From: Bythopirellula sp.
GTDB taxonomy: Bacteria; Planctomycetota; Planctomycetia; Pirellulales; Lacipirellulaceae
NCBI GenBank assembly: GCA_965216565.1
Contig: OZ244170.1
Span: 1,984,001 to 2,048,000, forward strand
DNA: 64,000 nucleotides
Direction of reading: 5' to 3'
The notes under the pieces were generated by a model. That model saw only the letters and a list, made by a program, of their open reading frames with translations. It ran no database searches and was not told the DNA's origin. Of the stretch, positions 1 to 64,000 are shown one piece after another (position 1 is the first letter of the stretch; each line of letters begins with the position of its first letter). The position numbers were made by a program, and so were the translations under genes.

Positions 1-2
1 TA

Positions 3-626
3 TCGGAACAGGCGGCATTGCGCGAAGCTGCATGCTTTCGGGTGCAGGAAGAAAAGTGGCGACCTTGGATTCCTAACGTCCACGCTGGCGCCAGTGGTGG
101 TGGGTTTGGCGGCGGCGTGTCCACGGACTTTCCGTCGGCATCCAGCCGAAGTGATGTCGACCTACTCGCAGTGTGGGAATGGGAAAATCTAGGCCTCGGC
201 AACGTGGCCCTGCAACGTCAGCGGCGAGGTGAATTGCACGAACGTTCGTTGGAACTCGAAGTCGTACGCGAAAGGATTGCCGCGGAAGTTGTGGCAGCCG
301 TAGCAGACATCAATAGTTACCGGACCCAGATGCAACTTGCGCAAGAGTCCATCGTGGCAGCCCAAGAGAGCTACACCCTCAATAAGCAACGCATCCGTGC
401 GGGCGAGGGCCTGCCAATCGAACTCTTGCAATCAATCTCTGCTTTGGCAGAATCGCAAATCGCTTACACTTCTGCCGTAGCCAACTTCAACCGGGCTCAG
501 TATCGCCTTCTACGCGCCATGGGTTCTCCTGCCGGCGTACCAGCGGAGAACATGGAAAGCTTGCCGGAGGTCGCCGCGCAAGCTTCCTACCCACCGCCAC
601 CAACGGACCAAGGGCAGACTCTCTAG
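3..626 (+). CDS. TolC/outer-membrane efflux family protein, C-terminal part (5' truncated by the window edge)
   Basis: Open frame from the window start. OEP-like helical repeats (AQESYTLNKQRIRAGEGLPIELLQS, AYTSAVANFNRAQYRLLRAMG). Confidence 0.75.
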   Translation, partial: SEQAALREAACFRVQEEKWRPWIPNVHAGASGGGFGGGVSTDFPSASSRSDVDLLAVWEWENLGLGNVALQRQRRGELHERSLELEVVRERIAAEVVAAVADINSYRTQMQLAQESIVAAQESYTLNKQRIRAGEGLPIELLQSISALAESQIAYTSAVANFNRAQYRLLRAMGSPAGVPAENMESLPEVAAQASYPPPPTDQGQTL

Positions 627-736
627 AGTGTGTCCAAATTCGATGTAGCGGGATTCACTAGAATTCCGGATTCTGATTTGCCTAGGAGTCTGGGTGGCTG
701 AATTCTTGCGAATCCAGCTACTGTGCCACGCTCTAG
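623..736. repeat. REP/MITE-like nested inverted repeat
   Basis: Outer arms CTAGAGTGTG...CACGCTCTAG. Inner arms GTAGCGGGATTCACTAGAATTC (645-666) and GAATTCTTGCGAATCCAGCTAC (700-721). Confidence 0.65.
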
Positions 737-989
737 TCCTCTCTTTGGGCCCTCAAACCGCTTGGCGAATCCTCTCTCGCTAGCCAAAATAGCGGTATTC
801 CGCCGAGCGACGGCAATTCGTCAATTGCCCAATTGCGCTTAGATTTCTGGGCTTATGGGCTGCTTTTTGCCCTATTTGGCACTTTTTGGCCGTGATCTGG
901 GTTTTCTCATACCAATCCGTTGTTCGGCGCGCCTTACAAATAAAGCAACGATGCGACGAGGGGCCCCCCCGAAAAGGGTGGTGGCAAAC

Positions 990-1565
990 ATGACCGGGAG
1001 CGAGTCAGAATTTGAAGACCCAGACGAGGGTTCGCGATCCGATGCGAATCATCGAGATAGTTTCGCGAGACTTTTCGCCCAACACGATCGCTGGCTCTTT
1101 TCGTATTTGGTCACGCTGCTGGGAAGTCCCTCTCAAGCTGAGGAAGTTTTTCAAGAAGTTTGTGTAGTGCTGTGGCGAGAGTTGGAAACGTTTGAGCTAG
1201 GCACCGACTTTGTGAAATGGGTGGCAGTGATTGCTCACAATCAAGTCCGCAAGTACCGCCGCAACAATAAGAAGGCTGGTTTTCAACTTAACGAAGAGAC
1301 TTTCGACTACGTGGCAAAAGTCGCAGTGAACCGGGCCGATCTGTTTGACTACCGACGTGACGCGTTGCGAATGTGCTTAGACAAGCTTGCTCCCGAAGAC
1401 CGCCATTTAATTCGACAGTGCTACAACGAGAGTAGCTCCAATTTCAAAACCGTGGCCAATCACCTGGATCGTCCAGTGAATACCGTTTACAAAGCCTTGA
1501 ACCGCATTCGTCGATCGCTCCATGAGTGTATCGACCGCAGACTTTCGTCGGAGGGCATTCAATGA
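990..1565 (+). CDS. ECF sigma-70 factor (planctomycete/verrucomicrobial type)
   Basis: Region 2 AEEVFQEVCVVLW...FVKWVAVIAHNQV and region 4 CLDKL...TVYKALNRIRRSLHECI. ATG at 990 preferred. Confidence 0.9.
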   Translation: MTGSESEFEDPDEGSRSDANHRDSFARLFAQHDRWLFSYLVTLLGSPSQAEEVFQEVCVVLWRELETFELGTDFVKWVAVIAHNQVRKYRRNNKKAGFQLNEETFDYVAKVAVNRADLFDYRRDALRMCLDKLAPEDRHLIRQCYNESSSNFKTVANHLDRPVNTVYKALNRIRRSLHECIDRRLSSEGIQ

Positions 1566-3457
1566 CCTACGCGGCGAAGAAACAACGGCTGCTGAGAGTG
1601 CTCGGTGATTTGTGCAACGAGCAGATTTCAGACCAAGACGGCGCGTGGCTTCAGGAATTGCTGCTGACCGACGTCGAAGCTCAGCGTCTTTATATCGACT
1701 ATCTGGCTATGCATGGTTCGCTGCATGCCGAGTGTGCTTCGCTACATACCGCTGGCCCCCATGAAGCGACGCCACAATCACTAACAGGTCTCCCTGGAAA
1801 TGACTTACCGAGAATCGACGAACTGGCCGCCGCCGATCAGATGCTGCCCCTGACTGGGCTTGCCGATGACTCTCAACAGCGGAACTACGACGATTCTTCT
1901 TTCCGTACACAACGCTCTATTCAGCTACCGATGGGCTGGGCCCTAGCGGCAGCTTTGTTGGGCATTGCCCTGTTTTCCAGCCTATTGACGTTCTTCGTGG
2001 CGCAGCAATTCTCCAGTAAGGATCTCGCGGCCCATCAGAATCAGGAAAATGGTTCGCAACGCGTCGCCAGGATTACCGGTACGCAAAACTGTTTGTGGCG
2101 AAACTCGGCCGCTCCCATTGGCTACGGCTCAGACTTGGTTACAGGCCAGCGTCTGGAACTCCAAGAGGGCATCGCTGAGATTACGTTTGAGGACGGCGCC
2201 ACTGTGTTGGTTGAAAGCCCGGCATCGTTTTCTGTGAATGCCCCGCACGAAGTCGACTTGCACTCCGGTCGTATGGCGGCCGTCGTGCCCCAAAAATCTC
2301 GCGGCTTCCGAGTTCATACTCGCACCCTCGATATTTTTGACGTGGGTACCGAGTTTGGATTGCTGGCTCAGGAATCGGGTTCGGCAGAGCTGCACGTCTT
2401 TAATGGATTTGTGAAAGCCGACGTGCTCGACTCCTCGGGCAAACGACATTCGCAGCTTGAACTGAATGCATCGCAAGCCGCACGGGTAAATCCCGTGGCG
2501 ACGACGGTCACCGAATTCCCTGCCAACAAGGCGGCGTTTGTCCGCAGCATGATTCCCTCCTCGGGACCGCAAAACGGTTTGTTCGCTTACGAGGGCTTCG
2601 ACTATCCGGCGGGTCCGCTGGCCGCACAAAACGGAGGCTTCGGCTGGGCGGGTCCTTGGTTCGATCTGGAGGCCGATTTAGAGTCGGATCCCCACTCCAA
2701 CAGCGTCGCCTCGGGTAGCTTGGCCGTAGAAGCAATCGTGCCCCTCGGCAATCACGCCTCGCAAAAAGCACAGCGCAATCGTATTCGTCGCTCACTCGGA
2801 ACTTCAGTGGGGGCTGTTTTCGATACCGCAGGCCTCGTCGAAAACCAGGATGGCGTCCGGCTGGTGGGCCAAGATGGCAAAGAGGTTTATCTGAGCTTTC
2901 TGCAGAGAGTCTCCAAACCTAACGACGGTTTCTACGGATTGGAGTTACACCGTGGTGACGGCAACGCCAACCGCGTGCTGTGCATCGGCAACGGCGCCGA
3001 TGGCGCCGGCTATGGTGCGACTTCCAATGTAAACGTCTACGGACCACAGAATTTCCCGTCATTAGGTGCGGAAAATACCGAGGCGAACTTCTTTGTGGTT
3101 AAAATATCGTTTGGAATAGAGAATCGTGATACTGTAGAGGTTTACCGGAACCCCGAGTCACTCCGTGACGAGTCAGCCTGTCAGGCCGATGCTGTGCTGA
3201 AGGGCAACTTTGCCTTCGACCGCATTAGCTTTGGCAACTTCGATGGCGACAAAGTTCACGACATCGACGAAGTCCGTGTCGGCACCCATTTCCTAGCGGT
3301 CACAGGCCGATGGGGAGGAGATCGCGGCGGCAGAACTATTCGTAGAATTACTCATCGCTTACCCAATTCGAATCAACACCAAGTCCCAACGCTGGATCGG
3401 TTGCCTGGCGACAGTCGCTACATCCTATTCTCGGCCGCGGGTACGTCGGTTTTTTAA
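1562..3457 (+). CDS. FecR-domain anti-sigma factor with C-terminal extracytoplasmic beta-sandwich domain
   Basis: ATGA overlap with the sigma stop. N-terminal LGDLC...YIDYLAMH, one TM helix, FecR motifs LQEGIAEITFEDGA and DVGTEFG...LHVFNG. Confidence 0.85.
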   Translation: MTYAAKKQRLLRVLGDLCNEQISDQDGAWLQELLLTDVEAQRLYIDYLAMHGSLHAECASLHTAGPHEATPQSLTGLPGNDLPRIDELAAADQMLPLTGLADDSQQRNYDDSSFRTQRSIQLPMGWALAAALLGIALFSSLLTFFVAQQFSSKDLAAHQNQENGSQRVARITGTQNCLWRNSAAPIGYGSDLVTGQRLELQEGIAEITFEDGATVLVESPASFSVNAPHEVDLHSGRMAAVVPQKSRGFRVHTRTLDIFDVGTEFGLLAQESGSAELHVFNGFVKADVLDSSGKRHSQLELNASQAARVNPVATTVTEFPANKAAFVRSMIPSSGPQNGLFAYEGFDYPAGPLAAQNGGFGWAGPWFDLEADLESDPHSNSVASGSLAVEAIVPLGNHASQKAQRNRIRRSLGTSVGAVFDTAGLVENQDGVRLVGQDGKEVYLSFLQRVSKPNDGFYGLELHRGDGNANRVLCIGNGADGAGYGATSNVNVYGPQNFPSLGAENTEANFFVVKISFGIENRDTVEVYRNPESLRDESACQADAVLKGNFAFDRISFGNFDGDKVHDIDEVRVGTHFLAVTGRWGGDRGGRTIRRITHRLPNSNQHQVPTLDRLPGDSRYILFSAAGTSVF

Positions 3458-3654
3458 TAATCGTTCGATTGACTTACTTTGATTTTTTGTTTTGTTGAAC
3501 AGACATTTATGGACTAAAGCTCATCAGAGATCTCTGAGCTTTCGTCTTACGAATTTACTAGCAGAGCCTTCTTCACATTGTGGCGTCGGTCTTGCTCTTT
3601 AGTTTTGATGTTTGTTTTATTCAGAGGGATTCTTATTCCGGGAGGAAAAGACTA

Positions 3655-4623
3655 ATGAAGAAAGTTTTATGTACGCTCGCCATCGCGTTGATGGCGACAC
3701 CTGCATTTGCACAGCCAACGGTAGACGGCACTAGAGATGCTGCCTACGGCGGTGCGCTTGCTGTTCAAACAGTGAACACCGAATTTGGAAACTCTAGCGG
3801 CGGCTTAACAGGCGGTGGCGAACTGGACGCAGGTTACGCCGTTGTCGATAGCGGAAGACTGTATGTCATGCTGACTGGAAACGTTGAAAACAACTTCAAC
3901 AAAGTTAGCGTATTTATCGATTCCAAGCCGGGTGGCGAAAACGTTCTATCCGGTGGTCCAGCTTACGATTTTGGCAATGTTAGCCAGAACTTTGCTGGTC
4001 TGACTTTCGACAACGGTTTCGAAGCCGATTACCACGTTTTCGGTCGGTGGGGTGGCGCTAATGGCAACACCTTCGAAGTCGATATCGTTGACCGAGACGG
4101 CGGCAGTTGTGGCGGAAGCTGCAATGGAGACTTCGGTGCTGCTAGTAGCGGTGCTGGAACTGCCATTCAGTCCGGTAGTGCTTTGGGCAACGGAGCCGGT
4201 ACAACCTCATACCTGACGTCGGCACTCGACTTTGGTTTTAATAACACGAACAGCGGTGGTGTTGATGGTGGCTCGGGTGCTGCTGATCCCAATGCGGCTG
4301 CTGCAGTGACGACTGGTTTTGAATTCTCCGTGGCTCTTGCCGACATCGGCAACCCAGGCCCTGGCGACGTGATCAAGATCCACGCTGCTTATGGCAACGG
4401 GGACAACAATTTCCATTCCAACCAGATTCTTGGTGGGCTCCCTGCTCCCCAAGGCAACCTGGGTGGTGATGGTTCAGGTGGTTTCACTGGAAACCTAGGT
4501 GGAATCGATTTCAACAATTTCGCTGGAGATCAGTTCTTCACCATTGGTGTGCCTGAACCAGCCACACTGGCGCTTGCCGGTTTGGCACTATGCGGAATGC
4601 TTTCGACACGTCGTCGTGACTAG
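3655..4623 (+). CDS. Non-catalytic PEP-CTERM surface protein (possible DOMON/CBM9-like fold), paralog of 10635-12230
   Basis: GGAGGA RBS, signal peptide (TPAFA-Q), C-terminal VPEPATLALAGL...RRRD. Confidence 0.8.
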   Translation: MKKVLCTLAIALMATPAFAQPTVDGTRDAAYGGALAVQTVNTEFGNSSGGLTGGGELDAGYAVVDSGRLYVMLTGNVENNFNKVSVFIDSKPGGENVLSGGPAYDFGNVSQNFAGLTFDNGFEADYHVFGRWGGANGNTFEVDIVDRDGGSCGGSCNGDFGAASSGAGTAIQSGSALGNGAGTTSYLTSALDFGFNNTNSGGVDGGSGAADPNAAAAVTTGFEFSVALADIGNPGPGDVIKIHAAYGNGDNNFHSNQILGGLPAPQGNLGGDGSGGFTGNLGGIDFNNFAGDQFFTIGVPEPATLALAGLALCGMLSTRRRD

Positions 4624-4660
4624 TCGAAGCATCCCTGAGGACGATTTAGAAGTGTAGTTT

Positions 4661-4726
4661 GTTGGGGCTGTCGCCGTATCGCTCGTCTGGTCTACCCCGA
4701 CCTGCGAGCGGCCGGCGGCCGCCAAC
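4661..4726. repeat. Long GC-rich intergenic hairpin
   Basis: GTTGG...CCAAC outer stem, apical GGTC-TACCCC-GACC (4689-4702). Confidence 0.55.
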
Positions 4727-4774
4727 ACTACCATCACTAAACAACACGATTAGGGATATTGAGAGATAACGATC

Positions 4775-5836
4775 ATGCTTATCCGTCGTAACGAAAACGA
4801 ATCTCGTGGCTTCACGCTTGTGGAACTATTAGTAGTGATTGCAATCATCGGGGTGCTAGTGGCATTGCTGCTCCCAGCCGTTCAGGCAGCCCGAGAAGCG
4901 GCACGCCGGATTAGCTGTTCAAACAATCTTAAGCAAGTCGGCTTAGCGATCATCAACTATACAGATTCAAACAGTGGAGAAATTCCCTATAGCGTCACCA
5001 TGTGGGGCTTCCACGACGAGCGGCCGGATAACGAACGCACTGTGGCTGGCAGCAACGGTGGACCAGGATATTCAGGTCGAGGCTGGATTGTTCAAATTCT
5101 GCCGCAGCTCGAACAGCAAGCTATGTACGACATTATCCAGGAGGGTATTGAAGCCTCCAATGGTGCCGAATTCTCTTTAGGAACTCGCCGAGGCGGAAAG
5201 GGAATGGCCCACAAGATCATTCTTCCAGTGATCGGGAACCAACTCGATGCCTTATCCTGTGCATCCGATGCATCAGCCGTCCCCAGTAATGAACAATATT
5301 TTTGGTTCCCGAAAGACGAACTGTTCGTCGCCACCACCAGTTACAAGGGAGTCATGGGCGACAATGTGCTCTGGACTGGTGAGGGAGGCCATCCCGACGG
5401 AACATCGCACGACTTCTCCCACGCCAATGGATTCGGTTCGCTACCCGACTGTCATTCCTTGTCAGAGTACCAACCCTGCAACGGATCTTTTTGGCGGATG
5501 GCGTTTATGGATCCCGTAAAGCTTAGGCAGTACACCGACGGGACGAGCAATACTTTTCTAGTGGGCGAGGGAGTCGTTTCGCAAGACTTCCATAGCGCAG
5601 CCTATTTTGCCGACGGAGACTGGGCTACCTGCAGCATCCCACTGAATTACTTTACCTCGGAAGAAGAAGCCAAAGATGTTTGGTACAAGGCTCGCGGTTT
5701 TAAGAGCCTTCATCCCGGTGGTGCCCAGTTTGTCTACGCAGACGGTTCGGTTCACTTCGTACAAGAAGCGATCGAGCGTCTCGTTTATCGTGCGTACGCT
5801 ACACGAAACGGCGAGGAAGTGGTCTCGCAGAATTAG
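4775..5836 (+). CDS. DUF1559 prepilin-type N-terminal cleavage/methylation protein with H-X9-DG motif
   Basis: [54 protein letters not shown]. Confidence 0.95.
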   Translation: MLIRRNENESRGFTLVELLVVIAIIGVLVALLLPAVQAAREAARRISCSNNLKQVGLAIINYTDSNSGEIPYSVTMWGFHDERPDNERTVAGSNGGPGYSGRGWIVQILPQLEQQAMYDIIQEGIEASNGAEFSLGTRRGGKGMAHKIILPVIGNQLDALSCASDASAVPSNEQYFWFPKDELFVATTSYKGVMGDNVLWTGEGGHPDGTSHDFSHANGFGSLPDCHSLSEYQPCNGSFWRMAFMDPVKLRQYTDGTSNTFLVGEGVVSQDFHSAAYFADGDWATCSIPLNYFTSEEEAKDVWYKARGFKSLHPGGAQFVYADGSVHFVQEAIERLVYRAYATRNGEEVVSQN

Positions 5837-5889
5837 TCTCTTAGTACTCTCTTACTAAAGAACTTTTTTCCACTCGAAACTGAATAATA

Positions 5890-6546
5890 ATGAAAACACG
5901 GTTTTTACTTATAGCGAATGTTTGCGTATGCTCGATCCTACTCTCTAGTTTGTTAGGGTGTAGTTCTGGCAATGAAAACGCAGCCCAGGTGCAGGGGACT
6001 GTCACTATCGATGGGCAATTAGCCCGTACGGGGACCGTCACATTCCATTCCAAAGATGGTCATCCCCTGAGCTACGGAGCCATCGGAAAAGACGGAACGT
6101 TCGCCCTCCGCATCGGCCAGGGCAACAAGAGTAATCCCAACTACAACGATATCCCCCCGGGCGACTACGTCGCGACGGTCACAGTCCGTGGCCCGTCCAT
6201 CGAAGATCCGAATGCGGATCCAGGCGCTCCGCCCATGGCTGGGCCTTTGCTGATTGCTCGCAAATACACTAGCAAAGATTCGTCTGACTTGAGCTACAAA
6301 ATCAAGACCGGCCTGAACCCCATCACCATTGCCCTAGAGCGGCCATCGCCTGAGGACGCAAACGAAGAGGAAAGTGAATCCTCGGACGTGGAGGAAGCTT
6401 CGGAAGAAGATGAAGAATTGAGCGAGACCGAGCAGACGGTTGATGAGATTCTTAATCAAGCGGATTCCGACGACAAGACTCAGGACAACGATTCAGCAAA
6501 AACGGACTCTCCGAGCGACAGCTCACTGCAGGAGGAAGCTCAGTGA
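5890..6546 (+). CDS. Lipoprotein, DUF1559-associated carboxypeptidase-regulatory-like domain, acidic tail
   Basis: Lipobox LLGC, VQGTVTIDGQ...G.VTF, IPPGDYVATV. Confidence 0.75.
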   Translation: MKTRFLLIANVCVCSILLSSLLGCSSGNENAAQVQGTVTIDGQLARTGTVTFHSKDGHPLSYGAIGKDGTFALRIGQGNKSNPNYNDIPPGDYVATVTVRGPSIEDPNADPGAPPMAGPLLIARKYTSKDSSDLSYKIKTGLNPITIALERPSPEDANEEESESSDVEEASEEDEELSETEQTVDEILNQADSDDKTQDNDSAKTDSPSDSSLQEEAQ

Positions 6547-7019
6547 CTCCCTCAAGGCGGAAATACGGACTACAGAAAACGCTCGGCGCAGTGCTTGCGA
6601 TGATGGCCTGTCTCGGTTGCGGAGGAACTTACGATTCCTACGTTTCGGGACTAGCAACTCTTGATGGGACACCGCTGACGCGAGGCACAGTCACTTTTAT
6701 GCCGGATGGCCCCGGCCCAACCGCGTATGGTTCGATCGATGGTGAGGGATACTATACCGTGAAGACCGGTCGCGAAGAGGGATTGCCCCCCGGGCAGTAC
6801 ACGGTGACTATTGTGGCGAAAGAAGATTCGATTCCCGACACCTCGGGACGAGGCATGCCACCAAAAGCTGGCAAGAACATCACTCCCCTATGGTATGCGT
6901 CCAAGAACAGTTCCGGTTTGAACTTTACCGTTGAATCGGGCTCAAACGACATCAATCTCGAGCTGAGTTCGGAACCTCCGCCCGACTGGAAACCTGCAGG
7001 AAAGCGGCGTCGCCGTTAA
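6543..7019 (+). CDS. Lipoprotein, DUF1559-associated carboxypeptidase-regulatory-like domain
   Basis: Lipobox CLGC, VSGLATLDGTPL, GLPPGQYTVTI. GTGA overlap with the upstream stop. Confidence 0.8.
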   Translation: MTPSRRKYGLQKTLGAVLAMMACLGCGGTYDSYVSGLATLDGTPLTRGTVTFMPDGPGPTAYGSIDGEGYYTVKTGREEGLPPGQYTVTIVAKEDSIPDTSGRGMPPKAGKNITPLWYASKNSSGLNFTVESGSNDINLELSSEPPPDWKPAGKRRRR

Positions 7020-7114
7020 CTTTCTGCGAGATAAAACGCAACGACTGTTTATCAATGAAGAGACAGGTCTTGCAAGAACCAATATGCGCCGACTGAGGCA
7101 TTTGATTAGGATTT

Positions 7115-10100
7115 ATGACGAATAGATTCAACACAACTCGATTTACGCAACTGGTCAGTAACGCCTCGCGATTACTGCTGGCAATAGCTACGGTTTGGCT
7201 GGCGCCCTTGGGCCCGTCGGCGAATGCTCAGGATGCTTCCTCGCCTGCTTACCTACAATTTTTCGAAGCTCGATGGGACACGATTGAAGAGCGGCAAGTC
7301 GACGTATTCAACACGGGCTATGGTGGAATGTGGTTGCCGCCTCCGACTCGAGCCGACAGCAGTAATTTTTCCGCCGGCTACGACCTGTTCGATCGCTTCG
7401 ATTTGGGCAGTCCGCGCAACGAAACTCTCTACGGCACCGAGGATGGTCTGAAGATATTGATTCAACAGGCGCACAAAGCCGGGGTCAATGTTGTTACCGA
7501 CTTAATCCTGAATCACAATGGTTTTAGCGACCTAAGCACTTCGGAATATCAAGGCAACGATCCCAACAACCCCGACCCCAATGACTTCGTGACGTTTGCC
7601 GAGAGTGGCGGCTACCCAGGTTTTGTGGTCACGCTGTCGGCCGAAGACGATCCTCAAGGGGTCGGCGCCATCGATGGAGATTTTCACAGCTCGTTCGCCG
7701 GGGGCGATCTGGATGGCAGGGTCTCCAATTTGATTGACATCGATCAGGACTCGGATCACCAATTCATTCGGCACCCAACAGTCCCCGGCAACCCGAATAA
7801 CATTCCCGCGGGCACGAAGGGAATTTTCGGGCGACCGCCGGCCAATCTACCCGACGCGAATAATGCTCGTTTCTATCCCGACCAGGCCAACGGAGGAAGA
7901 GTCTTTGACGTCGATCCCGGTCCCGGTGAGTTTTTGGTCACCCGTTACGATTTCAATACAGTAACTCCACTCGCTGGAGATCCCATCTTGGAGGATGCAG
8001 AGGATCTCACACTTCGGAGCGTTCAATGGATGGTGCAGGAAATTGGGGTCGACGGTTTTCGAATCGATGCGGCGAAACATTTCCCGCTCAACACGTTGAC
8101 GCTGCTCGATCAGAAGGTATTCGCAGCAAGCAAATACACCAACTTGGACGGAAGCATCAAGCCCATCTTCTCCTTCAGCGAAGTGCTGGATGGCAACACC
8201 GGTTTCGTGCAGAGCTTCATTAACAAATCGCTTTCCAATCCGCTCGCAATCGACCCCAACGATAACGTCGTGCGCGCCAACCGCGATGCGCTCGACTTCC
8301 CGCTTTCTTTTGCAATGCGTTTCAATTTGACCGATAACGGTTTTGCCAATAATTGGCACAACATCCGCCATGCCAGCCAAGATTTTCACGATGATGGGCT
8401 CATCAATGGCAGTTCGGGCGTTCAGTTCGTCAATAACCACGACGATCAAAATGGCGGCGCTGCTGGCGATGGCGCCCCGTTCCTCGACAAGGTGGCTCAT
8501 GCCTACATCTTAATGCGACCCGGCAATGCGGTGGTCTACTTCAACGCGGAGGAATTTGGTTCAGCGGAGTTCCGCGGCTTTCCCACCCACGGCACAGACG
8601 ACGCACTGGGCGGACCTTCTTCTGGCGACGCGGTTTCCACCTTGGTTGGCCTTCGTAACACCCACGGTCGGGGAAATTTCCATGAGCGTTGGATTGATGA
8701 CGCGTTCAATCCCAATGGCTTTTCAAATATTTACATCTACGAGCGTGAGGCTTCCGCAATCGTCGGGTTGAATAGTCGGAACGATACGTTTGTTGAAACT
8801 CGGTCGGGAGTCCAAACAGGCTTCGCCCCTGGCAGTATCTTGGTCGAGCTTACCGGCAATGCGACCGACCCGACGGTCGACCCTGGCAATTCCATCCCCG
8901 ACACGATCAAGGTAAATGGATCGGGACAGGTGAATGTAAGTATCCCCAGCAATGGCTCCCACGGGCGAGGCTACGTTGTCTACGGTCTGGCCCAACCGCA
9001 AGGTACTTTGTCGCTTACGAATGTTGCCTCGGTGCTAAGCGGTGGTACACCAACCGATCCGAACAATGGGACAGTCCGGCAAGGCGACATCCGCGTGATT
9101 CACAGCAATTCATTCGATGTGCAGCTAACGACGAATCCCGTGAGCCTCGTAAATCCTGACGATCCCAACACGATGGTCCGCGACGTACATGCCGACGGCG
9201 ACACTGCCTTGTTGCGAATTGACGAAGGCATGGATCTGAACAACATCGCTGGTTTCGACAATCCCACGCCTGGCAACATCGCTTACGGATTCGAAGATTT
9301 TACCGACACAAGAACGCCGGGCTACATCTGGGATGGGGCCACGAACATCGGTTCTGGAACCGGCACCTATGCACAAACGATCGATGCCACCCAGCTTTCC
9401 GAAGGCCAGCATCACATCACCGTGCGAACATTCCGCCATCGCAACTCTGGCACCGGTGGGGACGGCGGTCCTGCGATTTATACCGATTTCAAAGAGACCA
9501 TCTACGTCGATCGTTTGCCGCCCGAAGCAGCGGTCGTCAGCTTCGATCCCTTCGCCACCAGCCCCACGGTTCTAGACGATCGAGATTTGATTGTACAATC
9601 GACCGACTTAACAGCGGACAACATGCACCTATTTCTCGATCTACCTGAAGGCATGACCGATGCCCAGGTACTAGCCTTGGCACTTTCTGGCCAAAACGAT
9701 GCCGGCGAATATGATCGGGACAAATGGATTTTTGGTTTTACCGGAGTGACCACGGGCAACCATGTAGCGACCGTCGTCACATTCGAACAAACGTTCGACG
9801 GCACGAATGGATTCAACGTGCAGCGATTTCCCGGTTTCTTTACAGATACCGGCATTGGCGTCGGCTTTGGCGATCTCGATGCAGATAATTCGCTGGAAGT
9901 GGCCGATCTGCTGGGGACGTCGAACAACTCGTTCGAAGACGTACTCTATAGCCAGAACGCGGAGTTTAATGCGGCAGCCGACCTCGATGGAGACGGCGAT
10001 GTCGACAACCTGGACCTCTTCGCATTGGAATCCGAGCTAATTTCTTCCGGGGCAAGCCAATCGGTGCTCGACGCCTACGACGAATTACTCCTGGAGCGCG

Positions 10101-10555
10101 GAGACATTAACCAGGATGGTCAAACCAACGGCGACGACGTCATGGCCCTGCACCTAGCCTTTGGAACCAGCAATTGGCTGGAAGATTTGAATGTCGATGG
10201 CACCGTAGATTTGGGCGATGTGCAAACGCTTATCACAAACATCGCTCGCACCGTGAATGGTGACTTCGATTTGGATGGCGACGTCGACGGCGTCGATTTC
10301 CTTGCTTGGCAGATCGGCGCCAGCACTGCCGGTGCGGATTTCTACAGCCAAGGAGATGCGAACCTAGATGGCTCCGCCAATGGGGCCGACTTAGCGATCT
10401 GGAGTGGTTTATACGGTACCGTGGCAACCGGCGCAACGATCACCTCGAACGCAACGGTTGTCCCCGAGCCAAGTACTATGACTTTGATAAGTTTTGTTAT
10501 TGTTTCTTTGAACTTACGTTTTCGGAGTAGTCGCAACGCATACACAGCAGTGTAA
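7115..10555 (+). CDS. Secreted GH13 alpha-amylase with dockerin-like repeats and PEP-CTERM tail
   Basis: GH13 regions DLILNH, GFRIDAAKH, FSEVL, FVNNHD. GDxDxDG repeats. VPEPST tail. Confidence 0.9.
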   Translation: MTNRFNTTRFTQLVSNASRLLLAIATVWLAPLGPSANAQDASSPAYLQFFEARWDTIEERQVDVFNTGYGGMWLPPPTRADSSNFSAGYDLFDRFDLGSPRNETLYGTEDGLKILIQQAHKAGVNVVTDLILNHNGFSDLSTSEYQGNDPNNPDPNDFVTFAESGGYPGFVVTLSAEDDPQGVGAIDGDFHSSFAGGDLDGRVSNLIDIDQDSDHQFIRHPTVPGNPNNIPAGTKGIFGRPPANLPDANNARFYPDQANGGRVFDVDPGPGEFLVTRYDFNTVTPLAGDPILEDAEDLTLRSVQWMVQEIGVDGFRIDAAKHFPLNTLTLLDQKVFAASKYTNLDGSIKPIFSFSEVLDGNTGFVQSFINKSLSNPLAIDPNDNVVRANRDALDFPLSFAMRFNLTDNGFANNWHNIRHASQDFHDDGLINGSSGVQFVNNHDDQNGGAAGDGAPFLDKVAHAYILMRPGNAVVYFNAEEFGSAEFRGFPTHGTDDALGGPSSGDAVSTLVGLRNTHGRGNFHERWIDDAFNPNGFSNIYIYEREASAIVGLNSRNDTFVETRSGVQTGFAPGSILVELTGNATDPTVDPGNSIPDTIKVNGSGQVNVSIPSNGSHGRGYVVYGLAQPQGTLSLTNVASVLSGGTPTDPNNGTVRQGDIRVIHSNSFDVQLTTNPVSLVNPDDPNTMVRDVHADGDTALLRIDEGMDLNNIAGFDNPTPGNIAYGFEDFTDTRTPGYIWDGATNIGSGTGTYAQTIDATQLSEGQHHITVRTFRHRNSGTGGDGGPAIYTDFKETIYVDRLPPEAAVVSFDPFATSPTVLDDRDLIVQSTDLTADNMHLFLDLPEGMTDAQVLALALSGQNDAGEYDRDKWIFGFTGVTTGNHVATVVTFEQTFDGTNGFNVQRFPGFFTDTGIGVGFGDLDADNSLEVADLLGTSNNSFEDVLYSQNAEFNAAADLDGDGDVDNLDLFALESELISSGASQSVLDAYDELLLERGDINQDGQTNGDDVMALHLAFGTSNWLEDLNVDGTVDLGDVQTLITNIARTVNGDFDLDGDVDGVDFLAWQIGASTAGADFYSQGDANLDGSANGADLAIWSGLYGTVATGATITSNATVVPEPSTMTLISFVIVSLNLRFRSSRNAYTAV

Positions 10556-10634
10556 TTTTCAACGACAATTTGTCTTTTTTGAGTCGGTCGATCCTAATGG
10601 TCGCCGCCTACAAGTCTTGATGGAGGGTATTCTA

Positions 10635-12230
10635 ATGAAATCTATGAATCGTTTAACTCTGAGTTTGGCAGCCATGGTGCTGGCCGTGTGGACTGTGCAA
10701 GTTAGCGCCCAGCCTGTGATCGACGGCACGGCGAGCGTCGCCGATGGTTACAGCTCAATCTTCGTACAGAACACAAACACCCAGTTCGGCAATGCTACGA
10801 ACGGCGATATTATCGATGGCGGGGGCGGTTCTGAACTCGACCAAATCCATGCAAAGATCGAAAATGGTCGACTCTATATGGTGCTTGCAGGTAATCTTGA
10901 ACTCAATTTTAACAAGATGCAGGTTTTCTTTGATACAGATCCAAACGCTGGCGTCAACCAAATCATCAGCAATCCAGATAACCCCGGGTTCTCCACAACT
11001 GGCATTAACGATCCGAACAGTAACGTGCCTTATGGCTTGGATCAGTTTTGCTGTGGTGGCTTAGTTCCTCCTGACGGCGGAAACACTAACAATCAAGGTG
11101 GCCTCCAAAAGTTTGATTTCTTTACCTTTGATCCAGGATTTACGGCGGACTACACGGTGAACTTCTCTCATGGAAACGAGAATGTCGGCCCCGCAGGTCC
11201 CTCAAATATTCAGTTCTATGCTATGAATGCTCACTATGCCGACCTAACTCAAGGCGTCGATGGCGACGTAGTGGCTGCTGGCGTTGTACTAGCTCCGTTG
11301 GGCCTACCCAATGTGCTGCGAAGTCCACTAGGTGGGGACTTCAACACAGATGGAAATGTCGACGGGCTCGACTTTTTGATCTGGCAGCAAAATCGAGATC
11401 AATTTAATCCAGACCCTAATAACATTGACGATCCCAACAATCCTGGCGCCATGCGTTCGCAAGGCGATGCCAATGACGATGGGTTCGTTAATGGTGCTGA
11501 CTTGGCTATTTGGGAAAGTGGCTATGGAAACGATCCGCCACTTAACGGAGATCCGTTTGTTCCTAATTCGTCGATTACCTCAACTGAAACTCTGATCGGT
11601 CCAGCACTACCAGGGTTGTCGCAAGGCCAACTGATCGACAAGGTCTACGCCATGGATCCTAATGGGGGCGGTTGCACCGATAGCGCTGGCACGGGCTGCG
11701 TCGCTCGGGAGCTCGAATTCGTTCTGCCTGTCGATGCGGCTGGTAACCCAAATAATCACCGCGACTTCGAGAACACCGTCGATCTTCAGCTAGCCATCAA
11801 TAACAGCAACACGGGTGGTGTCGAGGGAACGGATCCCAACGCTAACGGTATGTGGAATGCCACGGGGAACCCTGGTGACGTTAACACTGGGATCGAGTTT
11901 TCCATTCCACTGTCGGAGATTGGCGATCCCAATTCGGGCGATGACATCAAGATAACGGTTTTTATCAATGGTTCTGGATTCGATTTTGCTTCCAATCAAT
12001 GGTCAGGTGGAGTCCTCCAGGGCAACCTCGGCGGCGATGGAGCTGGCAATTTCACCGGCGGCTTGGGTGATATCGATTTAGGCACCATCGCGGGCGACCA
12101 ATTCGTCACCCTCGGTGTCCCTCTGGCTGCTGCTGTGGCGGCTGTTCCAGAACCATCGACCGTGGCACTTCTCTTGTTCGGGGCCAGCTGTGCTGGGCTC
12201 CGTCGCCAGAGGAATCGTCGTCGAAGCTAG
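10635..12230 (+). CDS. Non-catalytic PEP-CTERM surface protein with internal dockerin-like module, paralog of 3655-4623
   Basis: GGAGG RBS, signal peptide. Shares GRLY.L.GN.E.NFNK and QGNLGGDG.G.FTG.LG.ID...AGDQF with 3655. VPEP tail. Confidence 0.8.
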   Translation: MKSMNRLTLSLAAMVLAVWTVQVSAQPVIDGTASVADGYSSIFVQNTNTQFGNATNGDIIDGGGGSELDQIHAKIENGRLYMVLAGNLELNFNKMQVFFDTDPNAGVNQIISNPDNPGFSTTGINDPNSNVPYGLDQFCCGGLVPPDGGNTNNQGGLQKFDFFTFDPGFTADYTVNFSHGNENVGPAGPSNIQFYAMNAHYADLTQGVDGDVVAAGVVLAPLGLPNVLRSPLGGDFNTDGNVDGLDFLIWQQNRDQFNPDPNNIDDPNNPGAMRSQGDANDDGFVNGADLAIWESGYGNDPPLNGDPFVPNSSITSTETLIGPALPGLSQGQLIDKVYAMDPNGGGCTDSAGTGCVARELEFVLPVDAAGNPNNHRDFENTVDLQLAINNSNTGGVEGTDPNANGMWNATGNPGDVNTGIEFSIPLSEIGDPNSGDDIKITVFINGSGFDFASNQWSGGVLQGNLGGDGAGNFTGGLGDIDLGTIAGDQFVTLGVPLAAAVAAVPEPSTVALLLFGASCAGLRRQRNRRRS

Positions 12231-12244
12231 TTGTTTGACGTTCC

Positions 12245-12287
12245 GCTGACCGCGGTCGCTTACCGTGGCCGTGGTCAGCTTTATTTT
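12245..12287 (+). terminator. Probable intrinsic terminator
   Basis: Stem GCTGACCGCGGTCGC/GTGGCCGTGGTCAGC (with G-U pairs) followed by TTTATTTT. Confidence 0.65.
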
Positions 12288-12344
12288 CAGTGAATCGTCC
12301 GATTCACATCCACTCCAGATAGTTGCAGGAAAGCGTTACTGGGG

Positions 12345-14372
12345 ATGCCAGAAATTCAGCCCAATATTTTAACTCGGTTGTGTACCGTTCTCTTAGTTTC
12401 ACTCTCTGCGCTGATCGGTTGCAACGCGCAGCAATCGCCAACGCCTCAGGCCACGCCGGCAGCAACCCAAACGACAGCTCCAGCAGTTTCATCAGAACCT
12501 GCCAATCTAGCAGAGCAATCCCCAGCCGAAGATCAGACGCCCTCGGACGAAATTGACACTTTGATGGAACCCTTCGTTCCATCTTGGGTCGTCGACGCGG
12601 TGTTTTATCAGATCTTCCCCGAACGTTTTCGCAATGGCGACTCGTCGAACGATCCTACCCGGGAATCGCTCGAACCCAACGATGTCTCCGATAGCTGGGC
12701 GATCACCCCTTGGACCAGTGATTGGTACAAGCGGGCAGATTGGGAAAAAGAGATTGGTGACGACTTCTACGAATCTGGAGTCTTTCACCGTCGCTTCGGG
12801 GGCGATTTGCAGGGAGTGCTCGATAAGCTCGATTACCTGGAAGACTTAGGCGTCAATGCGATCTATTTCAATCCCGTTTTCTATGGGCGATCGCTGCACA
12901 AATATGACGGTGCTTCAATGCACCATATCGATCCCTACTTTGGTCCCGACCCTGCGGGCGATCTCGAGATTATTGCCACCGAAACTAGCGATCCCGACAC
13001 TTGGAAGTGGACTGCCGCGGACAAACTTTTTCTCGATCTCGTTCAGCAGATACACCAACGCAAAATGCGGCTGATTATCGATGGAGTGTTTAACCACACT
13101 GGCAGAGACTTCTTCGCGTTTGCCGATTTGCGGGAGAAGCAAGAAGAGTCGCGCTACGTGGACTGGTATATCGTGCAGAGTTTCGACAAACCCGAGACGC
13201 CTCAAGATGAGTTTCGCTACAAAAGCTGGTGGGGAATCGACACGCTCCCAGAGTTTGCGGACGATTTCGATCGGACCGACCTGCACCCAGGCCCGAAGAA
13301 GTATATTTTCGACGTCACCCGCCGCTGGATGGATCCCGACAATGATGGCGACCCCTCCGACGGCATCGATGGCTGGCGATTGGATGTGGCTAATGAAGTG
13401 CCTTCCGGTTTTTGGAAGGACTGGAACTCGCTAGTGCGGGACCTCAATCCCGATGCCTATACCGTGGGCGAATTCTGGGGCGATGCCAAGCAGCATCTCG
13501 TCGATGGTCGATTCTCTGCCACGATGAACTATCACGGCTTCGCTTATTTGGTGAAAGGCTTCCTCATCGACGGCAGGCTCACCGCACACGACTTTGGAAT
13601 GCAGCTGCGAGACCGCATGGAGGAATACCCTCGCTCGATGCAATTTGCCTTGCAAAACCTCATTGATTCGCACGACACCGATCGTGTCGCCTCGATGATT
13701 GTGAATGCCAACGACGAGAATTATTTACAAGCTGAAAAGTTCGACTACGACGTTTCCGAAGTGGTCTCTCCTCGCTACACCCTTGCCTATTCGGCCGAGG
13801 CTCCCGACGACGACGATCGCCGCATTCAACGGATGGTCGCACTCATGCAAATGACGTTTGTCGGTGCCCCCATGGTTTACTACGGCACCGAAGCCGGAAT
13901 GTGGGGAGCCGACGATCCTTGCAATCGCCAAGCCATGGTCTGGGAAGACTTACAATACGACCCCCAAGCCGAAGATCCTCGGAACAGAAAAAGGAACGCG
14001 GATCCTATTGAATTCGATCAAGAATTGTTCGATTTCTACCAAAACGCCATTCAGCTTCGTCTCGACAATCCAGCGCTGCGGAATGGTGCCTTTGAAGTCC
14101 TCAGTTTTGATGACGAAGCCATGTTTATTGCTTTTCGTCGCGTCTCAGACGAAGGTACCCTCATCGTGGCAATCAATCGTGGGGATAGCTCCTATGAGTT
14201 CACTTTCGATACAAAACCGAATAGTGCCTGGTCCACTATTTTTGCCGCATCGGAGAATCTCGAAAGCGTGGCAGTTGCTGCGGAAGGCAATCAATCAACC
14301 GTTTCAATTCCTGCGATGGAAGCGATTGTTCTCAAGGATCTAGCGGGAGCGGAGCAGCAGGGCCCTGAATGA
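12345..14372 (+). CDS. GH13 neopullulanase/cyclomaltodextrinase-like lipoprotein
   Basis: Lipobox LIGC, FYQIFPERF, GGDLQG, DGVFNH, GWRLDVA, GEFW, DSHD. Confidence 0.9.
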   Translation: MPEIQPNILTRLCTVLLVSLSALIGCNAQQSPTPQATPAATQTTAPAVSSEPANLAEQSPAEDQTPSDEIDTLMEPFVPSWVVDAVFYQIFPERFRNGDSSNDPTRESLEPNDVSDSWAITPWTSDWYKRADWEKEIGDDFYESGVFHRRFGGDLQGVLDKLDYLEDLGVNAIYFNPVFYGRSLHKYDGASMHHIDPYFGPDPAGDLEIIATETSDPDTWKWTAADKLFLDLVQQIHQRKMRLIIDGVFNHTGRDFFAFADLREKQEESRYVDWYIVQSFDKPETPQDEFRYKSWWGIDTLPEFADDFDRTDLHPGPKKYIFDVTRRWMDPDNDGDPSDGIDGWRLDVANEVPSGFWKDWNSLVRDLNPDAYTVGEFWGDAKQHLVDGRFSATMNYHGFAYLVKGFLIDGRLTAHDFGMQLRDRMEEYPRSMQFALQNLIDSHDTDRVASMIVNANDENYLQAEKFDYDVSEVVSPRYTLAYSAEAPDDDDRRIQRMVALMQMTFVGAPMVYYGTEAGMWGADDPCNRQAMVWEDLQYDPQAEDPRNRKRNADPIEFDQELFDFYQNAIQLRLDNPALRNGAFEVLSFDDEAMFIAFRRVSDEGTLIVAINRGDSSYEFTFDTKPNSAWSTIFAASENLESVAVAAEGNQSTVSIPAMEAIVLKDLAGAEQQGPE

Positions 14373-16672
14373 AGACGTCGGCACTTGAAACGTCGATTGG
14401 AATTGTCGCAAAAGTAATTCGTCTGAAGTGCAAGCTTCTGACGATCGCACTACTACTTCTGACCTCTGCAGGTCTCATCGGATGCCAACCCGCGAGCCAT
14501 AAGCGCACGATCACGGTGTGGCACCAACTGACTCCCCGCGATCGGGCCCTGTTGGAGCGTCGCATTGCGGACTTTGAGCAGTTCGATCCGAACATCCATG
14601 TAAGGTTTCTCTACAAAGAAACGGAGGAACTACGCAGCGGATTTCAAGCGGCCGCTCTGGCTGGGATTGGCCCGGAACTCATTCATGGCCCCACCGACGC
14701 CCTAGGCCCATTCCAAGCGATGGGAATCATCCAGGACATGTCGCCCTGGTTGAACGCCAAGTCTCAAGCCGCTTTCTTGCCAAATGCGCTAACCTTTGTT
14801 CCAAGCCGAGACGATCCGCAACGAAAAGAGCTACTTCAAATTCCGGATCGTTTCGGAAACCATCTGGCCCTCGTCTACAACCGCGATTTCATCAAAGAGC
14901 CTCCGAAGACAACAACTGAACTGATCGAACTTGGTAAACAACACACCGTCGATGCGAACGGCGACGGTAGAAACGAACGCTACGGCCTGGTTTGGAACTT
15001 CGTCGAACCTTTTTTTGCCATCCCGTTTGTCACCGGCTATGGAGGCTGGGTATTCGATGATTCTGGCGACCCCGTGCCTAACCTAGATACGCCCGAGATT
15101 GTAGACGCATACGAGTTCGTACTTTCGTTGAGAGACGAGCATAAGATTGTCCCCAATAACTGCGATTACGAAACGGCCGACTCACTTTTCAAAAGTGGCA
15201 AAGCAGCCATGATTATCAATGGCGATTGGAGTTGGTCCGACTATCTAGCAGCCGAGGGCATCGATGCCGCCGTGGCCCCTTTGCCGCTGGTGTCTGCCAC
15301 TGGCGAGCCCATGGGACCGATGGTCTCGCCCAAAGGGTATTCCTTGAATGCCGTTCTCGACGACACTGCCAAGCGCGATGCAATGCGCTTCGTCGAATTC
15401 ATGACCAGCGACGCAACGCAGAGATTCTATATGAGCGAGGGCTTGATTCTGCCCGCCTTGAAAGAGCCGTACGAGGATCCCATGATGTCCGAAAACGACA
15501 CATTGGTTGCCTCGAAAATCCAGCTCGACAACGGACGGTTGATGCCTGTCGATACCGAGTTACGGGCCGTATGGGACGCGATGAGACCCGCCTACCAGTC
15601 ACTCCTGGGGGGCAGTATCACCGCAGAGCAAGCTGGCAAGCAAATGCAAAAAGAGGCAGAGCGAGCCATCGATCTGATGAATCGCGACAGCCAGGCAGCC
15701 GCTGAGCCCTGGGTCTGGCAATTGTTGGGGGCGATTCTCTGCGGTGCGCTGCTTTTTTGGCAGCGGCGGAGTCTACTCCAATTTCTCCCCGATGTCCGTC
15801 GGCAGCCATTCGCTTATTGGCTGGTGCTACCCTCCATTGTTGTCATTTTCTTAACGGTCGCCTTTCCTTTTTTCTACAACGTTCTGCTTTCGCTCTCGAA
15901 TATGTCTCTCACCAATTTTCAGGAGTGGGAGATTGTAGGTCTGGAAAACTACCGAGAAGTGTTTGCCGAAGGGTCGTTCTATCGGTTGCTGGGCAGAACG
16001 ATCTTTTGGACGGCGATTAACGTCTTCTTTCATACATGCTTTGGCGTACTACTGGCGATGGCCATCAATGGGCCTATTCGGGGGAAGACGTTCTACCGAA
16101 TTTGCCTCATCATTCCCTGGGCCGTGCCGGCTTACATTACCGCTCTCACGTGGCGGAGCATGTTTCACTACGATTACGGCGCAATCAATCTGTTGTTGAG
16201 CAATTGGTTTGGCATCGAACCTGTGAATTGGCTCGGCGAACCGAGCCCAGCTTTCGCCGCCTGCATTGTTGCAAATGTATGGCTCGGCTATCCCTTCATG
16301 ATGGTCATCGCACTGGGCGGGCTGCAGGGAATTCCCAATGAGCTTTACGAAGCCGCCCGGATCGATGGTGCGTCGCGGTGGCACCAGTTTTGGCACGTCA
16401 CGTTGCCGCTGCTCAAACCAGTTTTAGCCCCCGCGGTTACGCTGGGTGCGATTTGGACTTTCAACAATCTAAACGTGGTGTGGCTCGTCTCCAACGGCGG
16501 CGAACCCGCCAACAAAACGCATATTTTAGTTTCCTACGTCTATAAAGCCGTTTTTAACCTCTATCGCTATGGCTATGGCGCAGCACTTTCGATGGTGATT
16601 TTTGCCATCCTGCTTGCCGCCAGCCTCATAGGGTTGCAGCGTTCGCGCGCCACCGAAAGCGTCTACACTTGA
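14369..16672 (+). CDS. Maltodextrin ABC transporter: substrate-binding protein fused to MalF-like permease
   Basis: Lipobox LIGC and SBP motifs (ALVYNRD, FKSGKAAMIINGDW), then TM helices with EAA loop LYEAARIDGA. Confidence 0.85.
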   Translation: MKTSALETSIGIVAKVIRLKCKLLTIALLLLTSAGLIGCQPASHKRTITVWHQLTPRDRALLERRIADFEQFDPNIHVRFLYKETEELRSGFQAAALAGIGPELIHGPTDALGPFQAMGIIQDMSPWLNAKSQAAFLPNALTFVPSRDDPQRKELLQIPDRFGNHLALVYNRDFIKEPPKTTTELIELGKQHTVDANGDGRNERYGLVWNFVEPFFAIPFVTGYGGWVFDDSGDPVPNLDTPEIVDAYEFVLSLRDEHKIVPNNCDYETADSLFKSGKAAMIINGDWSWSDYLAAEGIDAAVAPLPLVSATGEPMGPMVSPKGYSLNAVLDDTAKRDAMRFVEFMTSDATQRFYMSEGLILPALKEPYEDPMMSENDTLVASKIQLDNGRLMPVDTELRAVWDAMRPAYQSLLGGSITAEQAGKQMQKEAERAIDLMNRDSQAAAEPWVWQLLGAILCGALLFWQRRSLLQFLPDVRRQPFAYWLVLPSIVVIFLTVAFPFFYNVLLSLSNMSLTNFQEWEIVGLENYREVFAEGSFYRLLGRTIFWTAINVFFHTCFGVLLAMAINGPIRGKTFYRICLIIPWAVPAYITALTWRSMFHYDYGAINLLLSNWFGIEPVNWLGEPSPAFAACIVANVWLGYPFMMVIALGGLQGIPNELYEAARIDGASRWHQFWHVTLPLLKPVLAPAVTLGAIWTFNNLNVVWLVSNGGEPANKTHILVSYVYKAVFNLYRYGYGAALSMVIFAILLAASLIGLQRSRATESVYT

Positions 16673-16703
16673 GATCCAAAAGAATATTTAGTGCCAAATC
16701 GAA

Positions 16704-17561
16704 ATGAAGAAGAACCATCTCGATGACAAACCGACCGAAGCGATGGGAGTGTCGCTGTTGAGGCACGCAGTGCTATTGCTGTTTGTGTTTATCAGCCTCT
16801 ATCCCGTACTTATCGTACTCTCGATCTCCTTGCGGCCGGGGAACCAGCTACAATCGACCGATCTCTCACTTATTCCAGAAAATTGGACGTTCGATTCCTA
16901 TCGTAGCCTATTCACAGAACAACCTTTCTTAAATTGGCTAGGAAACTCTCTGCTCGTTTCAGGTATTGTGACGATGACCGGCGTGGCATTGGCGTCGCTG
17001 GGCGGGTACGCATTGAGCCGTTACAAATTTGTGGGACGACAAACTTTGATGCTCTCGATTCTCACGACGCAAATGTTCCCAGCGACAATGCTCTTGCTGC
17101 CCTTGTACATATTGATCGCCAAGTTGCACTTAGTAGATACGTATTTAGGGCTGATGATCTTTTACGTATCCACCGCTTTGCCTTTTTGCATTTGGCAAAT
17201 GAAAGGCTTTTACGACACGATTCCCCCTTCGCTGGAAGAAGCAGCTTCCATTGATGGTTGCGGACAATTCAGTGCCTTCTGGCGGATCGTGCTTCCCGTG
17301 GCAGTTCCTGGACTTGTGATTACAGCCTTGTTTAGTTTTATGACCGCGTGGAGCGAGTACATTGTCGCGGCCCAGGTCTTGCAAAGCCGCGATCTGTTCA
17401 CGCTACCCTTAGGAATCAAGGGATTTCAGGCGAGCATGTCGACCCAATGGGGACTCTATGCGGCAGCTTCCATTCTTGTCAGCATTCCTGTGGTCGTTGT
17501 CTTCATCATCTTGAGTCGGTACCTTGTTTCGGGCATGACCCTCGGTGCCGTGAAAGAGTAG
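16704..17561 (+). CDS. malG: Sugar ABC transporter permease, MalG-like
   Basis: FDTIP-like YDTIPPSLEEAASIDG, C-terminal GMTLGAVKE. Confidence 0.85.
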   Translation: MKKNHLDDKPTEAMGVSLLRHAVLLLFVFISLYPVLIVLSISLRPGNQLQSTDLSLIPENWTFDSYRSLFTEQPFLNWLGNSLLVSGIVTMTGVALASLGGYALSRYKFVGRQTLMLSILTTQMFPATMLLLPLYILIAKLHLVDTYLGLMIFYVSTALPFCIWQMKGFYDTIPPSLEEAASIDGCGQFSAFWRIVLPVAVPGLVITALFSFMTAWSEYIVAAQVLQSRDLFTLPLGIKGFQASMSTQWGLYAAASILVSIPVVVVFIILSRYLVSGMTLGAVKE

Positions 17562-17599
17562 GGCAGGGGACCATTCCGCAATTTGCAACGAGAGCGAAG

Positions 17600-19066
17600 A
17601 TGAAACTAGCAATCCCAGTCTCGTTGGTCAGTTGCGCAATGCTAGTTGCTGAGCTGCTCTGCCCCTTCGCTCACGCTGCTCCAACCGCGCAGCCGAATAT
17701 CGTAATGATCCTCGTCGACGATCTTGGCTGGACCGACTTGGGCTGTTACGGCAGTAGCTTTTACGACACGCCCAATCTGGACAAGTTTGCGGAATCCTCG
17801 GTGAGATTCACGAGTGCTTATGCCGCGTCACCAGTCTGTTCGCCAACTCGCGCTGCCATCTTGAGTGGCAAAAACCCGATGCGACTTCAGATCACCGACT
17901 GGATTCCTGGAATGATCCCCATGCGCCCGCAGACTGCCAACCGCTATCCACTGCTGCAGCCACCCATTGAGAACCAACTCCCTCACGAAGAAACGACGAT
18001 CGCTGAAACCTTGCAATCAGCCGGCTACCAAACTTTCTACGCAGGAAAATGGCATCTTGGTGAGAAAAGACATTGGCCCGAGTCGCAGGGTTTCGAAATC
18101 AACCGGGGAGGACACGACAAAGGCTCGCCCCCCGGCGGCTATTATTCTCCCTATAAGAATCCGGCGTTGGGGGATGGTCCGACAGGTGAGTATCTGACAG
18201 ATCGGCTGGCAAGTGAAACAATCGAGTTTATTGAGCAGCGTGACAAAGATCGACCATTCTTCGCTTACTTGGCTTTTTACACCGTCCATACGCCCATCCA
18301 AGGTTGCAATAAGTACGACGAGCTCTACCGCCAACGTGCCGACGGTTTGCCCGCACTCAACAATCACACATTGCGTGAGGAGAACGGCGCTCGCACTCGA
18401 GTGGTTCAAGACAATCCCGAGTACGCGGCGATGGTTCGATCGATGGACGAGAACGTCGGTCGCGTCTTGAATTTGCTTGAGTCGGAAGACCTTGGCGATG
18501 ACACAATCGTGATCTTCACCTCCGACAATGGCGGGTTGAGCACTCAGGGCAAAGGGGGACCTACTTCAGTTCTACCACTGCGTGCAGGTAAGGGCTGGTG
18601 CTACGAGGGAGGCATTCGGATTCCCCTGCTGATCCGCGCTCCAGGCATCTCCCAGGACGGCACCGATTGCGACGTCCCCACAATTTCTATGGACCTCTAT
18701 CCCACTATTCTCGACTGTGCCGGCGTCCCCAGGCAGCCTGAACAACATCGGGACGGCATAAGCCTCGCCGGCTATCTTCGCTCGCCAGCAGAAACATTGA
18801 AGCGCACCCTGGTTTGGCATTTCCCTCACTACCATGCCTCCGCTTGGACACCGGGGTCGGCGATTCGCCAGGGAGATTGGAAACTCATCGAATTCTACGA
18901 GCAAGATGTGGTCGAACTCTACAATCTGGCCGACGATCTCGGTGAGCAGCATAACCTAGCCAACACAGATCCAGAGCAGGCAGAGTTACTTCTGAATGAA
19001 CTGCATCAATCGCTCGACTCGATGGGGGCGCTATACCCAGAGCAGAACCCAAATTTTCAGCGCTAG
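17600..19066 (+). CDS. Secreted formylglycine-dependent sulfatase (S1 family)
   Basis: PNIVMILVDDLG, CSPTR, GKWHLG, FTSDNGG. ATG at 17600 gives a signal peptide. Confidence 0.92.
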   Translation: MKLAIPVSLVSCAMLVAELLCPFAHAAPTAQPNIVMILVDDLGWTDLGCYGSSFYDTPNLDKFAESSVRFTSAYAASPVCSPTRAAILSGKNPMRLQITDWIPGMIPMRPQTANRYPLLQPPIENQLPHEETTIAETLQSAGYQTFYAGKWHLGEKRHWPESQGFEINRGGHDKGSPPGGYYSPYKNPALGDGPTGEYLTDRLASETIEFIEQRDKDRPFFAYLAFYTVHTPIQGCNKYDELYRQRADGLPALNNHTLREENGARTRVVQDNPEYAAMVRSMDENVGRVLNLLESEDLGDDTIVIFTSDNGGLSTQGKGGPTSVLPLRAGKGWCYEGGIRIPLLIRAPGISQDGTDCDVPTISMDLYPTILDCAGVPRQPEQHRDGISLAGYLRSPAETLKRTLVWHFPHYHASAWTPGSAIRQGDWKLIEFYEQDVVELYNLADDLGEQHNLANTDPEQAELLLNELHQSLDSMGALYPEQNPNFQR

Positions 19067-19145
19067 TCCTTGGCCTGCTCATTCTTACCAGAGCATCCAG
19101 ACTGTTGGAACCGGGCTGTAGTCACGCAAGTCGCACAGTCTTACA

Positions 19146-20879
19146 ATGGGCGACATGTCCATGTGGGAACTCCATTCTCAGTACCGTGTTTCTCCAGAAA
19201 TCACCAGCAACCTTCGGCATGCCGACATCGTACGCATGCTTGCCGAGCTACAGGCGGTACGCCCCGAGGCGATGCCCTTAAGCGAGCTGGGGACCTCGTA
19301 CGAAGGCCGCAGTATCTGGAAGGCGTCCCTAGGCAATGGTCCCACGAAGATATTTGCTTGGTCCCAAATGCATGGCAATGAACCAACCCACACGGCAGTG
19401 CTCTTGGATTTAATAAATTTCCTGCAGCGCTCACCGGAGGACCCTATTGCCAAAGTCATACTATCCGAGTGCACGCTACACTTGGTCCCGATGCTCAACC
19501 CCGATGGGGCGGAGCGTTACATACGACGCAATGCTCAAGCGATCGATATCAACCGTGACGCCCTCCTGCTACAGAGCCCCGAGGGACGGTTGCTGAGACA
19601 GACAGTTTTCGATTTACAACCCGATATTGCGCTAAACTTGCATAACCAAACGCCACGCACCTCGGTTGGCAGCAATCCAACTCGAGTCGCAGCCGTTTCG
19701 CTCTTGGTTCCGCCCATCGACGCAGTAGACACACAGACGGATGGGACTCGCCTTGCCAAACAACTCGCAGATAAATTCGTTGAAGCTGTCGAGCCACACT
19801 GCGCAGGCCTCATCTCTCGGTACGACGCCGACTTTATGCCGCGCTGCTTTGGCGAGTGGGTACAGCAACAAGGGGCGGCCACGCTAACGGTGGAAGCAGG
19901 CGGCTGGACAACCCCGCTGACCGAACGTAGCCCCCTGGTGCAAGTTCATTTTCTAGGAACGCTAAGCGTACTCGAGAGTATTGCCAATGAGAGTTACGAG
20001 TCGGCCGATCCGATCATCTACGATCAGCTGCCACGTTCCGGTGGCCACGACTTGTTCGATCTTGCCGTGAGAAATACGCGCATCGTGCTCAACAAGTCAG
20101 GCGAAACCGCCCGCAGCGACATCGGCATCAATTTTCATTCAACCTCGAGCGACCATCAGTTTGCCTTAACAGGGAGGATTGCCGACTTGGGCGATCTCTC
20201 CGTGACTGACGGGAAGATCGAGTTCATCGCCGACGACTGCATTTGTCTGCCAGGCAGGTTCGCCCTGCTACCTGAAATCAATCCCACCAACCTGCCCAGC
20301 CCCGATCTTGTTGCCGAGATGTTGCAATCCGGTGTCACTTCCCTGCTTGGGTCACTGGACTTATCGTCATCAGCTCAACGTGACGCACTCCTGGATCTCG
20401 GCACTCAATTGGCACTGCCTATCAACGTTGGCTTCTTGGCTGATCTCGACAGTTATCAAGGCCCAGAATCACAAGCAAACTTAATAAGAGCGCTTTCGCA
20501 GGGCGTGCTCGGAGCAATCGGCACGACCGAATCCACTGAAGCCCAGGAACTTCTAGATTGTTTTGGGATTGTTCCCATTGCGCACGGGGCACTCTCGTTT
20601 GCGTTGGGTGAGTCTTCGTCGCTGGAAGAATATTTTGGTCAGGTGCAGCAAGGTGCGCAACTTCTTAAACACTACCAGACTGGCCCAATTGCTCTGGGAT
20701 CGAGCGCAGATTTGGTCTTCCTCCAATCAGCAGATCGCCTGGCTGCCAATCAATCGGTCGACTGGAGTCTCTTGCGGCGAGTTTTAGTCAGCGGTAACGT
20801 TGTTTGGGACAAAGGCGAGCTGACCCCTAGTCCTGTGGGTCGACTACTCGTGAATGATTTTCGAGCAGCCAGGACATAA
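19146..20879 (+). CDS. M14 zinc carboxypeptidase with degenerate amidohydrolase-like C-terminal region
   Basis: QMHGNE, NPDG, DINRD, LNLH, TVEAG. C-terminal GSSADLV...VLVSG. Confidence 0.8.
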   Translation: MGDMSMWELHSQYRVSPEITSNLRHADIVRMLAELQAVRPEAMPLSELGTSYEGRSIWKASLGNGPTKIFAWSQMHGNEPTHTAVLLDLINFLQRSPEDPIAKVILSECTLHLVPMLNPDGAERYIRRNAQAIDINRDALLLQSPEGRLLRQTVFDLQPDIALNLHNQTPRTSVGSNPTRVAAVSLLVPPIDAVDTQTDGTRLAKQLADKFVEAVEPHCAGLISRYDADFMPRCFGEWVQQQGAATLTVEAGGWTTPLTERSPLVQVHFLGTLSVLESIANESYESADPIIYDQLPRSGGHDLFDLAVRNTRIVLNKSGETARSDIGINFHSTSSDHQFALTGRIADLGDLSVTDGKIEFIADDCICLPGRFALLPEINPTNLPSPDLVAEMLQSGVTSLLGSLDLSSSAQRDALLDLGTQLALPINVGFLADLDSYQGPESQANLIRALSQGVLGAIGTTESTEAQELLDCFGIVPIAHGALSFALGESSSLEEYFGQVQQGAQLLKHYQTGPIALGSSADLVFLQSADRLAANQSVDWSLLRRVLVSGNVVWDKGELTPSPVGRLLVNDFRAART

Positions 20880-20902
20880 TCGATCGTATCAAGGAATCTT
20901 AT

Positions 20903-21679
20903 ATGCTCAACAAGATTTGGTTCGGGCTGCTGCTGATCGGCGTGCTCTACGCCTTTGGCAAAGCTAGTTACAACGACTTGAGTGGCAAAACCCGATCGGT
21001 TGCGTCTGCCGAGGAAGATGTTCAGGAGCCAGATGTTCTAGTTGAAGCGACGGAGACAACAGCAGATCCGATCGACGATGTCTACGACAGACGTGGTCTC
21101 CAGGAGATGGGAAAAGATTTGAATGCAGCCGCCTTGGGAGCTGCGGAAACTTCCGTTGAAATCTGCCTCAAGCTTATCGGCATCATGGCTTTGTGGTTAG
21201 GACTGCTGAACGTCGCCAAGGATGCCGGCTTAGTCGATGCCTTCGCCAGGTTATTGCGACCACTCATGCGATGGCTATTCCCAGAAGTACCCGACGGTCA
21301 TCCCGCGCAGGGCGCGATGCTAATGAATATCTCGGCAAACATGCTAGGACTAGACAACGCGGCGACGCCGATGGGTCTGAAAGCGATGCAAGAGTTGCAA
21401 ACGCTCAACCCAGTGAAAGACACCGCGACCAATTCCATGGCCACGTTCCTGGCAATTAATACCAGCAACGTCACAATCATCCCCATCACAATTATCGCCT
21501 ATCGAGTTGCCGCCGACAGCACCGACCCGGCAGGCCCTCTGGTGCCTATCTTCCTGACGACCTCGGTCACCACAATCGTCGCGGTGCTGGCCGTCCGCAT
21601 GCTTCAGAAATCACCCGCGTATGCGATCCCTGCAGTTGCAGGAAGTTCGGAACCGATTGACGAGGAGGACGAAGTATGA
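20903..21679 (+). CDS. spmA: SpmA-like Gate-domain membrane protein
   Basis: ANMLGLDNAATPMGLKAMQELQTLNP, FLAINTS. Confidence 0.88.
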   Translation: MLNKIWFGLLLIGVLYAFGKASYNDLSGKTRSVASAEEDVQEPDVLVEATETTADPIDDVYDRRGLQEMGKDLNAAALGAAETSVEICLKLIGIMALWLGLLNVAKDAGLVDAFARLLRPLMRWLFPEVPDGHPAQGAMLMNISANMLGLDNAATPMGLKAMQELQTLNPVKDTATNSMATFLAINTSNVTIIPITIIAYRVAADSTDPAGPLVPIFLTTSVTTIVAVLAVRMLQKSPAYAIPAVAGSSEPIDEEDEV

Positions 21680-22233
21680 GCGCACTCCAAGGCATGATGG
21701 ATACCGTTAGCCAATGGACTATCCCTGGCATGATGCTGCTGATCGTTCTTTGGGCAGCCTACAACAAGGTGCCCATGTACGAGTCCTTTGTCACCGGAGC
21801 CAAAGAAGGCTTCAGCGTGGCGGTGATGATTATTCCCTATCTGGTCGCGATACTGTTTGTGATCAAGGTATTTCTCGCCAGCGGTGCGTTCGAGGACATG
21901 AAGTTGCTGTTTATTTGGGTGATGGAACAATTCGGATTGGGAGAATATACCGAAACGCTCGACCTGATGCCGCTGGCATTTACACGACCGCTCACCGGGA
22001 GTGGCGCACGCGGGGTGCTGGTGGAAATGTTCGACAGCCATGGTCCCGATAGTTTTCTAGGAAATACTGCCACGCTGATGATGGGGAGCACCGAAACTAC
22101 GTTCTACGTCATCACGGTTTACTTTGGTGCGATCCAAGTCAAAAAAATTCGTCATACCCTGCCAGCATGTTTGATCGCAGATGCAGCGGGCGTGGCCACC
22201 GCGATCTTGCTTGGCTACTGGCTCTATGCATGA
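21676..22233 (+). CDS. spmB: SpmB-like Gate-domain membrane protein
   Basis: YESFVTGAKEG, RPLTGSG, GSTETTFYVITVYFG. ATGA overlap with spmA. Confidence 0.88.
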   Translation: MSALQGMMDTVSQWTIPGMMLLIVLWAAYNKVPMYESFVTGAKEGFSVAVMIIPYLVAILFVIKVFLASGAFEDMKLLFIWVMEQFGLGEYTETLDLMPLAFTRPLTGSGARGVLVEMFDSHGPDSFLGNTATLMMGSTETTFYVITVYFGAIQVKKIRHTLPACLIADAAGVATAILLGYWLYA

Positions 22234-22240
22234 GAACCCC

Positions 22241-23209
22241 ATGAAGCCGCTTATTCCAAGAGCACTCAGAAAGGGCGACACAATCGCGCTGGTTGCTCCA
22301 GCAGGTCCCGTCGATCGCGCAAGGCTCGAGCGGGGAGTCGCTGTTTACGAGAAACAAGGTTTTCAACTCAAAACCTATCGAGATATCTACGCGACCCACG
22401 GCTACTTGGCCGGGGACGACGATGTTCGGACCAAGGAGCTGATGGAGGCGTTCGCCGATCCAGAGGTTGCTGCCATCTTCCCAGCCCGCGGAGGCACCGG
22501 TGTTACCCGACTTCTTGATCGGCTCGACTATGAATTGATTCGACAGAATCCTAAGATTCTTTGTGGCTTTAGCGATATCACCGCATTGCACTTGGCAGTG
22601 AACTCGCAGACGGGTTTGGTTACTTTTCATAGTCCTCATCCGATGGATGGCCCAGGGCATCCCGAGGGATTCACTGATCTCACCGCCCGCACCTACTGGC
22701 GTTGCTTACTGGCAGACGAATACGAGTCGTCAAACGAAGCCTCCTGGGAAATTCCTCTCACAGAAAACGAGCGACAAGGAATCGCCACGGTTCATCCCGG
22801 AACAGCAACGGGCAGGCTCATCGGCGGCAACTTGGCTCTCATCTGTTCGCTGCTAGGAACCCCTTATGAAATAGTCACCGAGCAGAACATCTTGCTAATC
22901 GAAGATATCAGCGAGCAGCCCTACCGCATTGACCGGTTTCTTTCTCAGCTTCAACTCGCCGGGAAACTGGATAAGCTGTCAGGAGTTGTCGTCGGACAAT
23001 TCACAGACTGCTTACCCGAGGAGGGCAAGGCAAGTCTCACGCTGGAGCAGATCTTCAGCAACTACCTTGGGGAATTGAAGGTTCCGATTGTTCAAAATTT
23101 CCCCACGGGCCATGCCCGCGACAATGCCACTTTGCCCCTGGGAGTCCAGGTTGAATTGAATGCAGACGCGCGAAAGCTAACCGTCTTGGAAAACCCAGTC
23201 CACTGCTGA
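22241..23209 (+). CDS. ldcA: LD-carboxypeptidase (peptidase S66)
   Basis: ARGG, GFSDIT (nucleophile Ser), GGNL, IEDISE, TGH. Confidence 0.9.
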   Translation: MKPLIPRALRKGDTIALVAPAGPVDRARLERGVAVYEKQGFQLKTYRDIYATHGYLAGDDDVRTKELMEAFADPEVAAIFPARGGTGVTRLLDRLDYELIRQNPKILCGFSDITALHLAVNSQTGLVTFHSPHPMDGPGHPEGFTDLTARTYWRCLLADEYESSNEASWEIPLTENERQGIATVHPGTATGRLIGGNLALICSLLGTPYEIVTEQNILLIEDISEQPYRIDRFLSQLQLAGKLDKLSGVVVGQFTDCLPEEGKASLTLEQIFSNYLGELKVPIVQNFPTGHARDNATLPLGVQVELNADARKLTVLENPVHC

Positions 23210-23257
23210 TTGCATCCCTTTAAGTGAGCGTTCCCATTGCACAGAGACAAAAACCGC

Positions 23258-24250
23258 ATGAAAACCCACGCCAACGAACCACCCAGAATCGAGCTCGCGC
23301 AACTTCCCTCTCCTTGTGTGGAACTTAAGAACTTAGCCAGATCGGCAGACGTGCCTAAGATATTCCTCAAGCGCGATGATCTTTCCGGCTTGGAGCTGAG
23401 CGGCAATAAGATCCGCAAACTTGAATACGTCGTGGCCGACGCCATTGCGAATGGGGCGGATACGCTAGTGACCCACGGGGGGATTCAGTCCAACCATTGC
23501 CGCGCCACGGCCGCAGTTGGCGCTCGCTTGGGAGTGCGGGTGAGAATGCTACTGCGCGGGGAAACTCCCTCTGTGCCCTACGAGGGAAATCTGGTGCTCG
23601 ACAAACTGTTCGGAGCCCACTGCAGCTACCATCCGCCTGACATCTACCGCGAGCAACTCGATCAACTCGTAAAAGATGCGATGCAAGAAGAAGTCGATCA
23701 AGGGCACAAACCTTACTTCTTCCCAGTCGGCGCCAGCGTCCCTCTCGGCAGTTGGGGCTATATCCGCTGCGTGGCGGAACTCGCCGAGACCCTGGGCCGC
23801 GATTCCGCAGTCGATCTTTATTGCGCTACCTCGTCAGGAGGCACGCAGGTGGGTTTGATTCTCGGTCGTGCCATCCTGGGTTGCGAGAACTGGCGGGTGC
23901 GGGGGGTGCCGGTTAGCGATAGCGTCGAGTATTTCCAAACACATCTCCGCGATTTGGAAAGGAAAACGACCGAGCAATTCGACTTACGACTCTCGATTGA
24001 GCAAACACCTATCGAACTCATCGACGGCTTTATTGGCGAAGGTTACGCAATTGAGTACCCCGAAGCGGTCGAAACCATTTCATTACTCGGCCAAACCGAG
24101 GCGATCGTACTCGATCCTAGTTACACGTCGAAAGCAATGACGGCGATGCTAGCCACTTTGCGTGAGGAATCGACCGACCGCATCCCCGTGTTCATCCATA
24201 CCGGCGGTGCCTTCGGACTTTACGGTCGCCGAGATCTAGTCGGTGCCTAA
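23258..24250 (+). CDS. D-cysteine desulfhydrase-family PLP enzyme
   Basis: KRDD, GNKIRK, QSNH, LDPSYT, HTGG. Confidence 0.85.
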   Translation: MKTHANEPPRIELAQLPSPCVELKNLARSADVPKIFLKRDDLSGLELSGNKIRKLEYVVADAIANGADTLVTHGGIQSNHCRATAAVGARLGVRVRMLLRGETPSVPYEGNLVLDKLFGAHCSYHPPDIYREQLDQLVKDAMQEEVDQGHKPYFFPVGASVPLGSWGYIRCVAELAETLGRDSAVDLYCATSSGGTQVGLILGRAILGCENWRVRGVPVSDSVEYFQTHLRDLERKTTEQFDLRLSIEQTPIELIDGFIGEGYAIEYPEAVETISLLGQTEAIVLDPSYTSKAMTAMLATLREESTDRIPVFIHTGGAFGLYGRRDLVGA

Positions 24251-26601
24251 CGACTGTCGCAACGCGACGGATAGATCAGGAATTTACTACGCCGCTTCAA
24301 GAATTCTTGGTGTTCTTCCCGATAGCCCTCGATGATTTCGGGCAGTGGGGTGCCGTTGGCAATGGCATCGAATACTTGCTGGTCGCAGAGCAAACGATTA
24401 AATCGTTTCATCTCCCAGTCGTCGGGATAGAGATCGCGTACCGTAGCGGCCACGGCCAGGCCGGTTTTCACCGGCAGGAAAACCGACCGGTCGACGACCG
24501 TGATGTTTACCCCCAAGCACTGCTTGTCGGCATGTTTGCTGGTATCGGGAGTAAAACGAATTGGCACGAATCGGACGCCGGGTAAGTTTTGCCCATTGAG
24601 CTCCGCCGCAAGCTGGACGCCATCGATCCAGGGGGCTCCTAGGACTTCGAACGGGGTGTCTGTGCCTCTACCGACCGAAACGTTGGTCGTTTCCATCAGT
24701 CCAATTCCCGGATATAACACAGCCTCCGCCAAACTTCGCATGTTCGGCGACGGATTCGTCCATACCAGCCCGGTGCGATCCCAGTAGTCTTCTCGCTGCC
24801 AGTTCTCAACCTTCACAATTTCCAAATCAAGATCCAGCTCGAGTTCCTCGCGAAACATCATCGCCAACTCGCCAATCGTCATTCCATGCCGCACGGCAAT
24901 CGGATGGTATCCCACAAACGATTCCAGCCCAGGATCCAAAATCGGACCCTCCACCAAGTCACCACCGATAGGATTGGGACGATCGAGCACCACGAACTTC
25001 AGGTCGTGCTCTGCGGCTGCGTGCATGGCATGCCCCATCGTGGAAATGTACGTGTAGAAACGCGCTCCAATATCTTGGATGTCGAACACCAACGTGTCGA
25101 TATCCTTCAGTTGCTCGGCTGCAGGACGCCGCGATTCTCCATACAGGCTGTACACCGGCAAATTGGTTTTTTCTTCACGGGTGTCTGTTATGTTAGGCTG
25201 ATCGAGCTTCCCTTGCAGTCCATGCTCGGGGCTGAAAAGCGAAACCAGTTCCAGGTTGTCCGCTTCGTGCAAAAGATCGAGCGTACGTCGCCCTTGGCTA
25301 TCAAGACCAGTGTGATTCGTGATCAGCCCTACTCGACGGCCCGCTAGCTGTTCGAACTTCTCTCGCACCAGAACGTCGATTCCGTGCAGCACAGGTGGCC
25401 CCGTCTCGGCAGCTATGCGATTTGTCGAGTCCTTCGCTTGCGGGTTCGGTCCAACAATGGCGCCTGCCGCCACGGTCCCGATTCGTCCAGCGAGATCGTT
25501 GACACTTCCCTTGCCATCCGGATGCAGTCGACTGGAGAGAAAGACGACGAAGAGATCCAACTCCGGATCAATCCACATGGCTGTACCAGTGAACCCGCCG
25601 TGACCAAAAGCCGAACGGCTATATAGCTCGCCGCGGTTTGATGAATACTTGCTGCGCATATCCCAGCCCAAGCCGCGTTTTTGGCCAGCGACATCGCGTG
25701 CCCGCGTCATCTCTCGAATCGAGGCGGGGTTGAGAGCGGACGTCCCCTCCGGCGATTCTCTCCGCAACATCATGTTGGCGTAGAGCGCTAGGTCGTGGGC
25801 AGTGGAAAACAATCCCGCATGGCCCGCGACTCCATTGAGCAGCGATGCACGCGGATCGTGAACCTCGCCGCGCAACCACTTGTCGTTCTGCTTTTCGGTG
25901 GGCGCAATTCGCGAACGCAGGGATGCCCTCGGCTGGTAGCCCGTATCGACCATTCCCGTAGGACGAAAGATGTTCTCAGCAGCGAACTCGGCAACCGTTT
26001 TCCCCGACACTCGATGCACAAGCTCACCCAAGACCAGAAAGCCGACGTCGGTGTAGACAAACTTTTTACCTATTCCGTGAACCGGTTTTAACGCCCAAAT
26101 GTTTAGCCAGGCTTTGTCGATCCCTTGCTGGTAATCCGCTAGTGCATTGTCGGGCACCAGCCCTCCTTGATGCGTGAGGAGTTGCTCGACGGTGATCTCC
26201 CCTTTTCCATTGGCAGCAAACTCTGGGATGTAACGTGCAACCGGATCGCGGAGCCGAACTTTGCCGCGCTGCACTAGGACCATCACGCTGGTTGCCGTTG
26301 CCACGGGCTTAGTGATCGACGCCATATCGAAGATGGTGTCGACCGTCATCGCTTCGGGGGTCGGCTCGACCTGACGGTGACCAAAAGCCTCGCAGTACGC
26401 CACCACACCTCGGCGGCCGATTAATACGACTGCACCGGGCAGATTGCCGGCTTCGATCTCTTGTTGCACCAAGTCGGGGATGACCTGAAGATGCGACCCT
26501 GCTAACCCTACCGTGTCGGGGGATGCAGTTGGCAGGTGTGCAAGACTATCGCCTACGCCCACTGTCAACAAAACTGCGCTGATTAGTAGCTGCTTCATCA
26601 T
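24247..26601 (-). CDS. Secreted fusion: beta-lactamase-family serine hydrolase (AmiE-like) + DUF1343 exo-beta-N-acetylmuramidase (NamZ)
   Basis: N-terminal MASITK, LLTH, YTD, FGHGGFTG. C-terminal GLITNHTG, FSPEHG, FDIQDIGARFYTY, LDRPNP, SPN. Start 26601 or 26607. Confidence 0.88.
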   Translation of the reverse strand: MMKQLLISAVLLTVGVGDSLAHLPTASPDTVGLAGSHLQVIPDLVQQEIEAGNLPGAVVLIGRRGVVAYCEAFGHRQVEPTPEAMTVDTIFDMASITKPVATATSVMVLVQRGKVRLRDPVARYIPEFAANGKGEITVEQLLTHQGGLVPDNALADYQQGIDKAWLNIWALKPVHGIGKKFVYTDVGFLVLGELVHRVSGKTVAEFAAENIFRPTGMVDTGYQPRASLRSRIAPTEKQNDKWLRGEVHDPRASLLNGVAGHAGLFSTAHDLALYANMMLRRESPEGTSALNPASIREMTRARDVAGQKRGLGWDMRSKYSSNRGELYSRSAFGHGGFTGTAMWIDPELDLFVVFLSSRLHPDGKGSVNDLAGRIGTVAAGAIVGPNPQAKDSTNRIAAETGPPVLHGIDVLVREKFEQLAGRRVGLITNHTGLDSQGRRTLDLLHEADNLELVSLFSPEHGLQGKLDQPNITDTREEKTNLPVYSLYGESRRPAAEQLKDIDTLVFDIQDIGARFYTYISTMGHAMHAAAEHDLKFVVLDRPNPIGGDLVEGPILDPGLESFVGYHPIAVRHGMTIGELAMMFREELELDLDLEIVKVENWQREDYWDRTGLVWTNPSPNMRSLAEAVLYPGIGLMETTNVSVGRGTDTPFEVLGAPWIDGVQLAAELNGQNLPGVRFVPIRFTPDTSKHADKQCLGVNITVVDRSVFLPVKTGLAVAATVRDLYPDDWEMKRFNRLLCDQQVFDAIANGTPLPEIIEGYREEHQEFLKRRSKFLIYPSRCDSR

Positions 26602-26637
26602 GTGCATCGTCCCCTCACTAATTTTGAAACCAACCAT

Positions 26638-28122
26638 CTACTTTGTTTTCCCATCGAGCCAATTGATTGCGAATTGAAAAACCAGACCGCACTCGATGAC
26701 GGCAATGGCCCCACACATGGCATACCAAGGCCAGTAAAGCGGAGTCAGAATGGCGATCACTGATAAAATGCCGATACCGAAGACGAATCCCAGCAGTGCC
26801 GCCATTTCGCCAAGATGCGGATAGAACACGGCCAGCAAATACATTCCCAGCACCGGCCCCAACGCAAACCCGGCAATCTTCAACACTTGCCCCACCGTGC
26901 TTTCGTCGAACCCAAAGCTCTGGCTCGCAATGGCAATGCAGATCTGAACAATCCCGAAAAACAGCGTGGCAACCCGGCTAATCCGGAGTTGTTGCTTCGA
27001 AGTCAATTCGGACTTAGTCAGCGGCAAATAGATATCGTTCACAAACGCAGTTGCCGAAGAATTCAACGAACTCGACAAGGTCGACATCGCCGCGGCAAAC
27101 ACCGCAGCGAGCGTGATGCCAACCAATCCCATGCCAAGTTCGTTCACGATAAAATGAGCAAAGATGCCATCGTTGACCACGTCTTCCGATACAGTTTGGG
27201 AGACCTGGGAATCGTAAAAACAGGACAGCGCCACACCAATGGTAAGGAACAACGCAAACTGCACGCACACGACAAAGCCACTCAGCACTAGTGCCCAACC
27301 AGCCGAGTGCTTGCTCTTAGCCGAGAGATAGCGTTGCACCATCAGTTGGTCGGTGCCGTGGGTGGCCGCGGTGAGAAAGATCCCTCCCATCAGCCCGGCC
27401 CAAAAGCTCATCGGCTTTTCCAGCCCCAGTCGAAAATCGAAGAGCTGGAATTTGCCCAACTCGTTTCCGTACTCGACAACTTGCTCGAACCCGCCGGGAA
27501 GCCTCGTCGCAATAACCACCAAGGTGGCCACGGCTCCAAGCATGTACACAGCAAACTGTAGGCAATCATTCCAAACAACGGCTTTGGCACCGCCCACGAG
27601 CGTGTAGACGATCGTAACGATTCCCAATGCGATCACGCACTGGGAGAGGGCCAACCCCGTCGCCTGTTGCAGCGCCAGTGCTGTCAGAAACAGCCGCAAC
27701 GCATCGCTCAGATTGCGAGTGACCAGGAATAACAGCGAGGCCCCGCGGCGGGTGGTTACTCCAAAGCGAGATTGAAGTACCTCATACGACGTGAACACCT
27801 GCCCTCGAAAAAATAGCGGCAACAACACAACTGCCACTAAGAGGCGTCCAGCAATATATCCGAAAGTTATCTGCAGAAAACGAAAGTCGCCGTTGAGCTT
27901 GGCGAAAGTTATCCCTGGGATACTAAGAAAAGTAACGGTACTAGTTTCCGTGGCAACAATCGAAAGCAAAATTGCCCACCACGGCAAACTTCTACCACCT
28001 AGAAAATAATCTTCCGTATTTTTTTGCGATCGCCCAAGCCACAATCCCCAGATTAGAACAATCGCGATGTAGCTAACAACGATCGCCTGATCGACCACAT
28101 GAATTGAAGAATTAATTGACAT
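26638..28122 (-). CDS. Sodium:solute symporter
   Basis: DYFLGGRSLPWW, SIVATETS, DQLMVQRYL, AAMSTLSSSLNS. Confidence 0.92.
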   Translation of the reverse strand: MSINSSIHVVDQAIVVSYIAIVLIWGLWLGRSQKNTEDYFLGGRSLPWWAILLSIVATETSTVTFLSIPGITFAKLNGDFRFLQITFGYIAGRLLVAVVLLPLFFRGQVFTSYEVLQSRFGVTTRRGASLLFLVTRNLSDALRLFLTALALQQATGLALSQCVIALGIVTIVYTLVGGAKAVVWNDCLQFAVYMLGAVATLVVIATRLPGGFEQVVEYGNELGKFQLFDFRLGLEKPMSFWAGLMGGIFLTAATHGTDQLMVQRYLSAKSKHSAGWALVLSGFVVCVQFALFLTIGVALSCFYDSQVSQTVSEDVVNDGIFAHFIVNELGMGLVGITLAAVFAAAMSTLSSSLNSSATAFVNDIYLPLTKSELTSKQQLRISRVATLFFGIVQICIAIASQSFGFDESTVGQVLKIAGFALGPVLGMYLLAVFYPHLGEMAALLGFVFGIGILSVIAILTPLYWPWYAMCGAIAVIECGLVFQFAINWLDGKTK

Positions 28123-28294
28123 GGCCCTAACTTAATCTGAAAACCTAACAGCTACAGGTACGTTCGAAGTTTTTTCAAACTAAATCATAAGGATCATGGA
28201 ACTTCTAGTGGTGGCGTAAACTCGAACACCTGGCAAAGTATTTCGTTGCTTTTAACTGGGCGAAGCGACCTAACCAAGAGTCTTCCTCCTACTC

Positions 28295-28321
28295 AGCGCA
28301 TGGAAGTCTCTTTTTCGCGCA
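28295..28321 (+). promoter_or_regulatory. Putative XylR/AraC-type operator upstream of murQ
   Basis: AGCGCA (28295) and CGCGCA (28316), 21-bp period. TAGAAT at 28352. Confidence 0.7.
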
Positions 28322-28363
28322 TCTTCGCTATGTGTTTTACGAGGTGGCTACTAGAATCGAATT

Positions 28364-29263
28364 ATGCTTGAAAAGCTCGAAAACCTAACGACCGAAGGCA
28401 GAAATCCGGCCTCCGAGAATCTAGATAGCCTCAGTCCCTTGGACATCGTGCGTCTGATTAATTCGGAAGACGCCAAGGTTGCCGATGCAGTTGGACGCGA
28501 AGCGGAACCAATTGCCGAGGCGATCGAAGTGATTGCTCATCGATTGCAACACGGCGGACGTTTGATTTACGTTGGCGCCGGCACTTCTGGCAGGCTGGGA
28601 ATTCTCGACGCCGCGGAGTGTCCGCCCACCTTTAACTCCGATCCCTCGAAGGTGCTCGGATTAATTGCCGGTGGTCCCTCGGCAATGCTGAAAGCCGTGG
28701 AGGGTGCAGAAGACAATCCCGAATTGGCTGCCGAAGACCTACGAGAAGTGGGGCTCACCAGCCAAGACGTGGTCGTCGGAATCGCAACCAGTGGCCGCAC
28801 TCCTTATGTAATCGGGGCTCTCGAGTATGCCCGCAGCCAAGGTGCATTCCGGATTGGTCTCTCTTGCAACCGAGAAGCTACAATGCGAGCGCAGGCCCAG
28901 ATCAACATCGTCCCCGTTGTTGGGCCCGAAGTTGTCAGCGGCTCAACACGGATGAAAGCCGGCACCGCCACCAAGATGGTTCTTAACATGCTCACCACGG
29001 GTGCCATGGTAAGATTGGGCAAGACCTACGGGAACTTGATGGTGGATCTGCAGGCAACCAATATCAAGCTTACTGAACGATCTAAGCGTATCATTTGCTC
29101 GCTCACCGACCTATCGACGGAGAGTGCAGCCGAACTACTTACCGAGTGCGATGGTGAGCTCAAGACGGCAATCGTCGCTAACCGCAACGGCGTAGGGCCC
29201 GAGCAGGCGAGAGCTAAGCTCACCGATTCGAATGGCAAATTGAGAGAAGCGCTAGAAAACTGA
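28364..29263 (+). CDS. murQ: N-acetylmuramic acid 6-phosphate etherase
   Basis: GAGTSGRLG, ECPPTF, EGAED, GPEVVSGSTRMKAGTA, NLMVD. Confidence 0.97.
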   Translation: MLEKLENLTTEGRNPASENLDSLSPLDIVRLINSEDAKVADAVGREAEPIAEAIEVIAHRLQHGGRLIYVGAGTSGRLGILDAAECPPTFNSDPSKVLGLIAGGPSAMLKAVEGAEDNPELAAEDLREVGLTSQDVVVGIATSGRTPYVIGALEYARSQGAFRIGLSCNREATMRAQAQINIVPVVGPEVVSGSTRMKAGTATKMVLNMLTTGAMVRLGKTYGNLMVDLQATNIKLTERSKRIICSLTDLSTESAAELLTECDGELKTAIVANRNGVGPEQARAKLTDSNGKLREALEN

Positions 29264-29383
29264 TCGGAATGAGTTTAGGCTTGTTTCTTTCCAGCTCGCC
29301 ACTCTTCACGAATTATTCAATGGTGAGCGTTCTTACTCTAGCTTGCCAACTAGCAGCGGCTACTAGTTAGCAAGGGGCTTGGC

Positions 29384-30316
29384 GTGCAAGAAACCCTAAT
29401 TCTCGGCATCGATGGCGGCGGCACCAAGACCCTCGCTCTACTGGCGGCGGTTTCTTCTGCTGGAACCCCCAAAATTCTCGGCCGGTGTGCGGCGGGATCT
29501 ACCAATGTGAATGCTGTCGGCTGGGAAGAGGCTTTTTCCAACCTGCGAATAGCCAGTCAGGGAGCATGGGAAGCAGCGAATCGCGAAGCCACAACCGCTG
29601 AGATGGCCGTGTTGGCTCTCTCGGGTGCGGGAAGAGATTCGGCTCAGAAAAAAATCGCTGATTGGGTTACGAAAGAAGGTATCGCCAGCCGGGTGGAAGT
29701 GATTCACGATGCCGAAGCCGTCTTAATGGCCGGAACACCTGAAGGTTATGGGGTAGCTTTGATTGCAGGGACAGGTGCGGTAGCGCTGGCAGTCAACGAA
29801 TCGCAGGAAAGCAGCATCAGCGGGGGATGGGGATATTGGTTCGGCGACGAAGGCAGTGCTTTTTGGCTAGGGCAAGCTGCGTTGCGAGCCGTCTCGTTAG
29901 CCGCTGATGGGCGAGGTCCAGCGACATCGCTGGAAGCTCAACTTCTGGAACATCTTCAGATCGACAAACCCAGAGATTTACTCTCCGCCCTTTCCACCGA
30001 CAATAGTGTCCGGCAAGCAATCGCTTCGCTTGCAAGATCTGTGGTCGGTGCCGCAGAAACTGGCGACCACGTTGCTAAGGCGATTGTCGACGAGGGTGCG
30101 CTGCACCTGGCCAAGTTAGTCCACAGTTCTGCAGCGGCTGTCACGCTGGGACCAGATTTTTCCTTGGCCGTCGCCGGTGGAGTTCTCTGCGGCAGTCCCT
30201 ACGTCCAAGATGCACTAAGGCTAAAGCTCGGCGGGTTGGGGCTAGAACCACACCCGGTCGAAAGCGTTGCGGAGCCAGCACTCGGTACGCTGAATCTCGC
30301 GTGTCGCAAGCTCTAG
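29384..30316 (+). CDS. BadF/BadG/BcrA/BcrD-family GlcNAc/MurNAc kinase (MurK-like)
   Basis: GIDGGGTKT, IAGTG, GGWGYWFGDEGSA. Confidence 0.88.
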   Translation: MQETLILGIDGGGTKTLALLAAVSSAGTPKILGRCAAGSTNVNAVGWEEAFSNLRIASQGAWEAANREATTAEMAVLALSGAGRDSAQKKIADWVTKEGIASRVEVIHDAEAVLMAGTPEGYGVALIAGTGAVALAVNESQESSISGGWGYWFGDEGSAFWLGQAALRAVSLAADGRGPATSLEAQLLEHLQIDKPRDLLSALSTDNSVRQAIASLARSVVGAAETGDHVAKAIVDEGALHLAKLVHSSAAAVTLGPDFSLAVAGGVLCGSPYVQDALRLKLGGLGLEPHPVESVAEPALGTLNLACRKL

Positions 30317-30337
30317 GAAACCGGCAACTCCTCGCCC

Positions 30338-31414
30338 CTACTTGACGATTTGAGCAGTCACGCCGCCGACCACGGGAAAAGCACAGCCCGTTGTCTCGGG
30401 AACCGTCAACGCCTGATTCTCCTGATGTCGGACTGCCAGCCAGGCAAAACACTCTGCTTCTAAAGTATCTGGATTGAGGCCCATTTCTCGAACCGTGTGA
30501 ACTTCCCCAAACTTCTCACGCAACATACTCATAATCACAGGATGGTGGACGCCGCCTCCGGTGACATAGATCGTCGCTGGAATCTCAGGCAGTTTCTCAA
30601 CCGCTCGGAACACTGCTTCAACCGTTACCGCACACAGAGTCGTGGCCCCATCTTCGATGCTGAGGCCTGAGACATCGACGTGATCGAAGTCGTATCGGTC
30701 TGCTGCCTTTGGCAACGGCATCGAGAAGAACGGCGCTGCGAGCGCCTCTTCAATAGTCTCTTGGTCCGCTTTGCCTGCCAAGGCGAGCTCCCCATCTCGG
30801 TCGTGCGGCAAGTCTGCCATGGCCTGGGCCCACTCATCGATTAAGCCGCAACCGGGCCCTGTATCCCCAGCAATGATCTGACCCTTCTCACCTAGCCACG
30901 TGACATTTGCCACGCCACCGATATTCAGAACAAGCGTCGGCAGAATAGCTTCACTGAAGAGTGCTTTGTGGAAGATCGCCACCAAGGGCGCTCCTTGACC
31001 TCCGCAAGCCATATCGCATCGCCGGAAGTCTGTAACGATGGGAAGCCCAAATTCCTTGGCCAACATCCAAGGATTGCCAATCTGCAAGGTGATTCCCTCG
31101 CTGGGAATGTGTCGGACGGTATGGCCATGAAAGCCAACGACGGCAACTCGATCTTTCAGTTTCGGGTTCTCTTCGAGTAAAACCTTGACGGCTTGTACAT
31201 GAACGTCCGAGACGCTTTTCTCTAAGCGCAGAAGTTCAGTCGTCGGAACATCGAACTGCGAAGCCTCCTGCAAACTTGCACGGAGTTCATCTTCGTAGGG
31301 CACAGTAATCCCGCCGAAGAATTCAATTTTGTTCTGACCATCGGTCTCCAGCAACGCGGCATCCACACCATCGCAGGAGGTACCGCTCATGAGTCCTATC
31401 GCAATTTTTGTCAT
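30338..31414 (-). CDS. anmK: Anhydro-N-acetylmuramic acid kinase
   Basis: GLMSGTSCDGVD, GFHGHT, DFRR.D...GGQGAPL, NIGGVAN, DTGPG, EAECFAWLA. Confidence 0.95.
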   Translation of the reverse strand: MTKIAIGLMSGTSCDGVDAALLETDGQNKIEFFGGITVPYEDELRASLQEASQFDVPTTELLRLEKSVSDVHVQAVKVLLEENPKLKDRVAVVGFHGHTVRHIPSEGITLQIGNPWMLAKEFGLPIVTDFRRCDMACGGQGAPLVAIFHKALFSEAILPTLVLNIGGVANVTWLGEKGQIIAGDTGPGCGLIDEWAQAMADLPHDRDGELALAGKADQETIEEALAAPFFSMPLPKAADRYDFDHVDVSGLSIEDGATTLCAVTVEAVFRAVEKLPEIPATIYVTGGGVHHPVIMSMLREKFGEVHTVREMGLNPDTLEAECFAWLAVRHQENQALTVPETTGCAFPVVGGVTAQIVK

Positions 31415-31552
31415 ATTCGATTGCCTAGGTTCAATTCAGGCTAGGTGGTTTGGTTTCGATCGGAAAAAGGGCCGAGGTCGCCGTCTGAGGCGGTTCCTTC
31501 ACTCAAGTCAGTAACTAGCTTAGTGGGTTCCCAGCGAAGAAGAAGGAAAAAA

Positions 31553-31579
31553 TACGCAACATTCTCTCGTAAATGCGCA
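31553..31579 (+). promoter_or_regulatory. Putative operator between divergent anmK and the regulator
   Basis: TACGCA (31553) and TGCGCA (31574), 21-bp period. TATGCT at 31590. Confidence 0.7.
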
Positions 31580-31740
31580 TGTTCTTGATTATGCTAATAG
31601 GGTGCCCGACAGCACAGCGAGCCAGATTCAGACAATCCCGCCAGTCTCCCACAACTTTGGCTCTCCCACCACCGTTGTTCCTTGATCCGAGAACGGTTCG
31701 AGACATTCGACCGGTCACACCCCGTGCTATTTCGTCGACT

Positions 31741-32913
31741 ATGGAAGAAAACAATAGTTTGCGTCGTGTCGCTGTATTGGTAGAGACCGATGACAGCTGG
31801 GGTTCGGGCGTAATCCGCGGGATAGCAGATTACTCTCAGGATTACGGCCATTGGAATCTCCTCATCGACCCCCGCGACCACGAAGAACGCTTGGCCATCC
31901 CTGATCTTTGGGAAGGCGATGGCGTGATCGCGCGTATTGGCACGCGATTGCAGTTGAACCAAATCACTAATCGCAAACTTCCCACTGTGAATGTGGACAC
32001 CGTCTTCGAAGATGTGGAAGGCATCTACGATGTTGTGACCGATGACGAACAACGAGCCGAACTTGCTTTTGGTCACCTCAGGGATCGAGGATTTGAAGAA
32101 TTTGGATACTTTGCTCCGCCAAGCAAAAAATACTCCTCCAAGCGGGGCAAGTATTTTGTCGAAGTTGTCGAGAAGTCGGGGTTCAAGTGTCGCGAATACA
32201 AACCAGGATATCGTGTTGGCCGAAAGATTGGCTGGGAAGAGCAGCAGCGGCGAGTCAGCCGGTGGCTCAAATCCCTGCCATTTCCGGTAGCGATTCTCAC
32301 CGTCGATGCGTACCACGGCCGGCAACTCGTTGAAATTTGTAATATGAGTGGCATCCGCGTGCCCGATGAGGTCGCAATCCTGGCGGGAGATACTGACGAA
32401 CTAATGTGCGACGTCTGCACGCCTCCGCTCTCAAGTGTCGCGCTGGCGGGTCGAAAGATCGGCTTTGAAGCGGCAGCCCTGCTCGACCGATTAATGCACG
32501 ACCAAACGCCCGAATACAAATCCTACAAAGTCCCCCCCGAAGGGATTATCAGCAGACAGTCAACGGACATTTTGGCCATCGACGACGAGTCCGTCGTCAG
32601 AGCGCTGCGTTTTATCCAAACGCATGCTTTCCAGGACATCGTCGTCAAAGATATTCTGAACGAGGTTCCAGTTTCGCGGCGTAGCTTGGAGATTCAGTTC
32701 AAACACTATTTGGGGCGTTCGCCCGCGGAAGAAATCCGACGTGTCCGATTGGAAAAGGGCCAGGAGCTGTTGGCCCGAACCGACCTTTCCATCGGCGAAA
32801 TCGCAGTTGCCAGCGGATTCGCCAATTCCACCCGCTTCGGGGTGGCTTTTCGCAAACGATTCGGAATCACTCCACTAGCATATCGAAAGCAACTACAGCG
32901 ATCGAATTGTTGA
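31741..32913 (+). CDS. XylR-family transcriptional regulator (periplasmic-binding-protein-like sensor + AraC HTH)
   Basis: DGVIAR, VPDEVAILAGD, PPLSSV, RQSTD, SRRSLE...IRRVRL...IAVASGF...GITPLAYR. Confidence 0.92.
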   Translation: MEENNSLRRVAVLVETDDSWGSGVIRGIADYSQDYGHWNLLIDPRDHEERLAIPDLWEGDGVIARIGTRLQLNQITNRKLPTVNVDTVFEDVEGIYDVVTDDEQRAELAFGHLRDRGFEEFGYFAPPSKKYSSKRGKYFVEVVEKSGFKCREYKPGYRVGRKIGWEEQQRRVSRWLKSLPFPVAILTVDAYHGRQLVEICNMSGIRVPDEVAILAGDTDELMCDVCTPPLSSVALAGRKIGFEAAALLDRLMHDQTPEYKSYKVPPEGIISRQSTDILAIDDESVVRALRFIQTHAFQDIVVKDILNEVPVSRRSLEIQFKHYLGRSPAEEIRRVRLEKGQELLARTDLSIGEIAVASGFANSTRFGVAFRKRFGITPLAYRKQLQRSNC

Positions 32914-32930
32914 ATGGACACCCATATAGC

Positions 32931-32957
32931 TGCGCAGAACGAAGAAAAAATTACGCA
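32931..32957 (+). promoter_or_regulatory. Putative operator upstream of PEP-CTERM gene 33132
   Basis: TGCGCA (32931) and TACGCA (32952). TAATAT at 32989. Confidence 0.7.
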
Positions 32958-33131
32958 CAATTCATTGCGCGATTTTTCACACTTGCGATAATATAAATTG
33001 AGAAATACAGATTCGCGGGGCAGGTCTGCTGCTGACATCCGCAGTGCTTGAGCCCCGCAACCTTGTGTATCCCCTTCGCTCGTCTTCAGCGATCTATCAA
33101 TTCAGAATTCACTCACTCTAAGGAGCATCTA

Positions 33132-34259
33132 ATGCATCGCAATCTTGTTCGTTTCGCGCTATCAGCCGCCGTCCTCATAGTCGGCGTACAAGCACATGGT
33201 CAGGTCATCGTCGATGAAGACTTTGAATCCTATGCAAACGATGCTGCTATGCATGCTGCGTGGGCTCCTTCGGCGTCGCCGCTCAACTCATTTTTGATCG
33301 ACCCCAACTTTCCAGGCGATCCCAATAACCCTTATGGAGTTCTTCCCGCAAAGGGCGGCCTAGATGGTCAGGCAGTATTTTATGATGGGGTCGCCGGTGG
33401 CCAGAACACTTGGCAAACGCCATTTGCAATTGGACCTTCTGCAACACAAACCGTCGAGGTAAGCGTCGACATCGGCCACGACCTGGAGAATTCCAACAAG
33501 CGGCACTCACTCGGATTGAGAAATGTTGGGGCTGGCACAACCAATATCATCGAACTCGGGTTCTATAACGATTTCGCCCCACTTCCTTCTGATCCTAATA
33601 GTCCCAATTTTATTCCGTTCGGTTACCGAACTGTACTGTTCAACAACACAACCAACTGGCAATCCTTTCAAACTCTGTCACCAAGTATCGATAGCGTATT
33701 CGAATTGTCGCTGGCCAACGACGGGACTCCTGCCTTCCACCGGTTTGGTGCGATCATCGATCCCAACAGCATCACCTTCACCTTAGATTTGTTCGCTGAC
33801 GGCGTGATTAGCTCCGCTGCAGCAGACTTCAATGGTGACGATCGTGTGGATGGACTGGACTTTCTCATTCTGCAAGAGAATTTTGGGTTTACAGAAACTG
33901 ATCCTAACAATGGCCGACCCGATGGCGACGCTAACCGCGATTTCGCTGTAGACTCGGCTGACCTGGCCCTTTGGGAAAAAGAATACGGAACCATTGTCGG
34001 CGTAACCCCAGGATTCGATGCGATGGATGTCGTGAATGCACAGGTCATCCTGGACCCTAATGGAGTCGCATTCAATAACATTCGCTTCGGAGGTCCCTCA
34101 GGCATTACCTCCGCTAGTCCTTTCGCTGCTTTCGATAATATTTTGCTCGAGGTGAACGGCGCACCGGTAGAACTCAACGCGGTGCCCGAGCCCTCCACGG
34201 CAATTTTGGCTCTCTTGGCTGGACTAGTTGTTTGGAGAGGCCGTAAGAGCCTTACCTAA
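33132..34259 (+). CDS. Non-catalytic PEP-CTERM protein with internal dockerin-like module, paralog of 36233
   Basis: AAGGAG RBS, signal peptide, EDFESY, ADFNGDDRVDGLDFL, VPEP tail. Confidence 0.8.
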   Translation: MHRNLVRFALSAAVLIVGVQAHGQVIVDEDFESYANDAAMHAAWAPSASPLNSFLIDPNFPGDPNNPYGVLPAKGGLDGQAVFYDGVAGGQNTWQTPFAIGPSATQTVEVSVDIGHDLENSNKRHSLGLRNVGAGTTNIIELGFYNDFAPLPSDPNSPNFIPFGYRTVLFNNTTNWQSFQTLSPSIDSVFELSLANDGTPAFHRFGAIIDPNSITFTLDLFADGVISSAAADFNGDDRVDGLDFLILQENFGFTETDPNNGRPDGDANRDFAVDSADLALWEKEYGTIVGVTPGFDAMDVVNAQVILDPNGVAFNNIRFGGPSGITSASPFAAFDNILLEVNGAPVELNAVPEPSTAILALLAGLVVWRGRKSLT

Positions 34260-34288
34260 GAGACGTCCACCGAAGAGTTCTTAGCTTT

Positions 34289-34335
34289 GCCCGCTTCGCG
34301 GTACGGGGCAGACCGTGAAGCGGGTTTCTTCTTTT
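34289..34335 (+). terminator. Intrinsic terminator-like hairpin
   Basis: CCCGCTTCGCGGT-ACGGGGCAG-ACCGTGAAGCGGG followed by TTTCTTCTTTT. Confidence 0.7.
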
Positions 34336-34364
34336 CCGATTATGAATTCTTTTAGGAACAGTCG

Positions 34365-35963
34365 ATGAAGAGGCAACATTCATTACTTGTAGGTGCCTGC
34401 TTTCTACTGCTTGGCATGTCCCAGGCTTACGGTCAATTCGGCGCTATTGGCGACATCAACGTCACCGGTTCGGGGCTTGTCCCCACCGAAAGCGACTACG
34501 TCCCGAACGTGGTCAAATGCGAGAATGGCTTGGCTAGTTTCGAAGCCCTCAAGGCCCAAGCCGTCGCTGCACGTACTTTCGCCTACTACAAGATGGACCA
34601 ACAAGGCTTTATTAACGATGGCACCGGTGATCAGGTCTACAGCTGCTCTGGTTCCGCCGGCACGATTCACCACGAAGCCGCCCAAGCCACCGAGGGCGAA
34701 ATCCTTTGGGTGCGAGATACGGTGGGCGTCCAATCGAATGTTCTGATTGCGTCCTTCTATGTTGCGGGAGCAATCCCGTCGGGAGCATTCGACATCAACA
34801 GCCCAGGCGTGATCGTCGACCCAGGCGATCCCGATCCTACCAGCACCGAGCAATGGGTGACCTACACCTACGCCAACGGCGACACGGCCGGCAACAACTT
34901 GGGCACGCCACTCGGTTTTCAGGGAACTCCAGCCAATCCCAACTGGCCCAATCGCGGAGCAAAGAGCCAAAACGGAGCCGATTTTCTCTCTGACAATAGC
35001 GTCTCCTACATCGATATTTTGAAATATTATTACGGGGCCGACATCCAGTTACGCACCGCGCTGACTGCCGGCTCGGGCGAGCAATTCTCGCTGAAAACGT
35101 TGGTCGATTTCGACGACTACACCGGCTCCATCGATCCCACCATCGACGGACACGAGGGCACTTTCCACCGATCGCCAACTTTCTCTGGCAGCACGACGGC
35201 CAACATCTCGGCATCCACCGCAGACAGAAGCTCTGCCGAATCGTTCAGCGGCAGCCATTCGCAGCTGATTGATATCGTCTACGACGAAGCCTCGGGAACC
35301 GACTTTTTCCTCCGGCACCTGTCTGGAGCCCGCTACGGATTCCTCGGCGGCGGAACTAACGCTGCGGAGAAGATTGACAATCTGCAATTTGAAGCCATTG
35401 GTTCGGTTGGCTTCTGGCTAAAAACCGACGACCCTGGACTCACCGTCTCGATTGCCATGGACGATCCTGGCACCGGCGATCGAGGGATTCCCAAGGCGGT
35501 CATCGCTGACAACCAATGGCACAAGTATCAATGGTTCCTCGATGACAACGACGAGTGGGAAGCCTGGATCGGAGCGGGCGATGGTCAACTCGGCACCACA
35601 AACGTCTCGATCGACTCGATTCATTTCGAGGGAGCAAGCGACGCGCAGATCTACCTAGACGATGTGTTCTGGGATCCTCAAGCAGTCTTTGTGCCACTGA
35701 TCCCAGGTGACTTCAATGGAGATGGAACAGTTGGAGCGGCCGACTTACCACTTTGGGAAACCGGTTATGGCACTTCGAGTGGCGCTCTGATTGGCAATGG
35801 CGATGCCAACGACGACGGGCGAGTCGATGGCACAGACTTCCTCATCTGGCAGGAAAACCTGGGCATGAGTAGCACACCCCCTTTAGCTGCGGTACCAGAG
35901 CCCTGTGCCGCGATGCTCTCCTTGGTAGCAGTTAGCTTGCTCGGTTGCTTCCGAAGCAGGTAG
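34365..35963 (+). CDS. SpoIID/LytB-domain (lytic transglycosylase-like) protein with unannotated binding domain, dockerin-like repeats and PEP-CTERM tail
   Basis: YVPNVVKCE, EALKAQAVAARTFA, DQVY, SQNGA, YIDILKYYY. VPEP tail. Confidence 0.85.
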   Translation: MKRQHSLLVGACFLLLGMSQAYGQFGAIGDINVTGSGLVPTESDYVPNVVKCENGLASFEALKAQAVAARTFAYYKMDQQGFINDGTGDQVYSCSGSAGTIHHEAAQATEGEILWVRDTVGVQSNVLIASFYVAGAIPSGAFDINSPGVIVDPGDPDPTSTEQWVTYTYANGDTAGNNLGTPLGFQGTPANPNWPNRGAKSQNGADFLSDNSVSYIDILKYYYGADIQLRTALTAGSGEQFSLKTLVDFDDYTGSIDPTIDGHEGTFHRSPTFSGSTTANISASTADRSSAESFSGSHSQLIDIVYDEASGTDFFLRHLSGARYGFLGGGTNAAEKIDNLQFEAIGSVGFWLKTDDPGLTVSIAMDDPGTGDRGIPKAVIADNQWHKYQWFLDDNDEWEAWIGAGDGQLGTTNVSIDSIHFEGASDAQIYLDDVFWDPQAVFVPLIPGDFNGDGTVGAADLPLWETGYGTSSGALIGNGDANDDGRVDGTDFLIWQENLGMSSTPPLAAVPEPCAAMLSLVAVSLLGCFRSR

Positions 35964-36069
35964 CCGTAGGTCAGGCAAGTGTGCCCAAACTGAGATCGCC
36001 TTCAGCCGTGAAGGGAGGCTGTCCGTGCCCCCAGAGGCAGTATTTACAGGCATATCAGGGTTTGCAGAG

Positions 36070-36096
36070 TGCGCAAAGTGGCGAAACTATTGCGCA
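36070..36096 (+). promoter_or_regulatory. Putative operator upstream of PEP-CTERM gene 36233
   Basis: TGCGCA (36070) and TGCGCA (36091). TATCCT at 36127. Confidence 0.75.
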
Positions 36097-36232
36097 AGAA
36101 TCGTTGCAAACTTCCGCGGTCCATTTTATCCTAGGAGATATGGGGAGGGGGTTCCGCTTGTAGGGACACCTGGTCAAATCCTTATCACCAACCTTCTTAT
36201 TCGTCGTTCTTTGACTGACAGGAGTAGTTCTA

Positions 36233-36985
36233 ATGATGAAACTAAACCCGCTGACCATTTGCTTGGGGCTTGTTGTTGCCCTTTGCGTATGTTCAGCAAC
36301 ACATGCTGTTACAATCTTTGAGGACGATTTCGAATCGTATGCAGACACTGCGGCTATGCAAGCCGTATGGGGTGCCGCAGGAACTGGAACACTTGATCCA
36401 AATCTTGGCAATCCAAGTCAATCTGGTTTCCACCCAGGTGGCGCACAGAACCAGGTAACAATTCCTGGGTTCATTCCCACTCCTGCCAATCCTGTTATCT
36501 ACTCTGTAGATATCTATGATGACGGCACCAGTGCCAACAAACGAATCACAGCTGGTTTGCGAAATTCTGGTGTAGCAAACTTAATTGAAATGGGCATGTA
36601 CAATAGCCCCAACCATTATGCAGTGCGTGCCGTACTACCTGGTCCAAGCTGGGTCGCCTTCTCTAGCATTACAGATGACGGTGGAACGCCGATCGCAAAT
36701 GCACCGATCCAAGGTTGGCACAGCTACAAGGCTGTTTTCGATGGAACGAACGTAACCTTTACACTCGATCTTGGCGGAACCGGCATTATTAATGCGACTG
36801 AAGTCCTTGCTGCTCCTTACAATGCGGGCTTCCCGATTGATACGGTTCGTATGGGAATTGGCCTTTCCTCTGCCGGTGGTGGAGGCAACTTCGACAACTA
36901 TTTGCTTGAGCAAGTGCCTGAGCCAGGCACGATCGCTCTGTTGGGCATGGCTGCATTTGGCCTCGTTGCCCGACGACGTCGATAA
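36233..36985 (+). CDS. Small non-catalytic PEP-CTERM protein (lectin-like beta-sandwich suspected)
   Basis: AGGAG RBS, signal peptide, DDFESY, VPEPGT...RRRR. Confidence 0.82.
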   Translation: MMKLNPLTICLGLVVALCVCSATHAVTIFEDDFESYADTAAMQAVWGAAGTGTLDPNLGNPSQSGFHPGGAQNQVTIPGFIPTPANPVIYSVDIYDDGTSANKRITAGLRNSGVANLIEMGMYNSPNHYAVRAVLPGPSWVAFSSITDDGGTPIANAPIQGWHSYKAVFDGTNVTFTLDLGGTGIINATEVLAAPYNAGFPIDTVRMGIGLSSAGGGGNFDNYLLEQVPEPGTIALLGMAAFGLVARRRR

Positions 36986-37036
36986 GTCTGTCGATAAGTT
37001 TGCAGTAAGCACACTTGGAAGACGTGTGAAACTAGA

Positions 37037-37069
37037 CTGCCCTGGGTTCTCCCAGGGCAGTTTTTTTTT
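37037..37069 (+). terminator. Intrinsic terminator
   Basis: Perfect 10-bp stem CTGCCCTGGG-TTCT-CCCAGGGCAG followed by T9. Confidence 0.9.
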
Positions 37070-37366
37070 GTGCGCTGACTGTAAGAGTTGCCATCCGGCA
37101 GGCGGCGTCTGCCAGGGCACTGCGACATGGACACGCTGTTGCGGAGCTCGATCGCTAACAACGCCCGGGAACGAGTAGCGGAATCAATGAGCCGAAAGCA
37201 CCTGCTGCTAGTCCGGATTGGCCGGCGTCCGGGAGCATCGGATCAGGTCTTTCGATCAGCACTACCCGCGGCTAGCGCCGTCGGCTCACAGAATTGGATC
37301 GGTGATGGCTTGGGTGTGCTTAAAATTCGAGGTGGCGATAGGGAGCAGTAAACCTCACTGGCAAAG

Positions 37367-37494
37367 CTAGAGCAGATTCGGTTAAAGATTGCCACAGAGA
37401 TCACAGAGTTCACAGAGAATAGATAAGATGTTTCTTATTACACTCTGAGAACTCTGTGATCTCTGTGGCTACTCCGTTAAGAGAACTGCTCTCG
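37367..37494. repeat. REP/MITE-like nested inverted repeat with CACAGAG subrepeats
   Basis: 27-bp arms at 37391-37417 and 37443-37469 (1 mismatch). Outer arms CTAGAGCAG.../...CTGCTCTCG. Confidence 0.8.
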
Positions 37495-37627
37495 TGTTGC
37501 ACCTAGCCAATAGGATTACTCTAAGTTGCAGCGTGGGTCTGCCCTGAAGGGGTAATAGATTGACGGCCTATCCTCAAGAAACAATTTTTCCCTCTCCTAT
37601 AACCGGGGAGGGGATTGGCATTGGGCT

Positions 37628-39643
37628 CTATGCCATTCGTCGTCGGGTTTTCATCAGCCCCAGCAGAACCGACGCCAACACGATGGCACTCGGCTCGGGA
37701 ACAACCGCAGCAGCAGCAAGCGGACTCACAGACCCGGTGTAGTTCTCCTGCCAATACAAGAAATCAAGCCCGGTGGTCATCCCATCCTCGTCGGCATCGG
37801 AATCGCTGTTGACTCCGTAGTCGCCTTCCCATTGGGCGAGATCTGCATCATCTACGTCGCCATCGCCATCGAAGTCTCCCGCTATGGCAGAGCCCAGCAG
37901 ACCGAGGGGATTGTGAGAAACAGTATCGAGATAAATGGTAGCGTCTCCGGCTCCCGCGAACTGAATGGAGTCAATCGTAATCGTGGGCCCCGTGATAACG
38001 CCGTCGCCTCCGCCAGCCCAACCATCCCATTGGGTATCGTCTTCTAAGTCCCATTGATACAGGTGCCACTCGCCGTCGGCGATTACACTTTGCGAAAAAC
38101 TACGATCAATGGCTGGGCTTAGGTCGTCGATCGCCAATTGGACGCTGATACCGGCATCGTCAGTCTTTAGCCAAAAGCCGATGTAGCCTGTCGCATCGAC
38201 GGCAACATTCCCGGCGGGAGAAGCGGGCGAGCCAATCCCGGAGAGATGACGCAAGAACCAACCACCGGGCTCTCCATTGATCGAAATCTCCTGCGACCCA
38301 ACTCCACCCTGCGATTCTGTAGTGACTCGCGAAGCATCGCTGCCACCGAGAATTCCTGTTGTCGAACCGCTGTAAGTCAACGACCAAGGAAAGTGGCCTT
38401 CGTCGGTTTCAAAGTCGTCGATCACATCGCCGGGCGACCCAGGAGGAGGGTCTTGCAAAGAGTCGAAATAGCTCTTGATAGCCTGCCGATCGGCATTGCT
38501 GTAGCTATTCATGTAAGCTGGAAAGTCGTAGAAGTTCACGCCGTCGGCACCAAAACTGTTTGCCCGCTGAATCTGACTCAGTGTGAGGTTGGCTCCTCCT
38601 CCGCCTGGCTGGACATGCAGATACGAAGCGAGCGTGGGCACGACGCGCGTATTCGTCGGGATACTCATGGTGTTTTGAAGGTTGGGATTGAACAGGTGAT
38701 CGTTCGAGGCGCTCAGATAGATCATTGGCATCACGACATCCAGCAAGTCGTTCTCCATCCAAGTGCGGTAGTCTTGCATGTAATCATTCAGGCCAATATC
38801 GGGGTCACGCCAAACCGAGGCAGAGAACTCCATCGTGCGCCCTTCGCTGATTTCTGCCGCGTCCACTGTTTGTTTGATAGACCCTACCAGGTCGGTAATG
38901 CGGGTGGTAATGAACTCCTTGTACTCTGTGAAGTTCGCCGGATTCGATCCGTCTAGGCCCGGATACGCCTGGGCAAAAAGAGAGTGCGAAGTGGCATCGT
39001 GAGGAAAGCGGTCAAAATCGTAACCGGCTGGGATGTAGCGGATATAGTCGAGATGAATGCCATCGACGTCGTAATTCGTAGCAACGTCATTGACGACGTT
39101 ATTCAGGTGCGTATGAACTTCCGGCAAGATGGGGTTCACGCTGGAGTAAGAGAGTTTGCCACCGGAAGAGAGAGGATATCCTTCTTGCGGTTCTAAGTTT
39201 CCATTGATGTCTTCAAGCCGAAAACTGGGACTCGTATTGTTGTAAATATGCCCCGAGGGAGGGTTGATTGCCGTTGTGTTCCACATCGGCGTAGAATTGA
39301 ACCAGGCATGCAACTTCAAGCCGCGCGAATGGGCCGCATCGATGGCAGTTTGCAATGGGTCGAATCCAGGCGTCAAGTTGTGGACGTCTGGCTCGAAGTT
39401 GCTGTTGTAGAGCGCGTCGCCCCGGCCACGCACCTGCCAAATGACTTCCGAGAAACCTTCGTCTGCGGCCTCTTGCATCATTTGGTTGATCGTGTTGGTC
39501 ATCGACGGAATACTTCCCGTATAGGGAAAGTCGAACCGATCGACAAAAATCGAACGGTAGTCGCCAAATTCGGCCTGCACCTCAACAACAGAGAAAGACA
39601 AGAGAACAAGTGCAGTGAACACTATGGGTGAGCGGCGCATCAT
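37628..39643 (-). CDS. GHL10/DUF187 glycoside hydrolase with unannotated binding domain, dockerin-like repeats and PEP-CTERM tail
   Basis: QVRGRGDALY, FDPLQ, LHAWFN, YDVDGIHLDYIRY, MPMIY. VPEP tail. Confidence 0.87.
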   Translation of the reverse strand: MMRRSPIVFTALVLLSFSVVEVQAEFGDYRSIFVDRFDFPYTGSIPSMTNTINQMMQEAADEGFSEVIWQVRGRGDALYNSNFEPDVHNLTPGFDPLQTAIDAAHSRGLKLHAWFNSTPMWNTTAINPPSGHIYNNTSPSFRLEDINGNLEPQEGYPLSSGGKLSYSSVNPILPEVHTHLNNVVNDVATNYDVDGIHLDYIRYIPAGYDFDRFPHDATSHSLFAQAYPGLDGSNPANFTEYKEFITTRITDLVGSIKQTVDAAEISEGRTMEFSASVWRDPDIGLNDYMQDYRTWMENDLLDVVMPMIYLSASNDHLFNPNLQNTMSIPTNTRVVPTLASYLHVQPGGGGANLTLSQIQRANSFGADGVNFYDFPAYMNSYSNADRQAIKSYFDSLQDPPPGSPGDVIDDFETDEGHFPWSLTYSGSTTGILGGSDASRVTTESQGGVGSQEISINGEPGGWFLRHLSGIGSPASPAGNVAVDATGYIGFWLKTDDAGISVQLAIDDLSPAIDRSFSQSVIADGEWHLYQWDLEDDTQWDGWAGGGDGVITGPTITIDSIQFAGAGDATIYLDTVSHNPLGLLGSAIAGDFDGDGDVDDADLAQWEGDYGVNSDSDADEDGMTTGLDFLYWQENYTGSVSPLAAAAVVPEPSAIVLASVLLGLMKTRRRMA

Positions 39644-39843
39644 TCTGAGTGTGCTCCGAAAGCGAGAGAAAATGAGAGAGACAGTCCTCAAGGACAATCT
39701 GCAGGCAACTCTATTCATACCTATTCTATCCGCCAGCTGAATTACCGACAACAAGAAGCGGTCTGCCCGAGACAACCTTTGCTCTGTTAGCCTCTACGCG
39801 ATCGGTCCCGTCCAATAAGTCCCTTGGCACTATAGATGGTTCC

Positions 39844-39870
39844 TTCGCAAAAACGTGAACCGTATGCGCA
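39844..39870 (+). promoter_or_regulatory. Putative operator upstream of the DUF1559-GHL10-ampG-GNAT-nagZ operon
   Basis: TTCGCA (39844) and TGCGCA (39865), 21-bp period. Confidence 0.65.
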
Positions 39871-39991
39871 GAGCTTTGGTTCCCAGTACTGGGTTCGGTT
39901 GTCCCCTATATTGGTTCGACTACAATTCGCTGTTTGGCGGCAGTTGCATGCTAGCCGCAGGTAATTCCGTTGTCCTAGGGATATCGACACC

Positions 39992-41014
39992 ATGAACACT
40001 GTTGTTTCAAGCCACAAAGCTAGAGCGTTTACGCTTGTTGAACTGCTGGTAGTCATTGCCATCATTGGGGTACTTGTCGCATTGTTGCTCAGCGCTGTGC
40101 AGGCCGCTCGTGAGTCGGCGCGGCGAGCCAGTTGTCAGAACAACTTGAAGAATATCTGTTTGGCGAACCTCTCCTACGAATCTGCTAGAGGCAGCTTGCC
40201 TGCGGGCTCGACCGTCAACAAAGTAGCGTTTCGCAATGGGTTGAGTTGGCAAATCCCTTTGCTTCCGCACATCGAAAACAACTCGCTTCTACAGGATATC
40301 AAACAGCAAGTAACAGAATCCCGAGCCGCGGACGTCAACAATCAACCGCTCGACACGCTGGACTTCGACCGCGTGAACAAAATCCAAGTGCCCAGCTACA
40401 AGTGTCCGAGCGACGACGAAGTGATCGATAACCGAAACGGCGAGAACTTTGCGAGCTGTAGTTACGCCGGCATCTCGGGTTCCGCAGCCAGTCGCGGCAT
40501 CACCGATGAGTTTGTGGTCGACCAAAGTGGCCTGTGTGGCGAAACAAATTCCGATGGAGCGCTGTTTCCGGGCAGTCGGGTTCAGCTTCGAGAAGTTGAA
40601 GATGGCACCACCAACACACTGCTGACTGGCGAGCGATGGTACCAGCTGCGAGTTTGGACGGCCGGAGCCTACTGGCGGAAGGAAACCGTAAAGAACTTAA
40701 ACAACGCCCCCGTCCCCGATACGTGCAGTAGCGCACTGAAGAACATCGATTCAGAAATCCCCATCAACCCCTCGCTCCCTGAGATTGGCTACTATGTCGA
40801 CCATCGCGACGGCGACCGCCCCGACGATGCAACGCCCGCCCCGAAAACGCTAACCTTCAACAATCTGCCGTTCGGGAGCTTCCACCCCGGCGGTGCCCAT
40901 TTCGGTTTTGTAGACGGCAGCGTGCAGTTTCTCGCCGATCTACTCGATCCAGTTGTCCTTGCCGAACTCGCATCGCGTGCCGGTGGTGAGCTCTCCGGTA
41001 CAAACTGGAAATAG
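39992..41014 (+). CDS. DUF1559 prepilin-type protein
   Basis: [34 protein letters not shown]. Confidence 0.95.
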   Translation: MNTVVSSHKARAFTLVELLVVIAIIGVLVALLLSAVQAARESARRASCQNNLKNICLANLSYESARGSLPAGSTVNKVAFRNGLSWQIPLLPHIENNSLLQDIKQQVTESRAADVNNQPLDTLDFDRVNKIQVPSYKCPSDDEVIDNRNGENFASCSYAGISGSAASRGITDEFVVDQSGLCGETNSDGALFPGSRVQLREVEDGTTNTLLTGERWYQLRVWTAGAYWRKETVKNLNNAPVPDTCSSALKNIDSEIPINPSLPEIGYYVDHRDGDRPDDATPAPKTLTFNNLPFGSFHPGGAHFGFVDGSVQFLADLLDPVVLAELASRAGGELSGTNWK

Positions 41015-41057
41015 CCGAACCTATTTTTTTCACACTCCTACCCGGAACCCTCAAGCT

Positions 41058-42587
41058 ATGCAGCCCGTGAATTCTAATTCTAGTTTGAAGAACATTGTCG
41101 ATCGTTGTTCGATGATCTTGCTTGGCTGGGGCATCCTCTGTGGACTACCGTCAAACTTAGTAGTCGCCGAGGATCAGCCGCCTGAGCCAGCACGCGAATT
41201 TCGCGCAGCTTGGGTAGCCACAGTCGCAAACATCGACTGGCCTACCAAGCCGGGCCTCAGCACGGAGCAACAGAAACAAGAGCTGACCGCTATTATGGAC
41301 AAGGCGGCAGAACTAAATCTAAACGCAATCGTCATGCAGGTGCGTCCTCACTGCGATGCTATGTACAATTCGGAACTGGAGCCGTGGTCGGAATACCTAA
41401 CAGGAACCATGGGCAAGGCGCCAGATCCCGGCTACGATCCGTTGGAATTTGCAATTGATCTGGCTCACGATCGGGGCATCGAACTCCACGCCTGGCTCAA
41501 TCCTTATCGAGCTTCACATTCCGCTGCCAAGAGTCCGTGGTCCGCGAATCATGTGAGTCATACTCAACCCGACAGCGTTCGCGTCTATGGAAAACAGTTG
41601 TGGCTCGATCCGGCTGAACCCGCATCAGCGGACCACTCGTTGGCAGTCATTCTGGACGTCGTGAATCGCTACGATGTCGATGGCGTTCACTTCGACGACT
41701 ACTTCTATCCCTACCCCATCAAAGACCCCAATAAGCAGGATGTTTCTTTCCCCGATGCTAACCTTTGGAAGTTGGCCAGCGCGGACAACCCTTCGCTAGA
41801 TCGCAATGATTGGCGGCGGAAGCAAGTCGACGATTTTCTCCAGCGTGTGAGTACCGGAGTCCATCAGGCCAAACCGTGGGTCAAATTTGGCATCAGCCCT
41901 TTCGGAATCTGGAGGCCCGGCCATCCGGAATCCATCAAAGGCTTCGACGCCTATGACAAACTGTATGCCGACTCCAAGAAGTGGCTGCAAAAAGGCTGGG
42001 TTGATTATTTAACTCCTCAGCTCTATTGGAATATCGATAGCAAAGGCCAAAGCTATCCAACCTTGCTCAATTGGTGGCACGAACAGAACACCAAGGGCCG
42101 ACATCTGTGGCCTGGCAACTATACTTCCCGCGTGGGGAACAAGGGCCTGGGCAGTTGGGAGTCGCAGGAGATCATTGATCAAATCCAGGTGACGCGCGAT
42201 CAACCCGGTGCCGATGGCAACGTGCATTTCAGCATGAAGGCATTGATGGATGACCGTGGTGTCGACCAAGCACTTGCCGAGGGCCCCTATCGCGCACCGG
42301 CGCTCGTACCCGCCACGCCGTGGCTGGAAGCGGACGCACCGAGGAAGCCAAACGCCACCATCTCTGACGGCAAACTTCAGCTTAAGACCTCGGCCGATTC
42401 CTCTCCCTGGCTTTGGGTTGTCCAGTGCAAATCGTCCGGGGACTGGCAGACGGAGATCATTCCCGGTCAAATCAAGCAATACTCACTGTCTCAACTCGAA
42501 GACTCAGAGCAGCTAAAGCAAGTGGCGGTATCTGCAGTTAATCGGTTGGGCGAAGTCAGCGCTGTCCAATTGCTCATGGCCAACTAA
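41058..42587 (+). CDS. GHL10/DUF187 glycoside hydrolase, YddW/DigH-like
   Basis: REFRAAWVATVANIDWP, HAWLNPYR, YDVDGVHFDDYFYPY, FGISPFGIW, PQLYW. Confidence 0.9.
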   Translation: MQPVNSNSSLKNIVDRCSMILLGWGILCGLPSNLVVAEDQPPEPAREFRAAWVATVANIDWPTKPGLSTEQQKQELTAIMDKAAELNLNAIVMQVRPHCDAMYNSELEPWSEYLTGTMGKAPDPGYDPLEFAIDLAHDRGIELHAWLNPYRASHSAAKSPWSANHVSHTQPDSVRVYGKQLWLDPAEPASADHSLAVILDVVNRYDVDGVHFDDYFYPYPIKDPNKQDVSFPDANLWKLASADNPSLDRNDWRRKQVDDFLQRVSTGVHQAKPWVKFGISPFGIWRPGHPESIKGFDAYDKLYADSKKWLQKGWVDYLTPQLYWNIDSKGQSYPTLLNWWHEQNTKGRHLWPGNYTSRVGNKGLGSWESQEIIDQIQVTRDQPGADGNVHFSMKALMDDRGVDQALAEGPYRAPALVPATPWLEADAPRKPNATISDGKLQLKTSADSSPWLWVVQCKSSGDWQTEIIPGQIKQYSLSQLEDSEQLKQVAVSAVNRLGEVSAVQLLMAN

Positions 42588-42600
42588 CAATAGGATCAAC

Positions 42601-44532
42601 ATGGACTCATCGTCTGCAAGCCACTCGTCTTCCAGTCAAGAGGAACGCAGTCAAAGGGCACGCAGTCATTGGGCATGGATCCCCAGCCTCTATTTCTCCG
42701 AAGGTCTGCCCTACGTCATTGTGATGACCGTCTCGGTCATCATGTACAAGAAGCTCGGGATATCGAATACCGAGATTGCGCTCTACACCAGTTGGCTCTA
42801 TTTGCCGTGGGTAATCAAGCCGTTTTGGAGCCCGCTGGTGGAAGTCTTGCGGACCAAGCGGTGGTGGATCGTCGTGATGCAGCTGTTGATTGGGGCGGGG
42901 CTCGCGGGAGTTGCCTTCACAATACCAACGTCAGATTTTCTGCAATACACGTTGGCATTTCTGTGGCTGATGGCATTTAGCTCGGCCACGCACGACATCG
43001 CCGCCGATGGGTTTTACATGATGCCGCTCACCACGCACGAGCAAGCATGGTTCGTAGGCATCCGCAGCACGTTCTACCGACTGGCTATGATTACCGGCCA
43101 AGGCCTGCTTGTGATGCTGGCCGGCTCGTTGGAAGAATCCTACGGGCTGCCCCAGCAGTTGGTGGTCGTCCAAGCAACCGCCGAAGCCCCAACACTCGAC
43201 GGATTTGAAACCGCAAATTTCGACGCAATCGGCAGCGCAGATACTCAGCAACTGCTCGTGGCCAACAACACCTACCAGCTTAGTTTCGCTGATCGCAGCC
43301 CCGAAGAAGTCAGTACTCTTGTCGACCAAGTGCGGAGTTGGAATTTGGATCACGGTTTCTATCAGGAAGAAGTAACAGCTGGGAACATTGACGAGAGTGA
43401 TCAGGCCGAGGAAGAAGAATCTACGTGGGTCGATTCCCTGGAGCATTGGATCGTCGACAACTTTGGTCCCTCCGAGACTACCGCTGCCGTTAGTGCAGTT
43501 GCTGGGGACGTGGCGATTATTCAAATGCGTTTGAGCCAGCCGCTAGCCGAAGGCGAGCAACGGGTCGTGAATCTATCTCAGCAAGGCGGCGACCCGAGTT
43601 TTAAGATCGTCGAAGGCTCGCGTTTTACAATCACGGCTGAGAATTCTCAGCAGCCCTTTGCGGCTGTCGTGCAGGTTGATCACCGTCTCGACAAACCCTC
43701 GGCGGCAACCTTCCGCGCTCTCTCGGGCGACACGCCGACTGCGTGGAAGGTGACGTTCTTATTAGCTGCTGCATTTTTCATCGTGATTTGTTTGTACCAC
43801 TTTCTAGTCTTGCCCAGGCCTGCGAATGACCAGCCTGCCGAGGGGGCCGTCAACATCGCCGGCATCTGGAAAGAGCTGCTCATTCCATTCGGAACCTTCT
43901 TTAGCAAACCAGGCATTTTCATTGCTATTCTGTTTCTCATGTTTTACCGATTCTCCGAAGCACAGTTGGTAAAACTCTCGTCACCATTCTTGCTCGACAG
44001 CAAGGAACTGGGCGGGCTCGCGCTTTCCACGGGAGAAGTCGGCTTCGCCTACGGTACAGTCGGCATTATCTTGCTGACCTTGGGAGGAATTCTAGGCGGC
44101 CTCGTAGCTGCCCGGAACGGACTCAAATATTGGCTGTGGTGGATGGTACTGGCCATCAACTTACCTAATGCCGTTTATGTGTTTCTGTCACAAGTCCAAC
44201 CCGAAAGCTATCTGATGGTCAACTTGGCCGTGGCGATCGAACAGTTTGGCTACGGGTTCGGCTTTACAGCCTACATGCTGTTCATGCTGTACATCTCGCA
44301 GGGCAAATACGAGACGGCTCACTACGCAATCTGCACCGGTTTCATGGCCCTGGGTATGATGATCCCCGGCATGTTTAGCGGTTGGCTACAAGAGCTAGTT
44401 GGGTATCAACATTTCTTTATTTGGGTGATGATCGCCACACTACCGAGCTTTCTGGTGTGCATGCTCGTCAATATTGATGAGAACTTCGGAAAAGGAGATG
44501 CCAACTCTGAGGATAGCGCGGAGGCATCTTGA
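42601..44532 (+). CDS. ampG: AmpG-family MFS muropeptide permease with a ~200-aa soluble insertion
   Basis: EGLPY, LPWVIKPFWSP, SATHDIAADG, EQFGYGFG, HYAICTG. Confidence 0.85.
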   Translation: MDSSSASHSSSSQEERSQRARSHWAWIPSLYFSEGLPYVIVMTVSVIMYKKLGISNTEIALYTSWLYLPWVIKPFWSPLVEVLRTKRWWIVVMQLLIGAGLAGVAFTIPTSDFLQYTLAFLWLMAFSSATHDIAADGFYMMPLTTHEQAWFVGIRSTFYRLAMITGQGLLVMLAGSLEESYGLPQQLVVVQATAEAPTLDGFETANFDAIGSADTQQLLVANNTYQLSFADRSPEEVSTLVDQVRSWNLDHGFYQEEVTAGNIDESDQAEEEESTWVDSLEHWIVDNFGPSETTAAVSAVAGDVAIIQMRLSQPLAEGEQRVVNLSQQGGDPSFKIVEGSRFTITAENSQQPFAAVVQVDHRLDKPSAATFRALSGDTPTAWKVTFLLAAAFFIVICLYHFLVLPRPANDQPAEGAVNIAGIWKELLIPFGTFFSKPGIFIAILFLMFYRFSEAQLVKLSSPFLLDSKELGGLALSTGEVGFAYGTVGIILLTLGGILGGLVAARNGLKYWLWWMVLAINLPNAVYVFLSQVQPESYLMVNLAVAIEQFGYGFGFTAYMLFMLYISQGKYETAHYAICTGFMALGMMIPGMFSGWLQELVGYQHFFIWVMIATLPSFLVCMLVNIDENFGKGDANSEDSAEAS

Positions 44533-45437
44533 TCAAACGCGCGTTAATGCAGAGCGATTGTGAAGAGCTGGCCAAGTTGTGGAATCGCAGTGCGCCATTC
44601 GACCAAATATCATCCGAAGTACTGACGGAAAAGATATGGGGCGATGCCGATTTCGACGAATCGCTGTGCTTGGCCTTAGAAGATTCGAATCGCCTGGTTG
44701 GATTCGGCGCGTGTGTCGTTCGCAACCAGGAGTCGGGCGGCACTGGCTACGTCAAGCTATTAGCGATTGCCCCCTCCCATCGAGGACGAGGCTACGGCCG
44801 GCAACTCTTGCAGACCTTGGAGGCTCGTCTAGCCAGCCTCAAGGTTTCAGCCATTCGACCAAGCGAGTCGGCCCCCAACTATCTGACTCCTGGCATCGAT
44901 GTACGCTATACGCAAGCGTTGTTGCTATTCGAGGCCGAAGGCTATCAACGGATTGGCGAAACGCACAACCTGTTGGCAAATTTGGCTGATCTGGAACTCG
45001 ACACCGACTCGCTTGTGAAATCACTCGGCGCAGCAGAGATCGAAATTAGACGCTGGCAAGAGGACGACTCTCGTTCGCTTCAAGAATTGCTCGAATCCCA
45101 TTGGCCAGCCTGGAAGGCAGAGCTTGCCCAAGCTCAAAAACACAGCCCGCCAGCCGTTCACTTGGCTCTCAAGGCCGGCAAGGTGATCGCCTTCGCTGGC
45201 TACGATGGAAACAACATCGGCACCGGTTGGTTTGGGCCCATGGGCACCGATCCTAACTTTCGTGGATTGGGGATCGGGGAAGTGCTGCTCAAGCACTGTC
45301 TGCTTGATATTCGAGAGCAGGGACACCCGTCCGCAATTATTCCCTGGGTCGGTCCTATTAAGTTCTATGCCAGGCACTCCAATGCCCGAATAGATCGTGT
45401 ATTCTACCGTTACGAAAAACAGCTGAAGCAAGAATAG
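44529..45437 (+). CDS. Tandem GNAT N-acetyltransferase
   Basis: Two acetyl-CoA motifs (HRGRGYG and FRGLGIG), FGPMG. Confidence 0.85.
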   Translation: MIKRALMQSDCEELAKLWNRSAPFDQISSEVLTEKIWGDADFDESLCLALEDSNRLVGFGACVVRNQESGGTGYVKLLAIAPSHRGRGYGRQLLQTLEARLASLKVSAIRPSESAPNYLTPGIDVRYTQALLLFEAEGYQRIGETHNLLANLADLELDTDSLVKSLGAAEIEIRRWQEDDSRSLQELLESHWPAWKAELAQAQKHSPPAVHLALKAGKVIAFAGYDGNNIGTGWFGPMGTDPNFRGLGIGEVLLKHCLLDIREQGHPSAIIPWVGPIKFYARHSNARIDRVFYRYEKQLKQE

Positions 45438-45466
45438 AAATTTGGCATCGAAAGGATTGTCACGAG

Positions 45467-47023
45467 GTGAATCCCCCTAAGACATTGCGAGAAAAGCTCG
45501 CGCAACTCATGTACGTTCGGATCGGTTCAAATCTGCCACCTGTTAGAGCAGCAGACGAGGATGCTACGAAGATCGAACGCATTCTCGAAACTTGCCCGAT
45601 CGGCGGCTTGCTGCTGTTCAATGGTCGCCGTCACGATACCCCCAGCACGCTCGATCGCTTGCAGGAGGTCTCCGATGTTCCCCTGTTAGTTGCCGCAGAC
45701 ATCGAGCGTGGAGTTGGCCAGCAAATGCGCGGATTTTCGATATTCCCCCATGCGATGGCTTTCTCGGCACTCGACGAGGCAGAAAAACGAGTTTATGAGT
45801 TCGCACTGATAACGGCAAAGGTCGCTCGCGCATCCGGAATCCACGTCACGCTCTCCCCTGTGGCAGACGTCAACAACAATCCCCTAAACCCAATCATTTC
45901 GACACGCGCCTTTGGCCGCGAGCCGCAAGAAGTATCGCGGTTGGTGACCGCTTTCGTACGTGGTTCGCACGATGGTGGACTACTGACCACAGCAAAACAC
46001 TTTCCCGGCCATGGCAATACGAGCGAAGATTCCCACCATGAACTCCCTACGATTCATTCGAGTCGCGAGGAAATGCAGCAAATCGAACTGCCGCCGTTCC
46101 AAGCGGCGATCGATGCCGGAGCGGCGCTCATCATGACAGCGCACATCTGTTTTCCCGCCATCGATCCAACAGGCCAGTGTGCCACACTTTCGCAACCGAT
46201 TCTCAAAGACCTCTTGCGAAAGCAGCTCGGCTTCGAAGGCGCAGTCGTCAGCGATAGCCTGATGATGGAAGGCGTGAAACAGCAGGGAGAAAACGAAGGA
46301 GATCTAGCCGTCAAAGCGATTAATGCGGGCGTCGATTTCCTGTTGGATATCGTGGACCCACACACAACGCTCGACCAAATGGAACAAGCCGTGGAAGAAG
46401 GGCGACTCGACGAGGCTCGCGTGAACGAGGCCTTCGAGCATCTCTGGAAACTCAAGCAAAGTACATTCGACGATCACAGCCACGACGTAGCAGCAACAGA
46501 AATCGAGAACAATGTTCTGCCAGAAATGGAAAGACTCGTCACAACCATCAGCCACGATGCGATCACTGCTACAAACACACGAGCAGGCCAGCTTCCGTTT
46601 GCCAAAGAGCGCAAGCTAAGCGCCGTCGTCATCAAGACGGTGAATCCTTCCGGTAGCACAGAGGAGGAACCGATAGCGGCCCACTTACGCGAACAGTTTT
46701 CCGATTGCGATTATTTTGATCTTGGTCCCGATGCGACCGAGGAGAACTATTCCAAGGCTAAAGAAGCTTGCCAGAATGCAGAGCAGGTGCTAATTGCACT
46801 CATTGTCAAACCTGCTGCGTGGCATCGCTTCGGATTGAAACCCGAATTGGTTGCCTATGTGAAAGAATTGCTAGAGCATGACAACTGCGTACTAGTCTCG
46901 CTCGGCGCTGCAGAGGCACTTTCGGAGTTTGCTTCCCACCCAACACCGCATACTCAGCTGTGTACATACAGTGACGTCCCTGCATCGCAGCAAGCGATTG
47001 TTCAGTACTTAGTCAGCGGATAA
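45467..47023 (+). CDS. nagZ: GH3 beta-N-acetylglucosaminidase, no signal peptide
   Basis: ADIERG, KHFPGHGNTSEDSH (NagZ signature), VSDSL.M. Confidence 0.9.
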   Translation: MNPPKTLREKLAQLMYVRIGSNLPPVRAADEDATKIERILETCPIGGLLLFNGRRHDTPSTLDRLQEVSDVPLLVAADIERGVGQQMRGFSIFPHAMAFSALDEAEKRVYEFALITAKVARASGIHVTLSPVADVNNNPLNPIISTRAFGREPQEVSRLVTAFVRGSHDGGLLTTAKHFPGHGNTSEDSHHELPTIHSSREEMQQIELPPFQAAIDAGAALIMTAHICFPAIDPTGQCATLSQPILKDLLRKQLGFEGAVVSDSLMMEGVKQQGENEGDLAVKAINAGVDFLLDIVDPHTTLDQMEQAVEEGRLDEARVNEAFEHLWKLKQSTFDDHSHDVAATEIENNVLPEMERLVTTISHDAITATNTRAGQLPFAKERKLSAVVIKTVNPSGSTEEEPIAAHLREQFSDCDYFDLGPDATEENYSKAKEACQNAEQVLIALIVKPAAWHRFGLKPELVAYVKELLEHDNCVLVSLGAAEALSEFASHPTPHTQLCTYSDVPASQQAIVQYLVSG

Positions 47024-47038
47024 GCCACTCCAGGCAAG

Positions 47039-47065
47039 TGCGCTTCGGCAATACATTGATGCGCG
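47039..47065 (-). promoter_or_regulatory. Possible operator in inverted orientation upstream of the DUF1611 operon
   Basis: TGCGCT (47039) and TGCGCG (47060) = CGCA-N17-CGCA on the minus strand. Confidence 0.45.
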
Positions 47066-47302
47066 AATCCGTGATGGCCTTCGGCTCAAGTGTTTTCAAA
47101 CAACTGAAAAAAGCCCATAAACGAGTAGAAGGCACTTGCGACAAACTGCATAACGAACAGAACTGATTTGCAGAGCCTTCTCGCGCCAAGAAGTTCTCAC
47201 TAAACTCAAATTATCGGGGTTAACAAGCAATAGGAACCTCGCTGTGTGCCACTCGAGTGGCAAATTTTGACAAACCGAGGATCCTTGTGAGTTATTCGTA
47301 AA

Positions 47303-48382
47303 ATGGCTGATTCAAATCTCAACCACTCCGCTCAGGCACATCAATCGCGGAAGTTGGTAATTCTTACCGAAGGTCATTCGGAACCCATCACAGCTAAAAC
47401 GGCTGTTTGTGTCTTGCGTTACAATCCCGACGAAGTGGTAGCCGTTCTCGATTCAACGCAGGTTGGCAGCACAACCGAACAGGTTTTTGGCGTCGGTGGC
47501 AATACTCCCTTCATCGCCGATATCGAGGAAGCCTCAGAAGCCAACACACTGATGATCGGTATCGCCCCCCCCGGAGGACGGATGCCGGAGAGCTGGCGGA
47601 AAGTGGTTTTCCAGGCCATGGATCGCGGGATGAACGTCGTCTCGGGACTGCATCAATTCTTATCGAACGACCCCGAGTTCTCTCAGCAAGCCGCCGAGAA
47701 GGGTATCGAGTTGGTTGACGTTCGCAAGAACAATGAGTCGAACGTTTCCGACTATGCCGAGTTTCGCGACGACTGCCTCCGCATTCACACAGTCGGCCAA
47801 GACTGCTGCATCGGAAAAATGGTTGTGGCTATCGAACTTGCGAACGCCATGAAGCAACAGGGGGTCGACGCCAAGTTTGTAGCAACGGGTCAAACAGGAA
47901 TTCTCGTCGAGGGCGACGGCTGCCCGGTCGACTGCGTTGTTTCCGACTTTGTGAATGGCGCGGCTGAAAAGCTTGTCCTTGCCAATCAACATCACGACAT
48001 GCTGTTTATCGAAGGGCAGGGGAGCCTGGCCCATCCTCGCTATTCGGCGGTCACCCTGGGGTTGCTACACGGCACTCGTCCTCAAGGCCTGATCTTGTGT
48101 TACGAAGTTGGCAGAAAAAATGTCCACGGCATGGAGCATGTGCCGCTGAAGTCACTCGCCGAGTTGCGGACGATCTACGAACAAATGGCAAGCCTGATGC
48201 ACCCGTCACGGGTGATAGGCATCGCGATGAATAGCCGCAAAGTATCCGAAGCAGAGGCCGACGCAGAGCGGGAACAAATTCGCAGTGAGATGGGACTTCC
48301 CGTCTGCGACGTTATCCGGCACGGCCCTCACGAGTTGGTCGAGGCGATCGAACAATTTCGCGCCGTACCAGCAGCAGGTTAA
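47303..48382 (+). CDS. dgcN: DUF1611 protein (DgcN-like D-glutamate N-acetyltransferase)
   Basis: KTA, IGIAPPGG, SGLH, GQDCCIGKM, ATGQTG, EGQGS. Confidence 0.75.
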   Translation: MADSNLNHSAQAHQSRKLVILTEGHSEPITAKTAVCVLRYNPDEVVAVLDSTQVGSTTEQVFGVGGNTPFIADIEEASEANTLMIGIAPPGGRMPESWRKVVFQAMDRGMNVVSGLHQFLSNDPEFSQQAAEKGIELVDVRKNNESNVSDYAEFRDDCLRIHTVGQDCCIGKMVVAIELANAMKQQGVDAKFVATGQTGILVEGDGCPVDCVVSDFVNGAAEKLVLANQHHDMLFIEGQGSLAHPRYSAVTLGLLHGTRPQGLILCYEVGRKNVHGMEHVPLKSLAELRTIYEQMASLMHPSRVIGIAMNSRKVSEAEADAEREQIRSEMGLPVCDVIRHGPHELVEAIEQFRAVPAAG

Positions 48383-48466
48383 GTAGGATCTTGTCGCAAC
48401 TTTCCTTCACCAATCTATCTCACATCCATTTCACACGAAAATCTGTTTCAGCAGCGCATCAACAAC

Positions 48467-49495
48467 ATGCAGATCCGAACCCATGTTTACAACCTGCCGC
48501 TGAAACACGCCTTCACTATCTCGCGCGAGACCACCACTGTGCAGCCGACCTTGATTGTCGAGCTGTCCGATGGCACTCATTCCGGTTACGGTGAGGCCAC
48601 GACCAATAGTTACTATGGCATGACCATCGAGTCGATGCAGCAGGCTTTGCAGCGTGTGACGCCGACACTGGAATCGATGGACCAATTCCAACCTGATACC
48701 CTTTGGCAGGAAGTCGCCCCGCAGCTGGAAGACTGTCCCTTCGCCCTGTGCGCGCTCGACCAGGCGGCCTACGATTTGTGGGGCAAGCAGCAACAGACCC
48801 CCGTCTATCAGCTCCTGGGGCTCGATAATTCGAAGGTGCCAACATCAAACTTCACCATCGGCATCGATACGATCCCGAAGATGGTCGAGAAGCTCAATGA
48901 AGTCCCCGACTGGCCGATTTACAAGATCAAGCTTGGCACGGAGAACGATCTGGAAATCGTCGCCGAGTTGCGTCGCTACACCGACGCCACCTTCCGTGTG
49001 GATGCCAACTGTGGTTGGAGCGCGGAACAGACTGTCGAATTCTCACCATCACTTAGAGATCTAGGTGTCGAGTTTATCGAGCAACCCCTGCCCGCCGATG
49101 ATTCCGAAGGGCACAAACATGTATTCGAAAACTCTGCCTTACCAGTGGTAGCCGACGAAAGCTGCATCCACGAAGCCGATGTCGAGCACTGCCATGGTAG
49201 TTTCCATGGCATAAACATCAAACTCGTCAAGTGCGGCGGACTGACCCCCGCCCGTCGAATGATCGACCAAGCCAAGCAACTCGGCATGAAGGTCATGGTG
49301 GGTTGCATGACCGAATCTACCGTTGGCATCTCCGCTATCGCACAAATTCTGCCGCTGCTGGATTACGTCGACATGGATGGTGCCGCGCTGTTGAAAGAAG
49401 ATATTGCCACCGGGGTTGTTGTCGATCGAGGCGTGTGCCGCTATCCCAACGTGCCGGGAAGTGGTGTTCAGCTACTGAAAGAATCTGCCGATTAA
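48467..49495 (+). CDS. Enolase-superfamily dipeptide epimerase / N-acetyl-D-Glu racemase-like
   Basis: FTISR, KIKLG, VDAN, EQP, ADES, NIKLVKCGG, GCM, DMDG. Confidence 0.88.
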   Translation: MQIRTHVYNLPLKHAFTISRETTTVQPTLIVELSDGTHSGYGEATTNSYYGMTIESMQQALQRVTPTLESMDQFQPDTLWQEVAPQLEDCPFALCALDQAAYDLWGKQQQTPVYQLLGLDNSKVPTSNFTIGIDTIPKMVEKLNEVPDWPIYKIKLGTENDLEIVAELRRYTDATFRVDANCGWSAEQTVEFSPSLRDLGVEFIEQPLPADDSEGHKHVFENSALPVVADESCIHEADVEHCHGSFHGINIKLVKCGGLTPARRMIDQAKQLGMKVMVGCMTESTVGISAIAQILPLLDYVDMDGAALLKEDIATGVVVDRGVCRYPNVPGSGVQLLKESAD

Positions 49496-49518
49496 TCCCA
49501 CCACTTTGCGAGAAGCAT

Positions 49519-51546
49519 ATGCCCTCTATCCTCTGCAAGATCACTCCCCGTGCTTTTCCAATCCTACTGCTCCTTGTGGCAGCCGCCACTTCCTCCGCGG
49601 CTGAACCTCAGAACGACCTGGCGAAGCATGTTCAACCGCTGATTGATAGCCACAAGGGCGAGGTGGGTGCGATGATCAAGCACCTAGAGACGGGCGAAAC
49701 CTTCGCATACCACGCCGACGAACCGATGCCAACGGCGAGCCTAATTAAGTTTCCGCTGATGATTGCCGCTTATCAGGACATTGAGGACGGCAAACTGAGT
49801 TTGGAAAAATCAATCAAGCTCAGCAGCGAAGACAAGGTTCCCGGCTCAGGGGTGCTGACAGCCAGCTTTTCCTCGGGGGCCACATTTCCTTTTAAGGATG
49901 CGATTCACCTCATGATTTCTGTTTCCGACAACACGGCGACAAATCTGGTGATCGATCAAGTCGGGCTTGAGGCCACCGGCAAGCTCATGAAGTCGCTCGA
50001 TTGTCCCAATACTGTGCTGCATTCGAAGGTATTTCGCCGCGACACCTCCATTCACCCCGAGCGTAGCAAGAAATTTGGACTCGGCAGTACCACTGCGGCG
50101 GAGATGGTCCGACTATTAGAAGCCCTGCAGCGCGAGGAATTGGTAAGCCCTGCGGCAAGTAAGAAAATGATCGCGCACATGGCTGCTGTGGGTGGCACCA
50201 CAAAAATCCCCCGCTTCCTGCCACCTGGGACACGAGTGGTTCATAAGACAGGCTCTGTCTCTGCTTCGCGGACCGATGCCGGGATTATCCATAGCCCCGC
50301 GGGACCCATCGCTGTTTGCGTGTTAACTAACGATAACGAAGATCGCGGGTGGGCCAACGACAATGCGGGCGACATGCTCTGTTCGACGATTGCCAAGGCG
50401 GCGTACGACTATTTCAATGCTGATGAAGAAGAGCCCGAAGCGGATAACACCCTCCGTGTCGGTTCTAGCGGGCTGCTGGTCGAGTCGCTGCAGCGGACGC
50501 TCAATGCTAAGCTAAAACCGTCGCCCAGCCTGGGGGTCGATGGAGACTTCGGCCCCATGACAGAACGGGCCGTCAAAGCTTTTCAAAAATCCAAACAACT
50601 GGACGAGACGGGCAAGGTGGACGCCAAGACCTGGGAAGCACTCGGCACCTTGGTCGAAGAGCAGGAAGCACCGTCCCCAGAACAGATCAATTCGCAAGTT
50701 GTAGAAAAAAAAGATGCCGACGATCTGACCGGCCCCCCTTTCGTGACTTGTAAGGCCTGGGCCATTGGCGATGGCCAGACGGGAGAGTTGCTCTGGGGTT
50801 CAAACCAAAACAAACGTCGCGATATTGCCAGCACCACGAAAATCATGACGGCTTATCTGGTCACTAGTCTGGCGGAGAAAAATCCCGAGGTCCTCCAGGA
50901 GACAATTACGTTTTCTAAACGCGCTGACGATATGCCAGGGTCAACTGCGGGAGTGCGTGCCGGCGAATCACTCCCCGTCGATGAACTTCTCTATGGCCTG
51001 TTGCTACCCTCGGGCAACGACGCCTCAGTGGCATTTGCCGAGCATTTTGGCGATCGGCTCACGCCGGAAGGGCAGGGCGATAGTTACGATCGGTTCATCA
51101 CGGCGATGAATGCCAAGGCACAGGAAATCGGCATGGACGGTACGTCTTTCGCGAATCCGCATGGCTGGCCGCATGAAAATCACTACGGCTGTGCCGCTGA
51201 CCTACTCAAGCTAGGCTACCAAGCTATGCAGCAACCATTGATTCGCAAATACGTCTCGACCATCCAGCACGGTTGCACGGTCACTGGTGCCGAGGGCTAC
51301 AAGCGGAATGTCGCATGGCGAAATAGCAACCGGCTCTTACGTACTGAAGGTTTTGTCGGGGTGAAAACCGGCACCACCAGCGCTGCCGGCGCTTGCCTTG
51401 TTTCCCAGGGAAACCGAGGCGATCGATCTTTGATCGTGGTCGTGCTAGGCTCTAGCTCCACGGACGCACGTTACGCAGACTCACAAAACCTATACCGCTG
51501 GGCCTGGCGTCAGCTAGGTGCCGATCAATCCATCGCTAAGCAATAG
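49519..51546 (+). CDS. Secreted fusion: class A beta-lactamase-like serine hydrolase + PG_binding_1 + S11 D-Ala-D-Ala carboxypeptidase
   Basis: SLIK/SDN/HKTG, then LQRTL...VDGDFGPMTERAVKAFQ...TW, then STTK/SGN/KTG. Confidence 0.88.
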   Translation: MPSILCKITPRAFPILLLLVAAATSSAAEPQNDLAKHVQPLIDSHKGEVGAMIKHLETGETFAYHADEPMPTASLIKFPLMIAAYQDIEDGKLSLEKSIKLSSEDKVPGSGVLTASFSSGATFPFKDAIHLMISVSDNTATNLVIDQVGLEATGKLMKSLDCPNTVLHSKVFRRDTSIHPERSKKFGLGSTTAAEMVRLLEALQREELVSPAASKKMIAHMAAVGGTTKIPRFLPPGTRVVHKTGSVSASRTDAGIIHSPAGPIAVCVLTNDNEDRGWANDNAGDMLCSTIAKAAYDYFNADEEEPEADNTLRVGSSGLLVESLQRTLNAKLKPSPSLGVDGDFGPMTERAVKAFQKSKQLDETGKVDAKTWEALGTLVEEQEAPSPEQINSQVVEKKDADDLTGPPFVTCKAWAIGDGQTGELLWGSNQNKRRDIASTTKIMTAYLVTSLAEKNPEVLQETITFSKRADDMPGSTAGVRAGESLPVDELLYGLLLPSGNDASVAFAEHFGDRLTPEGQGDSYDRFITAMNAKAQEIGMDGTSFANPHGWPHENHYGCAADLLKLGYQAMQQPLIRKYVSTIQHGCTVTGAEGYKRNVAWRNSNRLLRTEGFVGVKTGTTSAAGACLVSQGNRGDRSLIVVVLGSSSTDARYADSQNLYRWAWRQLGADQSIAKQ

Positions 51547-51561
51547 GGACACACATCGCCA

Positions 51562-53262
51562 ATGGAACCACATCCCTATGGTTGGCTCAGTATCATTCCG
51601 CCTTTGGTTGCCATTGCGTTGGCAGTCATTACTCGCAAAGCGACGTTGTCGTTATTGGTAGGAATCTTTTGCGGGGCATTGATCACCTCGGATTGGCATT
51701 TATTCAAGGCGATCTACCAAACCTGTGAAGTCCATCTCTGGCCCACATTCGTGCAACCAGATAAGCTGCGTGTGTTTTCTTTCACACTGCTAATGGGAGG
51801 CATGATTGGTGTGATCTGTCGCTGTGGAGGGATGCAGGGGCTGATTCACTTGCTTTCTCCCTTCGCCAAATCGCGGCGCGGTGGGCAGCTCGTCACATGG
51901 CTTTTAGGGCTGCTCATTTTTTTCGACGACTATGCCAATACCATCCTGCTCGGCGGAACCTTGCGTCCGGTCTGTGATCGGCTCAAAATCTCCCGCGAGA
52001 AGCTTGCTTACCTGGTCGACTCAACCGCGGCTCCTGTGGCGGGACTGTCGCTACTCTCGACTTGGGTGGCTGTGGAAATCGAATACGTCAAAGAGGGCAT
52101 CGAGGGCCTCGGCGCAACTGATCTCAAAGCGATTGATCTTTTTCTCGGCAGTATTCCCTATCGGTTTTATATCCTGGCATCGTTGGCTTTCATCCCCATG
52201 ATTGCCCTCTCAGGACGAGACTTCGGACCGATGCTGAAAGCCGAGCGGCGCCGTCTGCGAGGTAACATCGACCCCCAGCACGATCAGGCGGTCGGTCTTG
52301 AAACGGATTTGGTCGATACTCCAGCCCGCTGGTACAACGCGGTGCTTCCGATCCTCGTTACCCTCGGGGTCGTCATGTGCCTGCTCTATACCACAGGGCT
52401 CAATGAGCTAAGGGCAAACGAGCCAGAGACGACCAGGTCGCTGCGAAATATTCTGGGCGCTGCCAAGTCGAGCTATTCGCTCCAGTATGGTGCCCTGGTT
52501 GGCCTGGGGCTCTCGCTTTTTCTGGCGAGAGCGCAAAAGCTGGTCCCTTGGCCAGAGTTGATGGACGCCGCCGGGAAGGGTGCGAGGATTGTTTTGCCAG
52601 CCATCGCAATCCTCTGGTGCGCTTCGGCTTTGTCGCGAATGACCTCGAATAAATCTGTCGAGGGCGAACCGACCCCAGCCAATGCTGCCTACAAGTTCAA
52701 GGATCATCGACTCTATACCGGCGACTACCTGGCCGATTCGATTCTGGGAACATCCACCGAGGAAGGCGACGACCCGGAAACGAAAGCCGGTACGATGCTC
52801 AAGCTGTTTCCTACACTAGTCTTTCTCCTAGCCGCCGCACTTTCCTTCGCCACGGGCACCAGCTTTGGGACTATGGGGATTCTGCTGCCGATGGTTATCT
52901 CGCTAGGCTATGCGCTATTGGGGGGAGATGCCTCAGCGGTGCAGGCTAGCAGTCCGATACTCCTGGCCTCGGTGGGCAGTGTGCTTGCCGGAGCGGTGTT
53001 TGGAGATCATTGCTCTCCCATTTCCGATACGACAATTCTTTCTTCACAGTCGTGTGTCTGCAATCATGTCGCACACGTGATGACCCAAATTCCCTACGCG
53101 CTACTAGTTGCTGGGGTAAGCGTACTTCTTGGCACCTTGCCTATCGGTTTCGGAGTATCGGTTTGGGTGCTGCTGCCGATCCAGGTCGTTGTCTTGGCAC
53201 TGCTACTCTTCATGCTGGGAAAGAAAACAGAAGATGACTCCGGAGAACTGGACGCTGCCTAA
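51562..53262 (+). CDS. NhaC-family transporter (possibly an amino-acid carrier)
   Basis: FFDDYAN, SREKLAYLVDSTAAP, GTSFGT, GAVFGDHCSPISDTT. Confidence 0.88.
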   Translation: MEPHPYGWLSIIPPLVAIALAVITRKATLSLLVGIFCGALITSDWHLFKAIYQTCEVHLWPTFVQPDKLRVFSFTLLMGGMIGVICRCGGMQGLIHLLSPFAKSRRGGQLVTWLLGLLIFFDDYANTILLGGTLRPVCDRLKISREKLAYLVDSTAAPVAGLSLLSTWVAVEIEYVKEGIEGLGATDLKAIDLFLGSIPYRFYILASLAFIPMIALSGRDFGPMLKAERRRLRGNIDPQHDQAVGLETDLVDTPARWYNAVLPILVTLGVVMCLLYTTGLNELRANEPETTRSLRNILGAAKSSYSLQYGALVGLGLSLFLARAQKLVPWPELMDAAGKGARIVLPAIAILWCASALSRMTSNKSVEGEPTPANAAYKFKDHRLYTGDYLADSILGTSTEEGDDPETKAGTMLKLFPTLVFLLAAALSFATGTSFGTMGILLPMVISLGYALLGGDASAVQASSPILLASVGSVLAGAVFGDHCSPISDTTILSSQSCVCNHVAHVMTQIPYALLVAGVSVLLGTLPIGFGVSVWVLLPIQVVVLALLLFMLGKKTEDDSGELDAA

Positions 53263-53360
53263 CGTCCTGCCAACCACGAATAGATCAGAAAAAACACGAC
53301 CAACGACTGTCCTTTACCAGCAATTCATGGTCACAAGAAAACCAAACTCTCAAACAAAAA

Positions 53361-54608
53361 ATGATCAAACGCAATCGTAGCACAGTCTCGCTGAGCACGT
53401 CATTACTTGTGGCTTTCCTAGCGACGTCGCTTCCGAACTGCCGTCTGCACGCCGAGGAAGCAGGCCGCGGGCCTGTGGTGCTCACAGACAAAGCTCGCCA
53501 ACTCCACACACGGGCGCTGGTGGTTGATGGCCATAACGACTTGCCTTGGGAATTGCGGGCCCAAGGCTCGCTCTCTTTCGAACGGCTCGACTTATTGAAA
53601 CCAATCGAAACACTCCACACCGATATTCCCCGCCTGCGGCAGGGAGGTGTCGGAGCCCAGTTCTGGTCAGTCTATGTGCCTGCCAGCACGGCTTACGATG
53701 GCACAGCATTGGTGGCGACGCTGGAGCAAATCGAACTGATCCACGCCATGATCGACCGTTACCCCGAAACATTTGAATTGGCTTTAACGGTCGACGACAT
53801 CCAGCGCATCCACTCTGCCGGCAAAATCGCTTCGCTGCTTGGCGTGGAAGGGGGCCACTGCATCGAAAATTCTCTGAATGTCCTCAATCAGCTTTATCGC
53901 CTAGGTGCTCGGTACATGACGCTGACACACTCCGATTCGCTCGACTGGGCCGACTCCGCGACGGACGAGCCCAAAAGCGGCGGCCTCAGCCAGTTTGGGG
54001 AAGAAGTGGTACAGGAGATGAACAAGCTTGGCATGCTGGTCGATCTTTCGCACGTCTCCGACGATGCCATGAAAGATGCGATTCGCGTTACCAAGGCACC
54101 GATCATCTTTTCGCACTCTTCGGCAAGAGCCATCGCCGACCATCCCCGCAATGTGACCGACGAAGTGCTCAAGCTCACTCGCGACAACGGCGGAGTTGTC
54201 ATGGTCAACTTCTATTCAGCCTACGTCGTACCCAGTGCCGCGAAGCGCAGTTACGACCGTCTTAAGAAAGAGCAAGAACTAAAGAAAACGCTCGACGACG
54301 TCGCCGTCAGGGCTGCACTGCGAAAGTGGGAAGCTGGCCGCAAGATGGAACCCGGCACCATTCACGACATGATCGACCATATCGACCACATCGTCCAAGT
54401 TGCCGGCATCGATCATGTCGGTTTGGGTTCCGACTACGATGGCGTGAGCGTGTTGCCCAAGCAAATCGAAGACGTCAGCAGCTACCCCTACATCACACAA
54501 GCACTCCTCGATCGTGGCTACAACGAGGACGAGATCCTGCAAATCCTGGGCGGCAACTTGGTGCGGGTGATGCGACAGGCCGAGCAAGTGGCTAAGGAGC
54601 TGCAGTAG
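53361..54608 (+). CDS. Membrane dipeptidase (peptidase M19), secreted
   Basis: DGHND, GVEGGH, TLTH, DLSH, SHS, HPRN, GSDYDG. Confidence 0.92.
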   Translation: MIKRNRSTVSLSTSLLVAFLATSLPNCRLHAEEAGRGPVVLTDKARQLHTRALVVDGHNDLPWELRAQGSLSFERLDLLKPIETLHTDIPRLRQGGVGAQFWSVYVPASTAYDGTALVATLEQIELIHAMIDRYPETFELALTVDDIQRIHSAGKIASLLGVEGGHCIENSLNVLNQLYRLGARYMTLTHSDSLDWADSATDEPKSGGLSQFGEEVVQEMNKLGMLVDLSHVSDDAMKDAIRVTKAPIIFSHSSARAIADHPRNVTDEVLKLTRDNGGVVMVNFYSAYVVPSAAKRSYDRLKKEQELKKTLDDVAVRAALRKWEAGRKMEPGTIHDMIDHIDHIVQVAGIDHVGLGSDYDGVSVLPKQIEDVSSYPYITQALLDRGYNEDEILQILGGNLVRVMRQAEQVAKELQ

Positions 54609-56364
54609 CTTCTTGCAGTTCTCGGCTGCCACTGCGGCTCCCGCTCTCCGCTTTCCGCTTTCCGTACCCCACTTTTCCCTGCACGCGAGGATCGTGCACG
54701 CCGACCATCTGCCCACTGTCGTCCAGACCAATAGCCTGGGTCACACCGCTGGAAGAAATCGTCTTTATCTGGTGGCCCAGCTTTTCCAGCCCTGAAACGA
54801 TTGTCGGGGACGCTTTGCGTTCGATCAGCACGTGGTCCGGCTTCCATTGATGATGAAACCTGGCTCCCGTGATCGCATCTTCTAAGCTTTGCCCGCGGTC
54901 CAAGGTACGCACCAGTGCCAACAGCACTTGGGTAATGATTTTCGGCCCACCGGCTGCGCCCACCGTCAGCACAGGTTGGTCGTCAGAATCGAGCACGATC
55001 GTGGGGCTCATGCTGGAGAGTGGACGTTTCCCAGCTGCTACCGCGTTGTTCTCTGCGCCAATTAACCCAAAGGCATTTGGCACGCCCGGCTGGCTAGAGA
55101 AGTCGTCCATCTCGTTGTTCAATACCAACCCCGTACCAGGAACAATTACCTTTGAGCCAAAGGTCGTATTCACCGTGGCGGTGATCGCTACCCAGGTGCC
55201 GTCGCTATCGGCGGCCGCGATGTGCGTCGTGTGCCGCTCGAACAGCGCTGCGCTGAACTTCAGGGGGTCGCCTTGGCCGGGAACTGGGGTCGCCGCAGCG
55301 GGATCGATCCTTCCAGCCAGTTCTTTGGCATAGTCTTCCGACACCAGCCCTGCGGGGACATCTGCATAGTCGGGATCGCCCAGCCAATATGCCCGATCGG
55401 CAAATGCCAACTTCATCGCCTCGATTATGATGTTCGTTGCGCGAACTTGATCCTGCTGAAACTCCTGACTCAAATCGAACGTCTCCAGGATGTTCAATAT
55501 CTGGGCAACATGCACACCACCTGAGCTGGGTGGCGGGAAGCCGAGAATCTTCCATTCACGGTAGCTGCTAATAATCGGCTGCCGCTGGACCGGATGGTAA
55601 TTGGCAAAGTCATCTGCAGTGACAATGCCGCCATTCTCGGCCATCCAGCCGGCGATCGTCTCTGCGAACTCACCTCGGTAGAACCAGTCGGGGCCTCGAT
55701 CCGCAATTTGGCGGTAAGTTCTCGCCAGGTCGGGCTGCCGCAGGATCTCGCCCTCTGTGTACACACTGCCGTCGGGTTTCAGCAACGCTGCTTTACTGCC
55801 TGGAAACCGGGCCAGGGTATCCGCCGTTCTGGCAAGCTTTCCGGCATAGCTGCGATCGATGGCAAAACCCTTCTCGGCAATATCAGCCGCAGGCCGCAGA
55901 AGATCGGGCAAGGTTAGTTCACCGGAAGTTTTGAGAGCCAGCTGATAGGCGGCCAGCGCGCCGGGCACACCAACAGCAAGTGGCCCCGTGGTGCTTAGCT
56001 GAGGATCGGCGACGCCGTCGCGGAGATACATATCATGCCGTGCAGCCGCAGGCGCCATTTCACGCCCATCAATGGCAACGATGCTTCCATCCGCCTCGCG
56101 AATCAGAATGAAGCAACCACCGCCCAAACCGGAATTATGATTGTCTACCACTCCCAAAGTAATTGCCGCAGCGATGGCGGCATCCACAGCATTGCCACCT
56201 CGCTCGAAGGCCGCTACACCAGCGTCCGTCGCATGCGGCTGAACGGCTGCTACAACGCATTCACCAGCTGCAGTTTTCTGCCCTTGCCAGACAAAGCTAC
56301 AAACAAGCAGCCAAGCAAAAATTGGGGACGTGGAAAGTAAAGCGCTGCGGTCGAAATTGGTCAT
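54592..56364 (-). CDS. ggt: Gamma-glutamyltransferase
   Basis: GGNAVDAA, DGRE, PPPSSGG, TTH (catalytic Thr), NNEMDDF, RPLSSMSP, GAAGG. Confidence 0.93.
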   Translation of the reverse strand: MTNFDRSALLSTSPIFAWLLVCSFVWQGQKTAAGECVVAAVQPHATDAGVAAFERGGNAVDAAIAAAITLGVVDNHNSGLGGGCFILIREADGSIVAIDGREMAPAAARHDMYLRDGVADPQLSTTGPLAVGVPGALAAYQLALKTSGELTLPDLLRPAADIAEKGFAIDRSYAGKLARTADTLARFPGSKAALLKPDGSVYTEGEILRQPDLARTYRQIADRGPDWFYRGEFAETIAGWMAENGGIVTADDFANYHPVQRQPIISSYREWKILGFPPPSSGGVHVAQILNILETFDLSQEFQQDQVRATNIIIEAMKLAFADRAYWLGDPDYADVPAGLVSEDYAKELAGRIDPAAATPVPGQGDPLKFSAALFERHTTHIAAADSDGTWVAITATVNTTFGSKVIVPGTGLVLNNEMDDFSSQPGVPNAFGLIGAENNAVAAGKRPLSSMSPTIVLDSDDQPVLTVGAAGGPKIITQVLLALVRTLDRGQSLEDAITGARFHHQWKPDHVLIERKASPTIVSGLEKLGHQIKTISSSGVTQAIGLDDSGQMVGVHDPRVQGKVGYGKRKAESGSRSGSRELQEATAAP

Positions 56365-56578
56365 TGCGTTTCTTGAGCCCATAGTTTGTCGGCAGAGGAA
56401 AATATAAATGTAAGGCAAATGCTAGTTTGCTTGCTAAGAATCTAGCAGAGATTCTGTCCCTGAGGGAAAGAGAACTACGGAAGGTGTATCGGTCCGCTCT
56501 CGAATGACAGCCTTGACTCCGCAAGCTTCGGAGGACATTCTGACACTCTGCAGACATAGTGGAATCTTTCCATCCATT

Positions 56579-56627
56579 TGCGCAGGATTTTCACTTAGTA
56601 TGCGCATTTCCGTGATCTTTTCTCGCA
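56579..56627 (+). promoter_or_regulatory. Putative operator (three boxes) between divergent ggt and the lipoprotein-DUF1559 genes
   Basis: TGCGCA (56579), TGCGCA (56601), CTCGCA (56622); periods of 22 and 21 bp. Confidence 0.65.
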
Positions 56628-56666
56628 TTAGTATTGCGAAATACACGCTTCTTTTTAGATTGAAAT

Positions 56667-57185
56667 ATGGAGGAGGTGGCTAACTTTACGGGGACATGTC
56701 TCTTGCAACGCGTCAGCCACAAACTAACAATTACTTATCTCAATACTTTCAAGTTCTTGGCGCTAACCTGTGCCTTGATCTGCTGCCAAATCGGTTGCAA
56801 TGCAACGCAAGAAACCTCGGGGCGGGCCGCGTCCGAAGCCCCGCTACGTTTCTTGGGACGATTATTGATTGGGTATTCGCGAGACCATCGTGGTGCGAAT
56901 CCCGGCTCGAATGACGAATTTCTGGAGTACCTCGAGGAAAACAGGTCTCAGTGGACAGACGATGCATCGGCTTCAGCCGCAGACCTATTGGTCTCGCCTT
57001 ACGATGGCAAACCGATGGTGATCGTCCCGAAAAACCAGACCGGTCCCGCGGGACCTACCGGCTACAAGATCATTGCCTTTGAAAGCGAAGGCTCTGGTAC
57101 CAAACGCTGGACCATCAACGAGCGTGGCGGCATTGTTGAGTTAGAAAACCAAGAACTGAGTCAATTATTTCCCAAACTGTTGTGA
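56667..57185 (+). CDS. Hypothetical lipoprotein preceding DUF1559
   Basis: Hydrophobic stretch and QIGC lipobox-like motif. Stop overlaps the next start. True start uncertain. Confidence 0.6.
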
Positions 57186-58315
57186 GTTACGCCATGGAAC
57201 AAGCGAAACTACAAGCCAATACACCGACGAAACGTGCGTTCACCCTCGTAGAACTTCTGGTGGTGATTGCGATTATCGGCGTCCTGGTTGCGTTGTTACT
57301 GCCTGCTGTACAAGCTGCCCGCGAAGCCGCTCGCCGGGCTCAATGCAAGAATCAACTCAAGCAAATCGGGCTCTCCTGCCAGAACTTTGTGGGCGCGAAA
57401 GAAGTATTTCCTACGGGCGGAGACGCCATATTTCCGGACATCAGTGATTATGTCGAGGGGGGAAAGCCGCTGGGCCCCGAAAAGCAGGGCCTGAGCTGGG
57501 CATACCAGATACTCCCCTACCTGGAACAAGGCCCTTTGTTCGGCATTACGACCCAGCGCGCACTCCAGGAAGTCACTGTCCCGATGTACTACTGTCCTTC
57601 ACGGCGTAGCCCGGTTGTGTCTGAGGCAATCATCCATGCCGGCCGCAGCGTTTCTCTTATGGACTACGCGGGTGCGATCCCCTGTGGGTATCCGTCCTAC
57701 GATGACTGGGTCGACGGCACGAACAGAATCTTCCCTGAAGACTCTCCGAACAGAACGCGAGGCGGCGGTACATTTCCCACGAACAGAGAACTGTTTTTCG
57801 GTGGGAATAGTGGCTCCGCGAACATCTTAGAGGTACCGAATAATGAAGTCTATCTAGGCGTGATAACACGCACGCCCTCGAAAATTGTGCCTGCAGGACG
57901 CGGCAATCCCGTACCAACCCACAGGAGGCTGGATAAAGTTACGCTTCCGGTCTCTATGGCAATGATTACTGATGGCACTAGCAATACGATGCTGGTCGCC
58001 GAGAAGTTTATCCGTCCCGACTTGTACGACGGCGGTAGCTACTCCGACGACCAAGGCTTTTCTGATGGCTGGGACCCCGACGTCATGCGGTCAACCTGTG
58101 TAAGACCGCTGCAAGATACACAGACGGGAACGCCGGACGATAAGTATGGTTTCGAAGCAGACGTGATTTACTTCGGGTCGGCCCATCCTGGAGGATTCAA
58201 CGCCGTCTTTGCCGATGGTTCCGTCCATACAATCAACTATGAAGTGAACTCAGATTTATTCGATCGCATTGGAGACCGACAAGACGGAGAATTGACAGAC
58301 TTGGGTCAGTTGTAG
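57182..58315 (+). CDS. DUF1559 prepilin-type protein
   Basis: [34 protein letters not shown]. Confidence 0.95.
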
Positions 58316-58360
58316 CAAAGGGCTGTCAACGCAATTTCCCGCTAAATATAAGCTTAGAAT

Positions 58361-58387
58361 TGCGCAACGAAGTATCACAACCGCGCA
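58361..58387 (+). promoter_or_regulatory. Putative operator upstream of PEP-CTERM gene 58720
   Basis: TGCGCA (58361) and CGCGCA (58382), 21-bp period. Confidence 0.65.
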
Positions 58388-58719
58388 GCTATTATCGCTC
58401 AGAGAGGCCAGACTGTCGAACTTCAAATGGCTTTTCCGTAAATGTCATCGGAAACCGCCAAGTTACTGATAAGATTCTTGAATAGAAATCCATAAGTTAT
58501 TAGTGTAGGAGTAACTTGCTGGCGGGCGAATTAGGCACTTTTTTCACCCCAAGCACACTTTTCGTGATGCCGATTTTTCTTATCGCCGGCAACAATTGAT
58601 TAACAACTTTGACCGTAGGAGTTTCTTGCTTTATTGACTTTTGTCTTGGCAGCTAACGCATTTACTTTGCCTTGCTTGCTTTGGAATTCATTTTGTGTTT
58701 TGCAGATGGGAGTTGTCTT

Positions 58720-60354
58720 ATGTTAGACCATCGGAAGTTTTTCTTAATTGCACTAGGACTCACGCTGGCGATCGCGCCTGCAGTGACTCAAGCTCAGATC
58801 CTCTCGGACGGCGATTTCAATGCCGTCGATTACACGTCCAGTACGGCAATCAGTTCGTCCGACAGCGGATGGCCTGGGCCTCCCGCGGTCTCCGACATTC
58901 GTTACAACGTCGACTACGGTAATCTCGACATCTTTGGCGATGGTTTCATCGTCGCCAGCTTACCGGAAGCCCCCCGATCCGATCCCAACGATACAGCCAC
59001 GACGGGTCTATTCCTTTCGGCCAACAATAACTCCTTTGCCACACCAACCTGGTCGATGGCTGCGGTTACTCCTAATGGCCTTAACGTTGGTACTGGTACA
59101 GCCACGCCTAATTTTAAGATGACCGTGGATGTATTCCATAGCGCCGGCACAGGCACACTGGATCCGAATGGTGTGAACTCTGGGCGAAGTGGTACGACCA
59201 ACTACTCCCATCTAGGAATTGGGCAAGCTAACACCACGGTTCAGGTGGAAGACTTGAATGCTGATCCGAACAATGGAAATCAAGCTGGCGGGCAAGGCCT
59301 GGGCCTCCTGATCACCGCCGATGGTGGTGCTGCAGAAGATTACATGCCTGTCTACTCTGGTGCTGTTTACCGTGATCGTACCGGTGGTGCCACCTTTGGA
59401 ACTACCTACCGAGGCGTTCCAGATCCTAATGGAAACGCGATTTCCTATGGTAAATCTGGCTTGGCCAATCAAGTTCTTAATCAGTACTGGCTCGACCAAG
59501 GTCTCGGATTCGTGATCGACGATGCTGGCGACCCTAGCTTTGATCCCAACACGGGCCTGCGGCTCAACCGGTTTACTGGTAATGGAACAAGCTTTACTCC
59601 AGACCCAGCTACTGTCGGCAGCTATGATCTCGACGATCCCAATGTCGTGGTCAAACGTGTCTATGGTGATGTATTAACCGAGTTCACGGCACAACCCACG
59701 CACCTGAGTGGCGATTTTGAAACTATCAATGGACCTCTAGGTGATAACAGCATCGCCGGTGTCGGCATCCTAGGTAACACGTGGAGCACCCACGAGTTAT
59801 ATTGGATTGACGGTGTGTTCACCTATGTCATGGACGGTGCAGTCCTGCTCGAAATTGAGCCTGACTACGATCCGAATAACCTTGCCAATGGAAACGTTTA
59901 CGACGATTTCAGTGACTCGGGTTCGGTTGTCCTTGGTTTCTTCGATCGATTCAATTCGGTTGCTTTGAGCCCAGATGGTGCCAACTTTGTAATTTACGAC
60001 AACCTGACTGTAGAAGCAGCAACTTCGGGCGATGCTCCCGACCTGCTCGAATTCTACGAAAGTGAAGGCTTCCTACTTTCCAATGCCGATAACGCTGACT
60101 TCGACGGAGACGGTGTTGTCTCTGGCTTGGACTTCTTGATCTGGCAGCAGAATGTTGGTGCCACGGGTCAAACCGATAACTCCCTTGGCGATGCCAACGG
60201 AGATGGCGTAGTAGGTAGTGCCGACTTGGCCATCTACGAAGGTCAGTACGGTACGTCGCCTCTCTCGGCGAATGTAGCTGCTGTGCCCGAACCTATGTCT
60301 GTAAGCCTCATGTTGCTGGCTTGCGGTTGCATGGGCATTCGCCGACGTCGGTAG
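58720..60354 (+). CDS. PEP-CTERM surface protein of unknown function with dockerin-like repeats
   Basis: GGGAG RBS, signal peptide (TQA-Q), ADFDGDG, GDANGDG, VPEP...RRRR. Confidence 0.82.
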   Translation: MLDHRKFFLIALGLTLAIAPAVTQAQILSDGDFNAVDYTSSTAISSSDSGWPGPPAVSDIRYNVDYGNLDIFGDGFIVASLPEAPRSDPNDTATTGLFLSANNNSFATPTWSMAAVTPNGLNVGTGTATPNFKMTVDVFHSAGTGTLDPNGVNSGRSGTTNYSHLGIGQANTTVQVEDLNADPNNGNQAGGQGLGLLITADGGAAEDYMPVYSGAVYRDRTGGATFGTTYRGVPDPNGNAISYGKSGLANQVLNQYWLDQGLGFVIDDAGDPSFDPNTGLRLNRFTGNGTSFTPDPATVGSYDLDDPNVVVKRVYGDVLTEFTAQPTHLSGDFETINGPLGDNSIAGVGILGNTWSTHELYWIDGVFTYVMDGAVLLEIEPDYDPNNLANGNVYDDFSDSGSVVLGFFDRFNSVALSPDGANFVIYDNLTVEAATSGDAPDLLEFYESEGFLLSNADNADFDGDGVVSGLDFLIWQQNVGATGQTDNSLGDANGDGVVGSADLAIYEGQYGTSPLSANVAAVPEPMSVSLMLLACGCMGIRRRR

Positions 60355-60388
60355 TGTTGTTGGTTTAGCAATTTTGTGAAACCTTACC

Positions 60389-60430
60389 ACCCGCCTCGCG
60401 GCTCGGGGCAGACCGCGGGGTGGGTTTTTT
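60389..60430 (+). terminator. Intrinsic terminator-like hairpin
   Basis: ACCCGCCTCGCGG-CTCGGGGCAGA-CCGCGGGGTGGGT followed by a T run. Confidence 0.75.
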
Positions 60431-60602
60431 CTAACCCTTAGATAAAAAGCATTCGGATTCAGGCTAGTTATTAAGACATCGCAAGAATTATTTTCCGAAT
60501 GCAATTTCCGATGCTTTCCGTCTTCTATCTGACAACTGCAACCAAAGAGCAGCACAGCGTAGAGACGGGGAAACTTTCTTAGACAATTAATCTCCGTTAC
60601 CT

Positions 60603-61712
60603 ATGGAATTAGTAGCGATGTCCGTATCTCAAATCTCTCGCAAGAGAATCCACGACGCTTTCACGCTCGTAGAATTGCTGGTTGTAATCGCCATCATTGG
60701 CGTTCTGGTGGCCCTCCTGCTACCTGCCGTGCAGGCAGCACGCGAAGCGGCCCGTCGTATTCAATGCCAAAATAACGTCCGCAACTTGGCACTGGGCGTA
60801 CTCAACTATGAGAATGCCCGCGGTGTGATGCCCCCGTCGAGTCAGATGCTAGGGGCTAAGACGCGGTTACCTGGTGTAACGTCACCTCGATTGCAAATGT
60901 ACACCTCCCAAGCGCGGGAACGACTAAGTTGGATTTACCAAATCCTTCCCAATATCGAGCAGCAAGCTCTCTATGATCAGTTCGACCCCAACCTAACGGT
61001 GTTTAACCAAGACGTTAATTCGCGTCCAGAAGAAGCTCAACCTGCCGTGCTACTTTGTCCGAGCGACGATACAACCGGCACTTTCTATGAGCAAAGTAAT
61101 CGGAGACTCGCGAAAGGGAATTACGCCGCCTATGCTTCTCCAGAACACGCTACCAGCTCAACTATTTGGCCGGGCGCACTGATCCAAGAGCCTCAGCCGC
61201 TACAGCGATTTACCGACGGCACGTCCAGTACCGTGATGTTGGCTGAAGTGCTAACTCGTGAAGAACCGACAGACCAACGAGGTGCCTGGGCGGTGGCTTA
61301 CATTGGTTCTTCCATTCTCGCACTCGACCTCCATGGCCAAGGAGTGGGAACGGGCAATATTGCTGAACAGGGCCGACAAGTTCCCTACTACCCTGTTGTT
61401 TCGGGCCTCCAACTGCAAGATGCGCTCACGCCAAATCTTCAAACCGGCAGTCTCACCGCCGACGAAATTCTTCAATGCGAAAACACCGCTGATGCCGACC
61501 TGCAGCGAATGCCCTGCCGCACCCACGGTTCTACGCAAAACTACACCGCTGCCCCTCGCAGCAACCATACCGGCGGAGTCAATGCTGCCAATGTGGATGG
61601 GAGTGTTCGCTTTCTCTCCGACGACATTGAACCTCCCGTGCTAGGCGTTCTAATCCACATTAGCGATGGATTGCTTCAGGACAGCATTCCAGTCATCAGT
61701 GGCAATTTATAG
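60603..61712 (+). CDS. DUF1559 prepilin-type protein
   Basis: [34 protein letters not shown]. Confidence 0.95.
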   Translation: MELVAMSVSQISRKRIHDAFTLVELLVVIAIIGVLVALLLPAVQAAREAARRIQCQNNVRNLALGVLNYENARGVMPPSSQMLGAKTRLPGVTSPRLQMYTSQARERLSWIYQILPNIEQQALYDQFDPNLTVFNQDVNSRPEEAQPAVLLCPSDDTTGTFYEQSNRRLAKGNYAAYASPEHATSSTIWPGALIQEPQPLQRFTDGTSSTVMLAEVLTREEPTDQRGAWAVAYIGSSILALDLHGQGVGTGNIAEQGRQVPYYPVVSGLQLQDALTPNLQTGSLTADEILQCENTADADLQRMPCRTHGSTQNYTAAPRSNHTGGVNAANVDGSVRFLSDDIEPPVLGVLIHISDGLLQDSIPVISGNL

Positions 61713-61788
61713 CCATCGAATCTTGAAAGAAAAACACTTGCTCCTGACCTGTCGTTAGGTTGTTCGGGCCCAGAAGGAATCGCACTCC

Positions 61789-62163
61789 ATGAAACAATCG
61801 TTACCGGTCATTGCCTTGGGAATCGGAATCCCTCTTGTTTTGCTGAGCATTCTGTGGAGTTCAATTTTCCCCGCCAGCAATAGTTGGACGGAGGAGAAGT
61901 CCAAACGCATGACCGAACTAGCACTTCAGACTCAGCAGCTAATGTATAAGGTGGTGAAGGCGGAGAATAACGACCTCAAATCGGGTGAGAATCCTGCTGA
62001 AATCAACGAAAAGTACCGCGCATCGAAGAAGGAGCTGGAACAGCTTCAAAACGATTTCGAAACCCAGCGGGACAAACCCAGCACCATTGCCAGCTATCTT
62101 CGTTGGGCGGGGATCGCGTTGGTGATCGTAGGGGCGGGTGCGAATTTTGTCGAACGGGGCTAG
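61789..62163 (+). CDS. Small membrane protein (TM - coiled coil - TM)
   Basis: AAGGA RBS, two hydrophobic segments flanking a helical region. Confidence 0.65.
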   Translation: MKQSLPVIALGIGIPLVLLSILWSSIFPASNSWTEEKSKRMTELALQTQQLMYKVVKAENNDLKSGENPAEINEKYRASKKELEQLQNDFETQRDKPSTIASYLRWAGIALVIVGAGANFVERG

Positions 62164-62195
62164 AGCTTGCCAGGAGCCCCGAAATCTCACCATTC

Positions 62196-62266
62196 TGCGC
62201 ACCCCGGCAACCTCTCCGCGCAACCGTAGGGCAATTTCTTTCCCAAAAACCTGCTCTACGTATAAT
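62196..62266 (+). promoter_or_regulatory. Putative operator and -10 element upstream of the amidase
   Basis: TGCGCA (62196) and CGCGCA (62217). Perfect TATAAT at 62261. Confidence 0.65.
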
Positions 62267-62500
62267 CGAGTGTAGAGGTAATCGAACGTAGAGGCGAACC
62301 AGATGCAGCAGCCAGTAGGCGCGATCCCAAGGAATTGCCCAAGCAGGTTGTCATCGAACTCTTACAAAGTGCAACCAAGGCTTACGTCATCCAACTTCAC
62401 CCCATGCTTGGGCTGATGCTCAAGTTCGGAATCGGCACTTTCGAACTTAGAGCGACTTAGAAGCGACAAGAATGAGAAGACACAGATGAGAAGAGGAACA

Positions 62501-64000
62501 ATGAAGAACTATCTACGCAAACTCGGTCGAAAAACACGAGCATCCCTCACGAAAGTTGGCAAACTATCTGCCGATAAGTCGCTCCGCTACGAAGTCTTAG
62601 AAACCCGCTCGATGCTCAGCGCCGCGGGAATCGTCGACTTTATCGCCCAGCCGTCAGGGGCTTTGGACGGAAAGATCGTCTTCACCTCTGCCGGTCATGG
62701 GCTCGAGTGGAACACCAACATCAACGATTTCTATCTAGGCCGAGAAGAGTTCGCCAGCACCGAGGTGAACGAAGCCCTGGGCAATCAAGATCAGCTCCAC
62801 TTCTTTGCCGAGCACCTACTCCGTGCCGGCGCTACAGTCGTACCCTTGCGACCTGTAGGCGATCAGCCCAATGAAGTGGTCCTCGATAACGACTTGGTAG
62901 AGGTGACTTACTCGGGTGCCTGGTCAAATAGCAGTGCCGCTATTCACTATGACGAAGACTATGGCGCAGTTGCCGATGGCGTCTCGTATCGATTCGCTAA
63001 TGTCTCTGCCACTGAAACAGCCACGGCAACTTACACACCTGACATTCCAGAAGAAGGTTTCTACCCGGTCTACACCTGGGTACTAGATGGTGGCAATCGA
63101 ACAGACCAGCTCTACCGCATCAACGACAGTGCCGGTGGTGTAACCGAAGTGCGTGTCGATCACCGCAAGGTTGGCAAGGGTTGGGTTTACCTGGGCACTT
63201 ATCACTTCGATGAGGGTACCAGTGGCAACGTTCAGATTAGCAATCAATCGACTGCCGGCGGATCGGTCGTCATTGCAGATGCCATCCGCTTTGGCAACGG
63301 CATGGGCGATCTTCCCGATGGCGCTGGCGGCCTGGGTACAGGAGTAATTACTGGTGCTCCTCGCGAAGACGAGGCCTCTATCTTCTGGATCTATCGGAGC
63401 GTTGGCCAGGGCGTAAGCGCCCCCTTAGTAATCGGCAGCGGCAACGTCTCTGCTCCCGAAAACATGGCCGAGCATATGAATAATAACGCCAACGCGTTTG
63501 GCGATTCGGTTTACATCGGGTTCCACTCCAACGCCGGCGGAGGCAGGGGAGCGGTTGGTCTGTTTACTAGCAGCGCCGCCCAACGGACTCCCAACCAGGA
63601 AGCTCTCGCAACCTACACGGGTCGCCAAATTAATCAAGACATGCAGGCCCTCAACGGGCAGTTCGAACACAACTGGAGCACCCGCACTACCCACACATTC
63701 AACGGCGTCAACTTTGGTGAGATCAACGCTGGCCCCGGCGCCGAAATGGACATGACCATCATCGAGGTTGCGTTTCACGACAGCAATCTTGATGCCGATC
63801 TGTTAAACGATCCCAAGGTACGCGAACAACTCGGACGTTCCACCTACGAAGCAGTCATCGAATACTTCGCCAACCACGCGGGCCTGGCCGATTCGACGAG
63901 CCAACCCTCGGCCCCAACGGAAATTTCAGCCACCACCGCGTCAAACGGAGATATCACCGTCTCTTGGGAACCCGGCCCTACCGGTGTGCAGGGTGGAACG
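62501..64000 (+). CDS. Secreted N-acetylmuramoyl-L-alanine amidase (Amidase_3) with inserted golvesin/xanthan-lyase-like beta domain and start of FN3; 3' truncated and absent from the ORF track
   Basis: Manual translation from ATG 62501 (GAGGA RBS): LRYEVLETRSMLS signal, LDGKIVFTSAGHG, VIADAIRFG, IGFHSNA, IIEVAFHD, PSAPT...ITVSW. Confidence 0.85.
   Translation, partial: MKNYLRKLGRKTRASLTKVGKLSADKSLRYEVLETRSMLSAAGIVDFIAQPSGALDGKIVFTSAGHGLEWNTNINDFYLGREEFASTEVNEALGNQDQLHFFAEHLLRAGATVVPLRPVGDQPNEVVLDNDLVEVTYSGAWSNSSAAIHYDEDYGAVADGVSYRFANVSATETATATYTPDIPEEGFYPVYTWVLDGGNRTDQLYRINDSAGGVTEVRVDHRKVGKGWVYLGTYHFDEGTSGNVQISNQSTAGGSVVIADAIRFGNGMGDLPDGAGGLGTGVITGAPREDEASIFWIYRSVGQGVSAPLVIGSGNVSAPENMAEHMNNNANAFGDSVYIGFHSNAGGGRGAVGLFTSSAAQRTPNQEALATYTGRQINQDMQALNGQFEHNWSTRTTHTFNGVNFGEINAGPGAEMDMTIIEVAFHDSNLDADLLNDPKVREQLGRSTYEAVIEYFANHAGLADSTSQPSAPTEISATTASNGDITVSWEPGPTGVQGGT

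Follow-up and report, generated by a model that had tools for sequence, protein, structure and literature searches.

In the genome of the planctomycete Bythopirellula sp. (contig OZ244170.1) we uncovered a locus of ~54 kb and ~37 genes that gathers functions for cutting, importing and burning wall peptidoglycan in one cluster. It begins at 19146 of the stretch analysed (the window, 64,000 nucleotides) and extends 9 kb beyond it, as far as NagB and a PEP-CTERM amidase; the size given in the preliminary description, at least 45 kb, thus holds as a lower bound. Pfam and NCBIfam profile searches recovered all the gene families named in that description at the expected places, with two refinements: AmiE-like and NamZ domains, listed there as separate, form one fused gene, and the S11 domain belongs to a three-domain protein (class-A beta-lactamase-like, PG_binding_1, S11). 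The locus set comprises about 15 hydrolase domains, and its predicted depolymerases are as follows (positions past the window are also given as L001 coordinates):

24247..26637, −: exported fusion of an AmiE-like beta-lactamase-fold hydrolase and a NamZ exo-muramidase (PF00144, PF07075, PF20732)
34365..35963, +: exported protein with a SpoIID/SleC-fold lytic-transglycosylase-like domain, CBM-like module, dockerin-like repeat and VPEP tail
35091..35684, +: ~195-aa beta-sandwich module within the preceding gene, with a fold like CBM11/27/30 and related CBMs
37628..39775, −: exported GHL10 glycoside hydrolase with the shared module and a VPEP tail (PF02638; start probably near 39640)
41058..42587, +: exported GHL10 protein close to Clostridioides difficile Cwp19 (5oq2, E 9e-77 over 362 residues)
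49231..51546, +: exported class-A-beta-lactamase-like, PG-binding, S11 D,D-peptidase protein (start probably near 49522)
62486..64000, +: exported Amidase_3/Golvesin-C/fn3 protein, 1006 aa, the window holding the 5′ half
72204-73067 (L001:12204-13067), −: Amidase_2-VPEP protein (PF01510, E 2e-26)

The AF2 model of the SpoIID-fold enzyme (pLDDT 90.9) matches SleC (9h68, Z 16.0) and SpoIID (5i1t, Z 15.9), and its Glu53 shows no variation across 101 sequences. Its ~195-aa module (Z up to 13.4 against CBM11/27/30 and related folds) belongs to no classified CBM family and is common to exported SpoIID-fold, GHL10 and GH25 enzymes, recurring in the GHL10 gene 37628-39775 and in an unlinked GH25 gene (G000:C1:3412300-3413967). 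Among the matches listed, 116 of 120 module homologues have a SpoIID, GH25 or GHL10 catalytic domain. The module is a candidate peptidoglycan-binding module that probably keeps these enzymes on their substrate. The first GHL10 protein also matches Cwp19 (5oq2, E 1e-15). The AmiE–NamZ fusion (PF07075, E 8e-86) displays a hydrophobic leader and an SxxK motif, its beta-lactamase-fold half being a putative AmiE-like amidase, and the three-domain protein carries two SxxK/SxN/KTG sets. The 62486 amidase gene ends at 65506 (L001:5506), beyond the window; its product has a planctomycete extracellular-type leader (LxxExLExRxLL) and scores 25.8 bits with PF01520, under the cut-off of 27, and the Zn-amidase motifs are found in both amidases. 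Two exported GH25 lysozymes are encoded outside the locus and, like the endo-acting enzymes, bear sorting tails. These PEP-CTERM/VPEP tails would place their bearers at the cell surface; export of PEP-CTERM proteins through the outer membrane is itself a proposal (PMC1569441). As a family GHL10 is not wall-specific, DogH being given as acting on starch.

The depolymerases are joined by genes for peptide and sugar processing and for transport:

19146..20879, +: M14 zinc carboxypeptidase (PF00246, E 2e-17; HGNE motif)
20903..22233, +: SpmA/SpmB-type pair of Gate-domain membrane proteins, candidate transporter (PF07670 in both)
22181..23209, +: LdcA-like S66 L,D-carboxypeptidase (PF02016, PF17676)
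23237..24250, +: D-cysteine desulfhydrase family PLP enzyme (PF00291; TIGR01275 251 bits, cut-off 289)
26638..28122, −: sodium:solute symporter, SSS (TIGR00813 above cut-off)
28364..29263, +: MurQ, MurNAc-6-phosphate etherase (TIGR00274 398 bits, cut-off 302)
29384..30316, +: BadF-family amino-sugar kinase, MurK-like
30338..31414, −: AnmK, anhydro-MurNAc kinase (NF007141 402 bits, cut-off 352)
42601..44532, +: AmpG-like MFS permease (TIGR00901 179 bits, cut-off 350)
44529..45437, +: tandem GNAT protein (PF00583 twice)
45467..47023, +: NagZ-like GH3 beta-N-acetylglucosaminidase (PF00933; KHFPGHG and DSH motifs)
47303..49495, +: DUF1611 (DgcN-like) protein and enolase-family epimerase (DgcA or L-Ala-D/L-Glu epimerase-like)
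51562..53262, +: NhaC-family transporter, candidate amino-acid or peptide importer (PF03553)
53361..54608, +: exported M19 dipeptidase (PF01244, E 3e-118; leader)
54592..56418, −: gamma-glutamyltransferase, GGT (TIGR00066 above cut-off)
68995-70959 (L001:8995-10959), −: NagB-PIG-L protein, NagB above the TIGR00502 and NF002557 cut-offs
from 71128 (L001:11128-12180): AP_endonuc_2 TIM barrel

AmpG, NagZ, LdcA, DgcN and DgcA fall below curated NCBIfam cut-offs: the S66 protein scores 195 bits with NF008424 (cut-off 378), the NagZ-like protein, in which no leader was seen, 176 with NF003740 (207), and the 47303..49495 pair 283 with NF041892 (480) and 237 with NF042940 (400). The M14 protein, whose PDB matches are limited to generic M14 enzymes, is a probable MpaA-like gamma-D-Glu-mDAP peptidase, and the DcyD-like enzyme may serve D-amino-acid catabolism. 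The Spm names of the Gate pair are those of the preliminary description. The SSS gene adjoins murQ in most relatives inspected, and its product is a candidate MurNAc/GlcNAc importer. The GNAT gene, which lies between ampG and nagZ and was missing from the preliminary description, matches 5kf1 (E 9e-6), which we take to be GlmA of Clostridium acetobutylicum, and 4zm6, an N-acetyl-beta-D-glucosaminidase chain (E 4e-5); it is a candidate glucosaminide re-N-acetyltransferase. MurQ, BadF, AmpG, DgcN, M19, SpmA/B, DcyD, GNAT and the beta-lactamase-PGBD-S11 gene occur once each in the genome, in every case inside the locus, and the gene order is conserved in relatives, with large versions in 9 of the 15 family members inspected; hence, the clustering is not a matter of chance.

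Interspersed are genes for non-catalytic and DUF1559 proteins:

33048..34259, +: exported non-catalytic protein with dockerin-like repeat and VPEP tail, candidate binding protein
36233..36985, +: non-catalytic PEP-CTERM protein (PF07589)
39992..41014, +: DUF1559 prepilin-like protein (PF07596, PF07963)
56667..58315, +: small lipoprotein-like protein and DUF1559 prepilin-like protein
58672..60354, +: exported non-catalytic VPEP protein
60603..61712, +: DUF1559 prepilin-like protein
from 65843 (L001:5843-6790): PEP-CTERM protein
from 67006 (L001:7006-8211): DUF1559 protein
from 68300 (L001:8300-8998), −: EF-hand lipoprotein

In the host genome 38 of 54 DUF1559 genes have a PEP-CTERM gene within 3.5 kb. 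Thus, the pairing is generic, and the accessory architecture is by itself a weak argument for function.

The regulatory features of the locus comprise a sensor-type regulator and a recurrent tandem site:

31573..32913, +: XylR-type regulator, LacI-like sensor with AraC HTH (Pfam; homology begins near 31745)
28292..28324: operator-like tandem site between the divergent SSS and murQ genes (PWM 18.6)
31553..31579: tandem operator between anmK and the regulator (PWM 22.6)
32928..32960: tandem operator upstream of 33048 (PWM 20.2)
36070..36096: perfect tandem operator, TGCGCA-N15-TGCGCA (PWM 23.7)
39844..39870: tandem operator between the divergent 37628 and 39992 genes (PWM 20.5)
47036: weak site before the 47303 gene (PWM 15.7)
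56579..56630: operator array with three half-sites
58361..58387: tandem operator upstream of 58672 (PWM 21.1)
62196..62222: tandem operator-like site upstream of the amidase
L001:6971: operator past the window, with the top PWM score (23.8)
L001:11166: operator-like site past the window

The regulator matches Escherichia coli XylR (4fe4, E 9e-51). The operator, TGCGCA-N15-TGCGC in tandem with a 21-bp period, lies upstream of most transcription units and recurs in the orthologous loci of relatives: a tandem site is seen at the murQ start in G103, G173, G134, G130 and G042, and TGCGCA occupies the same place between anmK and the regulator in G018, G009, G016, G014 and G013. TGCGCA is the top 6-mer of the intergenic DNA of the locus (9 observed against 0.95 expected), and the spacing of partner sites peaks at 21 bp (35 counts, with at most 5 at every other distance). 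When the genome was scanned with a matrix built from sites in relatives, the locus held 6 of the 8 best-scoring distinct sites and 1 preceded a GH25 gene, a test that is partly circular as the training sites were chosen by the same hexamer. No such site lies in the neighbouring starch locus. The XylR-type activator is the probable reader of the tandem operator, and the 54-kb cluster is apparently co-regulated.

Searches of the host genome (one contig, 94% complete) found no MurA, MurC/D/F, MraY, Ddl or Mpl, and yielded zero matches each for a PBP transpeptidase, SEDS polymerase, transglycosylase, L,D-transpeptidase (YkuD) and Slt (SLT). An apparent MurA match is AroA. The two Mur-ligase matches are FolC and one sub-cut-off MurE-like protein, which therefore leaves no MurC/D/F or Mpl; MraY reached 57 bits against a cut-off of 192, and Ddl was likewise under its cut-off. 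The same searches gave matches in walled control genomes. Among 24 congeners there was no SEDS and no PBP-level transpeptidase; three gave weak transpeptidase matches (best 1.8e-8), and in G016 and G018 one of these lies in the locus's own beta-lactamase-like gene. Planctomycete PBPs are within reach of these searches, as seven genomes from other families of the order matched at 3e-37 or better. The host has kept MurB along with MurE-like and MurG-like genes, and 24/24 congeners still encode one Mur-ligase in addition to FolC, which implies some function. Judged by gene content, the host seems unable to build a canonical wall. Taken together with a cluster for wall breakdown, this suggests that other bacteria's walls are most likely its food.

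The distribution of the locus points the same way. MurQ, NamZ and GH25 are jointly absent in 7 of the 24 congeners, whose genomes are also small (2.6-4.6 Mb) and in some cases incomplete, and MurQ is present in all 12 congeners with GH25. G001 and G011 (92% completeness) have the two Mur-ligase matches and lack the locus markers. GH25-PEP genes lie within the locus in G010, G020 and G134. Across the class sample, in which a few families dominate so that the counts are not independent, MurQ occurs in 70/104 genomes without SEDS versus 16/47 with it.

AmpG, AnmK and LdcA are recycling genes in E. coli. NagZ, AmiE, NamZ and MurQ are recycling genes in Bacillus subtilis (PMC8054146), and MurNAc and DAP were reported in another member of the host's order, Rhodopirellula baltica (PMC4432640). 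With the retained MurB, MurE-like and MurG-like genes, these would accord with self-recycling of a thin non-canonical wall built by undiscovered enzymes, the exported hydrolases remodelling it in the periplasm. We regard this as unlikely: neither polymerase, cross-linker nor Mpl was found in the host; congeners with the same two Mur-ligase matches, G001 and G011 included, lack the markers; the pairing of a sugar-type activator with an operator across the whole locus is in keeping with a response to nutrients; and the hydrolase set is large when no such wall can be traced in the genome. Comparably doubtful is active attack, whether predatory or antagonistic, wherein surface lysozymes and amidases would break open neighbouring cells, chiefly Gram-positives, with the products then harvested by the catabolic arm. 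The tailed GH25 lysozymes and endo-acting enzymes, and the top operator site at one GH25 gene, are in its favour, and marine bacteria are cited as using extracellular M23 peptidases to break down the walls of other cells for nutrition (PMC11044484). However, the Pfam hits of the locus include neither an M23 nor any other cross-bridge peptidase, nor a delivery apparatus, an inducible sugar-locus design fits particles and debris just as well, and attack would be one form of feeding, not a competing explanation. The absence of MurA recalls Tannerella forsythia (PMC5388701), but import of MurNAc or muropeptides for the host's own wall is quite improbable, as the downstream assembly genes were not found, none of the best 3 of 8 APH-family proteins is named AmgK, MurQ and NagB, in which the locus ends, destroy MurNAc, and the locus markers are absent in seven congeners.

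Hence, we propose that the locus is probably an inducible catabolic system for the peptidoglycan of other bacteria, whether necromass or prey, in a host without apparent canonical wall synthesis. The preliminary description had favoured such feeding; the failure to find canonical wall-building genes, the conserved operator and the co-missing markers support it, whereas its argument from accessory architecture carries little weight. Outside the inner membrane, the exported endo-acting enzymes (SpoIID-fold, two GHL10, the D,D-peptidase, two amidases and the GH25 lysozymes from outside the locus), probably held on the substrate by their common module, would fragment sacculi, and the AmiE–NamZ fusion, M19 and GGT would trim the fragments to MurNAc, GlcNAc, disaccharides and short peptides. 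Import would proceed via SSS, the AmpG-like permease, NhaC and perhaps SpmAB. In the cytoplasm NagZ would split disaccharides, with glucosamine ends maybe re-acetylated by the GNAT protein; AnmK would take anhydro-MurNAc and the BadF kinase MurNAc/GlcNAc, MurQ would yield GlcNAc-6-P, and deacetylation and NagB would lead to glycolysis. The stem peptide would be broken down by S66, M14, the epimerase/DgcN pair and the DcyD-like enzyme. The XylR-type activator would sense a breakdown product and switch on the units through the 21-bp tandem operator, permitting growth on foreign walls.

A literature search found no described locus of this form, in agreement with the preliminary description; the parts are known, and it is their combination that appears to be new. 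The E. coli recycling set is AmpG-NagZ-AmpD-LdcA-Mpl-AnmK-MurQ. The locus likewise has AmpG-like, NagZ-like, S66, AnmK, MurQ, M14 and epimerase genes, but lacks Mpl and Slt, exports its AmpD-fold amidase with a VPEP tail and clusters the recycling-type genes under one operator. The six-gene B. subtilis murQ-murR-murP-amiE-nagZ-namZ operon, whose NagZ, AmiE and NamZ are described as jointly digesting peptidoglycan to sugars and peptides (PMC8054146), shares MurQ, NamZ and NagZ-like and AmiE-like hydrolases with the ~37 genes here. In place of MurR and the PTS MurP there are SSS, BadF kinase, AnmK and the XylR-type activator; AmiE-like and NamZ domains share one gene; the locus also has a complete peptide arm and exported endo-enzymes; and B. 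subtilis builds a wall, unlike the apparent case in our host. The ampG-murTKQ cluster (ampG-murT-murK-murQ) of T. forsythia, also a diderm without MurA, likewise combines AmpG, a kinase and MurQ and scavenges environmental wall fragments, as proposed here, but MurNAc is there a growth factor for its own wall (PMC5388701; PMC10465942), whereas in our host the searches for assembly genes gave nothing, the pathway seems to serve catabolism alone and there are exported depolymerases in addition. Bacteroidota PULs and planctomycete CAZyme gene clusters, the latter described as functionally uncharacterised in Planctomycetota (PMC11131199), similarly co-locate depolymerases, binding proteins, transporters and a sugar-sensing regulator; here, DUF1559 and PEP-CTERM proteins stand in place of SusC/SusD, and the substrate would be a glycopeptide. 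Finally, C. difficile Cwp19 (GHL10; PMC6016235), SpoIID and SleC (5i1t, 9h68), which provide catalytic-domain homologues or folds for the enzymes here, target the wall or spore cortex of the cell that makes them, whereas the enzymes of the locus carry a different binding module and a sorting tail.

Our analysis points to a real, conserved and probably co-regulated locus for peptidoglycan feeding, and the simplest reading of its sequence, which we consider probable, is that of an inducible feeding system for foreign peptidoglycan. The gene families of the preliminary description were all recovered by ORF calling and by Pfam and NCBIfam scans, and the locus, put there at 45 kb or more, proved larger, with ~37 genes in 54 kb from window position 19146 to ~9 kb beyond the window end. 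The part past the window codes for a PEP-CTERM protein, a fourth DUF1559 protein, a NagB-PIG-L protein scoring over its cut-off and an exported Amidase_2 protein ending in a VPEP tail, i.e., a PEP-CTERM-type sorting tail. A tandem GNAT gene had been overlooked; the AmiE-like and NamZ families are both present, but as one gene rather than the two described; and the S11 peptidase, likewise present, shares its polypeptide with a class-A-like and a PG-binding domain, neither of which had been noted. The host genome is a single contig of 5.21 Mb and 94.3% complete, the majority of the core genes occur in it once, and the flat GC content across the locus (53-55%) gives no sign of a recent island. 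The genes to which we refer by their start in the window are:

31573, XylR-type regulator
34365, SpoIID protein with a ~195-aa CBM-like beta-sandwich module
37628, GHL10 protein with the same module
41058, second GHL10 protein

The assignments differ in firmness. MurQ (TIGR00274, 398 bits against a cut-off of 302) and NamZ (both PF07075 and PF20732) score over their cut-offs; the NagZ-like GH3 protein has the NagZ motifs and scores below the cut-off of NF003740, the AmpG-like permease reaches 179 bits of the 350 set for TIGR00901, and the adjacent DgcN- and DgcA-like genes give 283 and 237 bits against equivalog cut-offs of 480 and 400. The AmiE-like part is a beta-lactamase-fold domain matched without any specific model. 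The best PDB match of the BadF kinase is a MurNAc/GlcNAc kinase, and a PDB sequence search with the large amidase matched its Golvesin-like and fn3 parts and left the amidase domain unmatched. For the GNAT the PDB matches were weak (5kf1 and a glucosaminidase chain), and those of the M14 peptidase were generic M14 enzymes only, so that an assignment to MpaA on the basis of this search was rejected. In this configuration, exported endo-enzymes would cut foreign sacculi into fragments that exo-enzymes would trim, several importers would carry in sugars and peptides, and a cytoplasmic arm would burn both. AnmK and the BadF kinase together would cover the anhydro and reducing MurNAc ends, and, more speculatively, the GNAT might re-acetylate de-N-acetylated walls. 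The same equipment could be turned on living bacteria, though we think it unlikely that predation is the main use.

In the exported arm, a high-confidence model was obtained for the 34365 protein (pLDDT 90.9). Its N-terminal domain aligns with SleC and SpoIID (Z 16.0 and 15.9, rmsd 2.0 and 2.9, 152 and 157 residues aligned, respectively), and its Glu53, which we take to be the catalytic glutamate, is invariant in 101 aligned sequences and aligns with 4rwr. The domain thus has the SpoIID/SleC fold with a conserved Glu, which suggests a lytic-transglycosylase-like enzyme. The middle domain is a CBM-like beta-sandwich without a Pfam match, reaching Z 13.4 to CBM-containing chains, with a flagellar sheath protein of this fold scoring equally high; its likeness to known CBM families (11, 27, 30 and others; Atlas leads 0.89-0.90) is a match of fold only, with identity of at most 17%. 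The module was found in three host proteins, namely 34365, 37628 and a GH25 lysozyme whose gene is unlinked. A database search listed 120 of 126 matches, comprising 108 SpoIID, 6 GH25, 2 GHL10 and 4 proteins that are none of these; given that the seed was a SpoIID protein and the search length-limited, the real signal is that the module pairs with three kinds of catalytic domain, each from a family that includes wall-cleaving enzymes. The second GHL10 (41058) matches Cwp19 (E 9e-77), which is described as a lytic transglycosylase (PMC6016235). The VPEP proteins show the PEP motif, membrane helix, basic tail and a leader, with PF07589 matching only some of the tails, and the genome encodes an exosortase over the TIGR02602 cut-off; a location of PEP-CTERM proteins beyond the outer membrane has been put forward as a proposal (PMC1569441). 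The leader motif of the large amidase is common to 16 host proteins, mostly large. The pairing of DUF1559 with PEP-CTERM genes was rejected as specific evidence, since it is widespread in the host genome (38/54 DUF1559 genes). By motif count the host has ~238 VPEP-tailed and 54 DUF1559 genes, with one exosortase match. The unlinked GH25 lysozyme (G000:C1:3412300-3413967) combines the shared module with a VPEP tail and has no TGCGCA in the ~400 bases upstream.

The case for co-regulation rests on a candidate operator, a tandem TGCGCA-N15-TGCGC with a 21-bp period. TGCGCA is the top enriched 6-mer in the intergenic DNA of the locus (9 observed against 0.95 expected; P 7.5e-7, uncorrected for ~2000 words), and the 50-kb bin covering most of the locus is the genome's richest in such sites. 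Among 59 intergenic sites in the fetched regions of six relatives, the partner half-site lies at 21 bp 35 times and at any other distance at most 5 times. When a matrix built from 27 of the relatives' sites was scanned over the host genome, six of the top eight distinct sites fell in the locus, one lay 5' of the second GH25 gene and one was seemingly unrelated; lower-scoring sites precede murQ/SSS, nagB, dgcN and the unit at 56667. The matrix match at C1:1381956, judged by eye to lie among metal-efflux-like genes, was treated as unrelated. The candidate reader, 31573, resembles E. coli XylR (E 9e-51), and AraC/XylR proteins bind 21-bp direct repeats. The starch locus next door has no operator sites, and the locus of G034, a genome from another family, has neither a XylR gene in the 60 kb fetched nor an intergenic TGCGCA. 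These sites could also be read by a XylR paralogue (56% identical) encoded at a second locus.

This sister locus (G000:C1:3139451-3165760) has, beside the second XylR, a second AnmK-like kinase (51%), two GHL10 proteins, a GH25-PEP lysozyme, an SSS transporter, a sugar porter, a ROK kinase, two Gfo/Idh/MocA oxidoreductases, an FAD oxidoreductase, PEP-CTERM and DUF1559 genes, and the same operator-like sites; its substrate is perhaps another wall or anhydro sugar. In four genomes (G005, G007, G008 and G012) a second AnmK/XylR pair adjoins the MurQ core. Elsewhere in the host (G000:C1:4926452-4929215), the genes for a second S66 peptidase and for a Gfo/Idh/MocA-like protein stand behind a perfect tandem site and are possibly a further regulon member; a similar-looking gene is found at the locus edge in the congener G018.

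Conservation was surveyed in the murQ regions of 27 genomes (11 congeners, four further members of the family belonging to three other genera, and 12 genomes outside the family). Large loci with sugar, peptide and exported arms occur in 9/15 of the family members: the congeners G009, G010, G016, G018 and G020, and all four from other genera (G103, G134, G173 and G185). Partial versions are seen in G013 and G014, and a core of AmiE-NamZ, SSS, MurQ, BadF and AnmK in G005, G007, G008 and G012. Beyond the family, the version in G034 is large and rearranged; the core is present together with XylR in G042 and G130, and near murQ the remaining nine have two to five such genes. In G010, G020 and G134 GH25-PEP lysozymes lie within the locus. 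Across 24 congeners, MurQ is over its cut-off in 14, split in two and cut by a contig end in one, with NamZ (15) and GH25 (12) all among the MurQ carriers; seven, with small genomes and four of them 92-93% complete, lack all three. Homologues of the SpoIID-module protein were named, among the matches listed, from Adhaeretor, Botrimarina, Posidoniimonas, Pseudobythopirellula and Aeoliella, which marks the host as a planctomycete, most likely of the Lacipirellulaceae.

Canonical wall synthesis was not found in the host. In its single contig, 94% complete, we found no transpeptidase, SEDS protein, transglycosylase, L,D-transpeptidase or Slt; Mpl and MurA were likewise not found, the match for the latter being AroA. 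Its Mur ligases are FolC and one sub-cut-off MurE-like protein, MraY and Ddl score far below cut-off, and MurB and a MurG-like gene are still present. The MurE-like and MurG-like genes adjoin each other (L045:5626-9106), and MurB lies at G000:C1:1011478-1012356; these remnants persist in a host with no polymerase detected. SEDS proteins were found in 0/24 congeners and 0/4 family members from three other genera, so that the missing genes are not a gap of a single assembly. This counts against the locus serving to recycle a hidden wall of the host's own, which we judge improbable. PBP-level transpeptidases were likewise found in 0/24 congeners, with weak matches in three; applied to 16 genomes of the order that belong to other families, the same searches gave PBPs in seven and SEDS in seven, none of those with MurQ. 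Mur-ligase matches number two in 23/24 congeners and three in 1/24, a second one thus being retained in all 24. Counting against the missing-wall reading, MurNAc and DAP were reported in R. baltica (PMC4432640); according to a 2025 review, the dcw cluster is eroded, wall genes of P. limnophila are non-essential and the wall has again come into doubt (PMC12673574). A salvage of the Tannerella type would fit the absence of MurA but is very unlikely, as genes for the downstream wall assembly were not found.

Feeding on foreign peptidoglycan may extend to a wider picture, which we advance tentatively: that much of the class Planctomycetia lost canonical wall synthesis and kept or gained MurNAc catabolism, with this family having built a dedicated inducible surface machine that binds and dissolves foreign walls, possibly those of live prey, through a new peptidoglycan-binding module and DUF1559 fibres. 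In a class sample of 151 genomes, all with completeness of 92% or more, 86 gave MurQ, 47 SEDS and 16 both; MurQ is thus present in 70 of the 104 genomes without SEDS, these being related. A Fisher test (p 1.8e-4) ignores kinship and was set aside because kin are not independent. The NamZ search covered 40 genomes. By family, SEDS stands at 0/36, 0/31 and 0/19 against 36/36 in another, and members of one SEDS-less family (G066 and G098) have a MurQ-BadF kinase fusion.

In its working the locus parallels the MurNAc operon of B. subtilis and the salvage cluster of T. forsythia, and in its organization a Bacteroidota PUL; we set it apart from all three because defining features of each are missing. 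It shares MurQ and NamZ with the B. subtilis operon, but no PTS (MurP) or RpiR-type regulator (MurR) was found among the locus proteins scanned; hydrolases, transporters and a sensor-regulator are co-located as in a PUL, but the 43 + 21 proteins scanned gave no TonB-dependent receptor or SusD match. Of the components of the AmpG pathway of E. coli, Mpl and lytic transglycosylases of the Slt type were not found. Among the best three of eight APH matches, none was named AmgK. The literature searched, with most subscription journals outside its scope, yielded among the matches listed no description of such a planctomycete locus; NamZ, planctomycetes and peptidoglycan occurred together in one match listed, a paper on Limisphaera. 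The locus is a variant form of a known type of system, and three elements are new: a host without detected canonical wall synthesis, a candidate module for binding, and the putative operator. A candidate regulator is supplied as well.

In sediments and deep water, peptidoglycan makes up a major pool of organic carbon and nitrogen. Metagenomics has difficulty in telling wall-eating from wall-remodelling enzymes (PMC11044484, PMC10322874), and much of this ambiguity disappears in a host for which no wall synthesis was detected, so that it offers a clean model. If the wider picture holds, planctomycetes would be specialised in recycling bacterial necromass, and the wall enzymes that they encode would reflect diet, not a hidden wall. 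The locus bears on the debated presence of peptidoglycan in these bacteria (PMC12673574). Given confirmed loci, this is directly testable, as cultured relatives carry the SpoIID-module protein (among the matches listed, Adhaeretor mobilis, Botrimarina mediterranea, Posidoniimonas polymericola and Pseudobythopirellula maris).

Several smaller features accompany these loci. Between the third DUF1559 gene and the amidase lies an ORF of ~120 codons for a small membrane protein (window ~61789-62163), and G009 has an ORF of like size after a DUF1559 gene. The GNAT is absent in G018, G016 and G009, where a HGSNAT/DUF5009 gene stands at the locus edge instead; such a replacement is only suggestive because the host has two unlinked HGSNAT homologues. 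A second Amidase_2 family, adjoining this acetyltransferase in three relatives, occupies the locus edge in G018 (L008:7845-10199), G009, G016 and G034, and its host homologue is unlinked (G000:C1:2507714-2508787). In G005 a GH25 match (G005:C1:1139410-1140039) has one internal TAG stop, which may reflect a sequencing error or a gene that is broken. The neighboring starch/maltodextrin locus (window 855-17561) codes for an ECF sigma factor with a FecR anti-sigma factor, PEP-CTERM and DUF1559 proteins, two small proteins, two GH13 proteins, the first with a PEP-like tail, and an ABC system in which solute-binding domain and permease form one protein (14369-16672), followed by a sulfatase at 17348.

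Follow-up and report, generated by a model that had tools for sequence, protein, structure and literature searches.

Bacteroidota polysaccharide utilisation loci combine clustered hydrolases, surface carbohydrate binders and transporters with a sugar-sensing activator and a repeated operator. In E. coli, murQ is controlled by MurR, a repressor of the RpiR family with a small regulon. Tannerella forsythia salvages MurNAc (NamZ1/NamZ2, MurK) because it cannot make this sugar itself (10.1101/2021.12.02.470905, PMC10465942), and the abstracts mention no comparable regulator and no PEP-CTERM/DUF1559 set. The operator bound by E. coli XylR is a pair of direct repeats adjoining the -35 box (PMC3561964).

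We compared these systems with a locus of Bythopirellula sp. (GCA_965216565.1, contig OZ244170.1), analyzing 64,000 nt of the forward strand (positions 1,984,001-2,048,000; the window). As in a Bacteroidota-type locus, hydrolases, surface binding proteins, transporters and a regulator for one substrate are co-located. In contrast to those loci, the presumed substrate is peptidoglycan, Pfam shows no SusC/SusD family among the 44 window proteins, and PEP-CTERM/dockerin and pilin-like DUF1559 proteins would fill the surface role. As in T. forsythia, use of foreign peptidoglycan would proceed via NamZ, a MurNAc kinase and MurQ-type steps.

An SSF symporter and a beta-lactamase-fold/NamZ exo-muramidase fusion (24247..28122, minus strand) are followed by murQ (plus), a BadF-type sugar kinase (plus) and anmK (minus) at 28364..31414, murQ and anmK scoring above the NCBIfam cut-off. 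Next to these lies the gene for a XylR-type AraC regulator (31741..32913, plus), the likely motif binder. Three exported PEP-CTERM-type proteins (33048..36985, plus) carry a lectin-like domain with dockerin, SpoIID with dockerin, and a stand-alone ConA-like beta-sandwich (36233-36985), respectively. The segment 37628..47023 encodes a GHL10 protein (minus) and, on the plus strand, DUF1559, GHL10, AmpG-like MFS, GNAT and GH3 NagZ-like proteins, with AmpG and NagZ scores under the curated cut-offs. DgcN-like, DgcA/epimerase-like, beta-lactamase-fold/S11 carboxypeptidase, NhaC-type transporter and M19 dipeptidase genes (plus) and a gamma-glutamyltranspeptidase (GGT) gene (minus) occupy 47303..56418. 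The plus-strand genes at 56667..64000 encode ORF172, DUF1559, a dockerin/PEP-CTERM protein, DUF1559, ORF124 and an amidase_3 that continues past the window edge. The lectin-fold proteins are predicted to bind sugar; the PEP-CTERM domain matched only DUF6645 and unnamed clusters in the ESM Atlas.

We estimate a probability of roughly 0.85 that a conserved directional promoter element in this locus is the operator through which the 31741 regulator would activate a peptidoglycan-catabolism regulon. The XylR-type mechanism is known from E. coli XylR. A literature search of mostly open-access main texts found no paper on the motif, the regulator or the regulon; the target pathway and the link to DUF1559 and lectin-fold PEP-CTERM proteins were likewise not found in print. 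The text seen of PMC11685898 mentions neither PF07596 nor pilin nor PEP-CTERM.

The sequence-only reading had described nine CGCA-N17-CGCA hexamer pairs, and all nine were present in place, spaced 21 bp. The window contains 14 such matches versus 0-6 at each other spacing from 5 to 39, the match at 36070 being counted on both strands and those at 2451, 20603, 41204 and 57292 lying in coding DNA. We took the coding matches as chance (20603, 41204 and 57292 score below 12 with the refined matrix, 2451 below the listing threshold of 17). The claimed local enrichment held: of the 17 spacers in the peptidoglycan part, 9 contain the pattern, against a mean of 0.14 and a maximum of 2 in 2000 dinucleotide shuffles. 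The claimed absence from the starch-locus spacers held as well (0 of 7). The refined motif, TGCGCA-N5-GA(G/T)A-N6-TGCGC, is directional. Since the TGCGCA box is palindromic, CGCA on the plus strand gives no direction, and we discarded it as the unit that is both conserved and directional; the core that stays invariant is TGCGC, while the centre sets the direction. When direction is read from the central GA(G/T)A, the site at 47039, previously called inverted, faces the plus-strand gene at 47303. The other sites do lie upstream of plus-strand genes, as had been stated, but those at 28295, 31553 and 58361 face the minus strand, and the spacers with 28295, 31553, 39844 and 56601 are divergent, with a minus-strand gene downstream as well.

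Seven of the nine window sites score 21-28 with the refined matrix, and two are weak. In the divergent spacer between SSF-namZ and murQ, the site at 28295..28321 (score 23.4) faces the SSF gene and is backward to murQ, which has a -10 TAGAAT at 28352 with the ATG 6 nt further on and so looks leaderless; a TAnnnT hexamer lies at +36 from the site in 7/7 genomes. The site at 31553..31579 (minus, 25.1) faces anmK, with a -10 TAAGCT at 31522-31517 (+36), and overlaps the -35/spacer region of the regulator's likely own promoter (-10 TATGCT at 31590). Forward sites precede the dockerin/PEP-CTERM and SpoIID-dockerin genes (32931..32957, 23.7; -10 TAATAT at 32989, with a site at this promoter in the loci of 9 relatives too) and the PEP-CTERM lectin-fold gene (36070..36096, 27.7; -35 TTGCAA at 36104, -10 TATCCT at 36127). 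The -10 hexamers at 28352, 32989 and 36127 had already been pointed out as TAnnnT and are indeed present. The DUF1559-GHL10-ampG-like-GNAT-nagZ-like genes are preceded by a plus-strand site at 39844..39870 (21.4; TACAAT at 39921, i.e., +56, with +56 to +60 in 4 relatives), and the dgcN-like/dgcA-like and peptidase genes by 47039..47065 (24.5 forward versus -5.1 reverse), whose plus-strand direction is shared by 8 relatives. The weak site at 56601..56627, in the divergent GGT/ORF172-DUF1559 spacer, has no clear direction (12.9 reverse, 9.0 forward), with strong sites before GGT in relatives. A backward-facing site (58361..58387, minus, 21.0) lies before the dockerin/PEP-CTERM gene at 58672 and is also backward in 2 of 3 site-bearing relatives. 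The degenerate backward site before the amidase_3 gene (62196..62222, minus, 5.0; TATAAT at 62261, +44) is conserved in position, and the relatives' sites score 20-25; among 8 such amidase promoters, TATAAT lies at +43/44 in four and at +52 to +55 in three, and a fifth has TATTAT at +43.

Footprinting around the regulator orthologue in 12 relatives gave, at period 21, 45 pairs of boxes in non-coding DNA, versus 0-7 at periods 12-33. Genome-wide, the plain eight-base pattern is mildly enriched (333 matches versus 173-288 at other spacings); the signal sits in the longer form GCGCA-N16-GCGCA, with 16 intergenic matches versus 0-5. A blind matrix made from 32 sites of relatives found 11 intergenic and 0 coding sites scoring at least 20 in this genome, versus 0-2 intergenic sites for six shifted periods. 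Three sites at 4178797 (putA), 4727047 and 5144571 (ppdK) of the genome, suggested by a matrix of the boxes alone, were lost under the refined matrix, and twelve other genes near the relatives' loci have no site in this genome. Two sites fall 14-16 bp past a stop codon. Altogether there are about 20 candidate sites in one genome, and the predicted regulon extends well outside the window: distant sites face or flank a VanX-like (D-Ala-D-Ala) dipeptidase-NlpC/P60 operon, a GH25-PEP-CTERM muramidase, nagB, a second anmK and an oxidoreductase-S66 LD-carboxypeptidase pair. The proposed tie of DUF1559 and PEP-CTERM genes to cell-wall catabolism is supported by this site context, but a site immediately precedes no more than 4 of the 58 DUF1559-like genes.

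These targets bear on the purpose of the regulon, which might be only to recycle the wall of the growing and budding cell itself and not to feed on foreign peptidoglycan, with operator and regulator as described. Planctomycetes do possess peptidoglycan (as reported in PMC4432640), and anmK and the ampG-like, nagZ-like and S66 genes classically belong to recycling. On the other hand, the SpoIID and GH25 hydrolases have signal peptides or anchors of the PEP-CTERM type, murQ and nagB form the end of the path, which also contains homologues for D-Glu and D-Ala-D-Ala catabolism, and the regulator has no match in 23 of the 99 family genomes. We consider own-wall recycling unlikely, though it deserves serious consideration; as a matter of purpose, it is compatible with the operator model.

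The motif keeps a fixed spacing to a sigma-70-type -10 box, which usually starts 36-37 bp past the start of box 2; start sites at these promoters are predicted. Of 59 sites collected by hand, 27 have TAnnnT at +36/37 in the direction preferred by the matrix, versus 5 in the opposite direction; among 57 sites from 37 loci that overlap the training genomes in part, the number is 46. By its sequence, the putative operator consists of two direct repeats adjoining the predicted -35 box, as in XylR-type AraC activators. The 31741 regulator could instead bind the motif mainly as a repressor released by the sugar, using its ligand domain as LacI does. That domain is LacI/GalR-like, one site covers the regulator's own -35/spacer region, and the second repeat extends into the -35 at many promoters. 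Yet the site distances are helically phased (+36/37, +43/44, +52-60, +66-68) upstream of the -10 rather than over the -10 or +1, the -35 boxes are only partial matches, and in E. coli, XylR needs its sugar to bind DNA and acts as an activator (PMC3561964). We regard predominant repression as very unlikely.

The 31741 protein matches Pfam Peripla_BP_3, PBP1_XylR and HTH_18 and is homologous over its full length to E. coli XylR (PDB 4FE4/4FE7; PMC3561964), aligning with 4FE4 over residues 8-383 (E-value 9e-51). Both share an N-terminal periplasmic-binding-protein (LacI/GalR-like) sugar domain and a C-terminal double-HTH AraC domain, a direct-repeat operator next to the -35 and service to divergent promoters. 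They differ in box sequence, in the number of sites (two operators in E. coli) and in targets, xylose genes there versus murQ, anmK, namZ, nagB, amidase, GH25, VanX-like and other genes here; the present sites also occur forward, backward and shifted, and there is a paralogue with a variant box. The protein lacks the complete xylose pocket of E. coli XylR: in a pairwise alignment the contact residues Y18, D65, W135, R139, D219 and Q237 (PMC3561964) correspond to W20, G67, Y131, R135, D217 and L235, two of the six counting as changed (D65 to G67, Q237 to L235). Loss of the O3-contacting Gln237 is common to unrelated paralogues and no evidence for MurNAc, so we left it out and dropped the pocket as a guide to the effector. 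Like MurR, the protein is encoded next to murQ and would sense a MurNAc-derived signal, but it, the only regulator detected in the locus, is of the AraC and not the RpiR type, and is a predicted activator spanning surface hydrolysis, uptake, and sugar and peptide catabolism.

Regulator and motif occur together. Of the 76 family genomes that have the regulator clade, 71 contain at least three exact motif matches, versus 4 of 23 without it (99 in total), the four exceptions (G063, G058, G108, G081) having 3-5 pattern matches each. Phylum-wide, with the best 6 candidates scored per genome, the regulator was found at an E-value of at most 1e-100 in at least 3 of 300 other genomes. A different, unlinked factor might bind the TGCGCA pairs, the XylR-type gene merely being co-inherited. 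Besides the four exceptions, this would fit with G008 and G012, which have only the paralogue and no clade-A orthologue but keep strong A-type sites, so that in these genomes the reader must be either the paralogue or some other factor (by eye, these sites show no clear shift towards the paralogue consensus). Regulator and targets are also mostly lost jointly: within the genus, 7/7 genomes without the regulator also lack murQ, and this share of the co-occurrence cannot single out the regulator. Against an unlinked factor, similar loci without the regulator clade, in G034 (murQ, namZ, SSF, anmK, dgcN-like, DUF1559) and G038 (murQ-SSF-namZ), have no site in the 20 kb examined, and Pfam detects no other regulator family in the peptidoglycan part of the window. 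No non-coding site was found around 6 more distant XylR paralogues, and both the regulator and its 55% identical paralogue, encoded elsewhere in the genome, have a site in their divergent promoter. Box sequence also tracks the regulator helices. Box 1 is GTCGCA instead of TGCGCA in 9/9 loci with HTH1 '(A/T/G)RRQLER', and the central box is GAAA for paralogues with HTH2 'YAGxTQFG', in a search that favoured CGCA, GAAA and the -10 and left only the first two box letters free, among kindred genomes in which each change is one or two evolutionary events. The paralogue likely reads the variant with central GGAAA at the second anmK locus. We give the unlinked factor very little credence.

An RNA hairpin, a terminator or a repeat element is a scarcely credible reading of the paired palindromes: the two boxes can pair and two sites follow a stop codon closely, but the folding z-scores of the nine sites (-0.65 to +1.44) and the absence of any Rfam match in the window dispose of a hairpin or known RNA family, and what is conserved in the spacer is an asymmetric element, with sites upstream of the -35.

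Together, the footprinting in relatives, the blind distant targets, the co-occurrence, the regulator-less control loci and the helix-box co-variation support the earlier proposal that the motif is the operator of the 31741 regulator, which we infer to bind it; amended are the form and direction of the motif, the reach of the regulon beyond the window, and the presence of a paralogue with a variant site in the same genome. Under this operator model, the first helix-turn-helix would read TGCGCA and the second the central GA(G/T)A, two DNA-binding domains occupying the motif in tandem at a 21-bp spacing. Since a dimer of E. coli XylR engages two separate DNA duplexes (PMC3561964), this arrangement is not guaranteed. 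At most promoters box 2 would end about 7-8 bp before the -35 hexamer, with the -10 at +36/37, permitting class II-type activation; at others the distance would be longer by two turns (+56 to +60) or the site would be backward (+36, +43/44, +52 to +55, +66 to +68). Because the anmK-facing site overlaps the regulator's own promoter, the regulator would repress itself there. The most likely inducer is a free amino sugar of the cell wall (MurNAc or anhydro-MurNAc), a candidate to which we give even odds. Induction would yield surface-anchored hydrolases, lectin-fold proteins, uptake, and catabolism of sugars (anmK, kinase, murQ, nagB) and stem peptides, and the cell would live off peptidoglycan fragments.

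DUF1559 and PEP-CTERM/dockerin proteins rank with the largest planctomycete families that still lack an explanation (according to PMC4807772 and PMC2754498). The operator, by marking four DUF1559-like genes and several lectin-fold surface proteins beside murein enzymes, gives them a named candidate substrate. It also leads to the prediction that this widespread aquatic family turns over bacterial cell-wall debris. The paired helix and box changes provide a natural test of DNA reading by XylR-type proteins, for which the 2012 structure paper still called for a XylR-DNA structure (PMC3561964), and the phylum would gain a useful genetic tool in a tight sugar-inducible promoter. The cultured Bythopirellula polymerisocia Pla144, Lacipirellula limnantheis I41 and Adhaeretor mobilis HG15A2 (loci L112, L120, L122) have regulator and sites and are predicted to respond to MurNAc or sacculi. 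We tentatively propose, at somewhat less than even confidence, that most Lacipirellulaceae possess a dedicated, inducible machine that eats the cell walls of other bacteria, in which one XylR-type MurNAc sensor turns on surface muramidases, a new family of PEP-CTERM lectins that bind peptidoglycan and a few selected pilin-like DUF1559 proteins, with capture and import of fragments independent of SusC/SusD. If true, the operator of each XylR paralogue would be a label for the substrate of DUF1559/PEP-CTERM modules across planctomycetes.

The studied genome is a single 5.2-Mb contig, and a peptidoglycan-catabolism cluster fills the window from 19 kb onward. Its murQ and anmK genes exceed the NCBIfam cut-offs, as does nagB just outside the window; the cluster also contains a NamZ fusion, an SSF symporter, an S66 LD-carboxypeptidase, amidase_3, SpoIID and two GHL10 genes, together with AmpG-, NagZ-, DgcN- and DgcA-like genes that score below their cut-offs. 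The sole regulator detected in this part (31741..32913, + strand) fuses a LacI/GalR-type sugar domain to an AraC domain and is homologous over its full length to E. coli XylR (4FE4, E 9e-51). The titles of its closest named relatives are mostly Bythopirellula, Lacipirellula, Adhaeretor, Botrimarina and Lacipirellulaceae. An ORF finder places its start at 31573, within the second box of the site at 31553; homologues start close to the ATG at 31741, likely the true start.

The nine hexamer pairs with a 21-bp period listed by the sequence-only reading were all found (28295, 31553, 32931, 36070, 39844, 47039, 56601, 58361 and 62196). CGCA-N17-CGCA occurs 14 times in the window, versus 0 to 6 times for each other spacing between 5 and 39, and 9 of the 17 spacers in the peptidoglycan part contain it (mean 0.14, maximum 2 in 2000 dinucleotide shuffles); as that reading had it, the spacers of the starch part are free of it (0/7). 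Genome-wide, the 8-base pattern shows mild enrichment only (333 matches versus 173-288 at other spacings), whereas the longer GCGCA-N16-GCGCA has 16 intergenic matches versus 0-5, with intergenic status taken from our own crude ORF calls. Around the regulator orthologue in 12 relatives, 45 non-coding box pairs have period 21, versus 0-7 at other periods.

When the sites are aligned in the direction of the downstream gene, their consensus reads TGCGCa-N5-GA(G/T)A-N6-TGCGC, with TGCGC as invariant core and A at position 16 in 27/27 sites. The box is a palindrome, so that direction can be read from the central element only. By this element, site 47039 is not inverted and faces its + strand gene, while three sites that had been assigned to the + strand (28295, 31553 and 58361) face the - strand. 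On a matrix derived solely from 32 sites of relatives, 7 of the 9 window sites score 21-28; 56601 (12.9) and 62196 (5.0) are weak. Some relatives have three or four successive boxes at the 21-bp period (loci L016, 1149-1219, and L013, 12022-12071), a hint of longer arrays of bound protein.

A blind scan of the studied genome with a matrix built from relatives' sites, against six shifted periods as null, gave 11 intergenic and no coding matches at scores of at least 20 (shifted periods: 0-2 intergenic). Seven are sites already named; the others lie just past the window upstream of a DUF1559 gene, at genome position 1172639 upstream of a VanX-like D-Ala-D-Ala dipeptidase-NlpC/P60 operon, at 1723839 upstream of a PEP-CTERM gene of unknown function, and at 3141652 upstream of a GH25 muramidase with a PEP-CTERM-like tail. 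Scores of 13-19 were found upstream of nagB, another PEP-CTERM gene, two further DUF1559 genes, a second anmK and an oxidoreductase-S66 pair; several matches at 12-16 have no evident link, scores that the nulls reach too.

Motif and regulator occur together. The regulator clade (E<=1e-110) is present in 76/99 genomes and 20/23 genera of the family, and at least three exact matches are found in 71 of these 76 genomes versus 4 of the 23 others (means 5.8 versus 1.5; reversed-pattern control 1.6 versus 0.8), counts that take in related, non-independent genomes. Cultured carriers include B. polymerisocia Pla144, L. limnantheis I41 and A. mobilis HG15A2. Because of the kinship among genomes, and because murQ is lost together with the regulator within the genus, stronger controls are needed. 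Two loci without the clade, one from another family (G034: murQ, namZ, SSF, anmK, dgcN-like, GGT, M19, DUF1559) and one with murQ-SSF-namZ (G038), had no site in the 20 kb examined, and six loci of more distant XylR paralogues had no non-coding sites; G290, from another family, has regulator, locus and sites. The motif is the predicted operator of the 31741 regulator, as the sequence-only reading proposed. In other families, the divergent promoters of more distant XylR-type proteins (L094, L096; 42-45% identity, SRRSLEQRF as first helix) contain TGCGCA-like pairs followed by a -10 at +36/37 (counted in bp from the start of box 2), and the L096 neighbour is dgcN-like.

Some evidence speaks against exclusive reading by this clade. 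G008 and G012 lack it and retain strong sites of its type; one of their two copies of a second XylR-type regulator adjoins namZ-SSF-murQ. This second regulator has probably taken over these sites, which would make the central-element preference soft. In the studied genome this paralogue (55% identity) lies next to the second anmK; its first recognition helix is the same, its second different. Its two sites with central GGAAA score 32.7 and 35.6 on the paralogue matrix versus 17.2 and 12.3 on the first, and all window sites score better on the first. Where the paralogue's first helix is (A/T/G)RRQLER, box 1 is GTCGCA in 9/9 loci with the same +36 spacing; in 10 of the 11 loci with SRR(Y/F)LE, the box 1 that faces anmK is TGCGC. 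Because that search favoured CGCA, GAAA and the -10, the freedom of box 1 was limited to its first two letters, and each helix-box change represents one or two events on the tree. This co-variation would be expected if helix 1 recognises the hexamer and helix 2 the central element, for which MarA-type binding is a precedent. PMC3561964 states this in part.

The paralogue's own locus (G000:C1:3144693-3162754; L002, L003) contains an anmK-like gene below the NCBIfam cut-off, two Gfo/Idh/MocA-type oxidoreductases, SSF, an FAD oxidoreductase, two GHL10, PEP-CTERM/dockerin and DUF1559 genes. A third XylR-type regulator (G000:C1:2438001-2458000, L011; 36% identity, different helices) lies beside dockerin, DUF1559 and chondroitinase-B-like genes, and its locus has no TGCGCA site.

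Promoter geometry agrees with activation. The TAnnnT hexamer that had been noted 36-37 bp after the start of box 2 recurs in 27/59 hand-collected sites in the preferred direction versus 5 in the opposite one, and in 46/57 sites of 37 loci (partly overlapping the training genomes). Here box 2 ends 7-8 bp ahead of the -35 position; the -35 boxes themselves match only in part. Promoters outside this class retain helical phase: the DUF1559 operon at 39992 has its -10 at +56 to +60, and backward sites precede amidase (+43/44 or +52 to +55, 8/8) and GH25 (+66 to +68, 3/5); that of murQ has +36 in 7/7 genomes. The murQ ATG follows the -10 hexamer by 6-7 nt (window 28352-28366; 7/7 genomes examined), and murQ looks leaderless. 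The site before the dgcN-like gene (47039) has its -10 at +37/39 in other genera (L075, L079, L080, L084) and no fixed close -10 in its own genus (+55 to +58 in some). A comparable displacement is seen at the SSF/murQ site. Site 31553 faces anmK (-10 at +36) and overlies the -35/spacer region of a -10 box directed at the regulator, which lies at +16 in 3/3 clade loci and at +13/14 in 5/5 paralogue loci, the layout expected for anmK activation plus self-repression.

The proposed tie of DUF1559 and PEP-CTERM genes to cell-wall catabolism would apply to some of them: only 4/58 DUF1559-like genes have a site (score at least 14) within 400 bp upstream and, judging from gene order, a further three are probably downstream members of operons that carry a site. 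The 36233 PEP-CTERM protein has a confident predicted ConA-like beta-sandwich (pLDDT 91.5), whose closest matches are lectin domains of the calreticulin/calnexin type and accessory domains of hydrolases (Z 14.8-13.9, rmsd 2.7-3.2, 10-13% identity over 166-177 aligned residues); the fold suggests sugar binding but gives no function, since the matches form a flat list. The 33048 dockerin protein and its orthologues share this domain (34-47% identity).

The window's genes at 19146-24250 (an M14 peptidase, two membrane proteins with Gate domains, S66 and a D-cysteine-desulfhydrase-like gene) accompany the locus in relatives, yet the 79-bp spacer ahead of them carries no site. The starch-type cluster (855-19066) is built from the same module (PEP-CTERM, DUF1559, dockerin, hydrolases, transporter) but stands under an ECF sigma/FecR pair and has no TGCGCA site, which suggests exchangeable regulators above a shared surface module.

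Together, the motif is real and well supported. A cell-wall amino sugar would dock on the regulator's N-terminal domain, and the bound protein would occupy the tandem boxes and bring in sigma-70 polymerase. This would yield surface hydrolases and lectin-fold proteins, a selection of DUF1559 proteins, transporters, and enzymes that break down sugars and peptides. Of the six positions that contact xylose, four are conserved in kind, so that the pocket is one for a sugar, which it does not name; MurNAc or anhydro-MurNAc is the most likely inducer, at about even odds, as both paralogues are divergent from anmK. This mechanism is already known from E. coli XylR, where, in the available text of PMC3561964, two direct repeats adjoin the -35, DNA binding requires xylose and a single dimer binds two duplexes. 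The motif, regulator clade and peptidoglycan regulon were not found in the published literature searched, which covered few subscription journals. Pure recycling of the cell's own wall is less favoured: planctomycetes do possess peptidoglycan (PMC4432640, available text), but surface anchors, catabolic end steps and patchy presence speak for foraging on foreign walls. The regulon model is directly testable in cultured strains.
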